From: an uncultured virus (IMG/VR IMGVR_UViG_3300031335_000002)
Lineage: Duplodnaviria > Heunggongvirae > Uroviricota > Caudoviricetes
Virus record (IMG/VR): IMGVR_UViG_3300031335_000002
Strand: one strand, 5' to 3'
DNA length: 64,000 nucleotides
Shown: one piece after another, positions 1 through 64,000 of the stretch
How the letters are laid out: the number at the start of each line of letters is the position of its first letter
How positions within the stretch are numbered: position 1 is the stretch's first letter
Notes under the pieces: model-generated
What the model saw: the letters and a program-made list of their open reading frames with translations, nothing else
Told to the model about the DNA's origin: nothing
Database searches by the model: none
Made by a program: the position numbers and the translations under genes

Positions 1-69
1 TTGAGCGTTGGGTTGATGAACAGTTTATACACATGTTCAGGTGTTAGCTTTCAAAGCCCGTTTATTGCT

Positions 70-261
70 CTAAACCAGAGCAACAATAAATGCAACAATT
101 GGAAACTGTGCAATTATTGCAGTAAAAGCATAAGCTATTGGGGCTGCCCATACTGCGTTATAAACGGTTGCTCCAACAACAGTAGCAATTTTCATTGCAG
201 CAAAGTTGATCCCAAAAGAACCTAAGATCGCAACGAAACCAGAGATAGCAATAGCAAACAT
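70..261 (-). CDS. small hydrophobic membrane protein, copy 1
   Basis: 63 aa, almost entirely hydrophobic; GAAAGGG RBS-like sequence upstream; identical to 430..621. Confidence 0.7.
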   Translation of the reverse strand: MFAIAISGFVAILGSFGINFAAMKIATVVGATVYNAVWAAPIAYAFTAIIAQFPIVAFIVALV

Positions 262-297
262 AGTTGTGCCCTTTCATTGAGCGTTGGGTTGATGAAC

Positions 298-342
298 GAT
301 GAACTTTCGTTCATTATAGATGCTTCGTTTTTCTCACTTTTT
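298..342 (-). promoter_or_regulatory. class C promoter-like motif with hairpin (AAAACGAAGCATCTATA|ATGAACGAAAGTTCAT), copy 1
   Basis: Repeated at 658-702 and 1792-1836; always upstream of small ORFs; ends in CTATA like T7/SP6 promoters. Confidence 0.6.
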
Positions 343-429
343 AGTGGGCTTTTTAGCAACTTGAGCGTTGGGTTGATGAACAGTTTATACACATGTTCAG
401 GTGTTAGCTTTCAAAGCCCGTTTATTGCT

Positions 430-621
430 CTAAACCAGAGCAACAATAAATGCAACAATTGGAAACTGTGCAATTATTGCAGTAAAAGCATAAGCTATTG
501 GGGCTGCCCATACTGCGTTATAAACGGTTGCTCCAACAACAGTAGCAATTTTCATTGCAGCAAAGTTGATCCCAAAAGAACCTAAGATCGCAACGAAACC
601 AGAGATAGCAATAGCAAACAT
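430..621 (-). CDS. small hydrophobic membrane protein, copy 2
   Basis: Identical to 70..261. Confidence 0.7.
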   Translation of the reverse strand: MFAIAISGFVAILGSFGINFAAMKIATVVGATVYNAVWAAPIAYAFTAIIAQFPIVAFIVALV

Positions 622-657
622 AGTTGTGCCCTTTCATTGAGCGTTGGGTTGATGAAC

Positions 658-702
658 GATGAACTTTCGTTCATTATAGATGCTTCGTTTTTCTCACTTT
701 TT
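658..702 (-). promoter_or_regulatory. class C promoter-like motif, copy 2
   Basis: Identical to 298-342. Confidence 0.6.
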
Positions 703-826
703 TTCGTACGTTTTCCTACTTTGTTACCAAGTTTGTTCTTCTTTAACCACCGAATCGCACATGGGGCTTAAGCAGGGCGGATTGAGAAACACTTGCGGTG
801 GAGATTGAAGTAGACAGAAACGCGGG

Positions 827-1180
827 TCATGTGTCAAGTACCTCCGTGTTCAGGTTGTATTCGGTGGCAAGATAACGCATTTTGTTGATGAACTTCGGAA
901 GGAAGTCTTTGCCATCGTTGCAGTTATCATGGGTGCTCTGTAAGTCTTGGAAAAAGTCTATGTCTGCTTTGATGAAGTCGGGGACTTGTTTGGGGTTGGA
1001 TATAATTATGTCCATGATGGACCCATAGCCGTCCCATTTTTTGGGATCTTCTCCATCTGGGATGAATGGACGTATTGCACATCCTGACCCGCTGTAAGTA
1101 CAGCTTATACTATCGGCGCTTTTCTTGCCTGTGGAAATCAAGTGCCGAGCAGCTTTGTCAAAGGCTTCTTGACGTGTCAT
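827..1180 (-). CDS. hypothetical phage protein
   Basis: 117 aa ORF with GAGGAG RBS. Confidence 0.75.
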   Translation of the reverse strand: MTRQEAFDKAARHLISTGKKSADSISCTYSGSGCAIRPFIPDGEDPKKWDGYGSIMDIIISNPKQVPDFIKADIDFFQDLQSTHDNCNDGKDFLPKFINKMRYLATEYNLNTEVLDT

Positions 1181-1230
1181 TTAAAGTACTCCTCAGAGTT
1201 GGCTTCGATGTAATTGGCGGTCCAGAATAG

Positions 1231-1476
1231 TTACTTTTCCTTGGTTATAGTGATACCTATTTTTTCCCCCTGATAAATGAATCTCTTAATCTCTTCATTA
1301 GGGAAGTGCCTTAATTTTTGAACAGAAACTACCCCGTCATAGTAGAACACAACAACCTCGGTGGGATCATCAGTGTAGAGTGCAATACACTCTTCTTCTG
1401 GTTTGTCTTTCATATGGAAGTAAAAGCCAACAGGTTCTTTAAGTTCCGGTATGACTTCTTTATCGAGTATCAACAT
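1231..1476 (-). CDS. hypothetical protein
   Basis: 81 aa ORF with AAGGA RBS. Confidence 0.7.
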   Translation of the reverse strand: MLILDKEVIPELKEPVGFYFHMKDKPEEECIALYTDDPTEVVVFYYDGVVSVQKLRHFPNEEIKRFIYQGEKIGITITKEK

Positions 1477-1498
1477 ATTGATCGTTCCTTTTTGGGGG

Positions 1499-1756
1499 TT
1501 ATAGTTCAGATGGGTCGGTTATGATCTTTGTTGAGTTTGGATCATGTATGGGGTATCGGGATCCTCCTTTGTTTTCTCCTATTACAGTGTGATTGTTGTG
1601 TGCCGCCCATTGAAGAAATGATACGTAGATACCAGAGCCAGCTGGTATATTAAACACTGCTACCTTATCTTCTCCGTAGTTTCCTTCAATGTCTTTAAAA
1701 ACATGAAACTCTGTTTCGCCCTTTAGCTTAATAGCCCTAAGTATAAATAGGCTCAT
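1499..1756 (-). CDS. hypothetical protein
   Basis: 85 aa ORF directly downstream of class C motif copy 3. Confidence 0.7.
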   Translation of the reverse strand: MSLFILRAIKLKGETEFHVFKDIEGNYGEDKVAVFNIPAGSGIYVSFLQWAAHNNHTVIGENKGGSRYPIHDPNSTKIITDPSEL

Positions 1757-1791
1757 TTTTTATCACTTTCCTTGTGTTTGGGTTTTCGGAG

Positions 1792-1836
1792 GATGAACTT
1801 TCGTTCATTATAGATGCTTTGTTTTTCTCACTTTTT
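1792..1836 (-). promoter_or_regulatory. class C promoter-like motif, copy 3
   Basis: One substitution relative to 298-342; similarity continues to about 1854 versus 360. Confidence 0.6.
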
Positions 1837-2148
1837 AACGGGCTTTTTAGCAGCCCAACTAGACCTATTTTTCAGATTGTCTGATCTAGTCGCCTGCCTA
1901 AGGTTAGAGGGTTTGTTGTTCGATCTGTTTCTATCCTTATGATCAACATCACCAGATCTTATCTTCTTACCTGTAGTGATTTCTTTTACAATACGATGTT
2001 CATACACAGCCTTCCCGTCAATCCTTACAGTCCTATAACCATCACCATGATCAGTGCCCGCTCTTGCCCCTGCTCTGGCCCTACCAACACTCTTTTGATG
2101 GTATAGTTTTCCCCCCTTTAGGTTAAACTTTTCTTTCCATTTTTTCAT
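1828..2148 (-). CDS. HNH endonuclease (HNH_3-like)
   Basis: Motif YEHRIV...DVDHKDRNRSNNKPSNLR; start placed at ATG 2148 (ORF track extends to 2181). Confidence 0.85.
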   Translation of the reverse strand: MKKWKEKFNLKGGKLYHQKSVGRARAGARAGTDHGDGYRTVRIDGKAVYEHRIVKEITTGKKIRSGDVDHKDRNRSNNKPSNLRQATRSDNLKNRSSWAAKKPVKK

Positions 2149-2175
2149 ATTATACAAAACCTTTCTGATAAAATA

Positions 2176-2202
2176 GGCCACCCCTCGAAGTGAGAGATGA
2201 CC
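2176..2202 (-). terminator. GC hairpin after tape measure gene (terminator or processing site)
   Basis: GGTCATCTCTC-ACTTC-GAGGGGTGGCC followed by TATTTT; near-identical stem at 47696-47722. Confidence 0.55.
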
Positions 2203-2217
2203 TTAGTTTGGATTATC

Positions 2218-5200
2218 TTAGTATACGCCAACTTCCCTGTTGTAGGACCCTACTCCACCGGCAATGTCTGGGATCATTGTAAGAACCTCTTTACGAGTTT
2301 GACGAGAGATGTCACCAGTGATGTTGATGTTAAACACCTGAGTATCCTTTGACTCTGTGGATCTATTATTAGTTCTAGCATCTTGGGTAGTTGTAACAAT
2401 CTCACCCGGTTTCAGTAAGGCAGGGACCGAGTCCTTACCTACCTGAGCACCCGGGATAAGAGGAACAGTACCACCACGGTCAGCTCCAAATCCAAATAAA
2501 CTAAAAGCACTAGAAAGTATACCTGATAGACCACCTCCTCCACCGAGTCCACCGAGAATATCAAACAGGCTAGAGGTAATTCCATCAAAGAATTCTTTTA
2601 TACCTGCAGTCTCAATTAAGGATGTAACAAATGCGTCAATGAAGGTGTCAACAACAGTTGAGGAGAATTTATCAGCAAAAGCCATAATACCACCTTCAAG
2701 ATCACCCTCTTTGAAGACCTTTCCTAGACCCTCTCTCAGACCGTCTCTAAGCCCATCAGATAGCCTCTGAGAAGTAGACAGCATAGAGTCGAGTCTAGCT
2801 TGAGCGCTAGAAAGCTCATTGTTAGCTCTCGCAATCTCTTCCGTATTATTAGCGCTTATGAGACCACGCTCACGAATGATACGGTTGATCTCTCTTTGGA
2901 GTTCTATTGCTCCAGCGCCACCACCAAGCACTTCAGGGCTAAACCCTGCGGCCTCTGCTGAGTTAACATTACCATTAGACAGGATTTTCTCTATTTCAGC
3001 TTCCTGATTCCTGATAATATCAAGCTGTTGTTTACGAAGGCCAACATTGGTAAGAGCAGAGTTGTTAATACGCTTTTCTGCTGCTTCGATCTTCTTGAGC
3101 GAAGAGAAGAGTGAGTTAGTTTCTCCACCAGTTAGGCCGACTAATCCTTCTATTGTTAGACCAATATCACTTAGCAGTCTTTGAATAGGAGTATTGGTAG
3201 TACCACCGCCACCACCACCGCCATTGCTAGTATTCAGACCCCCACTAGAGATAGCATCGGAAAGAGCCTTCCCTCTTGCCTTTAACTTTTCGATTACTTT
3301 GTCAATAGTTGTATCATCAACTTCGCCACCTGCTGCAAGAGTATCGCGAGCAAATGCAGCTGACAAGAACCCAGAAGCGATTTTACCAAGATTAGAAATA
3401 AGGCTATCCGGAGCATTAAGAAGTTTATCAGCATCAATTGAGATACCTTTTAGGGCAAGAGCAGAATTAATAACTTCAATGATCTGATCACGAGTAGCTT
3501 CGCCCTTAGCAAGGTCTTCTGAGAACAACTGGATATTAGCGGATTGAGAAAGCAGGCCAAGTATTTTACTAAGCTCAGCCTCATCTTGCTTAAGATTTGC
3601 AAACAGTCTAGCATTCTCATTAGTCACAACCGGCAGAGCACCAATTGCTTCCATTTGCTCTCTAACGTTCTCAAGCTCAGTTAGAGTTGATGAGATATCA
3701 GAGAACCCACCAAGGCTGATCTTAGTTGTCTCTATGCCTTCTTGGATACCAAAACTAGTGGCATCACTAGCAATCTGAGCGATCTTAGCGGGATCAATAA
3801 TATCACCGACTTCGTCCGCTAGTCTTGTAAAGTTTGCTTGAGCAGATCCATCTCGTAGTGCACTTGTAATAGTCTGTTCTAGGCTTGTTTCGGCCTCAGC
3901 CAAGAAGGATCTAGCTCTAGCAACATCACCATCGGTAGCGTCTCCAGCTTGTCTTCTAGCAAGGGTATCTTCTAGATTTCCTCTTCCCGCTAGAGCAGAT
4001 GAGAACGCATCAGAGATAAGCTTAGACTCTGAAGTAGAAATTAGAGATCTGTTACCAAGAGTATTTAGGCTCTGGTCCTCAAGTGCTCTTACAGCATTCT
4101 CAAAGTTTTCAGTTGCTCTTTGTCTAGCAACAAGCTCAGGGTTCCTACGAGCGGCTTCATCAAAGTTTGAACGAGCATCTCTAACATTACGATCCCTAAT
4201 AAGCTCAAGAATAGGGTTAGTAGTATTACTCTTCAGCGGGTTAAGTGTCGCATTACCAAATCGTTCTTCCGAAAGGGCAACAATCAGTTCATTGATAGAG
4301 TTGGTAAACTCTGTTGAGAACTCAGAAGGGTCTCTGTTGGCAATACCACCTAGGAGGGCGGCAGTATCTTCTCCAAACAGAGATTCTATTTGCTCCGGTG
4401 TTTGGTTTATCTGAAGGGCAGAAGCAAATCTAGTTAGACCTTCCGCTGTAACAGGTCCTTCCCCAAGTGTCTCTGCAATGTTAGCAAGAATGTCACTTTG
4501 TTTAGAGAAGTCTGATTGTTCCCCACCAAGGAATACGGTAATATCGCTAAGAAGATTTCTGAAATCAGCGAAGCCCGGTCTATTTTGAACACTTAGAGCT
4601 GCGGCAACCCCTGTATCTCTGTTAGCTGCCTCATCTGCTGCTTTATCAATAGCGGCAGTAGTTCTTTCTTGAGCGGCCTCAAGACGGCTTGTAGTCTCTG
4701 CTGTAGCACTACCATAAGTTAGAATTTCTTGGTTGTACTTGATCTGGATAGCCTCAAGACTATTAACAGAGTCAATGATCTTACCTGCTGAAACATCACT
4801 AAGAGCTTGGAAGTTAAGAGTTTCAATACTCTCTTTGTTTCTTCTATTCTCAAATGCATTACGACCAAATTGACCGCGAGCAGCAATGGTACGAGACGTA
4901 GAACGAACATCAACCGCATTAGAAACTGTAGCTTCGTTTAAGAGGCCAAGCTTACGTCTAGCGTAGTTTATTTGGCTATCAAACTTTCCCCTGAAGGTAT
5001 CTCCTTCACCAAAGATAAGTGTATAGGCAATACCGCCAACTACAACTGCAGCTGTAATAGTGGCAATAATCTTAAATGCTAAGGTAGCAATCACACCTTT
5101 AAGAAGAGTAGGAATAGCTAAGAGCGCCCGGCTAAGTAACCCAAGGATAGCAGAACCAAAGCTTTTGGCTGTATCAATAGCAAGACCAAGACCAAGTTTT

Positions 5201-7662
5201 CTTCCAGCAAGACCTACCGCCTGCTCTACAATACCTGAACCGACAACAAGAGCAGCAATAGACGCAGCAACAATGGTAGCGACCCCGTTTGCTCCATCGC
5301 CAGAACCGGCAGAAGCCATACCTGCACCGGCAACAAGAGCAGCAATAGACGCAGCACCAACCCTACCGAAAGAACCCATACTACGAGTAGCGCGCCTTAG
5401 TGAGGTAGGAAGACTAGAGAAGATAGCTTGCATCCTAGCTAGTGCTGGAGCTGCAAGGTTCTGTACGATACCACCCATAGCGGCAATAGCAGGAATAGCG
5501 TTTGTACGAACAGCATTACCAAATGCGTTAACTTTTGCTTTAATATTATTTTTACTAAAGGCATCAAAGAAGGGTTGGAACACTGGGTTAAGTACAGTAC
5601 CCCCACCGCGTCCTCGACGGCTAGAACCACGGCCTGCTCTCTGGCCCCGAGGAGTACCAAGAGAAAGGAGACCAACAATTCTACTTTTAAGAGTCCTACG
5701 TTGGGATACACCTAAGAGACCATCAACAAAGGTTTGACCTAGGGCTGCAGCCGCTAAGATACCTTTAAAGGTCTTAGGAAACAGTAAAGCAAAAGAAGCG
5801 ATAAATGCTATAGACCCTGCAATACCTGCTTCCTTGAACAGACCTATAAGGCCTGCACCCAGAGCGGACACAAGTCCAGAGATGATAGCAGGAAGCGCTG
5901 TCACAATTTGTTTGATAGCTTCCCCAATTACCTCACCTACCATCGAACCAAAGGCAGCAAAGACCTTTGGTGATCCTACGGCTTCAACAAGATTAGCAAC
6001 AAGAACCGCTAGGAACGCTGGGCCAATTTTATTAGCAATTTTGCTAAAGGCTGCAGCGATAGTCCCTGTACTAAAGACAAAGGTAAACGCTGCTAGGATA
6101 GCTGTAGTAAAGGTTTTTCTAATCTCAGGGGCAAGACTTCTGATTGCATCGACACCTCTAGAGAATCCCCCAGAAACAGCATCGATAATAGTTTGCCTGA
6201 TCGATTGAATACTTTGAGCGGTGGCAGTTAGGTCAATATCAAAGTTTAACCTCCCCCGACCAGCGCTGTAGATAGCTTTAAAGGCACTAGTAACGTCATT
6301 AGCGAATGATTTTACTTTATTGAGAACAACCGGGAGATATTTATCTGCTAGGTTGGCAATACCCTCCATTGTATCTGTCCAGTAAGAATTACCAACAACT
6401 TTCTCATAGATATTAAAGAAGAATTCAATTACGTCTGAAGCAAAGTCTCTCACAACTCTAGCTGCATCACCTAGGTAAATAACAGCGAAGTCTCTAACAT
6501 TTCTGAAAGTTCGTTCTAAGAACTGGAATGCGGAGGTATCACTTAGTCTGTTGAATTGGTCCTTTATAAAGTCTATTGAGCTACCAAAGTTGTTTTCTAT
6601 GATATCAGAGATGGTTCTCATAGACACTCTGGCAGCATCTATCATACCTTTATAAATGCCTTCTAGTCCTTCTAGTCCTTCATACAGGCTAGAGATATCA
6701 AAAGAAGACAGAGACTTTTTCATTACCCCTAAACCAGAAACAAAGTCTTTAACAACCCTACCGATTATCTTTGGGATCTCTGCTAGTCTATTTCTCCATT
6801 CTACTACGGAAGCAACAATAGATTCTCTGTTACCAGCAATAGCATTTGTTAACCTAGAAATTTTATTTGTAAATGAACTAGTAATTCCTAGCGCTTTAGA
6901 TAGTTCAGCAGTAAGTCTACCTACTTGGTCCCCGAGAAGAACAAATGCTTTACCAGAAGTAAGCTCAATGTTCTCAAACTCTTTAGCGACAGCCTCAGAC
7001 TGCCCAAGCAGGGCCGAGAATACAACATCAGAAGTCAGCTTACCATCAGCCGCAAGACCACGAAGCGCGCCGCGAGCTACACCCATGTTATCCGCGATGG
7101 CCGTAGCGACACGAGGTAGCTGCTCTAGCACCGAGTTAAGCTCTTCACCCCTCAGTGTACCAGCAGACAGACCCTGCCCTAGCTGTACCAGAGCAGCCCT
7201 CTGTGACTCTACAGAACCACCAGAGATAGCAGCGGCTTGGTTTAGCGTGATAATAGACTTATTAATGTCCTGAATTGACCTGCCAGTACCCTTTAGGGAT
7301 TGTCCCATACGGTTAAAGGCTTGGGCGGTGGATTGTACAGGGGCTTTAGTCTGTAAAGAAATCCTGTAGATCGTATCCATCTGTTTAGCTAGTTCTTCAC
7401 CACGACCAACAACCAGAGCAACTTGGTTCTCCATGTCAACAAAGTTATCTGTTGCCCGGTTAATACCTCTTGTAAGAGCTGTACCGGCGAATGCGGCAGC
7501 AATACCAGTGGCTAGCCTTGCAATGTTCTTTGTAGCACTAGCGGCGGTGTTTCCAACGCTCTTAAAGTCACCGTTTAGTCTACGGATATCTTGACGTGCT
7601 TTAGCAGTGTCAGCCGTAACGCGAATACGGACGCCGCGCCCCGGTCCTGTGGGTAATACCAT
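2218..7662 (-). CDS. tail tape measure protein
   Basis: 1814 aa, Ala/Gly/Leu-rich; N-terminal tape-measure motif LVQLGQGLSAGTLRGEELNSVLEQLP; C-terminal GKDSVPALLKPGEIV; follows tail chaperones. Confidence 0.95.
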   Translation of the reverse strand: MVLPTGPGRGVRIRVTADTAKARQDIRRLNGDFKSVGNTAASATKNIARLATGIAAAFAGTALTRGINRATDNFVDMENQVALVVGRGEELAKQMDTIYRISLQTKAPVQSTAQAFNRMGQSLKGTGRSIQDINKSIITLNQAAAISGGSVESQRAALVQLGQGLSAGTLRGEELNSVLEQLPRVATAIADNMGVARGALRGLAADGKLTSDVVFSALLGQSEAVAKEFENIELTSGKAFVLLGDQVGRLTAELSKALGITSSFTNKISRLTNAIAGNRESIVASVVEWRNRLAEIPKIIGRVVKDFVSGLGVMKKSLSSFDISSLYEGLEGLEGIYKGMIDAARVSMRTISDIIENNFGSSIDFIKDQFNRLSDTSAFQFLERTFRNVRDFAVIYLGDAARVVRDFASDVIEFFFNIYEKVVGNSYWTDTMEGIANLADKYLPVVLNKVKSFANDVTSAFKAIYSAGRGRLNFDIDLTATAQSIQSIRQTIIDAVSGGFSRGVDAIRSLAPEIRKTFTTAILAAFTFVFSTGTIAAAFSKIANKIGPAFLAVLVANLVEAVGSPKVFAAFGSMVGEVIGEAIKQIVTALPAIISGLVSALGAGLIGLFKEAGIAGSIAFIASFALLFPKTFKGILAAAALGQTFVDGLLGVSQRRTLKSRIVGLLSLGTPRGQRAGRGSSRRGRGGGTVLNPVFQPFFDAFSKNNIKAKVNAFGNAVRTNAIPAIAAMGGIVQNLAAPALARMQAIFSSLPTSLRRATRSMGSFGRVGAASIAALVAGAGMASAGSGDGANGVATIVAASIAALVVGSGIVEQAVGLAGRKLGLGLAIDTAKSFGSAILGLLSRALLAIPTLLKGVIATLAFKIIATITAAVVVGGIAYTLIFGEGDTFRGKFDSQINYARRKLGLLNEATVSNAVDVRSTSRTIAARGQFGRNAFENRRNKESIETLNFQALSDVSAGKIIDSVNSLEAIQIKYNQEILTYGSATAETTSRLEAAQERTTAAIDKAADEAANRDTGVAAALSVQNRPGFADFRNLLSDITVFLGGEQSDFSKQSDILANIAETLGEGPVTAEGLTRFASALQINQTPEQIESLFGEDTAALLGGIANRDPSEFSTEFTNSINELIVALSEERFGNATLNPLKSNTTNPILELIRDRNVRDARSNFDEAARRNPELVARQRATENFENAVRALEDQSLNTLGNRSLISTSESKLISDAFSSALAGRGNLEDTLARRQAGDATDGDVARARSFLAEAETSLEQTITSALRDGSAQANFTRLADEVGDIIDPAKIAQIASDATSFGIQEGIETTKISLGGFSDISSTLTELENVREQMEAIGALPVVTNENARLFANLKQDEAELSKILGLLSQSANIQLFSEDLAKGEATRDQIIEVINSALALKGISIDADKLLNAPDSLISNLGKIASGFLSAAFARDTLAAGGEVDDTTIDKVIEKLKARGKALSDAISSGGLNTSNGGGGGGGTTNTPIQRLLSDIGLTIEGLVGLTGGETNSLFSSLKKIEAAEKRINNSALTNVGLRKQQLDIIRNQEAEIEKILSNGNVNSAEAAGFSPEVLGGGAGAIELQREINRIIRERGLISANNTEEIARANNELSSAQARLDSMLSTSQRLSDGLRDGLREGLGKVFKEGDLEGGIMAFADKFSSTVVDTFIDAFVTSLIETAGIKEFFDGITSSLFDILGGLGGGGGLSGILSSAFSLFGFGADRGGTVPLIPGAQVGKDSVPALLKPGEIVTTTQDARTNNRSTESKDTQVFNINITGDISRQTRKEVLTMIPDIAGGVGSYNREVGVY

Positions 7663-7737
7663 TATCCTTCTCCTCTACGTTACGGATTAAATTGCCCTAG
7701 ACAGTCCCTAATAACAGGGGCCATCTAGGGCTTACAC

Positions 7738-8049
7738 TTAAATAAGTTTTGATGTTTGAAGAACTCTCTCGATAAAGAAAGCTGGGGCTTGTTTTGACCC
7801 GCCTTGGTTAAGATAGGTAATGTAAGGAGCATCGTTAGCAATTTGACCACCGATACGGAAAATAGACTTATTGTTTCTCCAACGAGAACGGGCAAAACCA
7901 GTGTCAACTGGGGTTACTTCTCGGAGAAGGTTGGTAGCAAAATCCATTCTTGCATTGACGTCGTCACTAGCAATCTCTTCAACCTCTAAGGCTGCTCTTC
8001 TCAACTCTCGATCGAAGTCCACTACTTCCATGCTCACTCCGAACACCAT
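7738..8049 (-). CDS. HK97 gp10-like tail completion protein
   Basis: Motifs TPVDTGFARSRW, NDAPYITYLNQG, SKQAPAFFIE. Confidence 0.8.
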   Translation of the reverse strand: MVFGVSMEVVDFDRELRRAALEVEEIASDDVNARMDFATNLLREVTPVDTGFARSRWRNNKSIFRIGGQIANDAPYITYLNQGGSKQAPAFFIERVLQTSKLI

Positions 8050-8419
8050 TGTTCTTTACTCCTCTTTGAATAAGGTCCTCAAGATTAAACTCTCCATCTC
8101 CACCTCTAGCTTTTCTCATATTGTCAAGCATCTTATTTTCAGGCATTACGCCTTCTCTGAATTCAGGCTTACGAGCCTTTTCTGAGTTAACAACAGCTCT
8201 AATGGTTGGGAATATTTCTTCAGGCTTCTTCTTTATTTCTGTCATAGAAGACATAATATAGTAAGTCCTCATATCCTCTGCATAACCGGGAGGTCTTGCT
8301 TTGAAGTAATAACACCAACCGACAAACTCTGAATAAGGCATGTCTATAATCTCAGAAATAGTTTTCTTCAGAAGAAAAGCGATTTCATAGACTTGGAGTT
8401 CTTCATCGGTTAGTTTCCC
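7979..8419 (-). CDS. tail assembly chaperone, -1 frameshift extension (gpT-like)
   Basis: The -1 frame is open from the slippery GGGAAAC (8419-8413) through the 7979..8341 ORF (LTDEELQVYEIAFLLKKTISEIIDMPYSEFVGW...). Confidence 0.8.
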   Translation of the reverse strand, partial: GKLTDEELQVYEIAFLLKKTISEIIDMPYSEFVGWCYYFKARPPGYAEDMRTYYIMSSMTEIKKKPEEIFPTIRAVVNSEKARKPEFREGVMPENKMLDNMRKARGGDGEFNLEDLIQRGVKNNGVRSEHGSSGLRSRVEKSSLRG

Positions 8420-8769
8420 ATAGGGGTTTCTCCATCAACATCACTATCAGGGTCAACCTCTACAGCATCAGTACTTAGACCGATGTAGTTAAGGACTTCT
8501 GTTGCTAGGTTATTAAGTTCATCAGGTGGGAAAGACTGGTAGTCTTCAACACTTAGCTCTTGCGCGCCAATTACACCAGCACCAATAACAATACGAAGCA
8601 GCTCCATACTATCCACTTCCTCGTTCTTCTTAGACTTTGGCTTAGTCTGGACTGCTTTAATCTGTTTCTGTAGTTCAATAATCTGACCGAACGTCAGTTT
8701 ACGAATGCTTACTTTTTCTTCCATAAAGTCAACTTCTTTAGTGACTTCCTTACCAACTAGATGTTTCAT
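8410..8769 (-). CDS. tail assembly chaperone (gpG-like)
   Basis: Lies between tail tube and tape measure; ends ATG GGA AAC TAA. Confidence 0.8.
   Translation of the reverse strand: MKHLVGKEVTKEVDFMEEKVSIRKLTFGQIIELQKQIKAVQTKPKSKKNEEVDSMELLRIVIGAGVIGAQELSVEDYQSFPPDELNNLATEVLNYIGLSTDAVEVDPDSDVDGETPMGN
8413..8419 (-). other. programmed -1 ribosomal frameshift site G GGA AAC
   Basis: XXXYYYZ heptamer immediately before the gpG stop; downstream -1 frame is open. Confidence 0.8.
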
Positions 8770-8980
8770 CTTTGGTGAACCTTTCTCTATACTCTTTTAA
8801 AAACTTACGGAGTTTGAACAACTCACTAATTGTTTCTAATACTTCCTGACCTTCTTCTGGGGTCAACTGTTCCATACGCTGGGCGGTCTTATCTAGACTG
8901 ATATCAACAGCACGAATCATATGTTTAGCAGTTACATCTAGGACGTAGTTTTTACTGAATCTAAACTTTTTTTCGTTCAT
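8750..8980 (-). CDS. hypothetical protein
   Basis: 76 aa, GAGGAAG RBS, first gene after class A promoter at 9025. Confidence 0.7.
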   Translation of the reverse strand: MNEKKFRFSKNYVLDVTAKHMIRAVDISLDKTAQRMEQLTPEEGQEVLETISELFKLRKFLKEYRERFTKDETSSW

Positions 8981-9024
8981 AACTTCCTCTAACTTGATTG
9001 AAGAGACCCCCGAAGGGGCCTCCT

Positions 9025-9042
9025 CTTTAACGTCACCTAATT
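9025..9042 (-). promoter_or_regulatory. class A SP6-like phage RNAP promoter (AATTAGGTGACGTTAAA|G)
   Basis: Resembles SP6 ATTTAGGTGACACTATA|G; repeated across the window; followed by a UUCG-loop hairpin (about 9003-9022). Confidence 0.8.
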
Positions 9043-9062
9043 AACTATTAAAAATCAATAAA

Positions 9063-9599
9063 TTAGGTAGCTGCGATAGTCGACGGACCAACAAAGTCGA
9101 CCTGAACCGAAATGTTAATAACGGCGGTGTTTGAGTCAGTCAGAGACGGAGTCGGCTGGATGGCTTCGATCTTGCCTTTCCAGTAGAACTCTGTGTTATC
9201 AACATCCAGCGTAGCAGCTGTACCATCAGCTTCTGTTACCGCCGCAGCAGCAAACATAAAGCGGAAAGCAACTTCTTGACCTTTGATATCTTCAAATTCT
9301 AGAATATCGCTAGGCACGTAGTTGATTGTAACGTCCATCGACGGAGCATCAGATTGTCCTGATACCTGTGAGGACTGTTGTTGGCCAAATACAGGAACGT
9401 TAGTAATGTTAGCGGCGTTACCTACGGCTGGGAATTCTCGTGGCGAAGGTACGCGTAGAACGTCAGTTCCCGGTGTTCCGCCTGCGAATAGAGCTGCATA
9501 GTCTCCAGCGACAGAGTCGCCGTCGATAGCGCTAACATCGCCTGTAAAAACGTCCATGTACGAGTAAATACCAGACGTTAGTGAGCTAATGTGAGTCAT
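9063..9599 (-). CDS. major tail tube protein
   Basis: 178 aa; REFPAVG...VPVFGQ...QVSGQSDAP; synteny in the tail operon. Confidence 0.8.
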   Translation of the reverse strand: MTHISSLTSGIYSYMDVFTGDVSAIDGDSVAGDYAALFAGGTPGTDVLRVPSPREFPAVGNAANITNVPVFGQQQSSQVSGQSDAPSMDVTINYVPSDILEFEDIKGQEVAFRFMFAAAAVTEADGTAATLDVDNTEFYWKGKIEAIQPTPSLTDSNTAVINISVQVDFVGPSTIAAT

Positions 9600-9609
9600 A
9601 AATTTCTCC

Positions 9610-9996
9610 TTAGAGGTGTTTGGTAAATGAAGCTTGCCAGACCATCATGCCTAGTGCTTCATTGTCGGGGTCATCTTGAGGTTGCGAAAGTGTTGAGTAA
9701 TTGATTGTTAATGTATTGTCAATAAAACGATCAAACGTATCTTCTAAAGTACCAGCGTAGTCAACAGCGTCCATATGTCCGTTGTTTCTATCATAAAAGA
9801 TCCTAAAGAAAATCAGTCCTTCCATAACAGAGCCATCACCGAAGTCTTCACGCTCACGGTCGTTAAAGGAGATTGAGTATCTCCCGTATAAGCTCTCGTT
9901 AGAGATGTTACCTTTGTAATCCTCTGGGTAAGCTTCAAGTCCTGAAGCGCCAACTAAGCTACCTACAATGAGATAAACTGGTCTAAAACTAGACAT
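9610..9996 (-). CDS. tail terminator / completion protein (putative)
   Basis: 128 aa, immediately upstream of tail tube gene. Confidence 0.6.
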   Translation of the reverse strand: MSSFRPVYLIVGSLVGASGLEAYPEDYKGNISNESLYGRYSISFNDREREDFGDGSVMEGLIFFRIFYDRNNGHMDAVDYAGTLEDTFDRFIDNTLTINYSTLSQPQDDPDNEALGMMVWQASFTKHL

Positions 9997-9997
9997 A

Positions 9998-10342
9998 TCA
10001 ATTCTCCTTAGTAGCTGTTATTTCAACAATGTACTTCATTGTAGGTTCAAACCCAGTGATAGTATAGGTTCTATTCTCAAAGGTTAGAGTTTGGTAAGTG
10101 TTTTCTGATACATCACCATACCTAAAAAGTAGCTTAACCTCTTCTGTACCGTCTTTACTAATAGAACGACTTACTTCGATACCTTGACGGGTAACAGGAG
10201 GGACAGCACTTTCAATGTTAGATTGAGTAGTGTGATCAAAACCACTTACGGTTTTTGGTTGTAGAGTTACAGACCTCTTCACATCACCAACGGCGTTGAA
10301 GGCAGTCTCTACTCCACCTCTAATTCTTGAATCTAGGGACAT
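9998..10342 (-). CDS. head closure / stopper protein (putative)
   Basis: 114 aa beta-rich protein between adaptor and tail terminator. Confidence 0.6.
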   Translation of the reverse strand: MSLDSRIRGGVETAFNAVGDVKRSVTLQPKTVSGFDHTTQSNIESAVPPVTRQGIEVSRSISKDGTEEVKLLFRYGDVSENTYQTLTFENRTYTITGFEPTMKYIVEITATKEN

Positions 10343-10839
10343 TAGTTAGCCATCCACCAAGTATAGCCGGAGTTCCCGCGCACTGTAAGAGGCTTAAGTA
10401 GATCAACTACCTTGTAAGGGAATTTAACGGTCTTTGTCCTAGAGTTACTATCTGAAATCGAGATAGGCCCAACAGTTATGCTTTCCGCAATACTCTCTTC
10501 AGAGGCATATGCAGCAGGGAACTGTATAAAGTGGAGCGCTTGTAGCGTTGTAGCTAGCTTTACTCTTTCTGGGATTTCATCGTTAGCAGGATTAACAATC
10601 AAATTAAGTTTTGGGTCAACAAATTTCGCACTTGTGCGAGGCCACCCAAGCGTTTGGGAGGCACTCACAGCAGAACCAAGCCAACGACGTTCGTCAATCG
10701 CTGATGTAGCGGTAACAAGAGCCTGTGCTTTGGTAACGGGATCAGCAGCGTCCCAGTCTGAGAGGCCAAATCGATCAGCAAGGATCGTTGTAGCATCCGC
10801 GACTGAAATGTAGCTGTTTACTCCGACGATTAAAGCCAT
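10342..10839 (-). CDS. head-tail adaptor (DnaT-like phage family)
   Basis: Motifs NSYISVADA, SQTLGWPR, IPERVKLAT, SITVGPISIS. Confidence 0.8.
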   Translation of the reverse strand: MALIVGVNSYISVADATTILADRFGLSDWDAADPVTKAQALVTATSAIDERRWLGSAVSASQTLGWPRTSAKFVDPKLNLIVNPANDEIPERVKLATTLQALHFIQFPAAYASEESIAESITVGPISISDSNSRTKTVKFPYKVVDLLKPLTVRGNSGYTWWMAN

Positions 10840-10856
10840 GAGTACCTCCTTTAAGC

Positions 10857-11975
10857 TTATGCGTGGTAAATTGGAAGGATCGGCAGGTTTAGAGCCGAAA
10901 CTTTACGTGTCCAAGAAGCTGCTGCAGAGAAAGTAGCGTTAGTAGCAAACGCGTCCTCAGCACCAGCCCAAGCATAACCCTCAGGGTGCCACACGTAACC
11001 CCAACGGTACCAAATCTCAGTCTTACCACCACCAAGGTAGACAGACGCATCACGATCTATCTCAACCGGAGTTGGGATTTCAATCGGAGCGAAAGAAACA
11101 GAGTTGGGTTTCATAAGGAAAGTACACTTAGTAGACCGTTCGTTTAGATTGCCAGCACTAACCGATGCCATCTGAGTGAAACGAGTAGGCAGTAGGCGGA
11201 ATTTACCATCAAAGATAGTAGTGAATTCCAGTTCACCGTCCGTTACTCGGTCCTCATCAACGAGGTTAGCAGCGCGGATCTGTGCAAGGGTCTCCGGGGA
11301 GGTAACCATGTACATGTAGTCCGGTTCGTAGTCCTTAAACGCCATACCAATTGCTTGGAACAGACGCTCACCACGAGCAGCACCAACACCCGATGCATCA
11401 AACAGCTTACGCTGATCAGGTGCACCAGAAGCAGCAGCACCAAAGACACCAGAAGAAGCGTTGAGATCAACAAAGAAACCAGTTGCTGTGGCATCAGGGT
11501 CAGTATCAAAGTCTACAAGACCACCCTCACCTGCACCGCTAGCATCACCTAGGGCGACCTCTGAACGAGCAACACCTTGTAGGACGTTGTAGAAGGCTTT
11601 GCCTTCGTCTTCCATACGTGTCTGTGCGAAGTCACGAGCAATCTTTTTAAGCCCGTCTTCACCAGAGATCACTTGTTGCACGTTAACTTGCTCAGCACCG
11701 TGCGAACGAGCGGTCTTGATGTATTTTGCAAGGTTAGTGCTGATGTTTGTCATTGTACCTTCAGTGTCGTCAGTTGTTGACATGACGTTGACTTCCGGCT
11801 CAAGAGGCTTGTACCAACGGAACTGGCCAATATAGCTTTCTGAGTTACCGTCAATACCCTCACGAGTACCTACGACACCAGTCGTGTGGATGTTTTTGGA
11901 AGTAGTGTACGCTTCGTGTGAGTACTGACGTAGTACTTCCTCAATGACCTGAAAGTTAGCATTAGAGATAGGCAT
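10857..11975 (-). CDS. major capsid protein
   Basis: 372 aa, follows scaffold; C-terminal VEIDRDA...YVWHPEGYAW typical of this coat protein family. Confidence 0.85.
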   Translation of the reverse strand: MPISNANFQVIEEVLRQYSHEAYTTSKNIHTTGVVGTREGIDGNSESYIGQFRWYKPLEPEVNVMSTTDDTEGTMTNISTNLAKYIKTARSHGAEQVNVQQVISGEDGLKKIARDFAQTRMEDEGKAFYNVLQGVARSEVALGDASGAGEGGLVDFDTDPDATATGFFVDLNASSGVFGAAASGAPDQRKLFDASGVGAARGERLFQAIGMAFKDYEPDYMYMVTSPETLAQIRAANLVDEDRVTDGELEFTTIFDGKFRLLPTRFTQMASVSAGNLNERSTKCTFLMKPNSVSFAPIEIPTPVEIDRDASVYLGGGKTEIWYRWGYVWHPEGYAWAGAEDAFATNATFSAAASWTRKVSALNLPILPIYHA

Positions 11976-11996
11976 AGTTTAATCCTTTCGTTAGAA

Positions 11997-12761
11997 TCAT
12001 CGGACGCCCAATTTCTTTCGTGTTTGGGCTATCATCTGATCTTGTGGAACATCGAAAATCGATTTAGGTTTGTCTTGAGGCACACTTGTCGAAGTCATCG
12101 ACGTAGTAGAACTCCCAGTATTTTGCTTCGGTTTGAAAAGAAACCTGTTTTCTTCATCTTCTAGATAACTAGAAACAGTAGACTCGATGTCTTTACCATC
12201 GCGAGAGACCCAACGACCACTGTCGTCTTGAATAAGAGAATCAACAATGTCCCGACGTGCAGATGCGCGAGCACGATCGTTACGGAATTCTGCAGTACTT
12301 AGAGAGGCGTCAACGGCGTTATCACGACGAAGACTCACGTTTTCACCCCTTAGAGTTTCTAGTTCAGAATTCATATCAGAGATCTGCGCTTCTAGCGCTT
12401 CTTTGTCTTTACCTGCTGATTTCATAGCTTCAATCTCAGCTTCCCTCTCACGCTTTTTAGTGTCTTTGAGTTCTGCTTGGGTATCTTTGAGTTTCTTATC
12501 AAGAGCATCCATCTTTTCTTTGAATTGCTGTTTCAAAACCTCAAGCTCTGAATCTTCTTTCTTATTCTTGTCTTTTTCTTTGTTCTTATTATCAGAGCCA
12601 TCAACGTCAGCGTCCGCATCAGTTGTTTCCTCTTTGATATCATCTTCAGTGTTTCCGTTTTCGTCATCTTCGTTTGAAGCATTATCTTTTTCGGATTGAG
12701 CATCATCAATTTTCTTACGAAGCTCTTCCATTTGTGCTTTGAGTTCTTCTTTAGTAGCCAT
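11997..12761 (-). CDS. capsid scaffolding protein
   Basis: Acidic coiled-coil protein upstream of capsid gene; ATG 12761 with AGGAG RBS. Confidence 0.8.
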   Translation of the reverse strand: MATKEELKAQMEELRKKIDDAQSEKDNASNEDDENGNTEDDIKEETTDADADVDGSDNKNKEKDKNKKEDSELEVLKQQFKEKMDALDKKLKDTQAELKDTKKREREAEIEAMKSAGKDKEALEAQISDMNSELETLRGENVSLRRDNAVDASLSTAEFRNDRARASARRDIVDSLIQDDSGRWVSRDGKDIESTVSSYLEDEENRFLFKPKQNTGSSTTSMTSTSVPQDKPKSIFDVPQDQMIAQTRKKLGVR

Positions 12762-12822
12762 TAAAATTTCTCCTACAGTCACTGACTGTGTTAGCCGTTG
12801 AGTTACAAACTCTCAGGTCGAA

Positions 12823-15800
12823 TTAGGGTCCTACACCATAAAAATCTTTATTAGGTACGTCCGTCAATATGTCTTCCCTAGTTATAGGGTTAGGCGGATC
12901 AATAAGACCAAGTTGTTTTGCTTCAGCGAGAAGTTCATCGTAGGTAGCCTTAGGCAACCCCTCTTTTCGCATTTCAGCAAGAGTTCTTCGGATAGTATCC
13001 CCCTCTAGGGCATCCGCATAGATTTCACGGAGAGCAGCTTTAGCGTTATCTGCTTCCGCTAGATTAGTAAAGAAAGCGTCGTGGATTGTACCAGTAGACT
13101 TGCCCTCTTTGCGGCCCCACAAGTGGAACTTGCGAACAATAACCGCGTCGTTAGAATGGTTTCCATTCACACCCAGACCAATAGAAGCATCTTGGACAGA
13201 TCCTTTTCCAAGGAGCTTGCCGTCTTCAGCTTGTGCTGCATAGATGTTCATAACCTTTCGTCCTGTTATGGGATCCCTGAATTCAATTCTCTCTTGAAGT
13301 TCCGGTCGGTATCTTTGTGTCATAACCTTACCGTCAAAAGTCACCCACGGGATGTCTACCTTTTTAGTTTCAGTTGTAAAGCGTTTAGATACTCTTTTCC
13401 AGAAATTAATGAATTCATTTGTAACAGGTGCTCTGTCAGACAGCTTCTCTGACATTAGCGCAGAAAGTTCTTTAAAGTCATTTGGGCCAATCAGGCCTCC
13501 ACGAGCACTAGTCACCTTAGCAACAAAGTCTGCCGTGTCGCTGTGAATTTCTTCTGCTTCTTTTAGAAGCCTTAGACCAATAGACTGGTCCTTGTTCACC
13601 ATATTGATAAGCTCACCCCTAAAGGCTTTCAGATTAGCTGAAGTAAGTTCTGCACCAATCCTATCTGCTTGTTTGATCTGTGAATCAATTATCCTAAGCT
13701 GACCGCTTAGCTCTGATTTAGTAATTGTAGTAAAGCCTCTTTCATCTAGAAGTTTAGATAGCTTTGCTGCAACGTTAGCGGTCTTAGTTGCCTCACCGGC
13801 ACCGTAGAAACTTACCCAATTTGTTCAATGGGGTGGTTATTCCCATCCGCATAACAATAACTTAGCTATGCTGCTACATGTTTCCATGCAGATCAGACTA
13901 TATCATCAACCTCTCTGTAGTAGGTTGCCCTGCGCTTCCACTCGACACTTGAGTGTACTCCTCTCGGATAGTCGTTGAACGTTCCTTATACAATACTATA
14001 GTATTGTATGAGGCTTCGCTGCTGATTGTCTTCACCGTTACGTGGTCAGAGTTTCCAGCAATTCACAGGGTTTAAAGAACACAATATAAGTTTATGTTCT
14101 GCGCTTTAGCACCTTTAGCAAGATCCTCCCAAGTCAAGTTCGCGTCACGGAGCGCCTTAATCTTGTTGAAACGAGGATCATTAATGGTGTCAATAGCCAC
14201 TAGGTCATAGAGTCTATTCTTTTGTGTCGTAGGAACAACGTTAGAGGCTTCCGAGACCATACGGTCCCCAGTAGAAAGCCCGATAATTTGTGCACCAGAG
14301 GACGACGCATCGTTCTCTATCATAAGACGTGTTTTAAATGATTTGAGTTTAGCAGCATCTCTCATGTCGCCGCCAACGTGGTCATATACACGAGCATACT
14401 CTAAAGCCATACGAGACATCTTAGGTACCTCGGGTCCTTCTAGACCCTTGATTAGGGGGTGTTCTAGGAACTCCCTCATACGCCTGTCTCTCTGGGTTTC
14501 TTGCTGCATTAGCCTTCCTAGAGAAAGGATGTCTTCCCGCTTTCTCTGAAAGATAGCCTTACGACCACTAAGGGTAAGAGCCTCTGTACCGGGTCCAATC
14601 ATAGCTCCAATCTGGGTTTCTAGCTCATCTACTGCATTGAGAGTCATTGGAGTAGCAATAGCATCATCTAAAAAGGGTCGAACCATCTCACCACCAGTAG
14701 GTGTCAGGTATCCACGGTGGTAGACACGGCCACGGCTATCCATGTATGTATCCGACCAAAAGGGTTTACCACGATTTGTCTGGTACCTGCCTGCTGTCAT
14801 GAAACCAAAGCCTTGGTCACCACGTTTGATGATCTCGTGTCTAAACTCATTAAGGCCATCGTAGTAATCTGTGTTACCGCGAGGGTCACGGAACCTAACA
14901 ACATCATCCATAAAGTTAAAGAACACCGGATCTGTTTGGTATTGTGTACCAGAGGCTTGGTTTAGAGCATTAGCAAAGTCTGCATCAACCTGATTTGCGT
15001 CAAAGCTAGCGTACTTACGTCTAGATATGATAGGTCTGCCGGTAACATTACCACGAGCATCAAAGGCTTCCTTCTTACCAGCGCGGACAAACTGCCTATC
15101 TCTATCAAAAGAAATACCCATACGTCTGCCAACAACAACTCGTCTTTCAGCCTTCTGTAGCTCAATAAGACGTTTGTCGATTACCTCAACCTCTCTAGAA
15201 ACTGTGTCTCCCCAGAAGCCTGTGGCACGACCTGTCTCTACATCTAGAACACCTCTGCGGGTCTTACCACGGTAGTTGAGACGGATCATCTTTCTGTCCT
15301 TCATGTAATCAAGGACTCTGGAACCGTCTTTGTGGTAGTCTTGTAAAGTGTGTTTCTGGAATGGGTTAACATCTTCTAGATCTTTTGCCATTTGTTTACC
15401 AATAGCAATAGAAAGACCGTCGTAGTCTGTCATTTGTCCAGAACCAACAAGCTTTACTGCTTTAGAAAGAGAGTTGAGTACTTTGTCATCCATTACCTTT
15501 GATGTAGGATTCTTCTTAGATGTAAGAAATTCAAAGTCAATAATTCTACGAATACGTTCATCGATACCACGTTCAAATCTAACAGCTAATTCGTCTGTGG
15601 GTGTTCTATACCATTTTAGGTACTTAGCAAATGAGGTTTTCTCCCAACGCTTCTTAAGTGTTTCGGGCTTCTTGACTTTTCCTAGAAGACCTTGGAAATA
15701 AGACCTTGGTGGGCTTTTCCCTCTGAAGTAAAGCTCTTTCGAGAGTTTAGCTCCAACACCAGTACGGAAGGAATCAATAGACCTCTGATCTGCAAGAAGT

Positions 15801-17494
15801 CTATCCTGTAGCTGATCAATCTTGTAGTAATCACCCATAAGCTGGACTTGAGGTCCTCCTTCTTTAGCACCAAAGAAGCGAGAAAATAAGTTGTATTTAT
15901 CTCTCTGTCTAGTATCAAGAAGACGGGCAGTGTTCTGAACAGCAAATCTATTTTCTGCTCTAAGTACATTAGCAAAGTTGTCCCAAGGCTGCTTGTCTTT
16001 CCTAGCTCGCTCTATTACAACCCTAAGGTTTTCAATAGCAACTGTTTGCTGATTTGTTGACACTTTCTCTTCTAAGGAGTTAATCACAGATCCAATGAAG
16101 TCTTTATCTTCAGATTGGAGGACTTTAGAGTTCCTCATGAAGTCAAGACGTTCTTGTAGAAGTGTGTAGTTAGGATCATAAAGGTTGTTGTTTCTTGCCT
16201 CACCTGTAAGGGGGTCGAAGCTATTATTACTTTCATCGAAGATGTTAGCTGTACGGCGACGAGCGGTTTGTTTACCTTGCAGTGTTGTACCTTTAAAGTC
16301 CGTTAGAGAGTAAGTTTTACCGAGATCATCAGCATCATTGACAAATAGATCTACAACCTCTCGCTTATACTTAGCATTCCTGACGAGGGTGCTAGGGCGC
16401 GCCACAGCGATCTGTGTTACGACATCTTCACCTATCGACTGCTTAGGGCGGAAAATGTTAGTAAGATTAGCAGCACGACGTCTCAAAGCAGTAATAGAGA
16501 GTGCGCTACCTTGAGGTGTCACGAAGTTATCGGCTTTGACTTCTCCTTTTCGGAAAAGATCTGCCTTTTCTTGACTACCAAGGATCTTTGTTTGGACATC
16601 ATAAGCCTGACGTTTAAGCCACTGACCAAAGGTTTCTTTCTCTGGGGGAGATCCTGTTAAAGAACTTCCTTTCGTGGTTTCAAGAGCAGCTAAATTGATC
16701 CTATCAGACTCTTTCTTTAGCAGTTCGGCTTTGCTCTCAAATATAGGAACAAGGGTAGAACGGCAGTTAAAGTGTAGTGGAGGGGCAAAACGCCTATCAC
16801 CTACATCATAGATCTTACCATCATGATAACGACAAATGCTAGAAGTACGATTATCAAGCATTGCTTGGAACATGTAGCCTTTGATGGCTTCCTTGTTTTC
16901 CCCTACCGCACTAAACAGAGCATCGCGCTGCGTAGCTGTGATACCTGTACGAGAAAGAGTACCCGCTTGGTGGGCTGTCATCTTGGTTGTTTTGCTGACG
17001 TCACTAATAATTTGATTTTGAGACTTATTATCTCTACGACCACGCTTCAACCAAGTTTGTACCCTAGTTGTCTCACCACGAGCAATGTTCTCTACGTTAT
17101 TTTTGATAGCAGCATCACCGTTGATACTAGCGCCAGTAATATCTGCTAGATCAGCCTTGTTCTTAGGTCTACGAACGGAGAACCATCCTTTAGTGTGTTT
17201 TGAGATACTATCAGTGTAGAAATCTACCTCAGCACCATGTAGCTCTGTCAAATTTGTCTTCTGCCAAGAAAAGAGCTCTGTAGCAAAACGGTTTTGCTCT
17301 CGTCTGAATTTGTTGGCTATTTTCTTCTTTTGATCAATAGTAGTTGTTGCTAAGTCTTCCTTAACAAGCTTAACTAGAGACTCACGATGACGATTTACAA
17401 TACGACTATTACCAATCTGAATGCTCTCTTCGAACTTTCTAACGTCAGTAAGGTGATCAATCACCTCGTCGTTCATTTTCTGTGTAACATCCAT
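12823..17494 (-). CDS. MuF/SPP1-gp7-like head protein fused to T7/SP6-family single-subunit RNA polymerase; spliced, exon 1 17494-14094 plus exon 2 13816-12823, about 1464 aa
   Basis: MuF motifs LDNRTSSICRYHDG and PPLHFNCRS. RNAP motifs DSRGRVY, A (NDASSSGAQ), B (K-AQNM|VSFYG, formed only after splicing), NGNHSNDA and C (TIHDAF). AGGAG RBS before ATG 17494. Confidence 0.9.
13817..14093 (-). ncRNA. group I self-splicing intron (IA-like), 277 nt, no ORF
   Basis: P1 AGAACAU/GUGUUCU with U.G at the 5' splice site; P10 AAACUUAU/GUAAGUUU; P AAUUGCUGGAAA; Q AAUCAGCAG; P3 CCCUGUG/CGCAGGG; P7 GACUA/UAGUC; terminal G; removal restores the frame. Confidence 0.93.
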
Positions 17495-17520
17495 TCTAGC
17501 AATCTCCTGATTGGTAAGTT

Positions 17521-17581
17521 TGGTGGAATGAACCGCACAGTCCTTGCAAAAGACCGTCGCCCCCTTAGAACATGTCACCCC
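17521..17581 (-). pseudogene. tRNA-Ala(UGC)-like gene lacking the T arm
   Basis: Acceptor GGGGTGA/TCATTCC with G3.U70, loop TTTGCAA, ACCA end; no complete T arm. Confidence 0.6.
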
Positions 17582-17664
17582 GTTTTATGATTTTTGCCTG
17601 CAGCTTTCTTGGCATAACGTTTTCACCCTGCATTTAACTTGCCTAAGGCAGCAAAGAGTAATTA

Positions 17665-17740
17665 TGGCCGACCCGGAAGGACTCGAACCCTCACTTGAAG
17701 ATTAGAAGTCAACTGTTCTATCCTGTTGAACTACGGATCA
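17665..17740 (-). tRNA. tRNA-Arg(UCU)
   Basis: Cloverleaf, loop CTTCTAA, GGTTCGAGTCC, CCA end. Confidence 0.88.
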
Positions 17741-17792
17741 GTGTATAGTGTTTATAGTTTATGTGTGTCGTATCCTAGCTTAATCTTATGTA

Positions 17793-17868
17793 TGGTGGTC
17801 CTGCCGGGACTCGAACCCAGATATTACGATTATAAGTTGTACGCTCTAACCAGTTGAGCTACAAGACA
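17793..17868 (-). tRNA. tRNA-Ile(UAU)
   Basis: Cloverleaf, loop CTTATAA, TAGCTCAACTGGTTAGAGC D arm, CCA end. Confidence 0.85.
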
Positions 17869-17881
17869 TTGATTATTAAAT

Positions 17882-17968
17882 TGGTACGGGTAGAGGGAGT
17901 CGAACCCCCACGTCTTTTAAAACACTAGGACCTAAACCTAGCGCGGCTACCTATTTCGCCATACCCGC
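17882..17968 (-). tRNA. tRNA-Leu(UAG)
   Basis: CTAGG-TTTAGGT-CCTAG anticodon arm, long variable arm, CCA end. Confidence 0.9.
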
Positions 17969-17969
17969 A

Positions 17970-18047
17970 TGGTCCCCCCACCCCGGACTCGAACCGGGAG
18001 AACCGGCAGTTTAAGTGCCGTACGGTTACCAATTACGTCAGTGGGGA
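17970..18047 (-). tRNA. tRNA with UAA anticodon (Leu), short variable loop
   Basis: CGGCA-CTTAAAC-TGCCG; CCCGG-TTCGAGT-CCGGG; CCA end. Confidence 0.8.
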
Positions 18048-18065
18048 ATGGTACCGTGTAATTAG

Positions 18066-18140
18066 TGGTGGAAAGGGGAAGAATCGAACTTCCTACGCGC
18101 AGGGCTTCAACCTACCGCTCTACCTCTGAGCTAATCGGGT
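18066..18140 (-). pseudogene. tRNA-Phe(GAA)-like gene with non-pairing acceptor stem
   Basis: D, anticodon (TTGAAGC) and T arms plus CCA are intact; 5' ACCCGAT does not pair with 3' CCTTTCC. Confidence 0.7.
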
Positions 18141-18152
18141 AAATATAAATAA

Positions 18153-18206
18153 TGGCAGCTTAGGTAGGACTCGAACATACATGTGTTACCAGTCAGCCAC
18201 TAAGCT
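18153..18206 (-). pseudogene. 54-nt tRNA-like element lacking the anticodon arm
   Basis: Perfect acceptor AGCTTAG/CTAAGCT, T loop TTCGAGT, GCCA end. Confidence 0.6.
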
Positions 18207-18212
18207 ATTAGT

Positions 18213-18359
18213 CTATCCAGCGATGAGAGCAAGAAAGATCACAAAAGCTATTGCCCCGCCACCTACAAGGAGGCCAAGTGATTTAGTCTTAGACCAAGCT
18301 TTCACTTTATCTTTTGCTTCGATGACTTTTTCCTTTGCTGTATCAATGATGTCTTTCAT
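18213..18359 (-). CDS. small membrane-anchored protein inside the tRNA cluster
   Basis: 48 aa from ATG 18359 with AGGAG RBS; C-terminal transmembrane segment. Confidence 0.65.
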   Translation of the reverse strand: MKDIIDTAKEKVIEAKDKVKAWSKTKSLGLLVGGGAIAFVIFLALIAG

Positions 18360-18382
18360 TGTATATCTCCTGATATCGAATA

Positions 18383-18457
18383 TGGTTGCGCAGAGGGGAG
18401 TTGAACCCCTAGTACAGGCCTTATGAGGGCCGCGTGTTACCATTACACCACCGCGCG
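18383..18457 (-). tRNA. tRNA-Met(CAU), initiator-like
   Basis: C1xA72 mismatch, loop CTCATAA, TTCAACT T loop, ACCA end. Confidence 0.85.
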
Positions 18458-18462
18458 AAACT

Positions 18463-18514
18463 TGGTGGGAGAGGGAGGACTCGAACCTCGCCCGGTTAAA
18501 GATTTTCCTCGCCC
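18463..18514 (-). pseudogene. 52-nt tRNA-like element (acceptor plus T arm only)
   Basis: GGGCGAG/CTCTCCC acceptor, GAGG-TTCGAGT-CCTC, ACCA end. Confidence 0.55.
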
Positions 18515-18534
18515 AGTTATTCTTATTCTTATTC

Positions 18535-20148
18535 TTATTCTTGTACTTGTCCACCGTAGTCATTCATAGATCGAGCCATTTGGGCTACAGGGTCAGCCCT
18601 AATCTCGCTTACACCCTTTTCATCGTTGTAGTCGCCCGGAATGAAATCATTCTCCTTAGCGATATTAATAAAGACAGAACGAGGAATAAGGCCCATCTGG
18701 TACCACTCTGTAACAAGACGCATACCATCTTCACCCTGAGCCTGAGGACTAAAGTCCTTAGACATAGCAAAGTCAATATCTTCTGCTGTTAGTTCAAGAT
18801 CGTAGCGCCAGTTAATCATAAACGCAATAACAGACCGCATGGTATTAGAAATCTTCATATTAAGAGTACCAAGAGTGGCTGTCTGTGATGAGTTACGAAG
18901 CTCTAGTGCAATACCCGACTCTGTTGTCTCTGGGGCAAGCATACGAATACCCAGCTTAGCTAGTTCCTCTAGAGTTTGTTCAATAGAGTCCTTCATATCG
19001 CTAAGAGCAGCGGTAGGAGGAGTGAGAACATCCGCTGTAACACCGCTAGGAAGGAACATCATAGTACCTAAACCTTGGCTAGCAATCTTCTGCTGTTCAC
19101 CCTCTTCAATGTCTCCTATAAAGATAGGTGTGTAGGTAGCTGCGCCATACATCAAGTGGTTACGCCTAGAGATCTTATTGTAAAGGCCAATTTCTCGGTT
19201 AACAAAGGTTAATAGGATAGGCTCTTCAATATGAGTTTCACCGTCGAGAGGCCAAGCAGGGATACGTGCAAGACGCTTACCAAACTGTTGTGGTTTAAAG
19301 GTTTCATAAAGTTCATAACCAGTCTCTTCAATCCCTTCTTTTCCGGGTTTAAGACTGTTGTCAGTAATTTCTCCACCTTGAGCAGTGGCTGTAGAATTAT
19401 TTTCTTTACGATACTCATCAACAACTAGAAAACCTTCCCTATCAATGTAATGATCTCTTACGGTACTGACTAAGGTAGGATGCCAAGGGTTGTCATTTTT
19501 GTATACCGGAGTATAAAAACGAGTAATAAACCGTGTCATAGCCGGTAGGCCTGTAACGGGATGATATCCCTCAATAACGTTGATCACATTCTCTGCTGAA
19601 ATAAGAGAAGGATAAGGCTTTACATAGTTTGCCTGCTTTGGAGTCATGTTCTCAGTTTCTTCTGGGGATACAGAAGGAACATCAACATAAATCCATGAAT
19701 ATGAAGTTTGCATCTCTTCCCAGACTGCGTCATCAAGAAAGTGAAACAGAGACTGATTATCAGAAGTAAATCTGTGTCTAATCCAGTCAATCATTTCCAT
19801 CCTTAGAGTCTCTGGAATTTCATCAGGAAGTTCAAGATTAGATTCTTTTCTTAATAGAGCACCAGTCATTGAACGAGCGTACTGAGCAGTAACCCCCGGT
19901 AGTTCAGCTTCATCTTTATAGAAATTGTATTGATTTTGATCCATAGTAGGCGAGAAAGGAAGCAAGATGTTCTTCTTATTGCCATCATGATCAATGTCAT
20001 GAACAATCTCATCGTGGGCCTTTACAGCCTCTTGGCCTCGGACCACAGCTCGGCACTTCGCCCAAGTCGATCTAATAGAATCGTATTGATAGGACGGAGT
20101 ACCCACACTCGACTTGTTTACAGAGGTCGAGAGAGTAATTTTGGCCAT
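18535..20148 (-). CDS. portal protein (DUF4055-like)
   Basis: 537 aa; W..CRAVVRGQEAVK, KPYPSLISAENVIN; upstream of the MuF, scaffold and capsid genes. Confidence 0.85.
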   Translation of the reverse strand: MAKITLSTSVNKSSVGTPSYQYDSIRSTWAKCRAVVRGQEAVKAHDEIVHDIDHDGNKKNILLPFSPTMDQNQYNFYKDEAELPGVTAQYARSMTGALLRKESNLELPDEIPETLRMEMIDWIRHRFTSDNQSLFHFLDDAVWEEMQTSYSWIYVDVPSVSPEETENMTPKQANYVKPYPSLISAENVINVIEGYHPVTGLPAMTRFITRFYTPVYKNDNPWHPTLVSTVRDHYIDREGFLVVDEYRKENNSTATAQGGEITDNSLKPGKEGIEETGYELYETFKPQQFGKRLARIPAWPLDGETHIEEPILLTFVNREIGLYNKISRRNHLMYGAATYTPIFIGDIEEGEQQKIASQGLGTMMFLPSGVTADVLTPPTAALSDMKDSIEQTLEELAKLGIRMLAPETTESGIALELRNSSQTATLGTLNMKISNTMRSVIAFMINWRYDLELTAEDIDFAMSKDFSPQAQGEDGMRLVTEWYQMGLIPRSVFINIAKENDFIPGDYNDEKGVSEIRADPVAQMARSMNDYGGQVQE

Positions 20149-20199
20149 GTCCGGCCCTCCTTTCTGCTTAAATTACCTTAAATTAAGGGGTTTTCTCTT

Positions 20200-20217
20200 C
20201 TTTAACACATCGTATTT
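20200..20217 (-). promoter_or_regulatory. class B phage RNAP promoter (AAATACGATGTGTTAAA|GAAGAG)
   Basis: Same initiation region as class A with a T7-like ATACGA binding region; upstream of portal. Confidence 0.65.
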
Positions 20218-20410
20218 ATGTTTTGTCTGCTGTAGGATCCTCTCTTGAGATCTAAGGCTTGAGGCTCTTTAAAAGTACTTGTTTAAGCTATCAACAAACA
20301 ACAATGCTTTCGATTCAAGAGAGGTCCTCTTAGGGTCTCTTCTTAGCATCTACTGACTCCGATCTCGTCAGTAAGGTCCCTAGTTAGGATTCTTAAGGGT
20401 TTTCCCCTCT

Positions 20411-20428
20411 CTTTAACGTCACCTATTT
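20411..20428 (-). promoter_or_regulatory. class A phage RNAP promoter
   Basis: AAATAGGTGACGTTAAA|GAGAGG. Confidence 0.8.
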
Positions 20429-20555
20429 ATGTCTTTATTTACAAAGACTTATCTATCCTAAAACCATGAGTTTTGTCTAAATTTAGCATCTACTGACTCC
20501 GATCTCGGCAGTAAGGTCCCTAGTTAGGATTCTTTAAATTTTCTTTTTTCCTCTT

Positions 20556-20573
20556 CTTTAACGCATCGTATTT
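20556..20573 (-). promoter_or_regulatory. class B phage RNAP promoter
   Basis: AAATACGATGCGTTAAA|GAAGAG. Confidence 0.65.
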
Positions 20574-20618
20574 ATCTTGATGAAAACAAAGGTTTTTCAT
20601 TAACCTTCTGCTAAGATA

Positions 20619-20843
20619 TTAATCACAACCGGTATCGAACCCTTTGATAACTCTTACTGCTGTAATGATGACATTCGGATGGGTCTGCTCATTATACCTT
20701 AGAAGAGATTCAGCTAAATTACCAACTGGCTCTTCTAACGTTTCACAAATAGCCCCATCTGAAGCCTCTGGATTAATTGCTCCTGTCAAGGAGGTACTGC
20801 AAGCTGTCGTTAACGTTATTAGGAGCAAGGCGAAGAGACTCAT
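20619..20843 (-). CDS. o-spanin (Rz1-like lipoprotein)
   Basis: MSLFALLLITLTTA-C lipobox; overlaps the i-spanin end. Confidence 0.75.
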   Translation of the reverse strand: MSLFALLLITLTTACSTSLTGAINPEASDGAICETLEEPVGNLAESLLRYNEQTHPNVIITAVRVIKGFDTGCD

Positions 20844-20994
20844 TGATTTTCTTCCTGCGTTCATTTTGGTTCTCCTGAAGTTCAATAGTAATTTCACTCC
20901 GCTCTGCAGTTCTAACGTACCTCAAAGCACCAAATACAGTGCCTCCTAGTGCAATAACAACCGCGATAGCAATTAAGATAGTTTTGATTGGCAT
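20773..20994 (-). CDS. i-spanin (Rz-like)
   Basis: N-terminal TM segment followed by coiled coil; in lysis cassette. Confidence 0.7.
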   Translation of the reverse strand: MPIKTILIAIAVVIALGGTVFGALRYVRTAERSEITIELQENQNERRKKINESLRLAPNNVNDSLQYLLDRSN

Positions 20995-20995
20995 A

Positions 20996-21274
20996 TCATT
21001 CCCACCCTTCTTCATACTTAACTTTGTCACGTTTTGCCACATTTTCTGTGATCTCATGCAATCCAAGTGCCGAGCAAACAGCAGCTAGAGTGGGCGTGAA
21101 AGTTGTTTCCAGAAAAGAAGTATCACCAGAAAACATACCCCAACCTAGACAAGCAATAAAAGTTCCACCTGTGAACTCGCGCTTGTAGGTCTTTTTTCGG
21201 GGTCCTTGCTTTTCAGTGAATTTCTTTTTAACAAGATCAGGGGCTTTTTCTCCTGTTTCAATCTTATCGGTCAT
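20996..21274 (-). CDS. putative holin
   Basis: 92 aa with two hydrophobic segments, between endolysin and spanins. Confidence 0.55.
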   Translation of the reverse strand: MTDKIETGEKAPDLVKKKFTEKQGPRKKTYKREFTGGTFIACLGWGMFSGDTSFLETTFTPTLAAVCSALGLHEITENVAKRDKVKYEEGWE

Positions 21275-21737
21275 ACCCCGGCGCTCCCTTTGGAATCTCG
21301 AAGTGTACCCAGTCAATAAAGCTGTGGTCTGTGTGTTGACCATCACCATCCCAGTCAGCGCCCCAACGAATAGGCACACCTAGTTTCTGACCAGCTAGCC
21401 TCATAGCAACACCAATTGCTTGATATCCTTCATACTTGCCCGCGTGGTCTACTTTGTAGAATGACTTAACGTTATCAGTATTCCAACTAATGTTACCGTT
21501 TTCCCACCAAGCTAGATCGACAGCCATACCAACAAGGTGACGGCTGTTCATTGTCTTTGACTTCCCTTCACTAACTAAACGACGCTGCCTTTCTCTAGAC
21601 CTCATACCCTCAATTACAGCAAAGTCCTCTGTGGAGTACTCGCTTAGGGCAAGATATACAACGCGAATTAGATCGGGGTGCACCCCCGCGAGACGATCGC
21701 GGGAGCGCTTAGACAGAACAAATCCTGTTTTTGTCAT
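21264..21737 (-). CDS. endolysin, M15-family L-Ala-D-Glu peptidase
   Basis: LSKRSRDRLAGVHPDL, EGMRS, SRHLVGMAVD, IRWGADW, DWVHFE. Confidence 0.92.
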   Translation of the reverse strand: MTKTGFVLSKRSRDRLAGVHPDLIRVVYLALSEYSTEDFAVIEGMRSRERQRRLVSEGKSKTMNSRHLVGMAVDLAWWENGNISWNTDNVKSFYKVDHAGKYEGYQAIGVAMRLAGQKLGVPIRWGADWDGDGQHTDHSFIDWVHFEIPKGAPGYDR

Positions 21738-22150
21738 AATTTATCTCTTCCTTTAACTTTTTTCTTTTTAGGGGGTTCAGGCCAAGCTGGAGCCTTTGGA
21801 TTAAGTGTGTTGTCAGGCAGATCTCTAAGAGCTTTCCTGTAATCAGTCCAAGCTTTCTTGTCTGATTCCACATCTGGTAACAAGAATTTATCCGAAGCTG
21901 CTAGCTTTTTATTACGTTTTAGTCTAAATACGCGCCATTCTTCTTCTTTTCGGCGCTTGTTCTCCTCTTTAATTATGACGTCTTGTTCTTTTTCTACTAG
22001 AACTCCGTTAGAAAAGGTTAGATCCTTAGGCTTAACGTTATAAGAAAATTCTGCGATAAGTTGGCCTTCTTCTAAAACTCTCTCAAGCCACTCACGATTA
22101 CGTGATGTACCTAGAATTTCTTCTTTGTTATTATACAAAATATAAATCAT
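21734..22150 (-). CDS. tail fibre assembly chaperone-like protein
   Basis: C-terminal RNKKLAASD...WTDYRKALRDLP...WPEPP. Confidence 0.75.
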   Translation of the reverse strand: MIYILYNNKEEILGTSRNREWLERVLEEGQLIAEFSYNVKPKDLTFSNGVLVEKEQDVIIKEENKRRKEEEWRVFRLKRNKKLAASDKFLLPDVESDKKAWTDYRKALRDLPDNTLNPKAPAWPEPPKKKKVKGRDKL

Positions 22151-25100
22151 TTGAACCTCACAAATATAGAAGAAATACAGTCAAGAAGTTCAATATCACC
22201 AGATTCTCCCATCCAGTATACAAATACAGAAAAGAGCGCTTCTGCAGGATTTCCATTAAAAGATCTAATGTTTTCAAGATCTTTAAGAACGCTTACAACA
22301 GTAACGTAGTCGGTTTCTTGTTCTATTGGTGATAGAAGACGTTGTTTCATAACATGGTAGCCAGTACCACGGACTTTACCATCACCTTGGTATATATCAA
22401 CAGTTCCTGTTCCTGTTCCTGCAGTAGTAGCAGAGAATAAATCTCCGGGGTTGTATAAAAGACCTGCTGTACCGGCCATGTTATTCCAGGTGCCTTGAGA
22501 GGTAGACCCTAATGATTTTATTATGTAAGTGACCCCAGATATAACCGAAGTAACAGGTATGTCAATAATGTTTGTTGTGCTAATAGTACTCCCAACAGAT
22601 TTAGTCTGTCCTACGGTACCATCCAAAGCATTCCAGTTTGCTTGCCCCGCACTACCAAGGTCGAGGATTGTGTAAGAGGAAAGGCTATTCATAAATCCAC
22701 AGCTAACATCCATTAACACATAAGGACTACCCGCTTCAATTTTATAACCCCAAGCATCATTATCTGCGACTAAATTAGAGTAAACATGCTCGAAGTTAAC
22801 AGCAATCTGAACATCAGCATTATAAGCAGGGGGTATATCTAAGGTAGCCCCGCCCACTAGTTGTAAGAAGTTAATCCCCTGCATAGGTAGGTTTCCCCTA
22901 TATAAATTATCTTCTAGCTGAGTGATATTACCACCCTTAACTATAAGTTTACCACTACCGTCCGAGGATAAGCTTCCATCTCCAATACTGATTTTATCAG
23001 CAGTTAAAGTATCGCTTACAAGCAGATTACCATCAATGACTTCATCTTGCTTAACCCAAGTAGATCCGGTATAGATCCATACAGATTGACTAGTTGGACT
23101 AGCCTGTGCACCTGTATAGAACCAAGCTTGATCACTTGAGATTGGTGGTGTAGGTGTATTGAGATCAGAGTTCCATCTCGTCTGGGCTGTATAAGCACTA
23201 GTAGGAAGAGAGGTAACAGGTATGTTCCATCTCCCCGGACCTCTAGCACCTACGGGTCCATCTTCACCGTCACTACCACTCATACCAACGACACTTGCCG
23301 CAGAGAACTCAGCGGTATTAATGATGTCGGTACTTTCACGACTAGCCGCCGTAGCTTGAATAGCAAAGAGATACTCTCCCGCATTAAGAGACGGAGCAGT
23401 CTGTGCCCAGTTTCCTAGGATACCTGTTAAGACGCCTGTATTAAAGTTGTAGGTCAAGTCACCAGTAGGATCCGCTGGTGGTGTAGTAGTTGTATTCTTA
23501 GCGTAGAGAGTAACAAACGCTGTATTGATACCGTCTTGGCCAGCCGAAGACTCAACAACCGGATTAGAAAACTCTGTTCCAGCTAGGGAGTTTGTCGCCG
23601 TAGTAGCTGAAGCAGTAGCTCTAGTTACCCATAGCTCTTCGTTTGGATTCAAGCTAGGGGGTAGCTTAGACCACCCGTTGAGGTTACCACCAGTAAGATC
23701 TGCTGTGCTAAAGGTATAATTAAATGTACCAGTAGGTTTAGGTGGTGGGGTAGAACCAGAGGCTAGTTTCTGGAATAACAGAACAATTGCTGAGTTAAGA
23801 CCATTTTCACCGTCACTACCACCAATACCGCTAGAAACGATAACAAACGGAAGAGATATTAGAGCAATAGACGTACCATCATTAAACTGAAAAGTAACAG
23901 TTGCAAGTTCATCATTAACACTAACACTAGGTGTAATAAACCCAACGTTTACTTCATCTGGTATATCCGCTGATCTGTCTGTAACAGGGGCAGACCAAGT
24001 ATTACCAGAGCGCGACAGTCGGTAACGGTTTCTTGCTACAGTAAGACCTGCTTTAATAAAGATTACATCAATATCAAGGAATGTATCACTGTAAGTTCCT
24101 GCATTAGGATTGTATATGATCTGGCCTTGTGTGACATACACCGCATTTGATGTGATACCTGAGGTCACAGGTGCTTGGCTAGTAACCTGTATGTTGTCTG
24201 AGTAGGCACTAGAATTACCTTGAGTATCAACTGCACAAACCCTGTAGTTATACAGTGTATTTGGTAGCCTGTTAGAGTCAGTAAACTTAGAACCAACCTC
24301 TGTACCAACTAGGGTTGTTGGGTTAGCAAACACAGACCGATAAATCTGGTACTCTTTGAAGTCTAGCAGAGGTGAGTTATCAATGTTTTGTGTAACTTCG
24401 TCCCAAGTTAGATCAATTACGGTACCCTCGGCAGTAGCCACTAGGTTTTGTGGAGGTTTAGGGAAAGTACTATCAACACCAGAAGTGAAGGCGATATGTG
24501 TAGGCTCAGACTCTAAGCCAGAGGTAAGAATAGTTTTCACTATTGCATGGTAATCCTTACCCCCATCGAGGGAGGGTATCCTAACAGAGTTTGATACACT
24601 CGTAGCTGTTTGCCGTAATACATCATCTACCTTCTTATACTCAATAAGGTAAGAAGCATCATTGTATACAGTATCCCAAGTTAGATCAACGTAAGAGTTA
24701 GATACTGCGCCTTTAAAAAATTCTACCCCTGTAGAGGCTTGCAAATTTGTTGGCTTACTAATAGTAAAGTCAAACACAGGTTGAGAAGTATAAGGAATAT
24801 CATCTGGCACATTCCAAGCAAACATGTTAGCTGTTACAAGTGTTGCTTTGACTTTAACAGAAAAATCCACCCTGATTTCAACTTCTTCTGCTTTCCAAAT
24901 ACCATTTGGGGCGTTCGTAAGTTCAGAGTCAATTCTGAAGAAATCACCGGGTTCAATCCTAAGACCTTTTCTGCTTAAAGTGATCTCAAGGTTATTTGAG
25001 TCACGAGAGATCCTTACTGTTTGCTCAGCTTCAGCCATAGCGTGGTAAGGTGTCGTAGCATCAGAAGTAATTGTACTCTCATAGATCTTATTGTTGTCTT

Positions 25101-26613
25101 CAGCTAGGTAAGTGTTATGAACAGTACTTCCTCGCTCGGGCCAAGAAATGGAATCCGAAGCAAAGTTCTCAAACTCGTTATTGAAATCAACCGTTACTCG
25201 GTTAAACCTTTGAGCGGCTTGACCAAATTCTTCTTGAATGCTTCCAACACGAAGAATATCATCATCACCAAAGGTGTTGTCTGCATTGATAAGTGCTTCT
25301 AGTTCTGCGTCAGTATCAGGATAATTCATAACAAGACGGTATTTACCATCGTTGGTCCAAACCAAATCTGCAAAAGGAATACCGCTTAAGATAGATTCAA
25401 TATTATCCCTAACACTTTGGCTGGGATCAATTGTTAAGTTACCTTCAAACCTATACACATCTTTTCGAGGAGCAGAGATTTCAACGTATTGGCCGATCTC
25501 TTCTACGGGCTGACTTAAGAGAGCATAATACTGAGTGGAGGTCAGCCCGTACTGATCCCAGATCCCCCAGGACTGCTCCTGGCCCCTGGGGGGCTGATAG
25601 TCATCAATCGGATTCAGCGACCCAATCGGATCATAGATTTCTGATACGAATTTATAGAACTTACCCGTATCAACGGCCTTGTAGATGGTAGACCCTGATG
25701 GGTGTCCAAAGTAGTCTTGATCTTTAAGAGACTGTTTAGTAGGGAAGCCAGAGAGTGTACCGTACTCACGGAGAGGGCCTAGACCATTAACACCACCACC
25801 AAACTGTTGGTCAGACATAGCAACCACACCAGCAATACCTGCTGCTCTACCAAAGGAGTCAATTTCAATTTGGCTATCAAGCAGACCTGCACCGTAGGGT
25901 GCGGTCAGATAATCAAACAGAACTTCTACGCGATTGTTAGAGTACTCCTTGTATCCGGATATACCATATGATCCCCCTCCGAGGTCGTCAAATGTGCGAA
26001 TGTGGTTACCTTTAACAAGGAACTGTAGTCGTGGTATGCCACTGTACTGAGGCTCTTTACGGTTTAGTTTGAATATGTTAGTAGAGTAAGCACAGTTAGT
26101 GAACCTGTTTGTTGCCGGTCGACCGTTAGCAGTATCAAGAGGTTCTGCTGTACCACCACTGTAGTGTACGTAGAAGTTATGAGTAAACTTCTTTTGCTGA
26201 TATTTATAGGTAGTTGAGTTAACAAGAATGTCTTCAACACTCTCAATTCTTGTACCTTGGGTGTTACACAGAGCAGTGTTAAACATTAGGTAAGAGTTCT
26301 TACCAGCGTTGTGGGTACCACCTTCAAAACTAAAGTCTTCCGGTTGTTTAAAGGCATTACTTGCAGCAGTAACAGCGGGTGTGATTGAGCTACGCACTCT
26401 ATGGTTAAGCTCAGTACCACCAATAATCTGTTTTCCGTAAATAATAGGAAGAGGTCCGACCTCACCCCTTACTGGAATAAAGAAGCCTCGTCTCTTATCA
26501 GCCTCCGCCTCAGCCTTTCTTCTTGCCCTGTCTTGTTTTTTCTTTTGGTTCCTGGCTGAAATAACTTGAAATGCCGCTGAAACGGCAAATAGGACTAAAG
26601 ACTCAATACCCAT
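22147..26613 (-). CDS. central tail tip / host specificity protein (J-like) with FN3 domains
   Basis: 1488 aa; LPIIYG, GIPRLQFLVKG, FNRVTVDF; FN3 repeats (PQNLVAT...LTWD...YQIYRS). Confidence 0.88.
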   Translation of the reverse strand: MGIESLVLFAVSAAFQVISARNQKKKQDRARRKAEAEADKRRGFFIPVRGEVGPLPIIYGKQIIGGTELNHRVRSSITPAVTAASNAFKQPEDFSFEGGTHNAGKNSYLMFNTALCNTQGTRIESVEDILVNSTTYKYQQKKFTHNFYVHYSGGTAEPLDTANGRPATNRFTNCAYSTNIFKLNRKEPQYSGIPRLQFLVKGNHIRTFDDLGGGSYGISGYKEYSNNRVEVLFDYLTAPYGAGLLDSQIEIDSFGRAAGIAGVVAMSDQQFGGGVNGLGPLREYGTLSGFPTKQSLKDQDYFGHPSGSTIYKAVDTGKFYKFVSEIYDPIGSLNPIDDYQPPRGQEQSWGIWDQYGLTSTQYYALLSQPVEEIGQYVEISAPRKDVYRFEGNLTIDPSQSVRDNIESILSGIPFADLVWTNDGKYRLVMNYPDTDAELEALINADNTFGDDDILRVGSIQEEFGQAAQRFNRVTVDFNNEFENFASDSISWPERGSTVHNTYLAEDNNKIYESTITSDATTPYHAMAEAEQTVRISRDSNNLEITLSRKGLRIEPGDFFRIDSELTNAPNGIWKAEEVEIRVDFSVKVKATLVTANMFAWNVPDDIPYTSQPVFDFTISKPTNLQASTGVEFFKGAVSNSYVDLTWDTVYNDASYLIEYKKVDDVLRQTATSVSNSVRIPSLDGGKDYHAIVKTILTSGLESEPTHIAFTSGVDSTFPKPPQNLVATAEGTVIDLTWDEVTQNIDNSPLLDFKEYQIYRSVFANPTTLVGTEVGSKFTDSNRLPNTLYNYRVCAVDTQGNSSAYSDNIQVTSQAPVTSGITSNAVYVTQGQIIYNPNAGTYSDTFLDIDVIFIKAGLTVARNRYRLSRSGNTWSAPVTDRSADIPDEVNVGFITPSVSVNDELATVTFQFNDGTSIALISLPFVIVSSGIGGSDGENGLNSAIVLLFQKLASGSTPPPKPTGTFNYTFSTADLTGGNLNGWSKLPPSLNPNEELWVTRATASATTATNSLAGTEFSNPVVESSAGQDGINTAFVTLYAKNTTTTPPADPTGDLTYNFNTGVLTGILGNWAQTAPSLNAGEYLFAIQATAASRESTDIINTAEFSAASVVGMSGSDGEDGPVGARGPGRWNIPVTSLPTSAYTAQTRWNSDLNTPTPPISSDQAWFYTGAQASPTSQSVWIYTGSTWVKQDEVIDGNLLVSDTLTADKISIGDGSLSSDGSGKLIVKGGNITQLEDNLYRGNLPMQGINFLQLVGGATLDIPPAYNADVQIAVNFEHVYSNLVADNDAWGYKIEAGSPYVLMDVSCGFMNSLSSYTILDLGSAGQANWNALDGTVGQTKSVGSTISTTNIIDIPVTSVISGVTYIIKSLGSTSQGTWNNMAGTAGLLYNPGDLFSATTAGTGTGTVDIYQGDGKVRGTGYHVMKQRLLSPIEQETDYVTVVSVLKDLENIRSFNGNPAEALFSVFVYWMGESGDIELLDCISSIFVRFK

Positions 26614-27176
26614 TAGATTTTCCCCCAGTTAAGTTCAATTTCAACGTTGTCGTAGACTTTATCAAAAGAAGTATCAGTGTCTGAGTACTGATTCATACCA
26701 TCCTTTGAAATCATCATAACGTTTACTGCATCAAATGCATCCATGGGGGAACTTCCTTCTAGAGACACAATCATTTCTTCAAAGTCATTAGATATACGAG
26801 GACGATCAATTGTTCCGTTGTAGACATTAATAATGTCTGCGGGGTCAAGCATTGGTCTTCCATCAGCATCAAGAAAACCCACTTTAACACTAATAGGCTT
26901 ACCAATAACGTTATTACCTTTGATCTCACTTCTAAGCAATTCGTCGTTGTCAGAAAAAGTTACTGTGTAAGCCGCCCTATCAACAACAGAATTATTACGG
27001 TAAGAGGAAACACTAAGCACCCCCCCATCAGACACATAAACGCCACCATCAAATGTAATATCAGAAGGGAAAGAAGTAAAACGATAGGTAGAGGTCAGGT
27101 CTAGCCTGATTAGATAAAATACTCGGATAGGGTCACGGTCTAGTGCCGCTTGTACATTTGGTGAAAACGTTCTCAT
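26613..27176 (-). CDS. tail hub / baseplate-like protein
   Basis: 187 aa; YRFTS...ITFDGGVY; C-terminal ELNWGK; upstream of the J-like gene. Confidence 0.7.
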   Translation of the reverse strand: MRTFSPNVQAALDRDPIRVFYLIRLDLTSTYRFTSFPSDITFDGGVYVSDGGVLSVSSYRNNSVVDRAAYTVTFSDNDELLRSEIKGNNVIGKPISVKVGFLDADGRPMLDPADIINVYNGTIDRPRISNDFEEMIVSLEGSSPMDAFDAVNVMMISKDGMNQYSDTDTSFDKVYDNVEIELNWGKI

Positions 27177-27190
27177 GACTGCTCCTTAGA

Positions 27191-27775
27191 TTAGATTTCT
27201 TCAACCAGATTCACTGTACCAGCATTAGAAAGAATACCATCAGAGAATGTAATGCCTTTGATGTCATTAACATCACGACTATAAGTTAGAAGGCAATTAG
27301 ACCCATGTTGTATTCCTGTAGATGAAGGCACGGACTGAATAAGGCCGGGGTGAATACGAGTAGAGCCAGAACCGTTCACGGTAGACTCTGTTAAATACAC
27401 CTTTGAATGGTTTGAAAACTTGATGAATGATCCGGCAGGAATTAGTCCCGATCCGGAGATGTTAATAGTTGTTGTTCCTGCTAAGTAAGTAGCCGAAGCG
27501 TTCATAAAACCAGCCGCCCAAGCTTCATCTACCGAGGGAAGTTGAGGCATAATCATAGTATCAACTGACCCAATAGCATCCCTAAATACCGATCCCACAA
27601 GAGACAGAGAAGAGCTTTCAATTGTGATAAGCTGAAAAGATAGCTCCCAACGCTGTGCGTTTTGGCTACTACGCTCTGTTTTAAGAGAGATAGTATCATT
27701 AGAGAACATAGGTTCATTTGATCTAAAGGTTATTGGGGCGGAAATCCTGTTTCCATTGTAGAAATAAGCTGTCAT
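27191..27775 (-). CDS. distal tail protein (putative)
   Basis: AQRWELSF, GSFIKFSNHSKVY; synteny. Confidence 0.65.
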   Translation of the reverse strand: MTAYFYNGNRISAPITFRSNEPMFSNDTISLKTERSSQNAQRWELSFQLITIESSSLSLVGSVFRDAIGSVDTMIMPQLPSVDEAWAAGFMNASATYLAGTTTINISGSGLIPAGSFIKFSNHSKVYLTESTVNGSGSTRIHPGLIQSVPSSTGIQHGSNCLLTYSRDVNDIKGITFSDGILSNAGTVNLVEEI

Positions 27776-28221
27776 TGTTGTTGTCTCCCTATACCGACAA
27801 TGGTCCTGTCTAAAAGAGGCAATACATCGCTTTGAACAACCATATCTCTTTCATTTATAAAGAATTCCGTATTAGAACCATAAACTAGCGAAGTATTAAG
27901 ACCTGAGGCTGTTCTACGAGCAATCAAATCACCTTCTCTTACGTCCTCTAAGTTTTCTATTTTTTGTAGGCCCAACTGAACAATAAATCTATCCATAGCT
28001 GGTTGCAGGGATCTAGTCTTTGTTCCTTTCATCATCTCTAATACAAAATGTTTGTTACTAAAAAAGGTTTGCCTTGTCCACTTGGGTTGTTGATAGCTAT
28101 GGTCTACTAACTGTTTATAAACTAGGACTAACGCCCAACAATCGTTGTGGCCTATAATGATGTTCCCTGTTTTTTTTAACCGGGCTTTCACTTCTTTGAT
28201 TGCCTCTAAAACTTCTTTCAT
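27772..28221 (-). CDS. NlpC/P60-like tail assembly protein (putative)
   Basis: GHNDCWALV and REGDLI motifs. Confidence 0.55.
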   Translation of the reverse strand: MKEVLEAIKEVKARLKKTGNIIIGHNDCWALVLVYKQLVDHSYQQPKWTRQTFFSNKHFVLEMMKGTKTRSLQPAMDRFIVQLGLQKIENLEDVREGDLIARRTASGLNTSLVYGSNTEFFINERDMVVQSDVLPLLDRTIVGIGRQQQ

Positions 28222-28267
28222 ACTCTTCTCCTAGTAAGTGAGGGAGGACCCTAAGGTTTCCCCCTCT

Positions 28268-28285
28268 CTTTAACGTCACCTAATT
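28268..28285 (-). promoter_or_regulatory. class A phage RNAP promoter for the tail-tip operon
   Basis: AATTAGGTGACGTTAAA|GAGAGG followed by a hairpin. Confidence 0.8.
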
Positions 28286-28590
28286 ATGTGATAAAAAACA
28301 AACCCTTAGTTACTCCCTTTTTTTTTTTTTCACTTTGAAGCTTAAGACTTGCTCCAAGACTTGTGAGTAAGTCAATTGGGCTTCCTTTAAAGAGCCGCTA
28401 AATGGACGGCCCCGGACAGTGTGTCCTGATCTTGGTTTGTCGTGTTGTCAGGTGACTACGACGTTGTAATCGACGCCATCAGTGAACAGCGATGAAGCAG
28501 ACCCAAATGTGTATACATCTATCCCGTCACTGGTTTCAGAAAACGTCAATTCTGTCCCGACGCCGCGCTGCGATTTGGGCGGCTACTGTT

Positions 28591-28854
28591 TCAGTCATCT
28601 GCCCGCCTTAACGTTTCAATTTCAGCAAGCAAGGCTTTCGCGTCGGACACGTCATTCAGAAACGACCGCTCGCAGTGGTCGGGGTTGCGCTGCCAGAAGA
28701 ATATGGCGTCAATAAACCGCTCACCCCGGCGGCCCTGCCGGTGCATCCGGGCGCTAACGCTTTCGTTCGGCCCCGTCTCTGTCAAGTCAACCGCCGTCAT
28801 AACGTTGCCAAGCTGCGACAGGGCCGAACCGATCATGGATATGCGCTGCATCAT
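28591..28854 (-). CDS. hypothetical phage protein
   Basis: SQLGNV...PNESVSAR...FIDAIFFW...HCERSF, a conserved-looking small phage protein. Confidence 0.75.
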   Translation of the reverse strand: MMQRISMIGSALSQLGNVMTAVDLTETGPNESVSARMHRQGRRGERFIDAIFFWQRNPDHCERSFLNDVSDAKALLAEIETLRRADD

Positions 28855-29255
28855 GGCCAGTACTTATCATTGGTGAAGTCTGCCGGAATCGGGTCCATGG
28901 CCTTGATTGCGTGGGCCGCAAAGATGTGCGCGCTCTCGTTCGCTGCCGCCGCATTGCCAAAGGCAAAGCACGTCTGAGCGTCCATCGTGGTCAAGCTGTT
29001 GTCGGCGGCAATCCACGTGAAGTCTGCATTGCCTCTATGCCACCGCAGGTCGCCGACCTCTGCTCCACCACCTATGGCAAATCCGGCAAGGGTTGCCGCG
29101 CCCGTGATCCGCGCGAGGCTTGCAGTGTCGCAGTCATACCGTTTGCCAGCAAAGGCAAAAGTTGCGGTCATACGGCGGTCGCGTTCTGCGTTTACTGCGG
29201 CGCGGGCTTCGGCAAGCAGGGTGGCTGGGTCTGGTCTGCCAATCTTGATAATCAT
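28851..29255 (-). CDS. DUF4376-like tail fibre-associated protein
   Basis: ERDRR...YDCD...WIAADNSLTTMDA. Confidence 0.75.
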   Translation of the reverse strand: MIIKIGRPDPATLLAEARAAVNAERDRRMTATFAFAGKRYDCDTASLARITGAATLAGFAIGGGAEVGDLRWHRGNADFTWIAADNSLTTMDAQTCFAFGNAAAANESAHIFAAHAIKAMDPIPADFTNDKYWP

Positions 29256-29470
29256 GCGCCCACTCCATCAGTCAAATCGGCTTCATCAACAGTCCATTCG
29301 TTACGCCATTGGCGGTCTGTTGGAATGTCAGCCACGTCTACAATCTTGTACGCCTTTCCAGTCGGCACGTCTTTTGCGGCGATTTCCTCAATTGTCAGCC
29401 CGCAATCGGCAGGGATGATAACCGCCACGTTGCCTTCGTCGTTTTGGTAGATAATGCGTTTGTTTTGCAT
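29252..29470 (-). CDS. tail fibre-associated small protein
   Basis: IAAKDVPTGKAYKIVD...PTDRQWRNEW; follows tail fibre gene. Confidence 0.7.
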   Translation of the reverse strand: MQNKRIIYQNDEGNVAVIIPADCGLTIEEIAAKDVPTGKAYKIVDVADIPTDRQWRNEWTVDEADLTDGVGA

Positions 29471-29481
29471 TGGGTCGCTCC

Positions 29482-30933
29482 TTACCTGAAAAACATAACT
29501 TCTACTGACGGGAAGTCTTCTACGTTAGCACCTGCATTGACTGTCTTAATGCGACAAGCAGTAGTTGTTTTTGTTCCACCGTTCGTCCGACCAATTAACA
29601 CGTCTTTAACTCCACCCGTATCCTCGCCAGAACCGGACATAGCGTAATTCGCATCCTGCATTGCTGTCGTAAAGTTTACAGTGTAATCACCCACGCCATT
29701 ATCAGTAACGCTCGATACATTCCCGCCGCCGCGGATTGCCACTGTTCCGGTGCCGTTGAAATTTACCCACGCGCGGCAGGCATGCATCGGGGCTGTGCCG
29801 CCAGGATCAAGCGTTGCGCCTTTTACGCTTAAACTTTTGGTAATTTGGACATCACCGCCTGACGTTATTCTCATACGTTCCGTCGGGAATTCTTCGATAT
29901 CTGGTCTTGTTCCAAATGTTAAAGCCTGTTGATAACCCGATACGGATTCTTGGTCCCAGCCTATGTAGCATCCCGTTTCTTCAAATGAATTAGAAATTCC
30001 GAAACCAATATATCCTTTGCCAAGAGTGTCACCACTGCTACCAGCACTGTTGATAAACTGAGCAACCATTGAATTGTTTACTTCTTCCACAACACGAAGT
30101 TTTTCAGGACTATTTGCAGAAGCCAGCCCTAAGTTAGCGCGCGCTGTCGTCGCGCTTCCCAGATCGCTTAAATTGTTGGATCGGTGGGCGTAGCGGTTGT
30201 CTGGCTGAACAGATGCCGTCCCAAGCGCCGTTCCCTGCCGGTAAGGTGTCCAGCCGCTTCCATCCTTTTTGGCGACGATAACCCATGCGCTATTTGCCTC
30301 ATTGCGCACTTTCATGAGGTCGTTATTCGTATCGAACCAGAGCATGTGCGCAAATGTCGGGTTCGGCTCTGATGATCCGGCATTGTTCGTCGCAATCGCG
30401 CTCAGAGCGGTGTTTGTTGTGAAGCCGGAGTCGTTGGTCAGAAGCGAGATGTTCGATCCAGACACTAGCTTGCCGTCGAGCGCACCCTGCAGCCCCGTGA
30501 CGGTCGAGATGGCCTGCGTGTGTGCTGCTGGGGCATAGTCGCTGCTGTCAAAAGACTTAACCTGAGCTAAGTTAGTTACCTCACTGTCCATAAGAGCACC
30601 AGCGGATGTCACATTAGCTGTGTCTGTAACGTCTGCGGAAGCCTCGATGTTGTCCAACTTAGTCTTGTCACCATCTACAAAAGCACCCTCAGTAGGTGGC
30701 TGTTGCGCTGTATCTGCAAGACTTCCTTGCGCTGCAGTGGCGAAGTCTTCTGTGCTAGCCGTTGCTGCAGAACCCGCGTCTGAAATACTAGAAAGGGGCT
30801 GTGTACCTGTATGTGTTCCCCTATCTCTTAGTTGAGCGTCTGTTGCGTTGGCGGTTGCGTTGGAAGCAACGCCTTGAGTCTTGCTGATCCCGGCGTCGAT
30901 ATCTTCACCGGTATGGATACTGTTATATGGCAT
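29482..30933 (-). CDS. tail fibre protein
   Basis: NNLSDL...ARANLGL, ERMRITSGG, C-terminal CRAWVNFNG...NVSSVTDNGVGDYTVNF. Confidence 0.85.
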   Translation of the reverse strand: MPYNSIHTGEDIDAGISKTQGVASNATANATDAQLRDRGTHTGTQPLSSISDAGSAATASTEDFATAAQGSLADTAQQPPTEGAFVDGDKTKLDNIEASADVTDTANVTSAGALMDSEVTNLAQVKSFDSSDYAPAAHTQAISTVTGLQGALDGKLVSGSNISLLTNDSGFTTNTALSAIATNNAGSSEPNPTFAHMLWFDTNNDLMKVRNEANSAWVIVAKKDGSGWTPYRQGTALGTASVQPDNRYAHRSNNLSDLGSATTARANLGLASANSPEKLRVVEEVNNSMVAQFINSAGSSGDTLGKGYIGFGISNSFEETGCYIGWDQESVSGYQQALTFGTRPDIEEFPTERMRITSGGDVQITKSLSVKGATLDPGGTAPMHACRAWVNFNGTGTVAIRGGGNVSSVTDNGVGDYTVNFTTAMQDANYAMSGSGEDTGGVKDVLIGRTNGGTKTTTACRIKTVNAGANVEDFPSVEVMFFR

Positions 30934-30944
30934 TGTTGTGGCTC

Positions 30945-31460
30945 CTACTCTGCAGCGGTAATAAATTCTTCTCCGCCTGATGTGATCAGTTGATCCTCAT
31001 ACGTTGGCGGAGAGGGTATGTACCCGTAAATAATTTCCGGCTCTGCCCGCGCGACAGTCATCTGAACCCCACTCTTGCCGCTGAGCTGTTGAACGGGAGG
31101 TTCAGCGTCAAAGTCTCCGGTGTTGAAATCCCCGACACGAATGTGAGTGACCGGAAAGCCCACGCTGAAGCCGTTAGGGGTCGGTCCGGAGGTCCGAACG
31201 ATTTGCACTCGAAATGTCGCTGTGCTCGGCCCGAGATCGCTCGTGCCTTCAAAGATCACCCGCACCTTACCGGCGACTCGATCTGTATATGAAATGATCT
31301 CTTTGCCGAGAATCTGCGCACTTGGGTCATAGATCCTGACCTCCCATTCTGTGAGATCGAAAGGAGCCCCTAAAGCATCTACGGTCTCCGGTGGTCCAAA
31401 GAAATTAAGGTCGACGGCCACGTCACCGCCAGCGTTGTGTATAAGCGTAGTCATCGGCAA
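30945..31460 (-). CDS. virion accessory protein (BppU-like, putative)
   Basis: 171 aa; PFDLTEWEVRI...GKVRVIF; lies within the fibre module. Confidence 0.55.
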   Translation of the reverse strand: MPMTTLIHNAGGDVAVDLNFFGPPETVDALGAPFDLTEWEVRIYDPSAQILGKEIISYTDRVAGKVRVIFEGTSDLGPSTATFRVQIVRTSGPTPNGFSVGFPVTHIRVGDFNTGDFDAEPPVQQLSGKSGVQMTVARAEPEIIYGYIPSPPTYEDQLITSGGEEFITAAE

Positions 31461-31784
31461 TCCCCCTTCATTCTGTCGTCCGTATTAGCCATTATTTTAC
31501 TCCTTTCATACAGGCCTCCACGGCAGAAGTGCAGGCCTCCAGACCAGCAGTTCAGATCCTTTTCTTGGTTATCATAAGGGTTAGCCATTTATATTCCTCA
31601 AATTTTCTAGGTGGGTTAGTCTTTAGTTAATAACCATTAGATAGGCAACTAAAGTGCCAGCACCGCCGCAGGCGTTCAGCCAGTTCAAACTGCCGTAGGT
31701 TAGGGCCTCGGCAGGACCAGACCCAAGGGCCATTGCAAAGTGGTTGCCGTCGGCGCGCAGGGCGTCTGGGCAAGGGATTGTTAG

Positions 31785-32192
31785 TCATACATACGCCCCC
31801 ACATCCACCTCAACCTCAACCTCAACCTCAACCTGCGTCAGCCCCATTGCGGCCAACGTTGCCAACGCATCGTCTCCGGCACAGGCGGTCAGTTTGTCAG
31901 GCGCTACCTCAACAGCCTCTAGCGAGAACACCAGCGCCGCTTGTGCGAGCCGTGCCGCATCCATGTCTATAATGTTGTCAGTGTCCCATGAGGGGCGCTG
32001 TAGGCCGCTCTGTGCTGTTGTGGTGAATGCGTCAGACACGATCAAGCTTGCGCAGGCGTAAAGGTTGCCCCCCGCGTCCTGCCAGTTCAGCGCCACGTAG
32101 GTTTCTGCATCAGACGGACCGTAGCCCAGCACCATGGCTAGTTGGTTTGCATCATCCCGCAGCGCCTCGGGGCAAGCGATTGTTAGTCTCAT
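31785..32192 (-). CDS. hypothetical protein
   Basis: ATG 32192 coupled to the upstream stop (TGATG); (VE)n tail encoded by a hexamer repeat. Confidence 0.7.
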   Translation of the reverse strand: MRLTIACPEALRDDANQLAMVLGYGPSDAETYVALNWQDAGGNLYACASLIVSDAFTTTAQSGLQRPSWDTDNIIDMDAARLAQAALVFSLEAVEVAPDKLTACAGDDALATLAAMGLTQVEVEVEVEVDVGAYV

Positions 32193-34432
32193 CAGTAGCC
32201 TCCTGTTACTGCTACGGTCCATCCGCGTGACCGTAGCGTGTCGATTGCTGCCTCACCAGCAGCGGACGGTGCCGATCCGCCCGACTGATCGAACACACGT
32301 GTTCCTGCCGCAATACCGGATGCAACAAGCGACACTAGGATGTTGTCGATGCTGGTTTGCGTCAGTGCGGTGTTGTTAAATGCGCTGGAAAAGTCCCCGC
32401 CTTTTATATTGTCGAAGGCATTAGCTGGGAAGCTGGTCAGGCTGGTGCAGTCGCGCCACGCTAACGCAAAGCTAGTCCCCGAAGACGTGTCGATTAGGGG
32501 GAAACTGGTGAGGCTTGAGCAACGCAACCACGCTATCGCAAAGATATTCCCCGAAGACGTGTCAATAAGAGGGAAACTGGTGAGGCTGGTGCAGTCCTGC
32601 CACGCTCGCCCAAAGCCAGTCCCAGAAGATGTGTCGATGAGCGGGAAACTCGTTAGGCTGGAGCAGTCGCGCCACGCTCCCCGAAAGTTAGTCCCCGAAG
32701 ATGTGTCGATGAGCGGGAAACTGGTGAGGCTGGTGCAGTCCTGCCAAGCAAAAGAGAAATTAGTCCCTGCTGACGTGTCGATCAGAGGGAAGCTGGTGAT
32801 TTCCGACCAATCTCTCCAGTAAGACTCAAAGTCGGTCACAGCCCCATAGCTGGCCGTTGCACCTTCCCCTACAAAGTAAGCCTCCGTCGCAGCAGCATCC
32901 CCCGCACTCAAAGCCCCGTTGCGGATTAACTGCCCCACGAGTGCGGTGCCGGGGAAATACTGCCCGTCCCTGCCGCCAATCTCATACGGACCAGCAGGAA
33001 TGTTCACGCCGTAGCTTGCTGTGCCTTGGTCCGTGCCGAGAACCATTGTGCCAGTAAACCCGCCCGTTGGTACTGTCACGGACAGGCGGTCATCCACCTT
33101 GTCCAGCGTGGCGCGGGCGGGACCAGTCTGGTATGTCGGACGCGCCGCAGCCGTGGCCTGCGTGGCGTGGTTGCCGTTGCCTGATTTGTCCAGCATCAGC
33201 CCAACAGGTTGTCCCGCCGTTGTGACGGGCGTGGTGCCTGCGCTATCTTGGAACAGCGTGGACAGGTCGGATGGACCGTACCATGCACCTGCCTCGCTTC
33301 CCGTGAACACGTCAGCAGGGGTGAACACGCCGTCCTGCACCGTCACGCTCACGCTGTCCTGCGCGTCGGGTGACACGCCGTTGCTTGCTGTCTCCGAGTA
33401 CTCCAGAACTTCACCGACAGACGCTTCCTCCGGTATAGTATAGTCGAGACCAGAAAGGTTCGCCGTAACGTCAACGCCATCAAGCGTAAGCGTAGGTGTC
33501 AAAGTAGGTGCAGGCGACCCGGAGTAGATGCCTTCAACGATTGTCACTGTGCTACCCTGTGCCGGATCGCCGGTGATCTGCGGGGCGGAGGTGATCGTCG
33601 GCGCGAATGCCTTGAGACCTGCCTGTCCCCAGTTTAAGAGGTCTGTAAATTCAGACGCTGTCAGACCGCGACTGATCTCCATTCCTCGCGCTATTTCTAC
33701 CTTGGCAAAAGTATCTTCGCTAAACACACCTTTGTTGCCAAACAATTGGCTAACTCCTGTTTGCCAGTCCGGATAGAAACTGACACCTGTTTCCGAGGCA
33801 ACCAGAGTTCCGTCGATCCAGAGTTTAAGAGTGCCGCTCGGTATGTCGCCCTCTACGATGATCACCATGTCAAGCGGCGGATCATATGTCGGACTGGGTG
33901 CATCGAGAACATCTGTCCCGTTGTTGTCAATCTGGAACCGGACAGGGAGACTCGAATTGCGCGGCGCATAGATAATCCTTAGTCCGTCATTAATATCATG
34001 GGCAGCCCAGACAGGGTTGGAGTTTCCGTTTGTGTCCAGCGACCTGATTGCAAAACATGCGGTGAAAACATCCTTGCCTGTGAAGTCTCGGGTCACGCTC
34101 GTCAGTTTATCACTGATACCGTCCGAAAGTATCGTTCGACGGTTACCCACAATCTGCAGCCTCGGACGGTCGGCGAGTACCTCCGTGCTGTGATCCACCC
34201 CGTTCGTGCTTCCGCTGTTATCTTTCCAAAGAGCCACGGGATCGTCATGGGCCGTCGCCGGAATTGTCCCGGCATCATCTTGCCAAAGACTCGACGTAGC
34301 GTAGGCATCCACGACAAAGCCCTGATCGTTTGATGTATAGAGGGTCTGCGGGAACACAAGCACGCCGGATCGACCACTTCGGCTATAGAAAACGGGAGTA
34401 GAAGTCATGTTAAGTGCTGTCGTTAGTCTCAT
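32192..34432 (-). CDS. putative receptor-binding / virion surface protein with two lectin-like modules and BspA/DUF285-like LRR repeats
   Basis: Duplicated module LWQDDAGTIP...WKDNSG / LFQDSAGTTP...LDKSGNGNHATQ; 22-aa repeats W.DCTSLTSFPLIDTSSGT.F. Confidence 0.75.
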   Translation of the reverse strand: MRLTTALNMTSTPVFYSRSGRSGVLVFPQTLYTSNDQGFVVDAYATSSLWQDDAGTIPATAHDDPVALWKDNSGSTNGVDHSTEVLADRPRLQIVGNRRTILSDGISDKLTSVTRDFTGKDVFTACFAIRSLDTNGNSNPVWAAHDINDGLRIIYAPRNSSLPVRFQIDNNGTDVLDAPSPTYDPPLDMVIIVEGDIPSGTLKLWIDGTLVASETGVSFYPDWQTGVSQLFGNKGVFSEDTFAKVEIARGMEISRGLTASEFTDLLNWGQAGLKAFAPTITSAPQITGDPAQGSTVTIVEGIYSGSPAPTLTPTLTLDGVDVTANLSGLDYTIPEEASVGEVLEYSETASNGVSPDAQDSVSVTVQDGVFTPADVFTGSEAGAWYGPSDLSTLFQDSAGTTPVTTAGQPVGLMLDKSGNGNHATQATAAARPTYQTGPARATLDKVDDRLSVTVPTGGFTGTMVLGTDQGTASYGVNIPAGPYEIGGRDGQYFPGTALVGQLIRNGALSAGDAAATEAYFVGEGATASYGAVTDFESYWRDWSEITSFPLIDTSAGTNFSFAWQDCTSLTSFPLIDTSSGTNFRGAWRDCSSLTSFPLIDTSSGTGFGRAWQDCTSLTSFPLIDTSSGNIFAIAWLRCSSLTSFPLIDTSSGTSFALAWRDCTSLTSFPANAFDNIKGGDFSSAFNNTALTQTSIDNILVSLVASGIAAGTRVFDQSGGSAPSAAGEAAIDTLRSRGWTVAVTGGY
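32400..32840 (-). repeat. 66-bp coding tandem repeats (LRR-like)
   Basis: About 6 copies of a 22-aa unit. Confidence 0.85.
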
Positions 34433-34453
34433 TTCTCGACCTTTCTATTAATA

Positions 34454-34693
34454 TTAAGTTAATAGAGCGAAGATACCAACAGCTGATGTATTTGCCGCAT
34501 TAAACCTTGAGACATTTGCTGTAATAAGAGTACCGCTACCTACTTCTGCTTCAATGGTCTCTCCGGCACTGTCGAAAGAAACTACTCCACCTACATTTAC
34601 AAAGAAGCCTACACAGACATCCTCTGGAACGTAATCACCATCACCTGTAGCTCTCCACTTGGGGGCTAAGCCTGATACTTTTGTTGCTTGCAT
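34454..34693 (-). CDS. hypothetical virion-associated protein
   Basis: 79 aa with AAGGA RBS. Confidence 0.65.
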   Translation of the reverse strand: MQATKVSGLAPKWRATGDGDYVPEDVCVGFFVNVGGVVSFDSAGETIEAEVGSGTLITANVSRFNAANTSAVGIFALLT

Positions 34694-34744
34694 TTTTATT
34701 AATTCCTTTTCTTTTTGTTTGGTGGCACTAAACAGTATCAGAAC

Positions 34745-36082
34745 CTAGAAAGTAGAAGTCTTAACAACGCCTACACTACCGCTACGAATAGGGTAGTTAT
34801 ACTCTGTATAGTACCTAATAGCATCAGACCAGTGTTCGACCCCCTCGGTCTTATTGATTTGTGCTGTATCTGGGTTATTCTCTAGCCAAGACGTGCGCTC
34901 CATAGAACGAACAGTGTTAAGCATACGAGGGTGAAAGTACATATTAACATTCCCGTTAGCGTTCTTAAGCTGAGCGTTAACTGCGTTAGTACTATCTATG
35001 ATAGCTGGAGATGCCTCTCTAACCCTTACGGTTAGACCAGCCTTACGAAGAATACTGAAGTCGGTCTCCCCAGAGGCAGAGGTCTTACGACTCTTACCTG
35101 TAGGGTCCGGGTAGACGATTACCTTATGCCCATTCTTTACGTATTTACTTACGAGGGACTTAGCGACCGAATCAGTATCAGGATGGCCACTAAGTTCGTG
35201 CAGCCAATGCGTCTGATTACCACGGCGAGCGCCGATAGCTGAAGCCATAATACCGATGTTGAAGTCCATTGCAACATGAACATCTTCTCCTTTCTGGATG
35301 TCAGGTAGAGCAGAGTCTACGTGATCATTACGATTAAACATATAAAACAGATTGTTACCAGAGTCTTTAAATGATGCTTCATACTCTCTTGCAAACTTAA
35401 GAGGGTCTAGAGTCATCTTAGCTCGTTGAATCTCATCAGGATCTAGGTAGGGTGATTGTCTATAGTTAAAGTGGTAAGAACCCCAAGCGTTGTCATTCTC
35501 TTTCCTATTGAACATCTCATAGAAATAGTCATGACCCCTTGGTGTACTAATGACAATAGCACGACCGGGAAAAGGACTATTCCACTTCTTTTGCATCATA
35601 GGGGACCAACGAGTAGTAACACAAGGCTCGATTACCGACTCCCAGCTTTCCTTTAGGTTAGTACCTGCACCCTTCCAAGAACAGACCTCATCAAGAATAA
35701 CAAGGTATTGTCCTGTACCACGCATACGCTCTGAAGCCTCGTAAGACCAGAGCTTAAGCATAACGTTGTTAGGGAGCCAAAACTGACCAGCAGATCTACT
35801 ATGTTTAACAGCAAAGTCCTCTAGACCGAGCTGCCAAGCAAGCAGCGGATAGTAAATATCCACCACCTGCTGATAGGTAGGAGCAATAATAGCAACGTTC
35901 TTGTTAGGAACATCGGCTGGCATGTTAACTAGTTCTTGAACTGCCTGTAGCGCCGTAGTGCCAGCGAAATAAGACTTACCCCAACCTCGGGCAGCGCAAA
36001 CCACACCATAACGGTATTTTCCATCAACCATAACATCTTTAAACACTCTACTTTGACCGGGGTGTAGTTTAATACTTGGCAT
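34745..36082 (-). CDS. terL: terminase large subunit
   Basis: Walker A ARGWGKS, Walker B VILDE, ISTPRG, nuclease AMDFN, YPDPTG, EHWSDAIRY. Confidence 0.95.
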   Translation of the reverse strand: MPSIKLHPGQSRVFKDVMVDGKYRYGVVCAARGWGKSYFAGTTALQAVQELVNMPADVPNKNVAIIAPTYQQVVDIYYPLLAWQLGLEDFAVKHSRSAGQFWLPNNVMLKLWSYEASERMRGTGQYLVILDEVCSWKGAGTNLKESWESVIEPCVTTRWSPMMQKKWNSPFPGRAIVISTPRGHDYFYEMFNRKENDNAWGSYHFNYRQSPYLDPDEIQRAKMTLDPLKFAREYEASFKDSGNNLFYMFNRNDHVDSALPDIQKGEDVHVAMDFNIGIMASAIGARRGNQTHWLHELSGHPDTDSVAKSLVSKYVKNGHKVIVYPDPTGKSRKTSASGETDFSILRKAGLTVRVREASPAIIDSTNAVNAQLKNANGNVNMYFHPRMLNTVRSMERTSWLENNPDTAQINKTEGVEHWSDAIRYYTEYNYPIRSGSVGVVKTSTF

Positions 36083-36088
36083 GCTCTA

Positions 36089-36475
36089 TTATCCTACAAC
36101 CGGTTCTGAAGACCAGTAGTCCCAAAGACTGTCTTGTCTATTGTCTGTCTCTACGAACTCGTTTTTGTGTACTCTTTGTTTCCCTACTTTTTTAAACTCA
36201 CTATACACTTTAGGTCTCCTATACTCGTATTCATGAACAGAGGTTTCAGAATCAGAAGTAGCCATAGCGCTGTAATGAGATAAGAGCTTATTATGATGGT
36301 TCTTTTCTACAGTAATAACAACAGGACTCTCTAATGCCTCTTTCCAAGGGAAGAACTCAAAGAACACAGACCCACCAATAGAGCCTGTTGGGTCCCTACG
36401 CATAATCAATTCGGCTATAAGATCGATGGTTTTCACACTTTTAAGCTCCATAATAGTCCCTTTCGTTGTTTTCAT
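36089..36475 (-). CDS. hypothetical protein
   Basis: 128 aa ORF in operon. Confidence 0.65.
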   Translation of the reverse strand: MKTTKGTIMELKSVKTIDLIAELIMRRDPTGSIGGSVFFEFFPWKEALESPVVITVEKNHHNKLLSHYSAMATSDSETSVHEYEYRRPKVYSEFKKVGKQRVHKNEFVETDNRQDSLWDYWSSEPVVG

Positions 36476-36671
36476 ACACTACATCGTACTCAAGGTTTAT
36501 TCCATACGCCCTAACTTCCCAACTACGACCATGTGCTTTTCTACTTTTACGGGTCATGGAAATAGCTTTTTTAGCTGCTGCTTGACTCTCATAGATACCG
36601 AGTTGTTTAACTGTATTATAGTCATCAGCGGGTGATCGATAGAACACTCTGTATATAGTTTCAAAACTCAT
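36441..36671 (-). CDS. hypothetical protein
   Basis: 76 aa ORF in operon. Confidence 0.6.
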   Translation of the reverse strand: MSFETIYRVFYRSPADDYNTVKQLGIYESQAAAKKAISMTRKSRKAHGRSWEVRAYGINLEYDVVYENNERDYYGA

Positions 36672-36802
36672 CTAATACTTTCCTTCCTGTATCTGTTAGA
36701 GAAGCAAAACCTACATGAAGGTGCCATCTAACTAGGTCTTCTCGCATAAGCTGACAGAACTCCCATGAACTATAGAACCTCTTATGGACCTTAGGTTCAG
36801 AA

Positions 36803-37564
36803 TCAGAACTCGTAGCTAGCGTTAATAGTCGTTTCTTTCTTAGAGGTCTCATCCTCAGAGAATCTTCCATCTGAATCTGAATCTGAATCTGAATCCGAGT
36901 CATTGTTGTCTTTTTCACCGAGATCAAGTTTAATAATAGTTGGAGCCTTTTCATTGATGTCCAACTCTTGCTTATCAGGTACCATACGATAACCATACCG
37001 CTGGAGATCCTTAATGATGGTCTGTTTGATCTGTAGCATACCGTTATACTGGTGTGATCCACGAGGAACTGTATACTCATACCTATCAGGGTCATCTGTA
37101 GGAGCGTTACGAGCTTTATCAGTCTTCTTAACTCTCACAGCAGAAAGATCTCTGTTAATCTGCTTATAGAGTTTGATCATCTCAACCATAGGATCGAAGT
37201 TAAGCTCTTCTAGCTTACCAGCAGCATTAGAGGGATCGATCTTCACATTCTTAGAGCCTTTAGGTCTACCGCCTTTATTGAATCTACGATTGTTTTCAAA
37301 GTCCCAATCACCGTTATCTACGGCATTGATCTTATCTTCCATAGCTGCACGAGCAGCCTGCTCTGTATTCCATCTAGTTTTGTTTTCAGTACCTTCTTCC
37401 CCACTGAATAAAGGAGGGCTCTCCCTCCCTTCACACCCTACGTGGTTCATCTTGTCTTTTTCTGAAACATGGTTCTTTTTTGGCTTAGGACTCCCCGGCG
37501 GAAGACCATCTTTGCGAGGTCGACCACGAGGACGCTTAGGTTTGTCATCTTTATTATCAGACAT
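36803..37564 (-). CDS. putative terminase small subunit / DNA-binding protein
   Basis: AT-hook-like KRPRGRPRK and GGRPKGSKN; LEELNFDPMVEMI; upstream of terL. Confidence 0.6.
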   Translation of the reverse strand: MSDNKDDKPKRPRGRPRKDGLPPGSPKPKKNHVSEKDKMNHVGCEGRESPPLFSGEEGTENKTRWNTEQAARAAMEDKINAVDNGDWDFENNRRFNKGGRPKGSKNVKIDPSNAAGKLEELNFDPMVEMIKLYKQINRDLSAVRVKKTDKARNAPTDDPDRYEYTVPRGSHQYNGMLQIKQTIIKDLQRYGYRMVPDKQELDINEKAPTIIKLDLGEKDNNDSDSDSDSDSDGRFSEDETSKKETTINASYEF

Positions 37565-37777
37565 GGTCTCTCCTTATCATTTATCTGTATGTTTACTATA
37601 GGAAAATAGGGAATGAAGACAGGGTACTAAATAGCTATTAAGTTTATTAAACAATAAAAAACCCATCTTAAGTTCCCTTAACTACATGATTTCATTAGAT
37701 CTTTTTTAAAGATTCTATTAAAATAAAGACCAGATAAAATTATCAATACCTTCATCGGGAGATTACTAAAAGACCCT

Positions 37778-38301
37778 TTATTCAGGTAAATAAAAAGGAC
37801 CGACCTCTTTAGAGTAATCATCGAGAGATATGCTAAAGAAGGTTGTAGACTTCACAACAAAGTTTCTAATGCGTTCATCATAGCAAAGATGGTCTGTTAC
37901 AGCAGTTAGAGTGCCTTTCTTTAATGAAAAGGTATCCTCTCCACCACTGATGACATATAGCCTAAACTCCTGTGGTCCGGGTGGTCTATTACCCTCGTTT
38001 TCATTGGCTTGCCAATCTAACTCACTAGTCTCTCCTCTAACCGAGTGATAGATCTCTAGAGAAAGAAAAGAACAAGCCCTCTTGATAAAAGACACATCAA
38101 CAATGAAACTCTTTTCTTCCACATGAGGGTTATCTAGCCTTACCTTCGAATAAGGCTCACTTATCCTGTAGGGAAAGTTGTAGTAGTTATAAGAGCTGTA
38201 GAAAGCACTAGTTGCAGCAACACCAAAAATCAAAAATACCAGTCTTATAAACCAAGTTTTCAATGTAGCATTATATTTATATTTATATTCATATTTGGTC
38301 A
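37778..38301 (-). CDS. membrane-anchored hypothetical protein
   Basis: N-terminal TM segment; start likely ATG 38301. Confidence 0.6.
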
Positions 38302-38592
38302 TTGTCCTATAAGTCCTCCTCTGGAGACCCAAGTCCAGACAGAAGCTATAAATGCCCCGCCAAGGATCCAGAAAAATCTGTTCCAACCTGTTCTCATCCT
38401 ATCATCATTCTCTTTAATAGCATGATTAGTCTGTGCTAAGAGTTCTGTAAGAGTTTTGATCTGGGATTTCATAGTTGTTTCAGTTATTTCCATTTCTCTA
38501 ACTTTTAGTTCAGTTAGTTCTATTTTTCTTTTTTGTTCCTCTACTGCTTTACATAAAGCTCTTATTTCATAGCTTTGCTTTTCTTCACTCAT
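38299..38592 (-). CDS. coiled-coil protein with C-terminal TM helix (holin/XhlA-like)
   Basis: 97 aa; FFWILGGAFIASVWTWV. Confidence 0.6.
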   Translation of the reverse strand: MSEEKQSYEIRALCKAVEEQKRKIELTELKVREMEITETTMKSQIKTLTELLAQTNHAIKENDDRMRTGWNRFFWILGGAFIASVWTWVSRGGLIGQ

Positions 38593-38780
38593 CCTAGGAT
38601 CCTCTCTTTAGATCTGAGGTCTAAGGCTCTGTTAAATTATTTATTAACAAATAATCAACAAACAACAGTCCTTTCGATTCAAGGGAAGACCCTTTAGGGT
38701 CTCTTCTTAGCATCTACTGACTCCGATCTCGTCAGTAAGGTTCCTAGTTAGAATCCTTTAGGGTTTCTTTTTACCCTCTT

Positions 38781-38798
38781 CTTTAACGTCACCTATTT
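38781..38798 (-). promoter_or_regulatory. class A phage RNAP promoter
   Basis: AAATAGGTGACGTTAAA|GAAGAG. Confidence 0.8.
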
Positions 38799-39050
38799 TA
38801 TTTCTTTACTTTCAATTGTTTATCTACTATAAAACTGTAAGTTTTGTTAAAAAAGGTAAGATCCTCTTAGGATCCCTAGTTAGGATCCTACCTTAAGTCT
38901 CTGTTAAAGTATTTATTAACAAATAATCAACAAACAACAATGCTTTCGATTCAAGGGAAGACCCTTTAGGGTCTCTTCTTAGCCTCCACTGACTCCGATC
39001 TCGTCAGTAAGGCCCCTAGTTAGGACCCCTATTTAGGGGTTTTCCCCCTT

Positions 39051-39068
39051 CTTTAACGTCACCTATTT
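39051..39068 (-). promoter_or_regulatory. class A phage RNAP promoter
   Basis: AAATAGGTGACGTTAAA|GAAGGG. Confidence 0.8.
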
Positions 39069-39157
39069 TTTCTCTTTACTTTCAATTGTTTATCTACCTT
39101 AAACTATGACTTTTGTCAAAAAAGATAAGATCCTTTAGGGTTTCTTTTTACCCTCTT

Positions 39158-39175
39158 CTTTAACGTCACCTATTT
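39158..39175 (-). promoter_or_regulatory. class A phage RNAP promoter
   Basis: AAATAGGTGACGTTAAA|GAAGAG. Confidence 0.8.
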
Positions 39176-39236
39176 TTTCTCTTTACTTTCAATTGTTTAT
39201 CTACCTTAAACTATGACTTTTGTCAAAAAAGATAAG

Positions 39237-39302
39237 AAAAAAAAAAAAAAGGGGGTATGACCCCCACCCCATCCCAATTAAGGGACAGGATGGGGGTTCA
39301 TG
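39237..39302 (-). terminator. intrinsic terminator
   Basis: Long GC-rich hairpin (ATGAACCCCCATCC...GGGTGGGGGTCAT) followed by a long U tract. Confidence 0.65.
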
Positions 39303-39315
39303 AGTAAGGTCTCTT

Positions 39316-39422
39316 CATACCAGAGAGCTCCAGAGTGTACCCCTCTGGTGACTCCTCTAAGCTCTGGATACCCACCCTACTAGAAGAGTGAACCCATGTC
39401 TCTACGGTCTCCTTTGAGGCAC
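39316..39422 (-). pseudogene. diverged partial copy of the primase-helicase gene (57549-57655)
   Basis: Translates ETVETWVHSSSRVGIQSLEESPEGYTLELSGM versus ETGEAWVHSSSRVGIISLEESPEEYTKKLSGM; in-frame TAA upstream. Confidence 0.85.
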
Positions 39423-39498
39423 TTTACCATAGTTGATCGGTAACTTCAGTAAGAGGGCCACATACTAATGCTAGCCTCTTGTTCCTCATTGAAGAGCC

Positions 39499-39711
39499 TT
39501 ATCTGCTCCTCAAAAAAATGCTCGTAGGATCGTACAAGGATCTGACGGTATCTAAGACAATAGAGACAGATAGAACGATAAACACAACAGTTAGGACAAA
39601 ATAGATGACTCTTTTACTATCCTTCTCGTATCCTTCGAAGAGCTTGTTCCCCGTTAAAACCAAATAGGTACCTGCTAAGACAATTGCCAGATAGAAGATA
39701 GCAGTAAGCAT
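39499..39711 (-). CDS. small two-TM membrane protein
   Basis: 70 aa with AAGGA RBS. Confidence 0.65.
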   Translation of the reverse strand: MLTAIFYLAIVLAGTYLVLTGNKLFEGYEKDSKRVIYFVLTVVFIVLSVSIVLDTVRSLYDPTSIFLRSR

Positions 39712-39728
39712 AGCTTATTTTCCTTTTC

Positions 39729-40289
39729 TTAGTAGGAGAGACCGGTTTTCATGTTGCGGATGACTTCTGCCTCCCTCGCCATATAAGTCATAATGACAGA
39801 CCATTGTATCCGAATTTCTGTAGTAGGGGCATTCAGAATGTTATGGAAAGCGAACTCAACATGACGATCTACAGACAGAGCAGCTTCTTCAAGTGCAGCA
39901 TTACGCTCCCTGTCAAGGATAGTCCTAAGTTTTTTCTCCTCTTCAAGTTCAGCTTCTTCTGCCCCATATTCGTCTGCTTCAAGTTCAGCTTCTTCAGGGT
40001 TCATGCTCATGAAGATTGGGCTGTTGCCATCAATGACGAAAAAGTCTTGATATTCCTCCTCAGGTACATCAACAATCATATCTTCACCGAGAACAATACT
40101 ATCAGGCTTACAAGTGCATTTGTATTGGTATCGGTATTGGTAGGGGGTGGCATTTTGCGGTTTGTTCATTTTAGAATTCTTCTTATCCTTAGTTTCAGCT
40201 TCAAGTTCGTCTTCTTCATCCCAGTAGATCTTTTCCGCAAAGTAGAGATCATCATCTGGATTGGTATGAGTGCGCTGGTTATTTTCCAT
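39729..40289 (-). CDS. acidic hypothetical protein
   Basis: EEAELE repeats; start uncertain (ORF extends to 40337). Confidence 0.6.
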   Translation of the reverse strand: MENNQRTHTNPDDDLYFAEKIYWDEEDELEAETKDKKNSKMNKPQNATPYQYRYQYKCTCKPDSIVLGEDMIVDVPEEEYQDFFVIDGNSPIFMSMNPEEAELEADEYGAEEAELEEEKKLRTILDRERNAALEEAALSVDRHVEFAFHNILNAPTTEIRIQWSVIMTYMAREAEVIRNMKTGLSY

Positions 40290-40506
40290 TTTTAGCGTCC
40301 TTACTGGTTTGGTGTTGAGCTTTTTCATAGCCTGCAAAGAAGGCTCTTCTTATGATACTATAGGTCGGTGAGGACTCTATAGTCTCTCTTACTGAGTCAT
40401 CTGGCCTGAAATGAGATCCGTGGAACTCATCCCAGTACCATTCTTCAAAGAGCTGGTTTATTTGGGGTAACACGACTAGCACCTCCTCCGGGTCCAGAGG
40501 GTCCAC
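40279..40506 (-). CDS. hypothetical protein
   Basis: 75 aa; LFEEWY...RRAFFAGYE. Confidence 0.55.
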   Translation of the reverse strand: MDPLDPEEVLVVLPQINQLFEEWYWDEFHGSHFRPDDSVRETIESSPTYSIIRRAFFAGYEKAQHQTSKDAKNGK

Positions 40507-40892
40507 CGCCGCCCCCTTTAAAAAAAGCGATGATGACGATAATAGCTATTATCGTGACAAAAAAGTCCATTATTTGTCTCCTTTAAGTTCTTTCGTTACG
40601 CTATCAGAGCAAGAATCTTTGAGAGCATCAGCCTTTTCTGTTGTTTCTTCCTGTCTCTCCTTTATTCTTTGAGATTCTCGAACAAATCTTACTGCTACGT
40701 TGAACAGAAAGATCCCCCCAAAGAGGAATAGCGCGGTCTCTAACATCCCCTTTTTTTTTTTTTCCTTTCGATTGTTAGGTGAACCTTTTTCCGAGTTTTC
40801 GTTTGGTTGCTTTAGAGCCGTCTGCTGTAGTGCATCGACCCCAAGATTTTCCTTTAGACACCGGCCCTTTAAGCTTCTGATAGGGAAGGGTG

Positions 40893-41168
40893 TTATTGCC
40901 GCCTGAAGCCGCTGTCTTGAGCGTACGTACACCGGTTTTGTTCATAACTGGTACTGTTTCCATTGTGTAGTCCTTCTTCTAGTTTGTCTATAAGTCTGAT
41001 CTCAGACGCTTTCATGTTGTATAGGATTTTCCTTTTATCAAAAGCGCGCCTAGCCCCACCAGCATCAGCCAACCCGCTGCGGGAAGAGGAACAGGCGCGG
41101 GCAGCATGCGCGTCAATCTCAGGGCTTATTTGGGCGGCGTACAGCTTGGCCGTCTCGGTGATGTTCAT
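40893..41168 (-). CDS. hypothetical protein
   Basis: 91 aa with RBS. Confidence 0.55.
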   Translation of the reverse strand: MNITETAKLYAAQISPEIDAHAARACSSSRSGLADAGGARRAFDKRKILYNMKASEIRLIDKLEEGLHNGNSTSYEQNRCTYAQDSGFRRQ

Positions 41169-41213
41169 TTCTCTTTCTTCCTGTGGTAATGGGGGCGCTT
41201 GGCCCCGTTGAGT

Positions 41214-41885
41214 TTACTGTCGCTCGGCAGCGATTGCATTCAGAGCGGTGACAATTGCCATGCTTTCACGATGTTTGTGGTGCTTAGGGTGGCCCCAATG
41301 GGCTTTCGCCTCGTCAGGCGTAAAGTCGCGGCACCCAGCGACAATCGATCCGTCCGATTGCAAGGTGAACATGTACCCATCTGATCGGGTTATGCTTGTA
41401 GGCGTAGACGTGTACACCCCGCGCTTGACCAGCGCATTGCCGGAGACCCGCGCATCGCCGTAGACAAGCGCATTGCCGTAGACCCGCGCACTGCCGGAGA
41501 CCCACGCATCGCCGCGGACCCGCGCATCGCCGGAGACCAGCGCATTGCCGTAGACCAGCGCATCGCCGCGGACCCGCGCATTGCCGGAGACCCGCGCATC
41601 GCCGTAGACAAGCACATTGCCGTAGACCCGCGCACTGCCGGAGACCCACGCATCGCCGTAGACCCGCGCATTGCCGTAGACCAGCGCATTGTCGTGTACC
41701 AGCGCATCGCCGGAGACCAGCGCATTGCCGTAGACCAGCGCATTGCCGTAGACCAGCGCATCTTCTCCAATGTACGCGCTATTATGTACGTTAGCCGTAT
41801 CAGCCACCCACCCGTTGCCTTTAATATGCCTGTGCGCAGGAACGGGGCCGTTGCCGTCTCCGAAATTGTGAGTTTGCTCTTTCAT
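41214..41885 (-). CDS. hexapeptide-repeat (left-handed beta-helix) protein
   Basis: (VYGNAL/VSGDAR)n 18-bp repeats; C-terminal IVAGCRDFT. Confidence 0.88.
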   Translation of the reverse strand: MKEQTHNFGDGNGPVPAHRHIKGNGWVADTANVHNSAYIGEDALVYGNALVYGNALVSGDALVHDNALVYGNARVYGDAWVSGSARVYGNVLVYGDARVSGNARVRGDALVYGNALVSGDARVRGDAWVSGSARVYGNALVYGDARVSGNALVKRGVYTSTPTSITRSDGYMFTLQSDGSIVAGCRDFTPDEAKAHWGHPKHHKHRESMAIVTALNAIAAERQ

Positions 41886-41992
41886 CTGTCTGTCTCCTTG
41901 TGTTGATCGTCGCGCTGGCGGTCCATAATCAGGAACAGGCGCGTGGCGAAGTCGGACATGGTCTCTCTCCGTTGTTATTTAAATGGACTTAG

Positions 41993-42373
41993 TTATTTCA
42001 GCCAAGGCTTGCCGCCGCTAAGGTCGGCACAGTTAACAAATATGCCCGTAAAATACGTCTCAGACCCGCTAGAAACGTCAATGGTAGGGAATGCGTTTTT
42101 CTCCGCCCACTCCTTTCCTTCATCCGTTTCCAAGAACGCGGCCTTCAGTTTGGCTTCCTCCGCTGCGCGCTTCTCTTCTTCTGCACGGTATTTTTCATCG
42201 GCGTCAATGGTGTCTTGGTGCATTGCGATATAAACGCCGCGGTCGTCCTCGTCCTCAGTATCGTAAAGGAATGTGCCTGTTTTGTGGGTAACTCGGAGCG
42301 ATCCGCGAATGTCTATCGTCAGACCTGCATCCTCAAAAAGGCGGACGACATCTGCTTGTGTTAGGTTTTTCAT
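41993..42373 (-). CDS. hypothetical protein
   Basis: Start MKNLTQADV at 42373 with AAGGA RBS. Confidence 0.6.
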   Translation of the reverse strand: MKNLTQADVVRLFEDAGLTIDIRGSLRVTHKTGTFLYDTEDEDDRGVYIAMHQDTIDADEKYRAEEEKRAAEEAKLKAAFLETDEGKEWAEKNAFPTIDVSSGSETYFTGIFVNCADLSGGKPWLK

Positions 42374-42428
42374 TTGGTTGGTTCCTTTGGTTGATGTGTG
42401 GTCCCCGGCGCGTGGCCGGGGGTGGGGG

Positions 42429-42614
42429 TCATGCGTCAATTTCAACGGCGGTCATGCCGGTGGTGTCGGGGCACTCGTCGCCGTCATCGTCAATGTATGG
42501 CGTGCCGTGAAGTGTGGCTGCAACTTCCATTGCATCTTGCTCGCTCGTGCCTTCAAACTCACCCCAGAAGATGCCGTTTGCGTAAACGCTGTATTTCAAA
42601 ATCTGCATGCTCAT
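42429..42614 (-). CDS. hypothetical protein
   Basis: GGAGA RBS before MSMQILKY. Confidence 0.55.
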   Translation of the reverse strand: MSMQILKYSVYANGIFWGEFEGTSEQDAMEVAATLHGTPYIDDDGDECPDTTGMTAVEIDA

Positions 42615-42955
42615 CTTGGTCTCTCCAGTTGTGGGCGTCTGCCCGTTTCCTTGCACCACTATTACCCGTTAATACCGCACGAGTCAAGCAGTAATTTTGC
42701 AAAATCGTCGGCTGTGCAACAAAACCCACCGACACCGCCGAAGCCCCGAACGGATTGCAGGAAAGCGGCCAGGCGCAGGCCGCGTTTGTCGCCGGGCGTC
42801 AGACGCCAGCCGGGCTTTTTGGTTTCGACCGCCGGGAACACGCCAAGCGTTTTGCCAACGTGTGACGGCTGCACCAACACGGGCAACAGCCCGATCAGAT
42901 CGGACGACTTCCAGCGCGCATTCAAGGCGGGCGACATCTGCTTGTGTTAGGTTTT

Positions 42956-43315
42956 TCATTTAGGTTTTCCTTTGCTATAATAGTATTCTTCTAGAGCATT
43001 TGCAATCTCACTAAAGGATTTACCTTTGTCATTCATTTCTGTAGCAATTCTTGATATTTTTGAGTCTTGGGTGAATTTCATTATGTGGTCATAGGTTATC
43101 TCGTGTCCTTCAAAAGTAAAACCACTTTTATTAAGACTCTCAACTTCCATAGGGCCGAGATGAAACAAATCATTAAGTACACCAAGGCAGCAATAACCTG
43201 TCTTACCAAACTCTGAAACACCCATAAGTGTCCCTTGTATTTGCTGGTACTTACCACTGCGGAGTGCGGCCATCCATTGATTAAATTCCTTATCAGTTAT
43301 TTTAGCAATTGTCAT
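42956..43315 (-). CDS. hypothetical phage protein
   Basis: WMAALRSGKYQQ..GTL...GYCCLGVL...MNDKGKSFSEIA, a conserved-looking phage family. Confidence 0.8.
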   Translation of the reverse strand: MTIAKITDKEFNQWMAALRSGKYQQIQGTLMGVSEFGKTGYCCLGVLNDLFHLGPMEVESLNKSGFTFEGHEITYDHIMKFTQDSKISRIATEMNDKGKSFSEIANALEEYYYSKGKPK

Positions 43316-43661
43316 AGTTTTTCACCTTACTGTAATCCACCCTAGGGCAGAAATTGTATTTGATAGACCGGTACTTTGTATTGATAAGGCCGGGCGGTTT
43401 GGCCACGTAGTTTTGTCTCCTTTTCTCAAAAATTTCTTCATAGCCTTTAACAAATAGCCAAGATTTTTTGTTAGGTTTGTAAGATTCAATCACAGTTGTT
43501 TCCTCTCGAAACTATCGCATACCACTTGTTATCTCTCGGAGACATATATGGTTTGCGGGTTATAGTATCGTAGCCTTGCGCAGGATACTTTCTCAGGTAG
43601 TTAGAAGACGCCACAAGGGCGTCCTCCTTTGTCTTAAATGGACCAAGATCCTCATACACCA

Positions 43662-43904
43662 TTACACAGCCACGCTTTGGGACTTCTGGTGATTCTTCTT
43701 GTTGTTAGCATGGACTTCATTGGGGGTTGCAGTAACCCAATTCCGCTTACCATGCCGATCAACTTCAGAACGAATGTTAGGCGATCGACGACGACCAGAC
43801 TTAGCCGGAAGCCCGGCTTTCTGCCTAGCGTTAATTCCAAGAGCACTCTTGTGGCTGCTCTGACGTGCCTTTGCTTTACCAATTCCAGATTTTCCACCAG
43901 CCAT
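43662..43904 (-). CDS. small basic protein
   Basis: 80 aa, K/R-rich; AGGAG RBS. Confidence 0.6.
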   Translation of the reverse strand: MAGGKSGIGKAKARQSSHKSALGINARQKAGLPAKSGRRRSPNIRSEVDRHGKRNWVTATPNEVHANNKKNHQKSQSVAV

Positions 43905-43928
43905 TGATTTTCTCCTTATCCTATGTGT

Positions 43929-44318
43929 TTAGATTACGTCCAGATCCACCCAGCTTGCTGTGAAGACCATGTTAGGGAGAGGACCTCCTTGATCTATGAT
44001 AAGCTGCATGATGTCCTCTCGATTATGGCCAGCCAGACCACAACCAATTGGTGTGATAACAAACAAGAGACCGGGGCGAGCCTCAGCATACTTGATAAAC
44101 CTATAGACAAAGTTCTCAATTTTATCGAGAGACAAAGTCTGCATACTCCCGTCTTTAGTAGGGATAGCATAGCACCGGCCAGTACGGCCAATCCCTACAC
44201 CCCAAGCTGCTCCAAGGCTTTGATGTGCGTAGGAAGCCGCCCCTGCACCGTGATAACCAGCGAGGTTAGAACCAAAAACAAAGCATAGGTTGCTCACAAG
44301 ATCCCAGTTATAAGCCAT
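43929..44318 (-). CDS. macro-domain-like phage protein (FVFGSN family)
   Basis: FVFGSNLAGYHGAGAA...YAIPTK...TPIGCGLAG. Confidence 0.8.
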   Translation of the reverse strand: MAYNWDLVSNLCFVFGSNLAGYHGAGAASYAHQSLGAAWGVGIGRTGRCYAIPTKDGSMQTLSLDKIENFVYRFIKYAEARPGLLFVITPIGCGLAGHNREDIMQLIIDQGGPLPNMVFTASWVDLDVI

Positions 44319-45040
44319 AAGTTAGTAACCCTTCATTTCTTCTTTTAACGCTTCGACAGCATGGATCATGTTAGCCTCTTGGCATTCTTTGATGCGCCTA
44401 AGACATTCTTCTTTGGTGAGTCGGCTACCACCCACCGGCTTAATCCTATCTAGATCAATCTTCATAGTTTTGCCCTTGTTTTTCGTTGTTTTTTCTGCTC
44501 GTCCTTGACTAGGTTTTCAAGGTGAAAGTTACAGGAACAACAAAGATCTGTCCAATTTAAAGCCACCCAACCTGCCAGATCGCACCCTACCATAGGTCTC
44601 TCCATTTTAATATTACACCTATCACAAATGTAATACTCTTCTGTCTTTTTCACCATTGTTATGGCTTCCTTCTGTTGATTTAGTATACAGTATAGTCAGT
44701 AGTAGTTGTCAAATGCAGCTTCTGCAGCCTCTTCTCTTGCTTCTCTGAGTTCTTGCTTGAGGTCTCTTATATACTCATTAAACTCTTCCTGAGTTATAAG
44801 GCCATCCTCAAGCTCTTGTTCAAGTTCTAGTTCGGCTTTATCACACCAGTGCATTGTTTTTTTTCCTTGCTTACTATAGTTGCAAAACCTTTTTGATCCC
44901 ACGCGAGTTTTACCCCGCGTGAAATCAGTTCCTGTTTGTAGGAGTTAAACATAGTGTTGTAATGTCTAGCAGCGCCAAGCGCATGTAAACTAAGATACGC
45001 ATCAGAGTTTCTAGCGCTCCTATTCATCAGACTAAGAAGA

Positions 45041-45442
45041 TCAAAGTTCGGCAAGTTGCTTTCGGATTTCATCTTCGGAAAGACCTTCCAGTTTGTTTTC
45101 TTGTTTCTTATCAAGGATCTCAAGAAGCTTCTGACGCTTTTCAGCTTTAGCGCGGGCATCTTGACGAGCAGCGTTTTCGTCTTGCTTATCAGCAATTACG
45201 TCTTTAACAAGCTCAAGCTGATCTTTCCAACGAGTCAACTGGGGGTTAGACCCAGTATCAACGAAGGTCTCTTCTCCCGTTTCACGAATCTGACGAGAAA
45301 GATCAATTGCCACCTTATTAAGGCAAGCAGCACCTGTTTGAGAAGTCAGAGCCAACTTGAACAGATCCTCAACGGTCATCTGACCCTTAGTGGAGTTGAA
45401 GCGCCAGTTTTCTTTTGCAGCACGTTTGTAGAGATTAGTCAT
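45041..45442 (-). CDS. conserved phage coiled-coil protein
   Basis: WRFNSTKGQMTVEDLF; coupled to the upstream 730-aa gene. Confidence 0.75.
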   Translation of the reverse strand: MTNLYKRAAKENWRFNSTKGQMTVEDLFKLALTSQTGAACLNKVAIDLSRQIRETGEETFVDTGSNPQLTRWKDQLELVKDVIADKQDENAARQDARAKAEKRQKLLEILDKKQENKLEGLSEDEIRKQLAEL

Positions 45443-45455
45443 GGTTTTGATTCCT

Positions 45456-47648
45456 TTATCCAAAGTTTACGTTGTAAGCGGTTTTCTTACCTTTGTTGTC
45501 TGTTACCAAAAGTTCGATTTCGGCTTTTTTGGTATGAGAAAATCCAACACCAGAAAGCTGGTCGGGATCAAGCTCGCACTTAGTCTTGTTTCCAAGTACT
45601 TCAAACACCTTACGGTGCTTATAAAGCGCTGGACTTAGAAACTCATTAAAGATACCACGGGGTTCCTCATCAATCTCACACCCGTCGAGGATGAAAAAGG
45701 TGTGTTTATTACCAGCCTTATTATTACCCCAGTAGTTAGGTGAGTTCATGATAGTACGAACCGTTGCTAGGTTGTTTGTATCTACTCCCCAAATATCTTT
45801 AGAAGACTGGGAAGAGCAAGGGATCTTGTGAGCGATAGAGAACACACCATTTTCTAGGGTTACCTCAGCAACAAGAACCCATTCTTTGTGACCAAGTTTT
45901 TTAGGATAGTCATATTCAAAGACCTGACCATCAAACTCAATCTCGGCTTTGAAGCCACCTTCTGTAGGAGAACGAAGTTTCCAGTTATGAATGGCACAAC
46001 GATATATACCATCCGACATTTTACTACGAGACGGGTAAGTAATGTTCTCAACTGGTACATTGCCACTTGGCGCAGCTGAAGTGTAATCTACGTCTTGAAC
46101 TCCTCCTGTTTGCGAATGTTGACGTTTGTTCCAGCCTACTCGCTGTTCGTTGTTACCATACTTGTCACCAACTTCAAAAGCCCTCTTGCTATTTCCGGGG
46201 TGGAAAACATGAAGATCCATAAGGGAGGCATTACGCCGACCCTCGTGGTTCCAAGAGTGAGAGAACCGGAAGTCACCATTAACCGAACCCCCTCGTGCAG
46301 CAACTTCACGGCGGAGATCAGAATCAGTGATACCACCGTTGTAGGCCCAACCAAAGTCATTGTTCCAGCTAAAGAGACCACCGGAGTCACCGTGTTTGGG
46401 AGCGGTAACTGTCATGAAGTTAGCCGTATGATCGTTACGAACCAAGGCTTCAATCTTATTGGCCTGAGGAACAACATGTTCAATGAAGTCCTCTGCTGGA
46501 ATCGGCTTAGCGTTCTTGATGCTAAAGTCTGTCTTTTTAACTTCAGAAGAAAGCAAATCATTAATCACAGAACCACCGATCATCTGTTTACCAGTGTCCC
46601 GGTCAACAAACAAAACGTCGTTAACGTTCATATCTGAAGCACGAGCAAGCCTACGATCAACAGCGTGTTCCATGTTAAGCTCTTTAAGAGTCTTAACAGC
46701 ATCATCAACCATACGTTGGGTGATCAAAGCTTTAGGACGCTTGTAGTTTTGAGGAGCAACTTTACTTTCAAAAGACTTTACCGCTGATTCAACCTCTTTA
46801 CCCTTGGACAAGTCTGTAACAAGAGTACCAATTGAGGTATTTCGGAAGGAAGCGAGGCCGGGGTTTGTTGCTGCTACATGCCACAGGAAACTATCCTTTT
46901 GTGAAGAAACTAGCTTATTCTTAAAATCTTTTTTTGCCTTGAGCATGTCATTAACTTTTTTCTTATGCTCTTGACCTCGGTAGAGACTGTTTTCGTCAAT
47001 CAAATCCTTTACTGTTTCAAGAGCATCAATGGTGAATTCGTCCATTGATCGTTTAAAAACCCCATAAAGAGATTTGACTTTCCCCTGTGGATCCCCCGGA
47101 GACTTATGGTAATGGGCCTTGTCGATGCTAGCGTGAAAATGGTAGAAGGTTTCCACGTTACCATCCGGATCAAGGTTCTTGTTAGAGGGCACCGACACCT
47201 TCCATTCAGAGGATCGGAAGATAGATTTGATCGGCGTGGACTTTACAATACTCCTCATTGCCTTCGCTATTCTGTTGTAAGGCTCTGGAAGGTTACTACA
47301 GTTATCCCATACAGTAGTTTTCTCAAAAGTCTTCGGATCAATGGATATGACGCCGCCAACTCGACGAATAAATTGTTTATCATATGAACCATCGTGGAAC
47401 GTACGTGTACGGAAGATGGGGTTTTCCTTCCCGGTAAACGCGTCGAGGTAAAAGTCAAAGAAATCTTTTTCTTCATACTTGTCTTCGATTGGTCCGAGGT
47501 CATAGGCTGGACGCCCGTAGTCGTCCTTGGCGTACACCTCTTTTTCACCAAAGTCCTGAAGTTCTAGGTCAACAACGAATAGTTCACCTTTAGACATTTT
47601 GTCGAAGCTCTTGTTTACTGTGTTAGCAAAAAGTTTGAAGTTTGTCAT
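45456..47648 (-). CDS. conserved large phage protein (YfaP/DUF2135-like segment)
   Basis: 730 aa; FRNTSIGTL, VAPQNYKRPK, MDLHV, DVDY, PVENI, SPNYW. Confidence 0.75.
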   Translation of the reverse strand: MTNFKLFANTVNKSFDKMSKGELFVVDLELQDFGEKEVYAKDDYGRPAYDLGPIEDKYEEKDFFDFYLDAFTGKENPIFRTRTFHDGSYDKQFIRRVGGVISIDPKTFEKTTVWDNCSNLPEPYNRIAKAMRSIVKSTPIKSIFRSSEWKVSVPSNKNLDPDGNVETFYHFHASIDKAHYHKSPGDPQGKVKSLYGVFKRSMDEFTIDALETVKDLIDENSLYRGQEHKKKVNDMLKAKKDFKNKLVSSQKDSFLWHVAATNPGLASFRNTSIGTLVTDLSKGKEVESAVKSFESKVAPQNYKRPKALITQRMVDDAVKTLKELNMEHAVDRRLARASDMNVNDVLFVDRDTGKQMIGGSVINDLLSSEVKKTDFSIKNAKPIPAEDFIEHVVPQANKIEALVRNDHTANFMTVTAPKHGDSGGLFSWNNDFGWAYNGGITDSDLRREVAARGGSVNGDFRFSHSWNHEGRRNASLMDLHVFHPGNSKRAFEVGDKYGNNEQRVGWNKRQHSQTGGVQDVDYTSAAPSGNVPVENITYPSRSKMSDGIYRCAIHNWKLRSPTEGGFKAEIEFDGQVFEYDYPKKLGHKEWVLVAEVTLENGVFSIAHKIPCSSQSSKDIWGVDTNNLATVRTIMNSPNYWGNNKAGNKHTFFILDGCEIDEEPRGIFNEFLSPALYKHRKVFEVLGNKTKCELDPDQLSGVGFSHTKKAEIELLVTDNKGKKTAYNVNFG

Positions 47649-47695
47649 TTGGTCTGGTCCTTTATAGGAGTTCAGTTTACAGGTTTGGTTTTGTA

Positions 47696-47722
47696 GGCCA
47701 CCCCTCAGAAAGAGGGATGACC
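47696..47722 (-). terminator. hairpin after rIIB (terminator or processing site)
   Basis: GGTCATCCCTC-TTTCT-GAGGGGTGGCC; same stem as 2176-2202. Confidence 0.5.
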
Positions 47723-47747
47723 AATGTTTTATTACCAGTTCCGACGA

Positions 47748-48542
47748 TTAGACTCGGAACGCCCGATGACTCGGGGCCTGATCGTAATCACGATCATAAA
47801 CGACCCTTGTAGAGCGTTCTTCAAGACTATTAGGCTCAACTTCTTCAAGAACCTCGTACCGGCAGCAACGCATCTTGGCATTGTCGTAATCCGGCGGCAC
47901 AGCAACCACGTCTGCCGGGTTTACCTTAACTGCAACAGTACGACTACCGTTAGAGTAGAAATGACTCAGGTAAGAGGTAGCTGCAACGTGGAGACCCTGC
48001 GAGCAGGTGTTATTGATGTTGTCATCAACCTGATGTCGAGAAACTTCGCACACCTTACCCGGACTATTGTCAAATGTATTTGAGTGGATGTCACGGTAGT
48101 TCTCGCGAACGTTCTTAAAGGCCACAAAGTGCCCATCTTCTGTGATAGGAGCCATCCAGTGCTCAAGGAATGCAAACAGAGACTGACGAGAGTTGTAGCT
48201 AGGATTCTGGTCAATGTTGCGAAGGAAGTTAGCCAAGGGCTCAATGTCAGCGTCTTCGTCAGCAAGATCAAGCATCTTATCTACGAGAACACCATGAAGC
48301 TCTTCACCCTTGTAGGTGATAGTTTGTGCTTCAAGGTCGACAATAACGTCAGAACCTTCTGCAAACTTAGACATTGCAAGACCACGGTCAATCAGACTGG
48401 TGATAAGTTCAGGGTCATGAGGCTCGTAAAGAAGGTGTTCACAAAGCTTATCAAAGTTCTTTGAGTCACTCGGGATGTTATGCGACTTGCCGTTAAAGAA
48501 GATAGAGATTGCTTTCGGGGTGTAGGTATAGGGGTATTGCAT
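47748..48542 (-). CDS. rIIB: rIIB-like protein
   Basis: ITEDGHFVAFK, TCSQGLHV, VNPADVVAVPPDY..AKMRCCRYEV. Confidence 0.9.
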   Translation of the reverse strand: MQYPYTYTPKAISIFFNGKSHNIPSDSKNFDKLCEHLLYEPHDPELITSLIDRGLAMSKFAEGSDVIVDLEAQTITYKGEELHGVLVDKMLDLADEDADIEPLANFLRNIDQNPSYNSRQSLFAFLEHWMAPITEDGHFVAFKNVRENYRDIHSNTFDNSPGKVCEVSRHQVDDNINNTCSQGLHVAATSYLSHFYSNGSRTVAVKVNPADVVAVPPDYDNAKMRCCRYEVLEEVEPNSLEERSTRVVYDRDYDQAPSHRAFRV

Positions 48543-50746
48543 TAAAACTTTCCTTTTTGGTTCATGACTAGGTCTTCATACTGCTTAACAGTATCTTTAT
48601 TCCATCCGTTCAGTTTAGATAGGAGTGGAAACAGGGAAGATCGTTCTTTCGAGATTGCCTCAATGATACGATCGTAAGAAACAAGATGTCCTGACTCTTT
48701 AACATCAGCCCTAACTGAGTTAATTTTGTGTAGATCATCCCTCGTTATAGATGCGGTAATTTTCTCAAGTTTTTCATAGATTGGCCTTATAGCATTTATA
48801 TGCCTGCTTGGCCAAAACGGAAGTGTGTAAGAATTGTAAGAGGAATTTATGATATTACTAATACGATTTTTTGCAGTTATGCAATGCCTCAGATTAACAA
48901 GACGTTTGTATTCTCCACTATTAATTACCTCTTTAGCAGTGACATCAAGATTAATCCAATCTGGGTCTTTATCAAATCGACTCCACATAGTTTTAGGAAC
49001 AATAACAACTTTATCATCAGGACTTAGCCCAAGAATACTTTTCCAGTTAGGGAGAAGAAAATTTTCCTTGAAAGCCCCGTCTTGGATATCGTTTCTAAAC
49101 ATGCGAAGATAGTAACCACCCTCATCAAATTCTTCAGGTTCAAGTGTAGTATCGTAACCACGGAAGCTGCCATTCCCTTTCAGTTCCCTGAGTTTTACAC
49201 GAGACCTCCCCTTTTTAGGATGGGTGTAGTCTATTTCGTGGGTAAAAATAGTTCCCCTATTCTCTTTTGCACGCCTAGACTTATAGGTCTTTATCTGATC
49301 CAGAGCTTCTTTCTCGTTGTCGTCCGTTATTTCAACATAGGAAGCTCGACTAAAACCTTTTTCCGTTAGGTACTTATGTACACGTCTGGCATTATGCTTT
49401 GCTTGGGGCGCTCCCTTCCTTTGATCGGATATAATAAGAATTGGATCTGTGGTAAGCCGGTAAATTGAATCAGTAAAATGATTTGTTTTAGTAATTTTTG
49501 CGTTGGCTGTGGCTTTATGATCTATCCAAGCAAAAGAAAATTGGTCTAGCTCGGTTAGAATATGGGAATTGAGTAATTTGCCCCAAACAGAAGTAAACCT
49601 ACCTTCTTTGTAAACAGTAGCATTCCCATATTGCGGTTTCTTTGGGTCATATTTTTCTAGGTTTGAGTTAGTACTAAATTTTACTATTGAACTGGCAGAA
49701 GTGAAGTATTGTTGCTTAAAATAGTTATGTGAAACTCTACTCCGAAAGTATTTGTTAGCTTCTTCAAGCGTTTTAAATTTGTTTACTACTTCAAGAGTAT
49801 CCTCTAAGATTACATCTGATACTTCATTAATTCTCTTTTTAATAGAGTCAGCAGTAGGTTCATCTTTACCGAAAGATAGCTCCTCCCGAGACAGAGTTAT
49901 CTCAAGTTCCCCCATTTCAAAGGGTAGGACAATAATGTCATCACGACCACAAAGTTTTGTTAGAGTAATAATTTCGGAAGAAGAAACATAATCGTTAGGC
50001 TTGATAGGATAAAGAACGGTACCCATTTTAGCAAAAACAATGGTTTCGTTATACCCTATCCCTACGGGGCTTCCGTTTTTATCACAGAAATTGCCTATCT
50101 TGTAAAGACCTTTTTTATCAATGTCATATTTGATACGCTTTTTAGGCTCAAACCCCTCTGGGATAGGGTCATAGGCGAGAGAAACCCACTCAGCAGCATC
50201 CCGGAAAGACTGAACGTCTCTAGCATCAACAGGGAAAGTTACCTCTAGACCAGTTTCATCATTAGAGTCTTCCTCGTGCATCAAGTTAATGGTTGGTACA
50301 CCGTCTCGACCAATTACTGCTGAATAGACCCTACGCTTTCCATCATGCCAAGATGTAACCCCGTATGTGTCAGTGTAGGAGAAAGGCGATTTAGAACCAA
50401 GACCCCACTTGCCCGTTTGAGAGTTTGTATCCTCTTTTGTAGATTGGAACACAGTTGTATACAGTCCCATGACATCTTCATGAGACAATCCATAGCCATA
50501 ATCACGCACCCTAAACTCGTTGTTGAACAAACTAGGAAACGTAACAGAAAAGGGGCGGTCCTTGTTACCACGTTCTGTATGAGCGTCGTAAGCGTTAGAC
50601 CAGATTTCCCTAGTAATTGATTCCGCCTTGCGGGAGTATAGACCGTCAATAAGAGCCTTAAAGGCCTTTCCATTCTCAGCAATTTTGAAACGACCTTCTT
50701 GAGACACGCTCGTACGTACATCACGTTCTTCTTGCATCAACTTCAT
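48542..50746 (-). CDS. rIIA: rIIA-like protein (N-terminal GHKL ATPase)
   Basis: REIWSNAYDAH, VRDYGYGL, STK...GKWGLGSKSPFSY; coupled to rIIB. Confidence 0.9.
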   Translation of the reverse strand: MKLMQEERDVRTSVSQEGRFKIAENGKAFKALIDGLYSRKAESITREIWSNAYDAHTERGNKDRPFSVTFPSLFNNEFRVRDYGYGLSHEDVMGLYTTVFQSTKEDTNSQTGKWGLGSKSPFSYTDTYGVTSWHDGKRRVYSAVIGRDGVPTINLMHEEDSNDETGLEVTFPVDARDVQSFRDAAEWVSLAYDPIPEGFEPKKRIKYDIDKKGLYKIGNFCDKNGSPVGIGYNETIVFAKMGTVLYPIKPNDYVSSSEIITLTKLCGRDDIIVLPFEMGELEITLSREELSFGKDEPTADSIKKRINEVSDVILEDTLEVVNKFKTLEEANKYFRSRVSHNYFKQQYFTSASSIVKFSTNSNLEKYDPKKPQYGNATVYKEGRFTSVWGKLLNSHILTELDQFSFAWIDHKATANAKITKTNHFTDSIYRLTTDPILIISDQRKGAPQAKHNARRVHKYLTEKGFSRASYVEITDDNEKEALDQIKTYKSRRAKENRGTIFTHEIDYTHPKKGRSRVKLRELKGNGSFRGYDTTLEPEEFDEGGYYLRMFRNDIQDGAFKENFLLPNWKSILGLSPDDKVVIVPKTMWSRFDKDPDWINLDVTAKEVINSGEYKRLVNLRHCITAKNRISNIINSSYNSYTLPFWPSRHINAIRPIYEKLEKITASITRDDLHKINSVRADVKESGHLVSYDRIIEAISKERSSLFPLLSKLNGWNKDTVKQYEDLVMNQKGKF

Positions 50747-51033
50747 TTTGGATAGATTCCTTCAATTATGATTCGTCTAGCATTTTCTAAAGAGTAAGTC
50801 TTGTAGATGAGGAAAATAGAGTCTGCGTCACCTATACACAACCCTTTAGAATACACCTGAGGAACAGTTCTGTGTTTTGCCACAAAGAGTGGCCGGATAG
50901 ATGTTGCATTAACTTCAGTAAATTCAAATTCGAGTTCTCGAAGAATTCTCTTTACATCATTGCAGTGTGGGCAATATTCTTTTCTTGTGAATACTACTAA
51001 ATCTTCTTTAGAGTAAGATAACAGATCTCCCAT
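50743..51033 (-). CDS. glutaredoxin
   Basis: CPHC, TVPQV, IG motifs. Confidence 0.85.
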   Translation of the reverse strand: MGDLLSYSKEDLVVFTRKEYCPHCNDVKRILRELEFEFTEVNATSIRPLFVAKHRTVPQVYSKGLCIGDADSIFLIYKTYSLENARRIIIEGIYPK

Positions 51034-51220
51034 CTACAATCCCCCTATAGTCTGATTCAAATTTATTCCATCTCAAATCATACTCTTGACCTTTATATTT
51101 CACAGTTATAATGTCAGAGAAAAAGTATGACAAATTTCCGCTCATACTTCCCCTAACGAATTCAGCTTTGATAAACTTCCCTTCCCTCTCAACAAGAAGA
51201 GTCTCTGTATTATCACTCAT
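51008..51220 (-). CDS. hypothetical protein
   Basis: 70 aa, coupled in operon. Confidence 0.6.
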   Translation of the reverse strand: MSDNTETLLVEREGKFIKAEFVRGSMSGNLSYFFSDIITVKYKGQEYDLRWNKFESDYRGIVDGRSVILL

Positions 51221-51726
51221 CAGAATTCCTCTGCCACAATAATTTCACTGTAGTGATCCTCATAGTTGTAGTCATTTTTCCGCATCTTCAGAAATTTCTT
51301 AACTGAATCAGTTTCACCAAAGATTAGGATTTCTCCATATCCAATTCCCATTTGTGATGGATGTAAGAACTCTACACGATCCAGAGTATTAGACAAACCG
51401 TGAATCGTCCTATTCATAACTGTTGATTGGTTATCATCAGGATCAGTAAATAGAATAAGAGAGTTAGAAGAGAGAGAAGTTACCAGTTTGGGAAGAAGAA
51501 GAAGAGTGATTGGGTCACACATATAGACTTCGACTGTAAGATCCTCTTTACGCCCGGCCAAACTTTTGATGACGTCTTGGACAATTCGTTCATTGTCTCG
51601 TTTCAATACCATTTTTCTCCTTGCTGTTTTTCTTTGAGGGATCTTTGGATCTTCATCCCCTTTCTTTGGCCGTCCCGGTTTACGCTTGACTTTACTTGTC
51701 GCAGGCCCCTTTGTTTCGTTTTCCAT
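51220..51726 (-). CDS. hypothetical protein with AT-hook-like motif
   Basis: KRKPGRPKK. Confidence 0.65.
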   Translation of the reverse strand: MENETKGPATSKVKRKPGRPKKGDEDPKIPQRKTARRKMVLKRDNERIVQDVIKSLAGRKEDLTVEVYMCDPITLLLLPKLVTSLSSNSLILFTDPDDNQSTVMNRTIHGLSNTLDRVEFLHPSQMGIGYGEILIFGETDSVKKFLKMRKNDYNYEDHYSEIIVAEEF

Positions 51727-51958
51727 TCTTTTCCTCTTTGAATTTAGATACAGTCATAGCCACATCGTCGTAGATACCGTCAGATCCTTGTACGAACCTA
51801 CGAGCATTTTTCTCACCGTGTTCATGCTTTACGTTGTACACGTCATACAACGCCCCTTTCTCGTAGAATTGAGTTTCAGACAGCACACAACGCAGCTTCG
51901 AATTTGTCTTGATTATTTGATTTGTTTGACCAGAGTAGTGAGGTTCCAAACTTTCCAT
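51692..51958 (-). CDS. hypothetical protein
   Basis: About 88 aa ORF in operon. Confidence 0.6.
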   Translation of the reverse strand: MESLEPHYSGQTNQIIKTNSKLRCVLSETQFYEKGALYDVYNVKHEHGEKNARRFVQGSDGIYDDVAMTVSKFKEEKNGKRNKGACDK

Positions 51959-52634
51959 TTTCAATTTCCTTTCGGAATCCTATAATGTGAGAGAGATGAT
52001 GTGCGGATACTTGGTATCCATCTTTGTAGTCTTTATTGTATTTAATAGCAATCTTATCACACCAAGAGTTCCACATGTGTTCTGGATTCTTCATTGGCTC
52101 GTGATAACATAGACCGATATATCTAGTTACAAGATCGCGATTACGCCAAACGTTGTATTCGTAATTAGGGTAGGGGGAATTATCGTAATTTGGCTTTTTA
52201 TTTGCTTTCAAAACCCTGTCTGATAACTTTGATATTGTCTCCCACCTAATACTTTTGTAGGGACGGGAACTAGGTAGTTCAAACTTGTGCTTTTTGTTAA
52301 AGTCCTGTATGTGATGTGTATCAATGCAACCTATGGGGTGCCCACACATTTGCAGAACAAAACCAACTTTTGTAAGATTCAGACCCTTTATATCCAGCAA
52401 GTGGTAAAACCTATCAGTGAGACAAAACTCTTCGCTTGTTGCAGCTTCAAAGTACTTATCAACGTTGTCAACAAGATGTGACCAACCTTCTTCTGTTGTT
52501 GAGGTAATTTTGTTATCTACATCAATTCTGTTAAAAGGGCGTCGAATTGAATGCATTGTAAACCTACACACAGCAAGGAAGCCTTCAATAGACTTCGCTT
52601 GCTGTGCAATAAGGGGGACATGTTCATTATACAT
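51876..52634 (-). CDS. HhH-type DNA glycosylase-like protein (putative)
   Basis: IKGLNLTKVGFVLQM...IGCIDTHHI resembles the HhH motif followed by a catalytic Asp. Confidence 0.55.
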   Translation of the reverse strand: MYNEHVPLIAQQAKSIEGFLAVCRFTMHSIRRPFNRIDVDNKITSTTEEGWSHLVDNVDKYFEAATSEEFCLTDRFYHLLDIKGLNLTKVGFVLQMCGHPIGCIDTHHIQDFNKKHKFELPSSRPYKSIRWETISKLSDRVLKANKKPNYDNSPYPNYEYNVWRNRDLVTRYIGLCYHEPMKNPEHMWNSWCDKIAIKYNKDYKDGYQVSAHHLSHIIGFRKEIENGKFGTSLLWSNKSNNQDKFEAALCAV

Positions 52635-52649
52635 GTTTAATATTTTCCT

Positions 52650-54752
52650 TTAGATTTCGCAACCTCCAGCGACGCAAGCTAGCTCTTGACTACCTTTTGT
52701 CATGTCGGTGCTTTCATAAAATGAAAGTAGAGACCAATCAACCTCTACACTACGTTCACGGCTCCATTCTCTGTATTCTTCTTCAGAGATTTCAGCATAA
52801 GGAGCTTGCTGATAAGTCCCGCCATCGTAAGGCAAGAAAGAAACACCAGACATCTTGTCAAAGTGCTCATAGACAAATTTTCCTACTTCTTCCCATTCGT
52901 GATCTTCAACTGAAATTGTCACAGATGGTTTGTGCTCACACCAGTGGTCTTGGTAAACAAGCCAAGTCTTAAGCTGATCGATAGCATTTATATCATGCCT
53001 AAAGACGGCTTTGTCTGGCGCTTTCATTGGAAAATAGAATACAGTGCTGCTATACTCTTCTTCTCCAACTACTTGATATTCTTTCAAAAGAGTTTTAGTC
53101 TTAATATCAAAGACATAGCTGTTGTTATTGACTTTCCCTTCTTCGTCTTTAGAAAGATTTTCATAGTCCTCCACGATAGCAAGCCCACCTTTACTGAAAA
53201 ACTCCATAACATTAGGCTCCCAGTACACTCCTTGATCCTTCATAAGAAGGGTAACAGGGTCTTTGTTATCATTTCGTACTGTACGAAGGTAGTATGGAGC
53301 AAAACGAGTATGGATGCCAGAGGCACTATCTACCATTTGAGACACTGTACCACTAGGCTTTACACAAGTAATAGCAACAGACTGATTAATGCCTAGCTTA
53401 TTGGCCCAAATACGGTTTACCTCTACAGCATACTCCCTGAAGTAATCAAGGGTTGCCTCCAGACCAGAGTTCTTACGAGTCATTAGAGGGTTATCCATAA
53501 TACCAGTAAGAGACACGCCTAGGAGTCTTTCTTCTTCAGTATTCTTTTTCCAGATACTACGTAGATTAGGGAAATGGGTTAGAGTAGATTGGATAGTACC
53601 AAGAATCACCGCTTTGCGGATCTTCTCTTTAATATCTTCAACGGTATCTTTGGGCCGTATAACAGCCTCTGTTAAGTTACAGAACTGATAAGGACGAAGG
53701 ATTATTTCACTGCACGGATTTGTGCCAAAGTTAATCTTTTCCCAACGACTTGGGTCATTAGCACTTGTAGCATGGGTCATACGACGACCGTGTTTTTTAA
53801 TAATCCTTTGTGCCGCTTCTCTGTTGAAGATACCCCTCTCACCAGAACCAGATTTAATCAAGGCCTGCCATTCTTCCCAGAAAGTGGCTTCGTTTGGCTT
53901 ATGGTCATATGCAACTGAGTTATTGCTCAGAGCACGTTCAGGATGTACAATATACCATTCACCCTCTTTAGCAATGCGAAGCTCAGCGTCATCAAGGTCG
54001 GAAAGCGAGATCATTGCGGATCGACGGACTCCACCAACAACAATAACTTGAGCAATCTTGCACATTATGTCATGACACTCTTGTGTTTTAAGTTGGCGAC
54101 CTCTCGCCTCACGAAACACTTTAACAACAAAATGAAAAAGATCTTCTAGCGGTTCAGGTCCACTAGCACGTCCACCAAAAGTTTTTAGTGGGGTACCAGC
54201 TTTACGGACACGAGTTGTGTCCCAGCTAGGCTCAATGCCAGAAAAGAGTAGGGATATAAGCTGATGCAAAGCATCCGCCCAACTTTCTTTGAAGTCTTCT
54301 ACAATAATTTGTGTAGGGACTTTTGTCATAGTCTCTGCAACTTCAGGAAGGTCACACACAAACTTATTTTCTACAGAGAAACCAACACCTGTACCGTTTG
54401 ACAAGATAATCATAGTTTCTCTAAAGGAATGGATGTTGTCAACAACAAGAAAAGCACAATTAAAGCCAGCCGTGTTATCTCGATCTAGAGCAGGTCCTGC
54501 TGTCATCATTGCCCTCATAGAAGGCATGGCTTCAAGATCATAAATACCTTGTCGTAGTTCTGAGATCACATCAAGGTCCTCTTGGCTTAATTCGCCAATG
54601 TGACCCCTCATAACACTGGTGACAACATTATCAATGTATCTATCTACCGTTTCATGGTAGTTTTCTCGCCTTTGGAGGAACTCAATCCATCGAGCATAAC
54701 GAGAAAGGGCAATAAACTTTTGGTAAGAAGTAGGTAGTTCGGATGAATTCAT
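52650..54752 (-). CDS. nrdJ: class II (B12-dependent) ribonucleotide reductase
   Basis: PSMRAMM, FNCAF, GGVRRSA, TNPCSEI, TCVKPSGT, C-terminal CVAGGCEI; no small subunit nearby. Confidence 0.93.
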   Translation of the reverse strand: MNSSELPTSYQKFIALSRYARWIEFLQRRENYHETVDRYIDNVVTSVMRGHIGELSQEDLDVISELRQGIYDLEAMPSMRAMMTAGPALDRDNTAGFNCAFLVVDNIHSFRETMIILSNGTGVGFSVENKFVCDLPEVAETMTKVPTQIIVEDFKESWADALHQLISLLFSGIEPSWDTTRVRKAGTPLKTFGGRASGPEPLEDLFHFVVKVFREARGRQLKTQECHDIMCKIAQVIVVGGVRRSAMISLSDLDDAELRIAKEGEWYIVHPERALSNNSVAYDHKPNEATFWEEWQALIKSGSGERGIFNREAAQRIIKKHGRRMTHATSANDPSRWEKINFGTNPCSEIILRPYQFCNLTEAVIRPKDTVEDIKEKIRKAVILGTIQSTLTHFPNLRSIWKKNTEEERLLGVSLTGIMDNPLMTRKNSGLEATLDYFREYAVEVNRIWANKLGINQSVAITCVKPSGTVSQMVDSASGIHTRFAPYYLRTVRNDNKDPVTLLMKDQGVYWEPNVMEFFSKGGLAIVEDYENLSKDEEGKVNNNSYVFDIKTKTLLKEYQVVGEEEYSSTVFYFPMKAPDKAVFRHDINAIDQLKTWLVYQDHWCEHKPSVTISVEDHEWEEVGKFVYEHFDKMSGVSFLPYDGGTYQQAPYAEISEEEYREWSRERSVEVDWSLLSFYESTDMTKGSQELACVAGGCEI

Positions 54753-54782
54753 TAGTCCTCCTATGGTAGTTTCTAGTATTAC

Positions 54783-54806
54783 ACCCCCACCGTTAAGCGG
54801 GGGGTG
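54783..54806 (-). other. intergenic hairpin upstream of nrdJ
   Basis: CACCCCCACCG-TTAA-GCGGGGGGTG. Confidence 0.45.
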
Positions 54807-54814
54807 ATTATTAT

Positions 54815-55186
54815 TTAAAGGTCTCTTGGGAGGTATCTCCCTTCTTTTTCAACAAGTTGCACCTCTTCTAGAGGTGGTCCGTTGTACCTTTTTTCTGCTG
54901 GTAGCCAGTCCTCAGCTAGGATGAGGGTCCGTTTAGAAAAAGGGGTTACCTTAAACAGAACTTTTTGGTCTATTCTCTCGTCACCTAGGTAGAAGAGCCC
55001 TAACTCAGCTTTTGCATTACATCTCTTCTTTGTAACTGGTAGAACTTTGAGACAAATTCCTACATAAATTCGTCCATCCATTCCACCTTTAGAATAAATA
55101 ACATGGTTACCTACTCTGATCTCTCTTCCAAATCGATCAGGGACATAGTCTTTACTCTTGTCAGTCGTGCCGTTAAAGAGGTCCAT
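54815..55186 (-). CDS. hypothetical protein
   Basis: DRFGREIRVGNHVIY; start likely ATG 55186. Confidence 0.6.
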   Translation of the reverse strand: MDLFNGTTDKSKDYVPDRFGREIRVGNHVIYSKGGMDGRIYVGICLKVLPVTKKRCNAKAELGLFYLGDERIDQKVLFKVTPFSKRTLILAEDWLPAEKRYNGPPLEEVQLVEKEGRYLPRDL

Positions 55187-55445
55187 CGTTGTATTCCTTT
55201 GGATTATTTGATTTACTAAGACTGACCACACGATCAATGTATGCATCAGCAACGGCGATTAGACTTTCTGGAGCTTTGTCGTTGAAGTGTGTTTTAGGAG
55301 AAACCTTATTCGTCAACCTAACATAGCTTAACCAATAACTTCTGCATACTGCGTTTTTTTCACATACTGAAAAATGGCGTCCTGACATCTTTTCGATGAC
55401 ACACTTAACTCGATAGTCAACTTGGTATATAGTTTCGGTTTTCAT
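55173..55445 (-). CDS. hypothetical protein
   Basis: 90 aa with RBS. Confidence 0.6.
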   Translation of the reverse strand: MKTETIYQVDYRVKCVIEKMSGRHFSVCEKNAVCRSYWLSYVRLTNKVSPKTHFNDKAPESLIAVADAYIDRVVSLSKSNNPKEYNDGPL

Positions 55446-55471
55446 GCTGTATTCCTACATCAGGGTTATTG

Positions 55472-55687
55472 TTACATTCCCTTTTTAAGGAAAACCCAAA
55501 TAATAGCCAACACAAAGAAGATGAGGATAATAGCAAGCGGGATCAAAAGAGGTGAAAGTACCCACCACCAAGACCATGATGCAACTACACCAACTTGGCC
55601 TAGTTTAAGACCCACAAACAGCAGGGTTAGTAGTTGCAGGAACCCTACGAACCTGTAGTTGTGTTCAACAGTTTTTTTCTCAGACAT
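55472..55687 (-). CDS. small membrane protein
   Basis: LLTLLFVGLKL...WSWWWVLSP, a common phage TM family. Confidence 0.8.
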   Translation of the reverse strand: MSEKKTVEHNYRFVGFLQLLTLLFVGLKLGQVGVVASWSWWWVLSPLLIPLAIILIFFVLAIIWVFLKKGM

Positions 55688-55770
55688 CTTATCTCCTATA
55701 TAGTTATTAGACTAATTTGTTATTTAATGAGGCAGGTTCCTTACCCTGCCCCACCGTAGTTATTCTTCAT

Positions 55771-55788
55771 CTTTAACGTCACCTAAAT
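55771..55788 (-). promoter_or_regulatory. class A phage RNAP promoter
   Basis: ATTTAGGTGACGTTAAA|GATGAA; first 11 nt identical to the SP6 promoter. Confidence 0.8.
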
Positions 55789-55964
55789 TTTTCTTTGATT
55801 GCTCATACTTATCTAGCTCCTTTAGCACTTCTCGTGCTGTTTCTGCCGGGTAAGTCCCCATGACCCAGTGCCAATTTACAAAGCTCCTTATAGCTTCAAT
55901 GTTGCCACCAAAGAAGTTAAGTAACGCCCTCAGATTATCACTTACTTGTATTGTCCTTTTAATT

Positions 55965-58682
55965 TTAGATTTCTTTCATTTCTTCTACTCTCATGAGCTT
56001 GTCTGTATCAGCCTGCATCCTTCCAGTTTTATGATTGTAATATAGCTTACCAGCAGGGCCGGTTTGGCCAGTGAAGCGACACTTGAGTACACTTAGCATC
56101 ATAGTGTTTCGCTCTTTCTCGTCGTCTGACTCTTGGTTTCTTGCAAAGCCAATGACGTCGAAAGAAATCTGTTTGATAGAACCAGAATTGTGGGTGATTA
56201 TATGGTTACCCAATAAGAACCTACCGTCTCCGTCTAAGGTAAAGCCATAGTATCTATCTTCATTAAGTTTCTCAATGATAATTTCTCTTTTTAGACAGTC
56301 ATTACGTTTCCTACTAGGTGGTACTCTTGATGACTTTTGACAAGGTATCTTATCTATTGCACCTGAAATCGTTACTTGGTAAATAGTAGAGTTATATGAA
56401 GAATAGCTTGTTGAAGTTATCTTTTGAGGGCGACAAGTACTATAAAAACCTAAAGACCTTGCAATGTCCTTTACATCTTCCGCCATTGTTTTATCTTTCT
56501 GGTAAAAATAAAAACACCTGTCTTTCTTTGAGTAAGTTCCGTCTGTATCTATTAACCCGGCAATTAACTGGATTCTATTTTCCCTAGAGTTAAACTTATA
56601 GTCAGGAGGAATGTGTTTGTTATTTAGAACACCAATATGCCTTAATTTATTGAGTAAATCACCTTTTGTAGTAGTTACAAAGTTGAAATATTCTTTCTTT
56701 CTATTAGATGGTGTCTTCAAAGTTGCATTCAATTCTTTACTTACCCTTTTTGCAATACCTAAGTCAGAAGCATCCATGATCCTGAAAGCAGACTTAGAAC
56801 CGTCTCCAAGCCAAACCCCTAAAGAGTAAGGGGGTATAATAAGATCCTTATTATCTAGTTCATACCCTTCCGAGAAGTGTTGTTTACACCTAACCTGAAA
56901 GCTTTTACTTTTATCTAAAAAGTCTTTAACTTTCATATCAAACATTCTATTATTTCTTGATAGAGTCAATACATGGTTCTCATTACAGATAAAATAATCT
57001 TTTGATGTTTTGTTAGATACTTTATACATACGTTGTTCACCGGTTTTTAGGCTCATAACTGTTCTTGGTAATGAGTCTGGACCCATGAGCTTGTCACCAA
57101 CTTTGATGTCTTGTACTTTTACTTTTCTACCCTTATAGCTTAATACTTCTGTGTCATAAGCTAAACAACCTTTGATGTCGTCTAGGGACGGAATACGACC
57201 TTGTTCAAAAGTTTTCTGGTCGTTGTTTCTTTTACGAAGGTGAGAGATTAGACCAATCCACACATCATACTTCTTAGCTAGATGCAAGAGACTGTTCATA
57301 ATCTTGTCAATGGCTTCATTACCAGTAAGCCCGTCTGAACCTTCAGAAACAAGAATTGTAATGTGATCGATAAAAAGATACTTACAACCTTTCAGACACA
57401 TGAACTCTAGGTGGTCCATAATAGACCCGTCGCTGATAGAGCCTTGATGGTCCAACACCAGAATATCTCCATCTGCGAAGACCTTATCAAAGCCTTCTCT
57501 CAGGTTTTCCATAGGGACATCTTCGTAAGAGGGGTTCTTGTTGATAGCCATACCAGAGAGCTTCTTAGTGTACTCCTCTGGTGACTCCTCTAGGCTGATG
57601 ATACCTACCCTACTAGAGGAGTGAACCCATGCCTCTCCGGTCTCCTCTGAGACACCCTGCTGTAGGTGGTAAACGATCTCTCTCATTAGGGTAGACTTCC
57701 CAGAGCCTGTGCCAGAGGTCCAAAGGGTGATTTCACCAGTTCGTATACCTCTAAGCTTTTCGTTTAGACCCTCCATATAGTCTGGGTAAGGTACAGACTG
57801 TTTATTGTTATATGCCTCTAGCCTTTCCCAGAGGTCTTTACCGTTAAGAATAGCAGCAGGAGAATACTCTCTAGCATCAGCAATAGCCCAAACTACGTGG
57901 TCTATGCCATACTCTTTTGCATAGTCGCAAGCATCCTTTACACCATCAACTGTCTGAACAACTTTAACCTTGTCGTAGCCAAGTATCTTAGCGGCTTCTT
58001 TAGTTGCTTTTTGACCGGGTCCGTCATTATCAAACCAGATAACAATCTCATCAAACTTCCTGAGTTCCTCTCTTACGTCAATTAAGTCTTTTGTTGCAAC
58101 GGAACTTTGAATAGAGTAAACAGGGTAGTGTCTTTTATAGATGCCGTAGTTGCCATCTTGTACTTTCATACAGTCGTCTTCACCTTCGGTGATTACTACC
58201 CTCTTACCCTTGTTTGGGAACAGACCCCAACCAAACAAGCCTTTCATTTCACCTACTGTGCCTTCAGAGAAATCCTTAGGTAGAACTCTCTTCTTATAGC
58301 CTTTTGGAATACCATCATCAATGTTATAGGCATAATAAACTGCTTCTTGGTCTCCATCATCAAAGTAGGATACTTTACAGTTGTATAGCTCCATTGTTCG
58401 TAGAGATATTTTCTTCAACTCGTATTTATCCGAGTCATAGGCATCAAATACAGCTTTGGCAAACTTAGGGTCTTTACGATCAGACCAACCCTTTGGTTTC
58501 TTAGAGTATTCCTCCTTTGTTTTATATTCTCCGGTACCCATTTCCTCTCCAGTATCGGGATCAAACGACCCTGATTTAAACTTTGCTCCACATTCTGCAT
58601 TATGACAGTAACCACCACCATCATCAAAGACTGTGAAGCTGTTACCCCCATGAGCGGGGCAAATCTGATTATACTTGGGCAT
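55965..58682 (-). CDS. T7 gp4-like DNA primase-helicase containing an intein
   Basis: Zn finger CPAH...CHNAEC, TOPRIM ITEGEDD/FDNDGPG/KDACD, Walker A SGTGSGKS, FIDHI, ISHL, DIKG|SGSIKQ, KCRFTGQTG. Confidence 0.95.
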   Translation of the reverse strand: MPKYNQICPAHGGNSFTVFDDGGGYCHNAECGAKFKSGSFDPDTGEEMGTGEYKTKEEYSKKPKGWSDRKDPKFAKAVFDAYDSDKYELKKISLRTMELYNCKVSYFDDGDQEAVYYAYNIDDGIPKGYKKRVLPKDFSEGTVGEMKGLFGWGLFPNKGKRVVITEGEDDCMKVQDGNYGIYKRHYPVYSIQSSVATKDLIDVREELRKFDEIVIWFDNDGPGQKATKEAAKILGYDKVKVVQTVDGVKDACDYAKEYGIDHVVWAIADAREYSPAAILNGKDLWERLEAYNNKQSVPYPDYMEGLNEKLRGIRTGEITLWTSGTGSGKSTLMREIVYHLQQGVSEETGEAWVHSSSRVGIISLEESPEEYTKKLSGMAINKNPSYEDVPMENLREGFDKVFADGDILVLDHQGSISDGSIMDHLEFMCLKGCKYLFIDHITILVSEGSDGLTGNEAIDKIMNSLLHLAKKYDVWIGLISHLRKRNNDQKTFEQGRIPSLDDIKGCLAYDTEVLSYKGRKVKVQDIKVGDKLMGPDSLPRTVMSLKTGEQRMYKVSNKTSKDYFICNENHVLTLSRNNRMFDMKVKDFLDKSKSFQVRCKQHFSEGYELDNKDLIIPPYSLGVWLGDGSKSAFRIMDASDLGIAKRVSKELNATLKTPSNRKKEYFNFVTTTKGDLLNKLRHIGVLNNKHIPPDYKFNSRENRIQLIAGLIDTDGTYSKKDRCFYFYQKDKTMAEDVKDIARSLGFYSTCRPQKITSTSYSSYNSTIYQVTISGAIDKIPCQKSSRVPPSRKRNDCLKREIIIEKLNEDRYYGFTLDGDGRFLLGNHIITHNSGSIKQISFDVIGFARNQESDDEKERNTMMLSVLKCRFTGQTGPAGKLYYNHKTGRMQADTDKLMRVEEMKEI
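56187..57167 (-). mobile_element. intein with LAGLIDADG homing endonuclease (327 aa)
   Basis: Starts CLAYDTEV, block B CNENHVL, LGVWLGDG and LIAGLIDTDG, ends ITHN followed by Ser. Confidence 0.95.
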
Positions 58683-58683
58683 T

Positions 58684-58842
58684 TTACTCCTTTAGCATAG
58701 CCTGCGTCCAACTCTCAAGGGAAAATTTATTATCTCCCAAGAAAGACACCCCACCAATAGGTTTATAGCCTTTTTGCATAAGACTATTAACTTGGCTCTC
58801 CAATATATACCTATCAGAACACTTAACTACTTTGTATTTCAT
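58684..58842 (-). CDS. small hypothetical protein (DUF1737-like)
   Basis: MKYKVV...VNSLMQKGYKPIGGVS...QAMLK. Confidence 0.65.
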   Translation of the reverse strand: MKYKVVKCSDRYILESQVNSLMQKGYKPIGGVSFLGDNKFSLESWTQAMLKE

Positions 58843-59314
58843 TTTTCTTATTCCTTTCAAGGATCTTACGTTTGATTTTAGCAGCATACTTTTTTGTAGC
58901 CGGGGGAACGTTTTCGTGAGGAACAAATTTAATTGCTGATATAACACGATTATATGAAGCGTACTCCCCCGAAGGAAGGGTAGAGGTTATAGAGTCAGAG
59001 AGCATTTGCAGGTAAACCTCTCCGTAGTAAAGACCACCTTTTGTTTTGTAGAGATCAACTATCTCAAACTCAAATGCGTTTTTTCCCAATTTGTTCATAT
59101 CATCTTTAAGATTTTTAGACGAACCCGCATAGGTTCTCCAAGAATGTTCTTTTCCGTATCTAGGTGATTTCTTTAATCCGTTATACCTAAACACTTTCTT
59201 GCCAATGTAAAATTTACCGTCACTTTTTCTTGTGATACAATAGACAAACCCAAACCACTCCGAAGTTCTAAATTTTCTTCGGAATGACCAGTGGCCTAGG
59301 TTGTCCTTAGACAA
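58823..59314 (-). CDS. GIY-YIG family endonuclease
   Basis: FGFVYCIT...KFYIGKK...WRTYAGSS...FEFEI; start uncertain. Confidence 0.82.
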   Translation of the reverse strand: MSKDNLGHWSFRRKFRTSEWFGFVYCITRKSDGKFYIGKKVFRYNGLKKSPRYGKEHSWRTYAGSSKNLKDDMNKLGKNAFEFEIVDLYKTKGGLYYGEVYLQMLSDSITSTLPSGEYASYNRVISAIKFVPHENVPPATKKYAAKIKRKILERNKKNEIQSS

Positions 59315-60191
59315 TAACGGCGTGGGAATTGGTGATTTCTTCGTATTCTTCTGGGTCAAATGTCCAAATGTCTCCTTTTGTCCTCCAGATATGAAGGAGA
59401 CTACCATTGAACAAAAGCTTCTTGAAACCCTCGTTACCGTATTTAAGACCATACTTAGAAACTACCACCTCTTTGTGTTCTTGTGGTGTTGTCAAGCCCG
59501 ACAAAATCTTACCTGCCTTGATTGGTCCTATTCCTTCTATACCCGGAATATTGTCAATGGAGTCGCCGGTCAACATCTGTTTCCAGAAAAATATATCGGC
59601 TTGTTCCTCATTGACGTGCCAACGCCTCTTAGCGTTAACCTCTGTTTTTGGGTCTAAATGATATCCGGGTATCATGTCTAGGTCTTTGTCAACCGTGACT
59701 ACAACATAGTTATCTTCCCCTAGCTTGGTAGCCCAGACACCAATAGCGTCATCTGCTTCGTAACCTTGACAGTAATGGGCATCAAATACATCTACTGCCC
59801 AGAACCTTAGCTCATCAATATAAGGCGCTCTTTTCTTATTAGATGTTGCCCTTGCTTTTTGAAGCTTGTACTCTGGATGTATTTTCTTTCGAAAGTTATC
59901 CTGAGAGTTGCCAACTGCCATTGAGTACACAGCCTCTTCTTCTGGTATGTAGTGGCTCTCGAATATGTGCTCTACAAAATGCTCAAAACGGTCTTGAGCG
60001 TGTTCAATTGAAGGCTGATAGGTTTGTTTTGCTGCTTCTATCTCCTTAAGACTTGCACCTCTCCACTCCATCTCTTCTAAGTCAGCCTTAGATGCTGGTT
60101 TTTGCCAACAAGCCATGTGAACAAGAATATCACCATCGATTAAGAGTCTCCTGTTCTTTGGCTTATACTGGATTACTTCCTGCATTATCAT
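59307..60191 (-). CDS. 5'-3' exonuclease (T7 gp6 / PolI N-terminal-like)
   Basis: LIDGD, YEADDAIG, DKDLDMIPG, GDSIDNIPGIEGIG. Confidence 0.92.
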   Translation of the reverse strand: MIMQEVIQYKPKNRRLLIDGDILVHMACWQKPASKADLEEMEWRGASLKEIEAAKQTYQPSIEHAQDRFEHFVEHIFESHYIPEEEAVYSMAVGNSQDNFRKKIHPEYKLQKARATSNKKRAPYIDELRFWAVDVFDAHYCQGYEADDAIGVWATKLGEDNYVVVTVDKDLDMIPGYHLDPKTEVNAKRRWHVNEEQADIFFWKQMLTGDSIDNIPGIEGIGPIKAGKILSGLTTPQEHKEVVVSKYGLKYGNEGFKKLLFNGSLLHIWRTKGDIWTFDPEEYEEITNSHAVIV

Positions 60192-60474
60192 CTTCCTCTG
60201 AAATTAGGTCAAGATCAATTCCTTGCATTACAGCACTTAGGATTTCAGTCATCACCCCCTCATAAGCCTGTTGAAAAGCAACATCTTTTCCAATTGGGAA
60301 ATCCGATACAATCTCAATTGGGTAATCTGTCCCTTTCTTTGATGCCAGTTCACTAAGAGCAACTGCAACATTTGGAAAAGACTTTACCTCTAGTCGGAAT
60401 CGATAAGTGTATTCTTCTCCCTCACCCTCTTCATGGGTAATTCCGTATTCGTATTTGTTCATATTAGTATCCAT
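60163..60474 (-). CDS. hypothetical protein
   Basis: 103 aa acidic ORF. Confidence 0.65.
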   Translation of the reverse strand: MDTNMNKYEYGITHEEGEGEEYTYRFRLEVKSFPNVAVALSELASKKGTDYPIEIVSDFPIGKDVAFQQAYEGVMTEILSAVMQGIDLDLISEEDDNAGSNPV

Positions 60475-60659
60475 TGTTTACTTTTTTGCCCCGCGAATAG
60501 TCTTTGGTTTGAACCATTTCCAGTCATTGACTCTTTCATTTTCAAAAGGTCTTGGACGTAGCTGTCCTGTAACCGGGTGATACTCTTTTTCTCCATTGAG
60601 AGGATGCAACCTATTAACCTTTTTGATATTCTTTGGTTTCTTCTCCACTGCGTATTCTT

Positions 60660-60962
60660 TTATACCTTCTCCCCATACTTTTGGGGGTGTAGAGAGAAGT
60701 TTCCTTCAAGTTCATTTTCCCAATCTACACCTAGAGCCTTTAGGAGTGCTGCAAGACACCTAACGTCAAACCTGACTGTGTCTACTCCAAAGTCTGTGTT
60801 TTGAACAATTTGAAGAACCCCATCTCTTGATATGTACACTTTCATAGGGTCTCCAGTAGGTTGCCTTTGGAAGTCTATAATTCTGACTCCAGACTTATTC
60901 TCAACGTTAATCAATATGTCTGGTAGCCTGTTTTCTTTTTTGTTTTTAGTCTTATGGGACAT
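60660..60962 (-). CDS. hypothetical protein
   Basis: 100 aa, coupled in operon. Confidence 0.6.
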   Translation of the reverse strand: MSHKTKNKKENRLPDILINVENKSGVRIIDFQRQPTGDPMKVYISRDGVLQIVQNTDFGVDTVRFDVRCLAALLKALGVDWENELEGNFSLHPQKYGEKV

Positions 60963-61155
60963 TTAGACCTTTCGATTTTACGAACTCTTCAAGCTCTAGA
61001 ATTCTATACCACATAGAAAGAGTGAAGTTTGGTAGGTCATGGTGAAAGTTCAGACCTGTGTAGTAACCATGTCTCAAGACTCTACCGGGTTTATCATTAA
61101 AGTTTTTGTTGAACTCAATGCTATAAGTGTCGTCAATCTTTTTAACTTTGGTCAT
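60952..61155 (-). CDS. hypothetical protein
   Basis: 67 aa. Confidence 0.6.
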   Translation of the reverse strand: MTKVKKIDDTYSIEFNKNFNDKPGRVLRHGYYTGLNFHHDLPNFTLSMWYRILELEEFVKSKGLNVP

Positions 61156-61185
61156 TGATTGTGTACCCTATCTTTCTTATTATGA

Positions 61186-63213
61186 TTAGTGGACTTCAAA
61201 GTAGTCTTTTCCAGCTTTACAATCCCCGCATACCATAATGTCAACACCGAATTCTTTCGGGGCTTCCTTAAAACTCTCAATGATGATTTCTTTTGCTCTT
61301 TCAACGTAATCGTTTCTTACTTCAATATTGATCTCATCATGATAGAACAATAGGAATCGGTGGGCAATGCCCTCTTCTTTAAACCTACGCCAAATCATGG
61401 AGATAGTTGCCTTCATAACGATCGCCTCAGCACCTTGGATGAGGTAGTTGAGAGCTTTATGAGGCTGATTGCAATAGATATGTCGATCGTCTAGACCTAC
61501 GATAAATCCTTGCTTTTTTACAATATTTTTAACACGATTGATCAAGCTATCAAGGTTTGGATAAGCCTTTTGGAACTCCTCTTTAAGTTGGAAACCAACA
61601 GACTCGGGAAGCTTTAGAATCTTGGCAAGTTTAGGCCCTCCGGCACCGTAAAGAAATGCAAAAATGAAGGGTTTGGCATCTGCTCGGCTGACAATAGTTG
61701 ATGACTTAAGAATAGATGTAGCACTACGAGAAAGAATATTAGCATTGTTCTGATGCATGTCTCCTTCGAGAAGTTCTTTTAGGAACTCATCATCTTTCAT
61801 GTAATGAGCTAGAAGCCTTAGCTGACAACCAGCGGAGTCAGCCGACACAACAGACCAACCCTCTTCAGCAATAAAGAGGCTTCTGACTTCTTTCCCAAGT
61901 GTAGCATTACCTGATGGTAGATTTACAATAACGGACTGAGTCTGTCTAAAGGTTGGTGTACCAATATTAATAACATCTCCGTGGAGACGATCATCATCAG
62001 AGAAATGATCTTCCCATCCATCCATAATTGATTTACGAGACCTTAGAGTGTAAAACTCATTAATGTCTCCTGCGTTATCAAGCAACTCTAACGAAGTACT
62101 AGTAATTTTTGGGGAAGTCCTTTTCCAATAACGTTTACCTCTTTCGTCAAACTCCCACTTACCATTCCAGTCATCTGGCTCCCAGCCAATTTTCCATAGA
62201 TATCGTTTAACTGAGTCTGTAGAACCAATATCAGCATCACGGAATGTTACACGACAGTAATCACCCCAAACACCGTAGTTGTTCTTCTTACCTGCATCCT
62301 TTGGTAAGTCAAAGGTTTCACGAAGTGCTTTCGAGAACAGACCATTCTTTTGAACAGCCCATTTCTTAGCAAAGCCACCAGTGAAGTTGTCGTGATCGTA
62401 CTCGTCTGTGTATCTTATGGTGTCAGATTTATACCCTTTCCGATCTCCACTGATCTTCTGAGGCTCTTTACCAAGACGAGGATTAACTTCTGATGTAATC
62501 TCATCCATACGTTTGTCAATTTTATCGATAACATCACAAACGCTTTTCCGATCAATTAACCAACCGTTAATGAGTTGTTCTGCGGCAATTCTAGCAGAGT
62601 CTGTCTCAATTTGGATAGCTCTTACAATGTTCTTCTGCCCTGATTTGACCATATGGGTTACTTCGCCTAGTAGTTCTTTATAAATAGGAACCATAAGACG
62701 AACGTCTTGTTTCATATACTCAAACATTTCTTTACTGAACTTAGTAAAGTCTGTCCATTCACCTTTGTAGTTGTCAAGGTGAATACCCCATCGGGCAAGG
62801 CTGTGGCTATCACCCATGACAAGCTTAGGTTTTTTAAACAAACCAAAATCACCCTGTTCATTCCGCCATTTTAGATAGTTTTGGTAGTTCTGATCAGAAG
62901 CATCAAACCTATTATAATTGAGCACTCTAGACATAACATGGGTATCAACAAACTTATCGTGATTATGCTTGTACCATGTTATACCGTTAAGTCTTGCTAG
63001 CTTAATAAGTAGGTATTCGTCGTAGCCCGCGCCGTTATGAGCAGCGCGGACATCGTATGTACATAGGTCTCTTAAAAACTTTTCAAATTCGAGAGGACCG
63101 TACCATTTTTCTTCCTTAGTATCAAGGTCTATAATACCGCCGCAGAACCATCTGTCTGCGCTTCTTAGGAACCCGTTTGCTTCAGTGTCGTAGACACACC
63201 TTCGTCTAGCCAT
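61186..63213 (-). CDS. family A DNA polymerase (T7-like, with 3'-5' exonuclease)
   Basis: YDTEANG, HNGAGYD, motif A ADSAGCQLRLLAHY, motif B AKPFIFAFLYGAG (Phe at the position of E. coli PolI F762), motif C YHDEI. Confidence 0.96.
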   Translation of the reverse strand: MARRRCVYDTEANGFLRSADRWFCGGIIDLDTKEEKWYGPLEFEKFLRDLCTYDVRAAHNGAGYDEYLLIKLARLNGITWYKHNHDKFVDTHVMSRVLNYNRFDASDQNYQNYLKWRNEQGDFGLFKKPKLVMGDSHSLARWGIHLDNYKGEWTDFTKFSKEMFEYMKQDVRLMVPIYKELLGEVTHMVKSGQKNIVRAIQIETDSARIAAEQLINGWLIDRKSVCDVIDKIDKRMDEITSEVNPRLGKEPQKISGDRKGYKSDTIRYTDEYDHDNFTGGFAKKWAVQKNGLFSKALRETFDLPKDAGKKNNYGVWGDYCRVTFRDADIGSTDSVKRYLWKIGWEPDDWNGKWEFDERGKRYWKRTSPKITSTSLELLDNAGDINEFYTLRSRKSIMDGWEDHFSDDDRLHGDVINIGTPTFRQTQSVIVNLPSGNATLGKEVRSLFIAEEGWSVVSADSAGCQLRLLAHYMKDDEFLKELLEGDMHQNNANILSRSATSILKSSTIVSRADAKPFIFAFLYGAGGPKLAKILKLPESVGFQLKEEFQKAYPNLDSLINRVKNIVKKQGFIVGLDDRHIYCNQPHKALNYLIQGAEAIVMKATISMIWRRFKEEGIAHRFLLFYHDEINIEVRNDYVERAKEIIIESFKEAPKEFGVDIMVCGDCKAGKDYFEVH

Positions 63214-63620
63214 TCGTCTCCTCCTTGGAAAGTCTCGTTAGGAATACCGGGATAAAAGAGATTCATGTCTACACCAAGGTCTTTACACTGTTTAATCTTT
63301 CCCATGTGTGCCCAAGGAGCAAATTCCCGTGGCTGTTTCTGTGTATCAGAAATGCGGTTGTGAGCATCCATAAGATACCAGATTGCCTTTTCTAGCTCAA
63401 TACGCTCATCATCTTTTCGACCAAGACGAGTTTGATACTTTAGTGCGTTGACCACACTCGGTGTAACATAGGGATTGATCTTACTACCAATGTAGGCAGC
63501 AAGGTCATTGTATCCAATGTCCCTACCAGTTTGCAAGGCTCGGATCATTTCCTCTGCCGGAATCAGTTGGTGATGCTTAGCTTGCACCGAGTTTTGGCCT
63601 TTTTCACGTTCTGTTGTCAT
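63165..63620 (-). CDS. DUF3310 / T7 gp1.7-like nucleotide kinase
   Basis: NALKYQTRLGRKDD...ELEKAIWYL. Confidence 0.7.
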   Translation of the reverse strand: MTTEREKGQNSVQAKHHQLIPAEEMIRALQTGRDIGYNDLAAYIGSKINPYVTPSVVNALKYQTRLGRKDDERIELEKAIWYLMDAHNRISDTQKQPREFAPWAHMGKIKQCKDLGVDMNLFYPGIPNETFQGGDEWLDEGVSTTLKQTGS

Positions 63621-63880
63621 ATAATACCTCTTCTTTAGTTATAGTTAAGACTGTTCCTTCTCACTCTGGAGAAGGTCTGTTTTCTTAGCGTACACTGGGA
63701 TTGCCTCTTTTTTGTGGTGGTTATAAAAGTTTGCGCGTCTCTCTGTGTCATACATCTTTCCTCTAAGTCCTATCAACGCTGAAGTTTGTTCTTTCTCTGT
63801 TCCGTTTCGGGCAACTACATCTCTCCACCTCTTGACACTGAATACGTGGGGGACCCACCAACCAACACAGACCTCTTCAT

Positions 63881-63898
63881 CTTTAACGTCTGCTAATT
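63881..63898 (-). promoter_or_regulatory. class A variant phage RNAP promoter
   Basis: AATTAGCAGACGTTAAA|GATGAA upstream of the DUF3310-polymerase operon. Confidence 0.7.
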
Positions 63899-64000
63899 GC
63901 TTTTCAAACGGCGCTTTTTTTTTTTAGTTTCAAAGATATCATCCATTATAAGCTTCTTCTTCAATTTCATCAAGTGCCTTAGAGAGATCATAACGCAGGG

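Follow-up and report, generated by a model that had tools for sequence, protein, structure and literature searches.

Promoters read by phage-encoded RNA polymerases are, as a kind of element, well known. In T7, the first promoter lies just after the polymerase gene, and T7 promoters also serve in origin priming and packaging. In phage N4, transcription passes from a virion RNAP to RNAP II, a two-subunit enzyme, and then to the host RNAP, and the virion promoters are single-stranded DNA hairpins. T4 middle promoters are sigma-70 promoters at which a phage activator binds an upstream box. The Thermus siphovirus P23-45 is described as carrying a virion-fused polymerase that transcribes the gene of a free second polymerase, with two promoter motifs, enzymes of the two-barrel type, the tape measure protein as the carrier and late genes on the host enzyme (PMC10770324). 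The Naomiviridae are abundant in seawater (PMC12669031), and virion DNA with dU in place of dT is known only for two members, the roseophages DSS3_VP1 and DSS3_PM1 (PMC8323127); the main text of the latter paper contains no mention of RNA polymerase, and its supplement gives gp28 only as a minor head protein. Within the accessible literature, which leaves out most subscription papers and bioRxiv supplements, we found nothing on promoters or polymerases of Naomiviridae, or on transcription in cultured members, apart from a 2025 supplement that already contains the VP1 motif without an assigned polymerase.

The DNA analysed here (the window, 64,000 nt, with the minus strand as its coding strand) belongs to a marine-type phage related to DSS3_VP1. 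A 99.5%-identical contig (G002) closes the genome at ∼75 kb, and the missing 11.2 kb taken from it were joined to the window to give a 75-kb composite map. With respect to DSS3_VP1, the MuF-fused polymerase (MuF-RNAP) is 60% identical, the free polymerase RNAP2 64%, the DNA polymerase 59% and the capsid protein 69%, gene order is alike, and both motif classes discussed below occur at matching places in VP1 and PM1, whereas the ribonucleotide reductase differs. Matches to 32 of the 70 VP1 proteins tested are found on the composite map, mostly in order, as expected for the Naomiviridae core genes, and the putative dTTP-removing phosphatase gp50 has a counterpart of the YfbR/HD family (44% over 167 aa). 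A tblastn search of the 75-kb composite with the putative dCMP deaminase gp66 gave no hit; this enzyme is also reported to be absent from uncultured members (PMC12669031) and may not be defining.

A 19-letter signal, class A (AWWTAGGTGACGTTAAAGA), is repeated before replication and virion genes, with seven exact matches in the window and an eighth that carries two mismatches, all on the minus strand (Table 1; sites are named by the predicted +1 G, as in the sequence-only reading that listed them). In 100 shuffles, the mean was 0.07 and the maximum 1, and both the reality of the motif and its placement on the coding strand are borne out. The motif is not palindromic, has the length of a T7 promoter and stands in one direction only ahead of operons (∼17+6 bp), as a T7-type promoter would. 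Its sites had all been called intergenic. None of the seven exact copies lies inside an ORF of at least 70 aa, with only 12% of the window falling outside the ORF list, but the 55771 site overlaps a 33-aa ORF and the 63881 variant is within a 99-aa frame. Six near-identical contigs were checked for this frame: three keep it open, and the other three share with the window a frameshift at an A-run. The -7 C, fixed elsewhere, is T in one relative, and the matrix score (13.8) is about that of the shuffle maximum (13.5). The variant, once listed as an intergenic promoter, is thus probably coding sequence that resembles the motif, or else a weak promoter within the 99-aa ORF. The original list was right for the exact copies and missed two degenerate ones, at 20556 and 20200.

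Four of the class A copies (20411, 38781, 39051 and 39158) sit in larger duplicated blocks (families D5–D7), so that the window offers about four independent contexts, with a fifth outside it. VP1 has 15 class A sites and PM1 14, with none on the reverse strand; VP1 29397 is the counterpart of 9025, VP1 55099 lies in the region matching 55771, and three sites precede the portal gene in VP1 as they do here. Hairpins had been said to follow several sites, which is right for several and not for all: z < -1.5 over +1 to +45 is reached at 4 of 10 window sites (18 of 62 across all genomes), 5 of 10 have a stem of < -8 kcal/mol that begins no later than +3, and the 9025 site has a strong 5′ hairpin from +1 (z -3.3). 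The ∼135-nt structured leader was not found outside near-identical phages, and Rfam assigned the leaders to no family, its matches being limited to the intron, the tRNAs and a single hit below threshold. Of the other exact 16-mer matches in viral contigs, most have no similarity to the window and seem to be unrelated single occurrences.

Table 1. Features of the two promoter classes and the two polymerase genes (window coordinates, unless marked G002; strands are those of the window).
Feature	Position	Strand	Remarks
Class B, first of early region	1805..1836	-	AAAAGTGAGAAAA-N5-GCATCTATAAT followed by GA
Class B	671..702	-	within 360-bp tandem duplication
Class B	311..342	-	second copy of 360-bp duplication
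Class B variant	48742..48773	-	inside end of rIIA, 201 nt before rIIB; score 31.2, next best -0.4
Terminator-like hairpin, 12 pairs	2175..2203	-	after tape measure gene
Class A promoter (predicted), +1 9025	9024..9042	-	before tail chaperone, tail completion, tape measure genes; exact match
MuF-RNAP exon 2	12823..13816	-	specificity loop and motif C (IHDAF)
Group I intron in MuF-RNAP, 277 nt	13817..14093	-	RF00028, 103 bits; U before, ends in G
MuF-RNAP exon 1	14094..17494	-	MuF head domain and polymerase to motif B
Degenerate class A, +1 20200	20199..20217	-	weak; 52 nt before portal gene; score 13.1, within shuffle range
Class A promoter (predicted), +1 20411	20410..20428	-	before portal, tRNAs, MuF-RNAP, scaffold, capsid genes
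Degenerate class A, +1 20556	20555..20573	-	score 19.6 > shuffle maximum 13.5
Class A promoter (predicted), +1 28268	28267..28285	-	before distal tail, hub, central fibre, endolysin genes
Structured leader, ∼135 nt	38622..38756	-	after promoter 38781; repeats: 38894-39028 (93%), 20258-20392 (77%)
Class A promoter (predicted), +1 38781	38780..38798	-	third of cluster ahead of packaging operon
Class A promoter (predicted), +1 39051	39050..39068	-	within local duplication
Class A promoter (predicted), +1 39158	39157..39175	-	91-nt block (D6) 98% identical to 39051 block
Terminator-like hairpin, long U run	39251..39265	-	just ahead of 39158 promoter cluster
Class A promoter (predicted), +1 55771	55770..55788	-	between primase-helicase and ribonucleotide reductase
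Variant class A site	63880..63898	-	2 mismatches; inside 99-aa frame
RNAP2	G002:18361-21277	-	2.0-5.0 kb beyond window edge 64000; 731 aa after splicing
Exact class A site	+1 G002:21979		0.7 kb after RNAP2 gene

The sequence-only reading had offered as readers of class A either the MuF fusion or a second RNAP outside the window, and had advised a search of the rest of the genome. That search succeeded in contigs 99.4–99.7% identical to the window, rather than in the window's own assembly: these encode RNAP2, a free T7-type polymerase in which motifs A, B and C are intact (DGSNNGVQ, RSSVKRNTMTLGYG and VHDSF). The gene is interrupted by a group I intron with an HNH gene. Its best phage matches are VP1 (gp56) and PM1, at 64% identity, followed by Pelagibacter phages at 36%. 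The model of the VP1 orthologue (copy L114; a relative's protein, not that of the window) has a pLDDT of 90; when it is superposed on 1cez, the complex of T7 polymerase with its promoter, 669 residues align, with Z 34.2 and an rmsd of 4.4. The specificity loop aligns without gaps to T7 Q737–N748, with Arg at both the 746 and the 748 places, the residues by which T7 polymerase reads its promoter (PMC11880802; PMC8874028). RNAP2 is ∼150 aa shorter than the T7 enzyme and a gene with two HTH motifs, common to VP1 (gp55), lies directly upstream, and the enzyme may need a cofactor.

The new step here is to assign class A to RNAP2 by covariation. In each relative, the site upstream of the gene after RNAP2 was chosen by a score blind to positions -12 to -8; the anchor gene was present in 174 of 182 loci, and 156 sites scored at least 13. 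All of these 156 loci, a redundant set, pair the 748-equivalent residue with the -11 base in the same manner (E-C 96, K-G 33, R-G 11, W-T 13, L-T 3). Of 49 non-redundant relatives, 44 have a -11 base in step with the residue equivalent to T7 N748 (G for K/R, C for E, T for W/L); the five exceptions (V-A, W-G, R-T, R-A and K-T) all belong to one divergent subclade in which the motif ends in TAAT followed by GA. The 42 high-scoring representatives follow the rule without exception, and a scan of all 460 columns in these puts the 748-equivalent position at the top (adjusted mutual information 0.90, against 0.77 for the runner-up), seven of the 49 rows, including the five exceptions, having been removed by the score cut-off beforehand. 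Residue and base have changed jointly and independently at least three times (3–4) on the tree, with one L/T lineage nested within the E/C group; the tree is a quick, midpoint-rooted one that the window and VP1 join on long branches, and kin share labels. Position -7 is a fixed C, and Arg is fixed at the 746 place of RNAP2. In agreement with this code, SP6 has Arg at the 748 place and G at -11 in 13 of 13 plus-strand matches, and the T3-type pairing of 748D with -11 C conforms as well (PMC11880802, Table 2).

Because base and RNAP2 residue change together across the relatives, class A is assigned to RNAP2 and not to the MuF polymerase, and we consider it highly likely that class A is the promoter of this early-region enzyme. 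That class A sites are targets of a phage single-subunit RNAP, as first suggested, is accordingly very probable; of the two readers then proposed, it is the one outside the window that the covariation singles out. A role for the MuF-fused polymerase at class A, alone or with RNAP2, seems improbable. It is the sole polymerase inside the window, its catalytic motifs DASSSGAQ and IHDAF are intact, the Arg at its 746 place matches the fixed -7 C, and the model of a relative (G005) has a T7 fold (1s76: Z 24.8, rmsd 9.8, 621 aligned). However, class A alternates between TAGG and TACC with no change in the MuF loop, which is ERIEF both with -11 G (the window and G005) and with -11 C (G008, G009, G012, G013 and G015). 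The MuF-RNAP gene is itself behind class A sites, and the early genes lack them: none was found from the terminator at 2203 up to the RNAP2 gene, a stretch with four class B sites, so that a virion enzyme reading class A only could not start infection.

The two-HTH gene next to RNAP2 would also suit a reading of class A as an operator or activator site at which a phage DNA-binding protein (e.g. of the HTH kind) works with host RNAP, but this is very improbable given a T7-promoter-sized motif that is strictly one-directional, lacks a palindrome and covaries with the RNAP2 loop; nor are sigma-70-like sites enriched in the regions scanned (25 versus 31.0 expected, 18 versus 22.8 and 16 versus 18.6). 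For the clusters at 38781–39158 and 20200–20556, a main function in replication or packaging (origin priming or the terminase start), or in making small structured RNAs instead of mRNA, deserves more weight, though it too is unlikely. Tandem promoters, A+T-rich spacers and the repeated leader speak for it, as do VP1 clusters at the same two places, and against it stand the single sites, 45–84 nt upstream of operon starts, and the restriction of the leader to near-identical phages. Such a role would be an addition to promoter function for RNAP2, not an alternative.

The RNAP2 gene itself is preceded not by class A but by a second motif, class B (AAAAGTGAGAAAA-N5-GCATCTATAAT followed by GA), which was found in all four further relatives scanned; two promoter classes, with the early one ahead of the second polymerase gene, are the arrangement of a relay. 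In class B, TATAAT is invariant, in part owing to how the search was set up, GCATC before it is conserved, +1 is sometimes A instead of G, and the motif barely changes across the family. An argument from presence and absence of MuF-RNAP and class B was dropped, as tblastn finds both in G007 and class B in G011. From the MuF domain we infer that MuF-RNAP would reside in the particle and act before protein synthesis; SPP1 Gp7 is reported to bind the portal at 1–2 copies per capsid (PMC5576092). On balance, packaging of MuF-RNAP and its reading of class B are somewhat more likely than not. The perfect TATAAT, the occasional +1 A and the near-constancy of the motif would also fit a host sigma-70 promoter of the T4 middle type, with a phage activator acting at an upstream box; early transcription would then depend on the host enzyme, and MuF-RNAP would have another job. 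Such a reading is rather unlikely, in that only 13 nt, a spacing below what sigma-70 needs, separate the TTGACA-like GTGAGA from TATAAT, and the sigma-70 scan called no class B site. The conserved GCATC also tells against it, as does a change of the -10 base from C to T in the clade where the MuF loop goes from ERIEF to TSIEF, a parallel that amounts to one event only.

Class A had been described as SP6-like, and part of this holds. It shares with SP6 (NC_004831) the consensus from -14 to -7 (TAGGTGAC), a purine-rich start (GAAGAG) and the -11 G; positions -17 to -7 of several sites are identical to the promoter at SP6 8413, and RNAP2 and SP6 polymerase both have R-V-R at the 746–748 places, a common loop from which the likeness stems. 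The two differ at -6, -5 and -2 (G, T and A in class A; A, C and T in SP6), and CACTAT at -7 to -2 of 13 of 13 SP6 plus-strand matches stands against CGTTAA in class A. RNAP2 has 731 aa against 874, with an identity (27% over 654 columns) too low for a relative of the SP6 enzyme, and the phage is long-tailed, with a genome of 75 kb and two polymerases. The likeness is partly chance: relatives have TACC, CAGG or CTCTT instead, and -10 to -8 vary within VP1. A candidate new orthogonal pair had also been suggested; RNAP2 and class A are a candidate pair, but the shared R-V-R loop makes orthogonality to SP6 doubtful, and the pair of the window may cross-react with SP6. To T7 and T3 the resemblance lies in a 17-bp promoter, in a 748-equivalent residue tied to -11, with an acidic residue paired with C, and in a first class A site just after the RNAP2 gene. 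Here, in contrast, G is paired with K/R and T with W/L, a second phage motif apparently takes the place of host promoters at the early genes, and group I introns interrupt the two polymerase genes.

Promoter activity, the +1 position and timing are what we infer from these motifs, and the scheme that results is as follows. Class B would drive the early region including the RNAP2 gene, and RNAP2 would then fire class A, beginning with the site past its own gene. Class A would be a T7-style promoter of 17 bp at which transcription starts on the G that follows TTAAA. The RNAP2 specificity loop would read -7 (C, by the Arg at the 746 place) and -11 (G, by the Arg at the 748 place). The class A output would comprise the replication genes and all virion operons, including MuF-RNAP for the next round, and the hairpin at 2175..2203 would block class A read-through into the early region. 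Two polymerases of the T7 superfamily would thus act in turn, as in N4, although the RNAP2-orthologue model is nearer T7 enzymes (Z 34–43) than N4 (18–20), and so is the MuF-RNAP model (18–25 versus 14). P23-45 is alike as a siphovirus in which a virion-fused enzyme serves the gene of a free one; here both enzymes are T7-type, the carrier is MuF and the late operons have a phage motif. EBPR siphovirus 1 has a distant MuF-RNAP and neither motif in the 50 kb examined.

The outcome is a specific candidate polymerase-promoter pair in a family with cultured members, and since DSS3_VP1 has the same two polymerases and motifs, the predicted steps are directly testable there. The natural K/R-G, E-C and W/L-T pairs extend the T7 recognition code to a lineage outside the T7-like set, and RNAP2, at 731 aa, could serve as a compact enzyme for transcription in vitro. 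For the Naomiviridae at large, we tentatively propose a programme free of the host polymerase, in which MuF-tethered RNAP, injected from the head (class B), and then RNAP2 (class A) would transcribe uracil-containing DNA. If true, this two-enzyme relay would be a single-subunit answer to the transcription of dU genomes, and the family would form a natural polymerase-promoter series with a readable 748 code, possibly with enzymes that prefer or require dU.

The 19-letter SP6-like motif termed class A, a candidate promoter with +1 at the G after TTAAA, occurs in the window as seven exact copies and one copy with two mismatches in a pattern search, against 0.07 matches in shuffled sequence, which agrees with the count of the sequence-only reading. 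Every match lies on the minus strand, which is the coding strand throughout as that reading had it, and the coordinates it reported are those of the predicted +1 G. Its claim that all sites are intergenic holds for the seven exact copies, none of which falls inside an ORF of at least 70 aa in a window whose non-ORF share is just 12% (own ORF list), but is doubtful for the variant at 63881; the 99-aa frame around it is interrupted at an A-run in the window and is open in three of the six near-identical contigs examined. Four of the seven exact sites sit in duplicated blocks and are not independent. A matrix built from 19 sites of the relatives DSS3_VP1 (VP1) and G005 only, none from the window, gives scores above the shuffle maximum (13.5) to all seven sites, to a further exact copy beyond the window and to a previously overlooked degenerate one at 20556, with 63881 (13.8) and 20200 (13.1) scoring about that maximum and a best reverse-strand score of 5.9. 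The near-identical contig G002 carries T at −7 of the 63881 counterpart, and this variant is a doubtful class A promoter. The class A motif itself is a real feature. Hairpins had been noted behind several sites and are indeed observed with z < −1.5 after 4 of 10 in the window (18 of 62 over all genomes).

The phage in the window is long-tailed and encodes capsid, portal, terminase, tape measure, T7-like DNA polymerase and primase-helicase; its MuF head protein runs on into a T7-type polymerase (MuF-RNAP). Full-length relatives of this fusion among 50,697 phage records are confined to VP1, DSS3_PM1 (PM1; 60%) and EBPR siphovirus 1, of which VP1 and PM1 are described as cultured Naomiviridae with dU replacing dT in their DNA (PMC8323127). 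The window phage has a putative dTTPase, and no match to a dCMP deaminase was found in it. VP1 and PM1 contain 15 and 14 class A family sites, with none on the reverse strand; these cluster ahead of the packaging operon and the portal, with single sites behind the major tail gene and the gene for RNAP2, a free T7-type polymerase. In other relatives the upstream half reads TACC or TAGC, CAGG, or CTCTT, with C at −7 and the TAAA-G start retained. The freshwater-type relative G007 has its head module with MuF-RNAP on the strand opposite to RNAP2.

Contigs 99.4–99.7% identical to the window run past both of its ends, and G002 joins these via 11,189 bp to give a map of ∼75.2 kb. The search for a second polymerase that had been advised leads to RNAP2, encoded in this gap. 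Its gene is split by a group I intron, and the spliced product of 731 aa has intact motifs and 64% identity to VP1 gp56. A model of this VP1 orthologue (pLDDT 90) aligns over 669 residues to the T7 polymerase–promoter complex; the G005 MuF polymerase, modelled less well (pLDDT 70.5), exhibits the same fold. RNAP2 and MuF-RNAP share hardly any sequence similarity.

Features of the window and of the gap bridged by G002
Feature	Location	Observation
Tandem duplication	1-660	Exact, 360 bp; class B motif plus 63-aa ORF in each unit; either genuine or an assembly artefact
MuF-RNAP intron	14093-13817	Group I, 277 nt, cuts catalytic motif; U and G rules obeyed, splicing restores frame; no ORF
tRNA genes	17665-18457	Five (Arg-TCT, Ile-TAT, Leu-TAG, Leu-TAA, Met-CAT) plus one degenerate; flanked by portal and MuF-RNAP
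Leader, ∼135 nt	38622-38756, 38894-39028, 20258-20392, 20483-20551 (partial)	Multi-hairpin, after class A promoters; near-identical phages only; candidates for small RNAs, processing sites or elements of an origin
Tail fibre genes	28500-34400	G+C 51-57% vs ∼43%; probably acquired
252-aa ORF	51876-52634	No Pfam match; VP1 gp79 counterpart (33%); Atlas lead (score 0.92) to HhH/8-oxoguanine glycosylase-like cluster, 58% of whose members carry the family; possible link to DNA modification
Primase-helicase	55965-58682	Intein with LAGLIDADG endonuclease
Intein segment, 120 nt	57549-57668	83% identical to non-coding 39316-39435 adjoining promoter cluster
99-aa ORF	63946 to ∼63650	Frameshift at A-run, the length of which differs between near-identical contigs; phase variation or a sequencing error possible
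Two-HTH protein gene (L100)	G002:17811-18344	Directly 5′ of RNAP2; VP1 gp55 counterpart; candidate regulator or cofactor
RNAP2 intron	G002:19162-19882	Group I, cuts catalytic motif; encodes NUMOD4-HNH endonuclease

The sequence-only reading had assigned class A to either the MuF fusion or a second polymerase, and the latter is favoured by covariation at −11, by the MuF loop as a control and by site positions. T7 polymerase is reported to read its promoter through R746, N748, R756 and Q758 (PMC11880802), with N748 contacting −11 (PMC8874028), and the RNAP2 loop aligns gap-free to T7 737–748. For each relative, the site used was the best-scoring one ahead of the gene after RNAP2, with weights set by hand for −14, −13 and −7 to +2 alone; the anchor gene was present in 174 of 182 loci and the score was at least 13 in 156. 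In this redundant set, all 156 pair the 748-equivalent residue with the −11 base (E–C, K/R–G, W/L–T). Among 49 non-redundant representatives (<93% identity), the 42 over the score cut-off all obey the pairing, and the 748-equivalent column ranks first of 460 (adjusted mutual information 0.90; next 0.77), seven having been dropped before ranking; on re-inspection two of these obey and five break the rule, giving 44/49 overall. All five exceptions belong to a single subclade whose motif ends TAAT-GA. This subclade (G022; L157, L339, L346, L357, L358), mostly off the −11 rule, has a class A end like that of the companion motif, class B. In G022, an exception pairing K with T, the 756 place is His; T at −11 is likewise accepted by an engineered T7 variant with 748K/756H (Table 2, PMC11880802), an analogy that offers a lead only. 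A quick tree, in which the branches leading to the window and to VP1 are long, gives three to four independent joint residue/base changes, one nested within the E/C group. The MuF loop reads ERIEF alongside both −11 G and −11 C. The stretch from the terminator behind the tape measure gene up to the RNAP2 gene is free of class A sites, the first such site lies 0.7 kb past RNAP2, and the MuF-RNAP gene itself sits behind class A sites. These positions agree with the covariation. Class A is very probably the promoter of free RNAP2.

All 13 plus-strand matches in the SP6 record carry G at −11 and read CACTAT from −7 to −2; class A departs from them at −6, −5 and −2. With respect to SP6, the orthogonality proposed in the sequence-only reading is doubtful. 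Since the SP6 polymerase shares the R-V-R loop of RNAP2 as well as the −11 G, yet the enzymes are only 27% identical, the likeness appears to have a mechanistic cause rather than to reflect kinship.

Four class B sites stand ahead of RNAP2 and the early genes, with a fifth before rIIB; in part owing to how the search was built, the motif is almost invariant across 56 distinct sites. Its TATAAT would suit the host polymerase acting with an activator, but the GTGAGA box lies just 13 nt upstream and a sigma-70 scan did not call class B; this host reading seems rather unlikely. We consider MuF-RNAP to be, on balance, the probable reader of class B, of which the −10 base differs in the one clade with an altered MuF loop. 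By analogy with SPP1 Gp7, the basis for taking the MuF protein as packaged (PMC5576092), MuF-RNAP would be carried in the particle.

Coliphage N4 provides a precedent for a two-polymerase relay. Thermus phage P23-45 is described as another (PMC10770324). In its text the Naomiviridae paper is silent on RNA polymerases, and its supplement lists gp28, the VP1 MuF-RNAP orthologue, as a minor head protein (PMC8323127); sheet ‘others’ of Supplementary Dataset S1 (PMC11880802) gives the VP1 motif, with no polymerase assigned to it, as the first of the repeat groups under MN602266, and the available text of PMC13029058 does not mention these phages. The interest of class A lies mainly in the cultured relative, through which both the relay and the recognition code are open to direct testing.

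Follow-up and report, generated by a model that had tools for sequence, protein, structure and literature searches.

Does this phage package an RNA polymerase of its own inside the head? The question is raised by one gene in a 64,000-nucleotide stretch of DNA from an uncultured virus (IMG/VR record IMGVR_UViG_3300031335_000002; the window), which an earlier sequence-only reading had taken to encode a MuF minor head domain fused to a T7/SP6-type RNA polymerase (RNAP). With a group I intron taken out, positions 17494..12823 of the minus strand encode a protein of 1464 aa (1133 aa + Met + 330 aa), and the splice sites placed here give the same length as that reading. The start ATG lies at 17494, with AGGAG 8 nt 5′ of it. 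The gene comprises the following parts.

14094..17494, minus strand: exon 1 of the MuF–RNAP gene, 1133 codons plus bases AT of the Met1134 codon (from the open reading frame and its translation, the AGGAG, and an N-terminus as in the DSS3_VP1 homologue)
13817..14093, minus strand: group I intron of 277 nt (Rfam RF00028), splitting the Met1134 codon in motif B
12823..13816, minus strand: exon 2, base G of the Met1134 codon plus 330 codons and the stop (from translation; colinear in 80/80 intronless loci)
15860..17494, minus strand: MuF / SPP1-gp7-type minor head module, aa 1 to ~545, with the Pfam core at aa 157–248
12826..15859, minus strand: T7/mitochondrial-type single-subunit RNA polymerase module, aa ~546–1464, with the intron inside

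The motifs on which the fusion had been proposed are all present on the minus strand and in the order given. The N-terminal part contains the MuF motifs LDNRTSSIC (aa 213) and PPLHFNCRS (aa 238), and these are followed, in spliced numbering, by DSRGRVY (the DxRGRxY element, 919–925), DASSSG (motif A, D1062), motif B (K1130/Y1138/G1139), NHSNDA (1353) and IHDAF (motif C, 1378, with H1379-D1380). As had been noted, the K-x7-YG of motif B is complete only once spliced, K1130-x7-Y1138-G1139 being restored at the exon junction. On the evidence of the reading frame, the MuF–RNAP fusion is real, with both modules in one frame after splicing.

The covariance model and the translated flanks indicate that the interruption is a group I intron whose removal restores the frame exactly. 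RF00028 is matched with 103.1 bits (cut-off 50, E 1e-26, model match 14103..13874), and the splice sites are predicted after U14094, at a U·G pair in P1, and after G13817, the omega-G. As read from the sequence, P1 pairs 5′ exon GAACAU with intron GUGUUC, with the U·G at the splice site, and a 5-bp P10 pairs 3′ exon GUAAG with intron CUUAU; the intron RNA fold has a z of −2.96. No ORF of at least 20 aa matching a homing endonuclease was found in the 277 nt. The predicted junction, ...AKGAKAQN-M-VSFYGAGE..., corresponds to the uninterrupted ...AKGAKAANMVTFYGAGA... of the DSS3_VP1 protein, and the predicted spliced frame is gap-free against 80/80 intronless relatives. Unlike the present phage, DSS3_VP1 has no intron in its MuF–RNAP gene (gp108); a passage of PMC8323127 places its intron in the terminase instead.

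The N-terminal module was assessed by profile and structure searches. Pfam Phage_Mu_F (PF04233) matches aa 157–248 with 43.8 bits against a cut-off of 29.6 (E 4.8e-11), and the PHROG ‘head morphogenesis’ profile phrog_241 covers aa 6–342 (E 1.6e-45), with phrog_115 covering aa 149–523. An AF2 model of aa 1–560 (pLDDT 88.1) matched 89 BFVD models at E ≤ 1e-3, labelled as head morphogenesis or minor capsid proteins, and a PDB search with the same model returned no solved structure at that threshold; the check by structure prediction thus yielded a model that resembles minor head proteins. One of the BFVD matches is a 1192-aa MuF protein called ADP-ribosyltransferase from Xanthomonas phage Xp12. 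This match agrees with the earlier statement that MuF proteins may carry C-terminal cargo, as do passages of PMC5576092 and PMC5512222 in which delivery of MuF-borne cargo is proposed; the former also gives only 1–2 copies of SPP1 gp7 per capsid.

The C-terminal module matches RNA polymerases in both exons. The PHROG ‘RNA polymerase’ profile phrog_414 aligns colinearly with exon 1 (aa 908–1104 to profile positions 380–553) and exon 2 (aa 122–285 to 633–788), and T7 RNAP chains were the sole sequence matches in a PDB profile search (E 1.2e-5, three colinear stretches). In the profile alignment, D1062 corresponds to T7 D537 and H1379-D1380 to T7 H811-D812, so the catalytic Asp residues coincide with those of T7. 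The structure was assessed on an AF2 model of a homologue, P0090, which is 51% identical (pLDDT 84.5; window numbering is P0090 + 285). On this homologue the T7-type fold was recovered, with a Foldseek E of 3.8e-20 against T7 RNAP and VIA Z scores of 26–28 (for 1s77_D, Z 26.4 and rmsd 3.5 Å over 533 residues, T7 42–883). The C-terminus, ...YGVGP, is conserved among homologues. These alignments and the model suggest that the C-terminal ~920 residues form a complete and apparently active T7-type RNA polymerase.

The same fusion was sought in homologues and found as the rule: Phage_Mu_F is present at E ≤ 1e-3 in 17/17 representatives of at least 1419 aa and RNA_pol in 16/17, and a search of 1.84 billion representatives with exon 2 gave 56 matches, with a free-standing RNAP only once (P0177, E 7.7e-6). 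Judged by these homologues, the fusion is obligate in its clade, and a relative of it is encoded on 444 IMG/VR contigs. Its neighbours in the window are the following.

18535..20148, minus strand: portal gene (phrog_145, E 2.4e-43), directly upstream in the same operon
17665..18457, minus strand: five tRNA genes (Arg-tct, Ile-tat, Leu-tag, Leu-taa, Met-cat; ARAGORN, Rfam), between portal and MuF–RNAP
11997..12782, minus strand: scaffold-like gene, 261 aa, downstream, named by position only
10857..11975, minus strand: major capsid gene (phrog_247, major head protein), downstream

The gene therefore occupies the MuF slot between portal and scaffold, as had been read, with the scaffold named by its position; its 261-aa product has no family match. 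Only tRNAs lie between the portal and the MuF–RNAP start, and the genes from portal to capsid yielded no prohead protease. The portal is upstream on the same strand in 32/32 related loci with sufficient flank, and scaffold and capsid are downstream in 52/52. In Noahvirus (Naomviridae), DSS3_VP1 gp108 and the DSS3_PM1 ‘minor head protein-like protein’ (NC_055826 21242-25633) have the same two-module make-up (1463 versus 1464 aa), with gp108 showing 59.8% identity over exon 1 and being annotated just as a head morphogenesis protein. DSS3_VP1 has the same portal–tRNA–MuF–RNAP–scaffold–capsid order, the same second RNAP (gp080), the same SP6-like promoter core GTTAAAGA and the 32-nt early element described below. 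The two phages also agree in the order of their head, tail, early, RNAP2 and replication modules and share the regulatory elements, and gene content and order shared with DSS3_VP1/DSS3_PM1 indicate that the present phage belongs to the Naomviridae (Noahvirus-like). RNA polymerase is nowhere mentioned in the Naomviridae papers (0 occurrences in the paper describing DSS3_VP1), and Rihtman 2021 contains no proteomics, its three ‘proteom’ occurrences referring to proteomic trees. We found no paper describing the MuF–RNAP design.

Two sets of candidate control elements were identified by motif scans.

20196..20570, minus strand: three phage-type promoter-like sites ahead of the portal/MuF–RNAP operon
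311..1836, minus strand: early-region control elements, candidate early promoters (a 32-nt element and a 21-mer)

In the first set, TAGGTGACGTTAAAGA starts at 20425 and the variant TACGATGYGTTAAAGAAGAG at 20570 and 20214. This SP6/T3-like class also occurs at 55785, 39172, 39065, 38795, 28282 and 9039, and DSS3_VP1 contains six copies of ATAGGGTGCGTTAAAGA, two of which precede its portal. The positions suggest that these promoters serve middle and late genes, including the MuF–RNAP operon; the motif scan found none in the ~10-kb early block that contains a second RNAP gene. In the second set, the 32-nt element AAAAAGTGAGAAAA-N5-GCATCTATAATGA starts at 1836, 702 and 342, and the 21-mer GTTCATCAACCCAACGCTCAA at 657, 381, 297 and 21. 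The 32-nt element is present in DSS3_VP1 at 36237 and at 7 sites in 4/5 related viral contigs, with 0 control matches, and is kept between phages whose proteins are just ~60% identical. The second RNAP, known together with part of the early region only from record G001 (99.6% identity to the window), is a canonical T7-like enzyme (732 aa, two exons, PF00940 265 bits) encoded in the 11 kb outside the window. The same second enzyme is present in DSS3_VP1 (gp080) and in records G002 and G006. With a free polymerase also encoded by the phage, the scheme would be a relay of two polymerases and not a single enzyme for every step.

The fusion of a MuF module to a complete T7-type RNAP makes it probable that the phage packages a polymerase of its own in the head, with which the next infection would be started. 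We infer packaging, ejection and the start of transcription by analogy with SPP1 gp7, MuF-cargo proteins and N4; the assignment of each polymerase to its promoters is likewise our proposal. The fusion would be made late, together with the portal, scaffold and capsid proteins, from the SP6/T3-like promoters, which would most likely be read by the free polymerase. The MuF module, as in studied phages, would bind the portal and place a few copies of the fusion inside the procapsid, where the polymerase would be packaged along with the DNA. In the next infection, it would exit with the entering DNA end or stay on it, and would transcribe the early block (small genes, pentapeptide-repeat proteins and the free polymerase gene) from the block's own conserved 32-nt element and not from SP6-like promoters. 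The free polymerase would then take over the middle and late genes. We consider this relay, akin to that of N4 but assembled from other components, in which the MuF-fused enzyme is packaged and acts before the free one, the likelier account of the locus. Counted against it are the low copy number of SPP1 gp7 and the size of the fusion, as a protein of ~165 kDa could get through a siphovirus tail only in unfolded form. Vinga et al. are said to have found in 2006 that gp7 is not detectably co-ejected in vitro, and a MuF module is therefore no guarantee of ejection. We are evenly divided on the wider proposal that delivery of a T7-type polymerase evolved independently on a siphovirus MuF, reading its own 32-nt promoter class, across an abundant marine and saline family (Naomviridae and relatives). 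If true, MuF–RNAP delivery would define the infection strategy of a family with 444 IMG/VR contigs.

The alternative that survives best, although we regard it as unlikely, is that the fusion is packaged without being the early transcriptase. A perfect TATAAT lies inside the 32-nt element at all 4 sites here and at 7 in relatives, and early transcription could therefore be initiated by host RNA polymerase as well, as in T7. The fusion would then be otherwise employed at entry, for instance holding on to the DNA end as it arrives and drawing in the rest of the genome by transcription, or reading only a small number of sites, among which could be the variant TACGATGY promoters; one distinct promoter variant is confined to the region ahead of the portal. 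T7 and N4 are established cases of genome entry driven by transcription, and SPP1 gp7 controls DNA exit and does not leave with the DNA, both of which count in favour of this account. However, no −35 box was recognisable in the sequence at 16–18 nt from the TATAAT, and the 27 specified bases kept at ~60% protein identity go far beyond what sigma-70 needs. Moreover, its terminal CTATA resembles the T7/SP6 promoter consensus. These features speak against this alternative.

We also consider it quite improbable that the fusion is never delivered and acts as a late-phase polymerase inside the infected cell, either tethered to the portal or procapsid, coupling late transcription to assembly, or cleaved free. 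Its gene does belong to the late structural operon, and the two promoter variants could belong to two polymerases. However, a free polymerase is already there for intracellular work, the head-module fusion is kept in all 17 long representatives, and the search of the genes from portal to capsid gave no prohead protease. Cysteine content also separates the two enzymes. The 1464-aa protein has only two cysteines, C221 and C244, both in the MuF module, and aa 245–1464 have none (other window proteins, 0.72% Cys; P of none, 1.5e-4); 89/92 homologues are likewise cysteine-free beyond the MuF motif. By comparison, 7 cysteines occur in the 732 aa of the free RNAP, 1 in the 537 aa of the portal and none in the 1814 aa of the tape measure. 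This signal, which also counts towards the packaged relay, is soft because the virion proteins of the phage are generally Cys-poor.

It is very improbable that the polymerase module is inactive and has been exapted by a head protein for DNA binding or as a structural domain. This idea draws on the weak scores against Pfam RNA_pol (PF00940, cut-off 22 bits), to which exon 2 alone gives 18.7 bits and exon 1 no match; among the uninterrupted long representatives, 15/17 score 22.9–40.2 bits, and the lowest homologue scores 20.9. Motif B, as read from the sequence, also has no Arg at the position of T7 R627. By contrast, the catalytic Asp pair, the motif B Lys, Tyr and Gly, the motif C His and DxRGRxY are invariant in 35 full-length homologues, and the entire T7 fold is kept, including its N-terminal domain, as is the C-terminal tail. 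The invariant residues suggest that polymerase activity is maintained by selection. The possibility that assembly or annotation merged two genes is negligible and was ruled out, as nothing was found for it beyond the fact that gene callers do cut the gene at the intron (1140-aa product P0004), single contigs from two separate runs cover the entire stretch, each with 9 differences and without joints, 97 of the 120 homologue clusters listed are at least 1400 aa, and the cultured DSS3_VP1 gene is uninterrupted at 1463 aa.

Among known systems, N4 gp50 is alike in being a T7-family polymerase among late/virion genes, with a second phage polymerase for later genes; here packaging is predicted. N4 RNAPII is a two-subunit enzyme needing host factors, and N4 late genes use host polymerase. 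N4 is a podovirus (Schitoviridae), whereas the present phage is long-tailed. Membership of the N4 mini-vRNAP clade was rejected on the VIA scores of the P0090 model (Z 13.5–15.9 against N4 vRNAP chains versus 26–28 for T7), the recovery of T7 chains only in the PDB profile search, and the MuF N-terminus. As the sequence-only reading had held, the N4 virion enzyme is far larger and without MuF: according to a passage of PMC5512222, gp50 measures ~3500 aa and has domains of its own for injection and encapsidation.

The polymerases of T7, SP6 and T3 (Autographiviridae) and of mitochondria share the whole-enzyme fold, motifs A, B and C, DxRGRxY and a tail ending at the active site. Compared with T7 RNAP (~14–18% identity; 883 aa versus a module of ~920 aa), the present enzyme follows a head module of ~545 aa, lacks cysteine, terminates in ...YGxGP instead of ...FAFA and is encoded in a structural operon. 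MuF-cargo proteins, in passages of Jamet 2017 (MuF polymorphic toxins) and Iyer 2017 (MuF fusions), likewise have an N-terminal MuF encoded beside the portal gene and an enzymatic C-terminus proposed for delivery. Their cargo is a toxin or host-modifying enzyme, whereas here it would be a polymerase for the phage's own expression, and the present phages are lytic, not temperate. ‘RNA polymerase’ has 0 occurrences in Jamet 2017, and none of the 12 RNAP passages covered, out of 21 in Iyer 2017, ties the enzyme to MuF. Thermus phage P23-45, also long-tailed, is described in an abstract as delivering a virion RNAP fused to one of its structural proteins, with a second phage polymerase, not carried in the virion, acting afterwards; its virion enzyme is of the two-barrel (cellular) type on the tape measure, whereas here a T7-type enzyme is on MuF.

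In family members with dU-DNA, the polymerase may be adapted to uracil-containing templates. The dU-DNA jumbo phages of the AR9/PBS2 type also bring a virion polymerase, which such an adaptation, if true, would parallel. The Naomviridae relatives are dU-DNA roseophages. In the present phage, Pfam gives no match for the ORF in synteny with the dCMP deaminase of DSS3_VP1, and recovery at high depth in ordinary DNA runs is neutral as to dU. The present phage comes from salt-lake metagenomes, and the host of DSS3_VP1 is Ruegeria.

On the minus strand, a long frame opening at ATG 17494, with AGGAG 8 nt 5′ of the start codon, reaches a stop at 14072, and a second frame ends at 12823 (ORF listing and translation). 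Between the two frames lies a group I intron, the Rfam model RF00028 being matched whole at 14103..13874 with 103.1 bits (gathering score 50; E = 1e-26). Read from the sequence, the last six bases of exon 1, GAACAU, pair with intron GUGUUC to give the canonical U·G pair at U14094, the last base of the intron is G13817, and GUAAG at the start of exon 2 and CUUAU of the P1 loop can form a 5-bp P10. The U·G pair, the terminal G and P10 together set the intron limits:

14093..13817, minus strand, group I intron of 277 nt (Rfam and splice-site pairings)

The 277-nt intron lacks a homing-endonuclease ORF and splits the Met1134 codon between AT and G. Splicing is predicted to give a product of 1133 + 1 + 330 = 1,464 aa (MuF–RNAP), which reproduces the length claimed in the sequence-only reading. 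The predicted junction, ...AKGAKAQN-M-VSFYGAGE..., matches the uninterrupted protein of the relative DSS3_VP1 (...AKGAKAANMVTFYGAGA...), and the exon products are colinear, with zero missing or extra residues, in 80/80 of the best 80 related IMG/VR loci. In two separate DNA runs, single contigs cover the whole gene and its intron (9 differences each, no joints); therefore, an assembly artefact joining two genes is excluded. No intron-less joined form was seen among the contigs of four DNA runs. Megablast of the gene against phage records gave nothing beyond two stretches of 91 nt shared with Vibrio phages, both of them within the intron region.

The N-terminal part is, as judged from profile matches, a MuF/SPP1-gp7-type minor head protein: Phage_Mu_F scores 43.8 bits (cut-off 29.6) over aa 157–248, PHROG 'head morphogenesis' covers aa 6–342 (E = 1.6e-45) and 'minor head protein' extends to aa 523. 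At E ≤ 1e-3, an AlphaFold2 model of aa 1–560 (pLDDT 88.1) resembles 89 predicted structures of viral proteins; those that bear a name are head morphogenesis or minor capsid proteins, and one match is a 1,192-aa MuF protein named ADP-ribosyltransferase. Foldseek returned no solved structure in the PDB matching this model at E ≤ 1e-3. Complex prediction of the portal with MuF aa 1–345 scored 0.00 in two runs without controls, which speaks neither for nor against binding.

The C-terminal part is, according to the models, a complete T7-type single-subunit RNA polymerase. PHROG 'RNA polymerase' matches both exons in order, and a PDB search with a profile of 35 full-length homologues retrieved only T7 RNAP chains (E = 1.2e-5). 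The profile alignment contains three colinear stretches, in which DSRGRVY corresponds to T7 DWRGRVY, the motif A residue D1062 to D537, and H1379–D1380 of motif C to H811–D812. The fold was modelled on a 51%-identical, N-terminally truncated homologue of 1,180 aa (P0090; window numbering = P0090 + 285). The resulting model (102 aligned relatives; pLDDT 84.5, pTM 0.80) matches T7 RNAP with E = 3.8e-20 in Foldseek and Z 26–28 in VIA-align, in which 1s77_D gives Z 26.4 and an rmsd of 3.5 Å over 533 residues; mitochondrial RNAPs give Z 21–25 and N4 vRNAP just 13.5–15.9. Because the VIA-align match covers T7 42–883, the modelled polymerase fold would span approximately aa 546–1464, with an N-terminal domain like that of T7. 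The 35 homologues all preserve DxRGRxY, the Asp of motif A, K..YG in motif B, HD in motif C and a C-terminal ...YGxGP, and this invariance argues for an active enzyme.

A word-indexed search with aa 560–1133 yielded at least 313 clusters at E ≤ 1e-3 among 8,000 scored candidates; 97 of the 120 clusters listed measure 1,400 aa or longer, and such names as the listed clusters bear go no further than 'SPP1 gp7 family head morphogenesis' or 'minor capsid protein'. When exon 2 was searched exhaustively with HMMER against 1.84 billion representatives, just 56 clusters reached E ≤ 1e-3. Among representatives of at least 1,419 aa, Phage_Mu_F was found at E ≤ 1e-3 in 17/17 (15 above cut-off) and RNA_pol in 16/17. 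P0177 (E = 7.7e-6) is the one hit that is an ordinary, free-standing polymerase. A relative is encoded on 444 IMG/VR contigs. Among the best 80 related loci, the portal lies upstream on the same strand in all 32 with enough flank, and scaffold-like and capsid genes lie downstream in all 52 with enough flank. These domain, homologue and synteny counts mark out a polymerase clade of its own, which occurs in no form but the MuF fusion and occupies the head-assembly slot, and they bear out the earlier claims of a MuF domain fused to a T7-type polymerase, placed between portal and scaffold.

The only cysteines of MuF–RNAP, C221 and C244, are both in MuF, and aa 245–1464 contain none. Against the background of the other window proteins (114 Cys in 15,789 aa, 0.72%), the chance of zero cysteines in 1,220 aa is 1.5e-4. 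The tape measure (1,814 aa, window 2218–7662, minus strand), which is expected to leave the virion, also lacks cysteine, and no cysteine follows the MuF motif in 89/92 full-length homologues that have it. This absence is soft evidence, in keeping with passage of the protein across the envelope.

A second polymerase is known from G001, a virus record that shares window 14532–64000 (its 1–49474) and window 1–487 (its 60664–61150) at 99.6% identity. This overlap implies a genome of ~75 kb, with 11.2 kb outside the window, and these 11.2 kb encode a canonical T7-like RNAP (PF00940, 265 bits):

G001 51514–54430, outside the window, intron-split gene of the free RNAP

The gene is interrupted between FDFR and GRIYP, inside the DxRGR motif, by a second group I intron (53.4 bits), within which a 172-aa HNH endonuclease is encoded; thus, with motif B and DxRGR each split, both polymerase genes are intron-interrupted at catalytic motifs. 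The exons encode 267 + 465 aa, with 7 Cys in 732 aa and a T7-like C terminus (...DYAFA). The equivalent in DSS3_VP1 is gp080, a 732-aa 'RNA polymerase'. The free RNAP is present in two of five partial related contigs, and the remaining three end before its expected place.

The intergenic motif TAGGTGACGTTAAAGA, which we take to resemble SP6/T3 promoters, occurs on the coding strand at window 55785, 39172, 39065, 38795, 28282, 20425 and 9039 and at G001 50826, with a short G+C hairpin behind every copy. A variant, TACGATGYGTTAAAGAAGAG (TACGATGY type), lies at window 20570 and 20214; the sites other than this variant form the TAGGTGAC/TAGGGTGC class. Three promoter-like sites (20425, 20570 and 20214) precede the portal/MuF–RNAP operon. 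In DSS3_VP1, ATAGGGTGCGTTAAAGA occurs six times, with two copies ahead of the portal and none before the RNAP gene. Two minus-strand arrays (window 38795–39172 and 20214–20570) each hold three promoters within ~360–380 nt, in non-coding gaps of ~1.1 kb, with partly repeated units and a short G+C hairpin after each promoter.

No SP6-like promoter motif lies within the ~10-kb early block, which in G001 includes the free RNAP gene. This block starts directly after the tail genes with a different, 32-nt element, AAAAAGTGAGAAAA-N5-GCATCTATAATGA, found at window 1836, 702 and 342 and at G001 58639, with an added 21-mer occurring five times; the element also lies at 36237 in DSS3_VP1. Seven further sites were found on the coding strand in 4/5 related contigs, always in the interval from the tail genes to the free RNAP gene, and the reversed control gave 0 hits. 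The element's CTATA end is like that of T7/SP6 promoters, but the element also contains a perfect sigma-70 −10 box (TATAAT). A sigma-70 consensus scan of window 12000–21500 gave 15 sites versus 15.3 expected and is uninformative. Hairpins after the element fold weakly (z −0.7 to −1.8), and an N4-style hairpin promoter is not claimed. In a 360-bp tandem duplication (window 1–702 and G001 60664–61150; copies 100% identical), each copy has its own 32-nt element, 21-mer and ORF for a highly hydrophobic 63-aa product. The early genes of appreciable size begin with two that encode paralogous pentapeptide-repeat proteins of 276 and 217 aa (G001 59021–59851 and 59989–60642, minus strand; A[DN]LxX repeats), possibly DNA mimics or anti-defence proteins.

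The best-supported reading, which we favour with moderate confidence, is an N4-like relay of MuF–RNAP followed by the free polymerase. The fused polymerase would be made late, placed in the procapsid by its MuF module and delivered with the DNA; it would then transcribe the early block and, with it, the gene of the free polymerase, which would in turn read the SP6-like promoters of middle and late genes. Against this relay, SPP1 gp7 is reportedly not co-ejected in vitro, TATAAT lies within the early element, and SPP1 gp7 is present at only 1–2 copies per capsid according to PMC5576092. It is unlikely that MuF–RNAP is packaged but does some other job as the DNA enters, leaving host RNAP to start transcription; the −10 box of the early element stands on the side of this rival. 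We consider it similarly unlikely that MuF–RNAP acts as an intracellular late polymerase: its gene does sit in the late structural operon behind promoter-like sites, and the free RNAP, the retained MuF module and the lack of cysteine have to be set beside this. An inactive polymerase domain is very improbable given the invariant motifs, and an assembly or annotation artefact can be dismissed.

The main texts of open-access papers and bioRxiv preprints yielded no description of a MuF–RNA polymerase fusion. Virion-borne RNAPs are, to our knowledge, of few designs: N4 gp50, the phiKZ/AR9 multisubunit enzymes, crAss-like enzymes and the P23-45 tape-measure fusion. In our assessment, virion polymerases and MuF–cargo fusions are each known already, and their combination is well supported as an architecture, with the mechanism proposed. 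If true, a MuF-hitched T7-type enzyme would be a further virion-RNAP design and the first one in siphoviruses of ordinary size. It would account for how Naomviridae infection starts, and MuF would be seen to carry cargo with a role in expression of the phage's own genes instead of one aimed against the host. As a deeply divergent, cysteine-free single-subunit polymerase, probably with a new promoter, MuF–RNAP is also a possible orthogonal transcription tool. The idea is open to direct testing, given a cultured, harmless model, DSS3_VP1 on Ruegeria pomeroyi. According to Iyer 2017, virion RNAPs of the N4 type are confined to N4-like phages.

Motif B appears to be an insertion hot spot. Among the 120 homologue clusters listed, 17 measure 1,129–1,180 aa, and 16 of these terminate inside AKxAKxxNMVxFYG, the stretch of motif B, with at least three distinct end points: after ..QN (as in the window), after ..NMV(x) and after ..FYG. 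The homologue in EBPR siphovirus 1 is broken after ..AQNMV, with an HNH gene preceding the remaining protein part; Rfam at the gathering threshold gives no intron at this locus. From these protein ends, rather than from the homologues' DNA, we infer several independent intron insertions in a ten-codon catalytic stretch. In two deep salt-lake metagenomes, contigs break within the intron core (window 13855–13905 and 14023–14058) and their loose ends run into unrelated sequence, a pattern that points to other insertion sites for related introns in the community.

Among 50,697 phage records, the only full-length matches to MuF–RNAP are DSS3_VP1 and DSS3_PM1 (Naomviridae, Noahvirus; 59.8% identity) and EBPR siphovirus 1 (27.5%). 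Naomviridae are roseophages reported to have dT replaced by dU (PMC8323127); in that paper, 'RNA polymerase' and 'RNAP' occur 0 times, as they do in a 2025 paper reporting the family as abundant, yet nearly invisible to metagenomics (PMC12669031). The window phage is present in 24 salt-lake or lake DNA runs. Word depth over window 12823–17494 reaches ~1,800–3,600 in ordinary salt-lake DNA runs (X3, X15), and the phage is therefore abundant in that lake. The dU-DNA of cultured relatives is reported to block direct sequencing, yet these ordinary runs are deep, which puts dU in the window phage in question. Almost all window genes are on the minus strand; they include tape measure, capsid, portal, endolysin, terminase and rIIA/B, along with ribonucleotide reductase, primase-helicase, exonuclease and DNA polymerase. 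Further features are as follows:

47748–50746, minus strand, rIIA and rIIB homologues (phrog_612, E = 2.7e-115; phrog_609, E = 6.7e-72), here in a Naomviridae-like siphophage
55965–58682, minus strand, primase-helicase with an intein (Hint aa 506–580, LAGLIDADG homing endonuclease aa 699–775) inserted in the DnaB-like ATPase part
41214–41885, minus strand, 223-aa protein with 18-nt-periodic repeats, matching YdcK beta-solenoid and bactofilin models
1828–2181, minus strand, HNH endonuclease gene standing on its own (phrog_99, E = 9.7e-26), with the tape measure on one side and the first early element on the other

Follow-up and report, generated by a model that had tools for sequence, protein, structure and literature searches.

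Group I introns with HNH endonucleases of the I-HmuI type are found in the DNA polymerase genes of the Bacillus phages SPO1, SP82 and Bastille, and group I introns with HNH endonucleases were reportedly encountered by Bonocora and Shub, in 2004, in the DNA polymerase genes of T7-like phages. A group I intron is also described in the gene for the DNA polymerase of the T7-like phage Pf-WMP3 (PMC3428280). Among phage RNA polymerase (RNAP) genes, the virion RNAP beta gene of PhiPA3 contains the gp210 intron (Birkholz et al., 2024; PMC11620839), and other introns are described in the multisubunit RNAP genes of jumbo phages (Merk, Jones & Eddy, 2025; PMC12350094). In roseophage DSS3_VP1, a group I intron with a homing endonuclease occupies the large terminase gene (Rihtman et al., 2021; PMC8323127); the main text of that paper contains no occurrence of RNA polymerase. 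Phage N4 has a virion RNA polymerase, gp50, and N4-like enzymes with a metallopeptidase module are described (Iyer et al., 2017; PMC5512222).

The locus analyzed here lies in a 64,000-nucleotide stretch of DNA from an uncultured virus (IMG/VR IMGVR_UViG_3300031335_000002; hereafter, the window), which derives from an abundant salt-lake phage whose relatives are the uracil-DNA roseophages (Naomviridae). It very probably contains a group I intron that is functional, self-splicing and putatively of phage type, in the gene for a protein of ~1,464 amino acids, composed of a MuF head protein and a divergent single-subunit RNAP of the T7/N4 type. The mobile element is of a familiar kind and its host gene is less familiar. 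As in the phage DNA polymerase genes, a family-A-type polymerase is split at a conserved nucleotide-binding motif, different introns lie a few nucleotides apart in one motif and an HNH endonuclease of the nicking type occurs, here in sister copies; unlike those cases, the host gene encodes a MuF-fused RNAP and the window copy is devoid of an endonuclease. With PhiPA3 and the jumbo phages, as far as the cited accounts go, the locus has in common that an intron, putatively self-splicing, interrupts a catalytic motif in a phage RNAP that is probably virion-borne; however, those enzymes are multisubunit two-barrel RNAPs, and the PhiPA3 intron is armed with an endonuclease. DSS3_VP1 belongs to the same Naomviridae-like group, carries the same class of element and encodes a MuF-RNAP with 64-66% protein identity, but its described intron is in the terminase gene and its MuF-RNAP gene is intron-less, whereas Rfam gave no terminase intron in the window. 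N4 gp50 and RNAPII are likewise divergent single-subunit polymerases among virion genes, probably delivered with the DNA, and the solved structure nearest to motif A of the window protein is that of N4 RNAPII (PDB 6dt7_B). N4 gp50, as described, is much larger (~3,500 vs ~1,460 amino acids) and has the metallopeptidase module instead of a MuF fusion, and the window phage differs from N4 in being siphovirus-like (it has a tape measure gene).

Among the open-licence papers searched, none was found that reports a single-subunit RNAP gene with a group I intron, or a MuF-RNAP fusion. An earlier note on this DNA, made from the sequence alone, had called such an intron unusual. This holds for the literature searched but less so for the phages themselves, as related phages have introns at several sites in the gene and the T7-like RNAP gene of the same phage has one too. 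The finding reveals no new mechanism.

Identity and boundaries of the intron

The gene and its interruption comprise the following features, all on the minus strand:

14094-17494, minus strand: exon 1, encoding MuF, the RNAP N-terminal domain, DxxGR and motif A, and ending ...CAG AAC AU (ORF, Pfam, PHROG)
13817-14093, minus strand: group I intron of 277 nt without an ORF (RF00028, fold z -3.35, covariation; ends set by intron-less homologs)
14072-14074, minus strand: TAA closing the unspliced translation after ...AQNINLYCVL (ORF translation)
13825-13827, minus strand: in-frame TGA four codons 5' of exon 2 (reading-frame scan)
12823-13816, minus strand: exon 2, completing the Met codon and encoding VSFYGAG..., Tyr-Gly of motif B, the remainder of the fingers, motif C (IHDAFF), the C-terminus and the stop (translation, 330 amino acids)

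The earlier note had proposed an ORF-less group I intron at 13817-14093 and had suggested comparison with RF00028 and with intron-less homologs, and both comparisons support the proposal. The Rfam covariance model RF00028 (Intron_gpI) aligned over its whole length (1-253) to 14103-13874 of the minus strand with 103.1 bits (E 1.2e-25), the gathering score being 50; chance resemblance was rejected on this E-value. The window contained no further intron match, even at E<=1.

The exon ends are also those that had been proposed: the 5' exon terminates at U14094, the last intron base is G13817, and exon 2 opens with G GTA AGT TTC TAC GGT at 13816. Excision in silico restores the reading frame and gives ...AKAQN-M-VSFYGAG..., in which AQN-M-VSFYG matches the contiguous AAN-M-VTFYG of DSS3_VP1; the predicted ligated exons read ...CAGAACAU|GGUAAGUUUC. 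When the intron-less DSS3_VP1 homolog was aligned by tblastn, the pieces ended at 24634 and resumed at 24638, the gap being one codon, that of the split Met. The unspliced translation, in turn, reads ...AKAQNINLYCVL and then stops, as claimed, at the TAA after INLYCVL, so that the ORF in the unspliced RNA has 1,168 codons and closes 7 codons inside the intron.

Fold of the predicted ribozyme

The predicted elements of the intron are listed below; coordinates separated by a slash are the two strands of a helix and MFE denotes the minimum free energy fold.

14077-14099, minus strand: P1, exon GAACAU (14099-14094) with the internal guide GUGUUC (14082-14077) (covariance-model alignment)
13907-14070, minus strand: catalytic core (MFE fold, in agreement with the Rfam structure line)
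14070-14064/13934-13928, minus strand: P3 (MFE fold)
14060-14055/14025-14020, minus strand: P4 (MFE fold)
14050-14044/14036-14029, minus strand: P5 (MFE fold)
14019-14001/13996-13979, minus strand: P6/P6a (MFE fold)
~13973-13969, minus strand: 5' strand of P7, GACUA (covariance-model alignment)
13968-13959, minus strand: P7.1 (MFE fold)
13955-13939, minus strand: P7.2 (MFE fold)
13927-13907, minus strand: P8 (MFE fold)
~13900-13896, minus strand: 3' strand of P7, UAGUC (covariance-model alignment)
13874-13900, minus strand: 3' strand of P7, J7/9 and the P9 hairpin (13891-13885/13880-13874) (covariance-model alignment, MFE fold)
13817-13871, minus strand: 3' tail with P9.1, P9.2 and the terminal G13817 (MFE fold)
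13871-13865/13855-13849, minus strand: P9.1 (MFE fold)
13847-13842/13832-13827, minus strand: P9.2 (MFE fold)
13808-13815, minus strand: exon-2 strand of P10 (exon-2 nt 2-9), pairing with intron nt 1-8 (14093-14086) (pairing scan)

The fold energy of the intron was -80.6 kcal/mol, compared with -62.5 +/- 5.4 for shuffled sequences (z -3.35), and none of 200 shuffles was as low. The core from P3 to P8, including P7 with the guanosine site, aligned entirely to RF00028, and P2 is absent. Across six sister sequences, compensatory changes were found in 19 of the 46 consensus pairs, distributed over P3, P4, P5, P6, P7.2 and P8. The P1 U.G pair, P10, P3 and P7 of the earlier note were thus all located. 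The wobble at the 5' splice site is U14094.G14082, the G being intron nt 12, and a U.G wobble is present at this place in the sister introns of L015 and L168 (described below) as well; P1 has an extension formed by A1 and A2 with U10 and U11. A P10 of 8 bp is possible in the window, of 5 bp in the same register in L015, and of 9, 6 and 8 bp in L168, EBPR and L162, respectively. A P10 of 8 bp was matched by 493 of 20000 shuffles, and between the window and L015 two of its pairs show compensatory change (A3-U7 to U3-A7 and C4-G6 to G4-C6).

Introns of subgroup IA have extra hairpins, P7.1 and P7.2, between the 5' strand of P7 and the 3' strand of P3. Two hairpins occur at this very place in the window intron, the second of them covarying; the intron may belong to this subgroup.

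The interrupted gene encodes a MuF-RNA polymerase fusion

The gene is located between those for the portal (phrog_145) and the major head protein (phrog_247). The exon 1 ORF is open from 17578 and its probable start is the ATG at 17494, because MDVTQK... aligns with the MDINQK... start of DSS3_VP1 P0003. Phage_Mu_F (PF04233) matched amino acids 185-276 of exon 1 with 44.1 bits (cut-off 29.6) and phrog_241 matched exon 1 with an E-value of 3.5e-45. The family annotated as RNA polymerase, phrog_414, matched amino acids 936-1132 of exon 1, and positions 633-788 of the same family were matched by exon 2. Of the residues shared without change by 24 intron-less relatives, both exons have kept nearly all (157 of 167 in exon 1 and 118 of 121 in exon 2). 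The segment between the TGA at 13825-13827 and the junction contains no start codon and the next in-frame start is the ATG at 13602; because of this, exon 2 on its own would be untranslatable with motif B intact. The polymerase is probably virion-borne and delivered with the DNA.

The polymerase identity rests on several comparisons. A profile of the family gave a collinear match to T7 RNAP (E 4.9e-4) at DxxGR and at motifs A and C, with DSRGR, ENDASSSG and IHDAFF aligning to T7 RNAP 420-463, 527-576 and 722-840, and motifs A and B were collinear, in a weak match (E 0.42), with yeast mitochondrial RNAP 854-955. Motif B itself was placed by pattern and position, by which the split block K-x3-M-x3-YG is motif B. 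The best ungapped match to T7 RNAP sets the split Met on M635, a match equalled by 1870 of 2000 shuffled queries, and the hhalign comparison of family profile 359-847 with T7 RNAP 420-838 (probability 66.5%) has motif B out of register. With the catalytic motifs DxxGR, A, B and C in order, the earlier placement of the intron in motif B of a single-subunit RNAP agrees with these comparisons. A DNA polymerase identity was rejected, as the motif A and C matches were only to T7, N4 and mitochondrial RNAPs.

It had further been claimed that the intron hides the gene, and profile searches bear this out. Pfam RNA_pol (PF00940) reached 18.7 bits on exon 2, against a cut-off of 22, and did not match exon 1, whereas the contiguous relative L072 passes with 25.3 bits over amino acids 486-858, spanning the intron site. 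The intron causes a second RNAP, probably virion-borne, to be overlooked by gene callers and Pfam in a group of uracil-DNA phages.

Relatives with and without introns

In a first scan of IMG/VR, 80 loci were found, of which 72 had both halves of the gene: 64 were intron-less, 6 contained the 277-nt intron and 2 an intron of 847 nt. Six IMG/VR contigs contain the 277-nt insert at 97.5-100% identity and a seventh has 146 nt of it at 94.5%. Taking all scans of relatives together, the junction is contiguous in 103 of 110 distinct sequences. The nearest record, G001, begins inside exon 1 and thus stands outside the intron-site comparison.

The introns of L015/L016 and of L168 are inserted at the same nucleotide and have the same guide as that of the window, but contain an HNH ORF of 190-208 amino acids; HNH endonuclease ORFs also lie within the introns of L162 and EBPR siphovirus 1. 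The cores of the window and L015 introns are identical at 160 of 200 positions (80%). The last 46 nt of the window intron match the end of the L015 intron without gaps at 33 positions (0 of 20000 shuffles did so), and in L015 this segment is the end of the HNH ORF, while the ~570 nt holding the ORF in L015 are absent from the window, in whose 277 nt no ORF was found. A tblastn search across the window with the sister HNH proteins gave nothing (best E 4.6, with the L015 type). The window copy is thus an endonuclease-free form of a mobile family, probably through loss of the ORF; the shared 46-nt tail could instead be old ribozyme sequence into which the endonuclease ORF grew.

EBPR siphovirus 1 (JF412302) has a MuF-RNAP gene with 34-35% protein identity that is split in the same motif, and GenBank divides this homolog into three unrelated genes, gp47, gp48 (HNH) and gp49. 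Its intron, which holds the homologous HNH gene (38% identity between the L015 and EBPR endonucleases, E 1e-31), scored 40.5 bits with RF00028 (E 2.4e-7), below the cut-off of 50. It differs from that of the window in its splice site, which lies 3 nt more downstream (AUG GU|A), and in its core, which gave no blastn alignment to the window core.

At other sites, the guide of each sister intron fits that intron's own exon (UACGGU/GCCGUA for L162 and L168, AAGGCU/GGUCUU for L085). Related phages have at least four insertion sites within 23 nt of motif B, and one HNH endonuclease family serves three of these. In a relative, the same intron lineage also occupies a further UACGGU site, three codons ahead of the stop; this could tentatively point to jumps directed by the 6-nt internal guide (reverse splicing) and not by the endonuclease. 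Since its sisters carry homing endonucleases, the intron is best taken as selfish, a mobile element whose family has motif B as its target; lacking an endonuclease, the window copy can only persist and not home by itself. The family is a compact natural series for studying the movement of introns and endonucleases, as it contains copies with and without an endonuclease at one nucleotide, sisters at neighboring nucleotides and a lineage present at two sites with only the 6-nt guide match in common.

Phage and samples

The phage was abundant in all 24 DNA runs listed, with 0.94-0.97 of the sampled words present. Contigs of four DNA runs showed neither an intron-less joint nor indels, although contigs drop rare variants and are therefore silent on intron-less alleles. 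They bridge both intron-exon borders and fork at 13870-13906, so that the stretch from the P7 3' strand to P9 is common to further introns of these samples. A second intron, bearing an endonuclease, is present in the T7-like RNAP gene of the same phage, just outside the window. When the region was compared with phage records by megablast, the sole match was tRNA-sized.

Splicing and alternative explanations

In the proposed mechanism, the ribozyme would fold once transcribed and free guanosine would attack after U14094, held by the P1 U.G pair; the freed exon end would then attack after G13817, with exon 2 aligned by P10, and the exons would be joined as ...CAG AAC AUG GUA AGU..., bringing Lys, Met and Tyr-Gly of motif B and motif C into one frame. 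That the RNA actually splices is what we infer from the ribozyme fold, the boundaries, the restored ORF and the family relations.

The earlier note had gone further, proposing that splicing gates active RNAP against a truncated MuF product. Tuned splicing would then switch between the full polymerase and a protein that ends in INLYCVL and has neither the Tyr of motif B nor motif C. The long ORF of the unspliced RNA could supply such a product, and with an intron in the T7-like RNAP gene too, both polymerases would depend on splicing. However, the 103 intron-less relatives imply that the gene works without a gate, the origin of the intron in an endonuclease-borne family found at several nearby sites is a signature of selfish spread, and conserved elements of a specifically regulatory kind were not observed. 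Neither the sequence nor the relatives point to regulation, and a gate of this kind appears improbable.

A dead intron, with the polymerase lost or made as two polypeptides, is very unlikely. N4 RNAPII, with the nearest solved motif A, is a single-subunit polymerase split into two polypeptides, short exon-2-like ORFs have been called in many relatives, and no RNA run is listed as containing window positions 13300-14600. Nevertheless, the core is intact with an RF00028 score twice the cut-off, exon 2 lacks a start codon and is closely preceded by an in-frame stop, nearly all invariant residues are kept in both exons, and in the two relatives of the short-ORF kind that were inspected (L085 and L162) group I introns, not plain gaps, precede the ORF. 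The 277-nt copies differ at 5-7 positions, and the four mapped by hand (130, 131, 150 and 181; positions 228, 254 and 267 were only partly checked) fall in loops or distal stem ends. It is scarcely conceivable that the intron is a chance resemblance or an assembly artefact: the window is metagenomic and contigs fork inside the intron, but the covariance-model E-value, the recurrence of the insert in six IMG/VR contigs and, in part, in a seventh, the 24 DNA runs covering it and the contigs bridging its borders all argue against this.

A tentative and rather speculative reading of the intron's persistence can be offered. The motif-B codons may be contested among co-occurring phages, and the endonuclease-free intron may persist because it breaks up the endonuclease target, rendering its host immune to cleavage by armed relatives in co-infection, while the lineage jumps under the lead of its guide. 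Were this so, the second, armed intron in the T7-like RNAP gene would make all of the phage's own transcription ribozyme-dependent.

Annotation of exon-2-like ORFs in relatives

The exon-2-like ORFs given by gene callers in many relatives measure 327-335 amino acids. On long contigs, ORFs of 331-332 amino acids with the pattern MI[AS][FL]YGAG were also seen, the motif-B Met being the start in 9 of the 21 proteins examined. L161, one locus related to these ORFs, is contiguous.

An ORF-less group I intron in a MuF-RNA polymerase gene

The gene encoding a MuF-RNA polymerase fusion is interrupted by a group I intron, for which the earlier note had proposed boundaries and the absence of an ORF. Both were borne out.

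Parts of the split gene
17578..14072, minus strand: exon-1-side ORF ending ...AKAQNINLYCVL-stop (translation)
14093..13817, minus strand: group I intron, 277 nt; 14103..13874 matches the Rfam model over its whole length (103.1 bits, cut-off 50, E 1.2e-25)
13815 to 12823, minus strand: second open frame beginning VSFYGAGEATK... (translation)

P1 comprises six pairs (GAACAU/GUGUUC) in which the last exon base, U14094, is paired with G (intron nt 12), the last intron base is G13817, and in silico joining of the exons yields AQN-M-VSFYG. The fold energy of the 277-nt intron (14093 to 13817) is -80.6 kcal/mol vs -62.5 +/- 5.4 for 200 shuffles (z -3.35), with 0/200 shuffles as stable. No second intron was found in the whole window by a permissive Rfam scan.

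The roseophage DSS3_VP1 has an unbroken homolog of 1,463 aa, carrying the annotation "head morphogenesis", that reads AAN-M-VTFYG at the intron site; tblastn pieces leave exactly one codon between the end of the first and the restart of the second. Using exon 2 as query on IMG/VR, 458 relatives were found and 80 loci kept, 72 of them with both halves (64 without insert, six with this 277-nt insert and two with an 847-nt insert). After addition of three further scans and removal of duplicates, the intron was absent in 103 of 110 distinct sequences; together with the contiguous DSS3_VP1 gene this indicates that, contrary to the alternative raised in the earlier note, homologs do not consistently encode the halves as two proteins. 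For some more distant relatives (P0049, P0056, P0061-P0063; 42-46% identity), gene calls give ORFs of 331-332 aa whose first residue is the motif B Met, and their contigs reach 85 kb; the one related locus examined (L161) is contiguous.

The residues invariant in intron-less relatives are kept at 118/121 positions in exon 2 and 157/167 in the polymerase part of exon 1. An in-frame TGA lies four codons upstream of exon 2 and its first start codon is ATG 13602, so that exon 2 could not be produced separately with motif B intact. Considered along with the great abundance of this phage in salt-lake DNA runs, these features argue for splicing as probably the only economical reading of the split gene. 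The best reading is that of a selfish yet tolerated intron whose splicing would be required to produce the polymerase. The further proposal that splicing "gates" active RNAP found no support, because most relatives lack the intron and related introns act as homing elements.

The host gene and its polymerase motifs

Exon 1 contains a MuF domain (PF04233, 44.1 bits; phrog_241, E 3.5e-45), and the phage RNA polymerase family phrog_414 is matched from aa 936 of exon 1, the same profile carrying on in exon 2. A contiguous relative passes Pfam RNA_pol across the intron site (25.3 bits vs cut-off 22); neither half of the window's gene reaches the cut-off. The profile of 24 intron-less relatives matched T7 RNAP (E 4.9e-4) through three collinear segments that include DxxGR and motifs A and C. 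In a sub-profile, motifs A and B together align weakly with yeast mitochondrial RNAP 854-955 (E 0.42), motif A being nearest to N4 RNAPII (6dt7_B, E 0.039). The best ungapped T7 RNAP match puts the split Met on M635, which is not significant alone (1870/2000 shuffles score equally well), and hhalign vs T7 RNAP sets the motif B stretch out of register. The assignment of the intron site to motif B is therefore founded on position and on the pattern K-x3-M-x3-YG, invariant across the family, and not on statistics; on these grounds it appears well supported.

With 56 representatives at 50% identity, this is a small family, and its members are typically 1,420-1,550 aa long. As in DSS3_VP1, the gene is flanked by portal and major-head genes, upstream of the tape-measure gene. 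By analogy with MuF/SPP1 gp7 proteins and N4, the polymerase may enter with the phage DNA.

It is textbook knowledge that phage polymerase genes can carry group I introns in their conserved motifs. In the literature searched, no paper was found that describes a MuF-RNAP fusion, nor one that places a group I intron in the gene for a single-subunit RNAP. Introns have been published for phage RNAP genes of the multisubunit type (PMC11620839, PMC12350094), in contrast to the single-subunit RNAP gene of the window, and Iyer et al. (PMC5512222) describe N4-like virion polymerases only with a metallopeptidase module, whereas the window polymerase has a MuF domain. The term "RNA polymerase" is absent from the main text of the Naomviridae paper (Rihtman et al., 2021, PMC8323127).

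A second polymerase gene with an intron

The IMG/VR record G001 matches window 60000-64000 at 100% identity and reaches about 11.7 kb past the window. About 3.4 kb past the window end it encodes a T7-like RNA polymerase (PF00940, 167.8 bits) whose DxxGR motif is interrupted as DFR|GR.

Intron of the T7-like polymerase gene
L003 1675..955 (= G001:C1 52909-53629, about 3.4-4.2 kb beyond base 64000), minus strand: group I intron of 721 nt, scoring 53.4 bits with RF00028

This intron carries a 172-aa NUMOD4 + HNH_3 endonuclease ORF. Thus, both polymerase genes of the phage contain introns. In DSS3_VP1 (NC_055826), the gene at 21242-25633 annotated "head morphogenesis"/"minor head protein-like" is the MuF-RNA polymerase fusion, and the same T7-like polymerase, with no intron mentioned, is annotated in the 43240-44184 region; hence these uracil-DNA roseophages have two single-subunit polymerases.

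Ribozyme structure

In the covariance-model alignment P1, P3-P9 and the P7 strands GACUA/UAGUC are present and P2 is absent. The MFE fold recovers P3, P4-P5, P6/6a, P8 and P9, and adds two P7.1/P7.2-like hairpins in the segment that separates the P7 strand from P3', as well as two 3' hairpins. When six sister sequences were combined by RNAalifold, 19 of the 46 consensus pairs proved to be maintained by changes in both bases; they fall in P3, P4, P5, P6, P7.2, P8 and P9. The P10 pairing with exon 2 proved stronger than first described: exon-2 nt 2-9 can pair with intron nt 1-8. The register is the same in the 847-nt sister intron, with two compensatory pairs, and six of seven introns compared could form a P10 of 5 to 9 bp. 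With the window intron taken alone, 493/20000 shuffles match 8 bp.

At window 13870-13906, contigs from four DNA runs of salt-lake origin either break off or branch, and several low-depth contigs match only these 37 nt, with 1-2 differences; a near-identical P7/P9 stretch is present in other group I introns of the same communities.

Probable loss of an endonuclease gene and an intron hot spot

The introns of the IMG/VR relatives L015/L016 (847 nt) and L168 (931 nt) lie at the same nucleotide, have the same guide as the window intron and carry an HNH ORF of 190-208 aa after P9. Over an alignment of 200 nt, the window intron and the L015 core are 80% identical (62-71% for the exons on either side). 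The last 46 nt of the window intron share 33 identities with the last 46 nt of the L015 intron, equalled by 0/20000 shuffles; it lacks the ~570 nt that stand between core and tail in L015. No endonuclease related to the sister-intron HNH proteins is encoded in the window. The favored reading is that the window intron has lost its endonuclease gene; alternatively, the shared tail may be an old part of the ribozyme, with the HNH ORF extending into it.

The introns of relatives follow four different positions, and the guides at the four sites each match their own exon.

Intron positions around motif B
After GCU (A|Q): L085, 765 nt, 178-aa ORF
After AAC AU: window-type intron
After AUG GU: EBPR siphovirus 1; GenBank genes gp47, HNH gp48 and gp49 listed separately
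After UAC GGU (YG|A): L162 17-854

The L085 ORF has, by eye only, an NHIDGN-type motif resembling the L003 endonuclease. In EBPR siphovirus 1 (JF412302) the intron (4912-5761) scores 40.5 bits, below Rfam's cut-off, and a single MuF-RNAP gene accounts for all three annotations: the "head protein" is exon 1, the "HNH endonuclease" the intron ORF and the "hypothetical protein" exon 2.

Second intron of L168
L168 4470-4689: 220 nt, ORF-less, three codons before the stop, after UACGGU (WYG)

In its core, this intron most closely resembles that of L162/L166, with 77-78% identity across 180 nt (E about 1e-31). Both have the guide GCCGUA, and UACGGU is the sole match common to the L168 and L162/L166 sites (the latter FYG in motif B, with an HNH ORF). 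This looks like one intron lineage at both sites through guide-directed ectopic insertion.

Neighborhood

Between the portal and MuF-RNAP genes lies a tRNA cluster.

tRNA genes
17665-18457, minus strand: five tRNA genes (Arg-tct, Ile-tat, Leu-tag, Leu-taa, Met-cat)

A weak partial tRNA-like Rfam match (18077-18133, 34.4 bits) was not called by ARAGORN. Just downstream of the tape-measure gene, 1870-2040 (minus strand) weakly resembles (E 4e-5; 36% over 61 aa) the HNH_3-type endonuclease that the L085 intron carries, and may represent a free-standing or decayed homing endonuclease.
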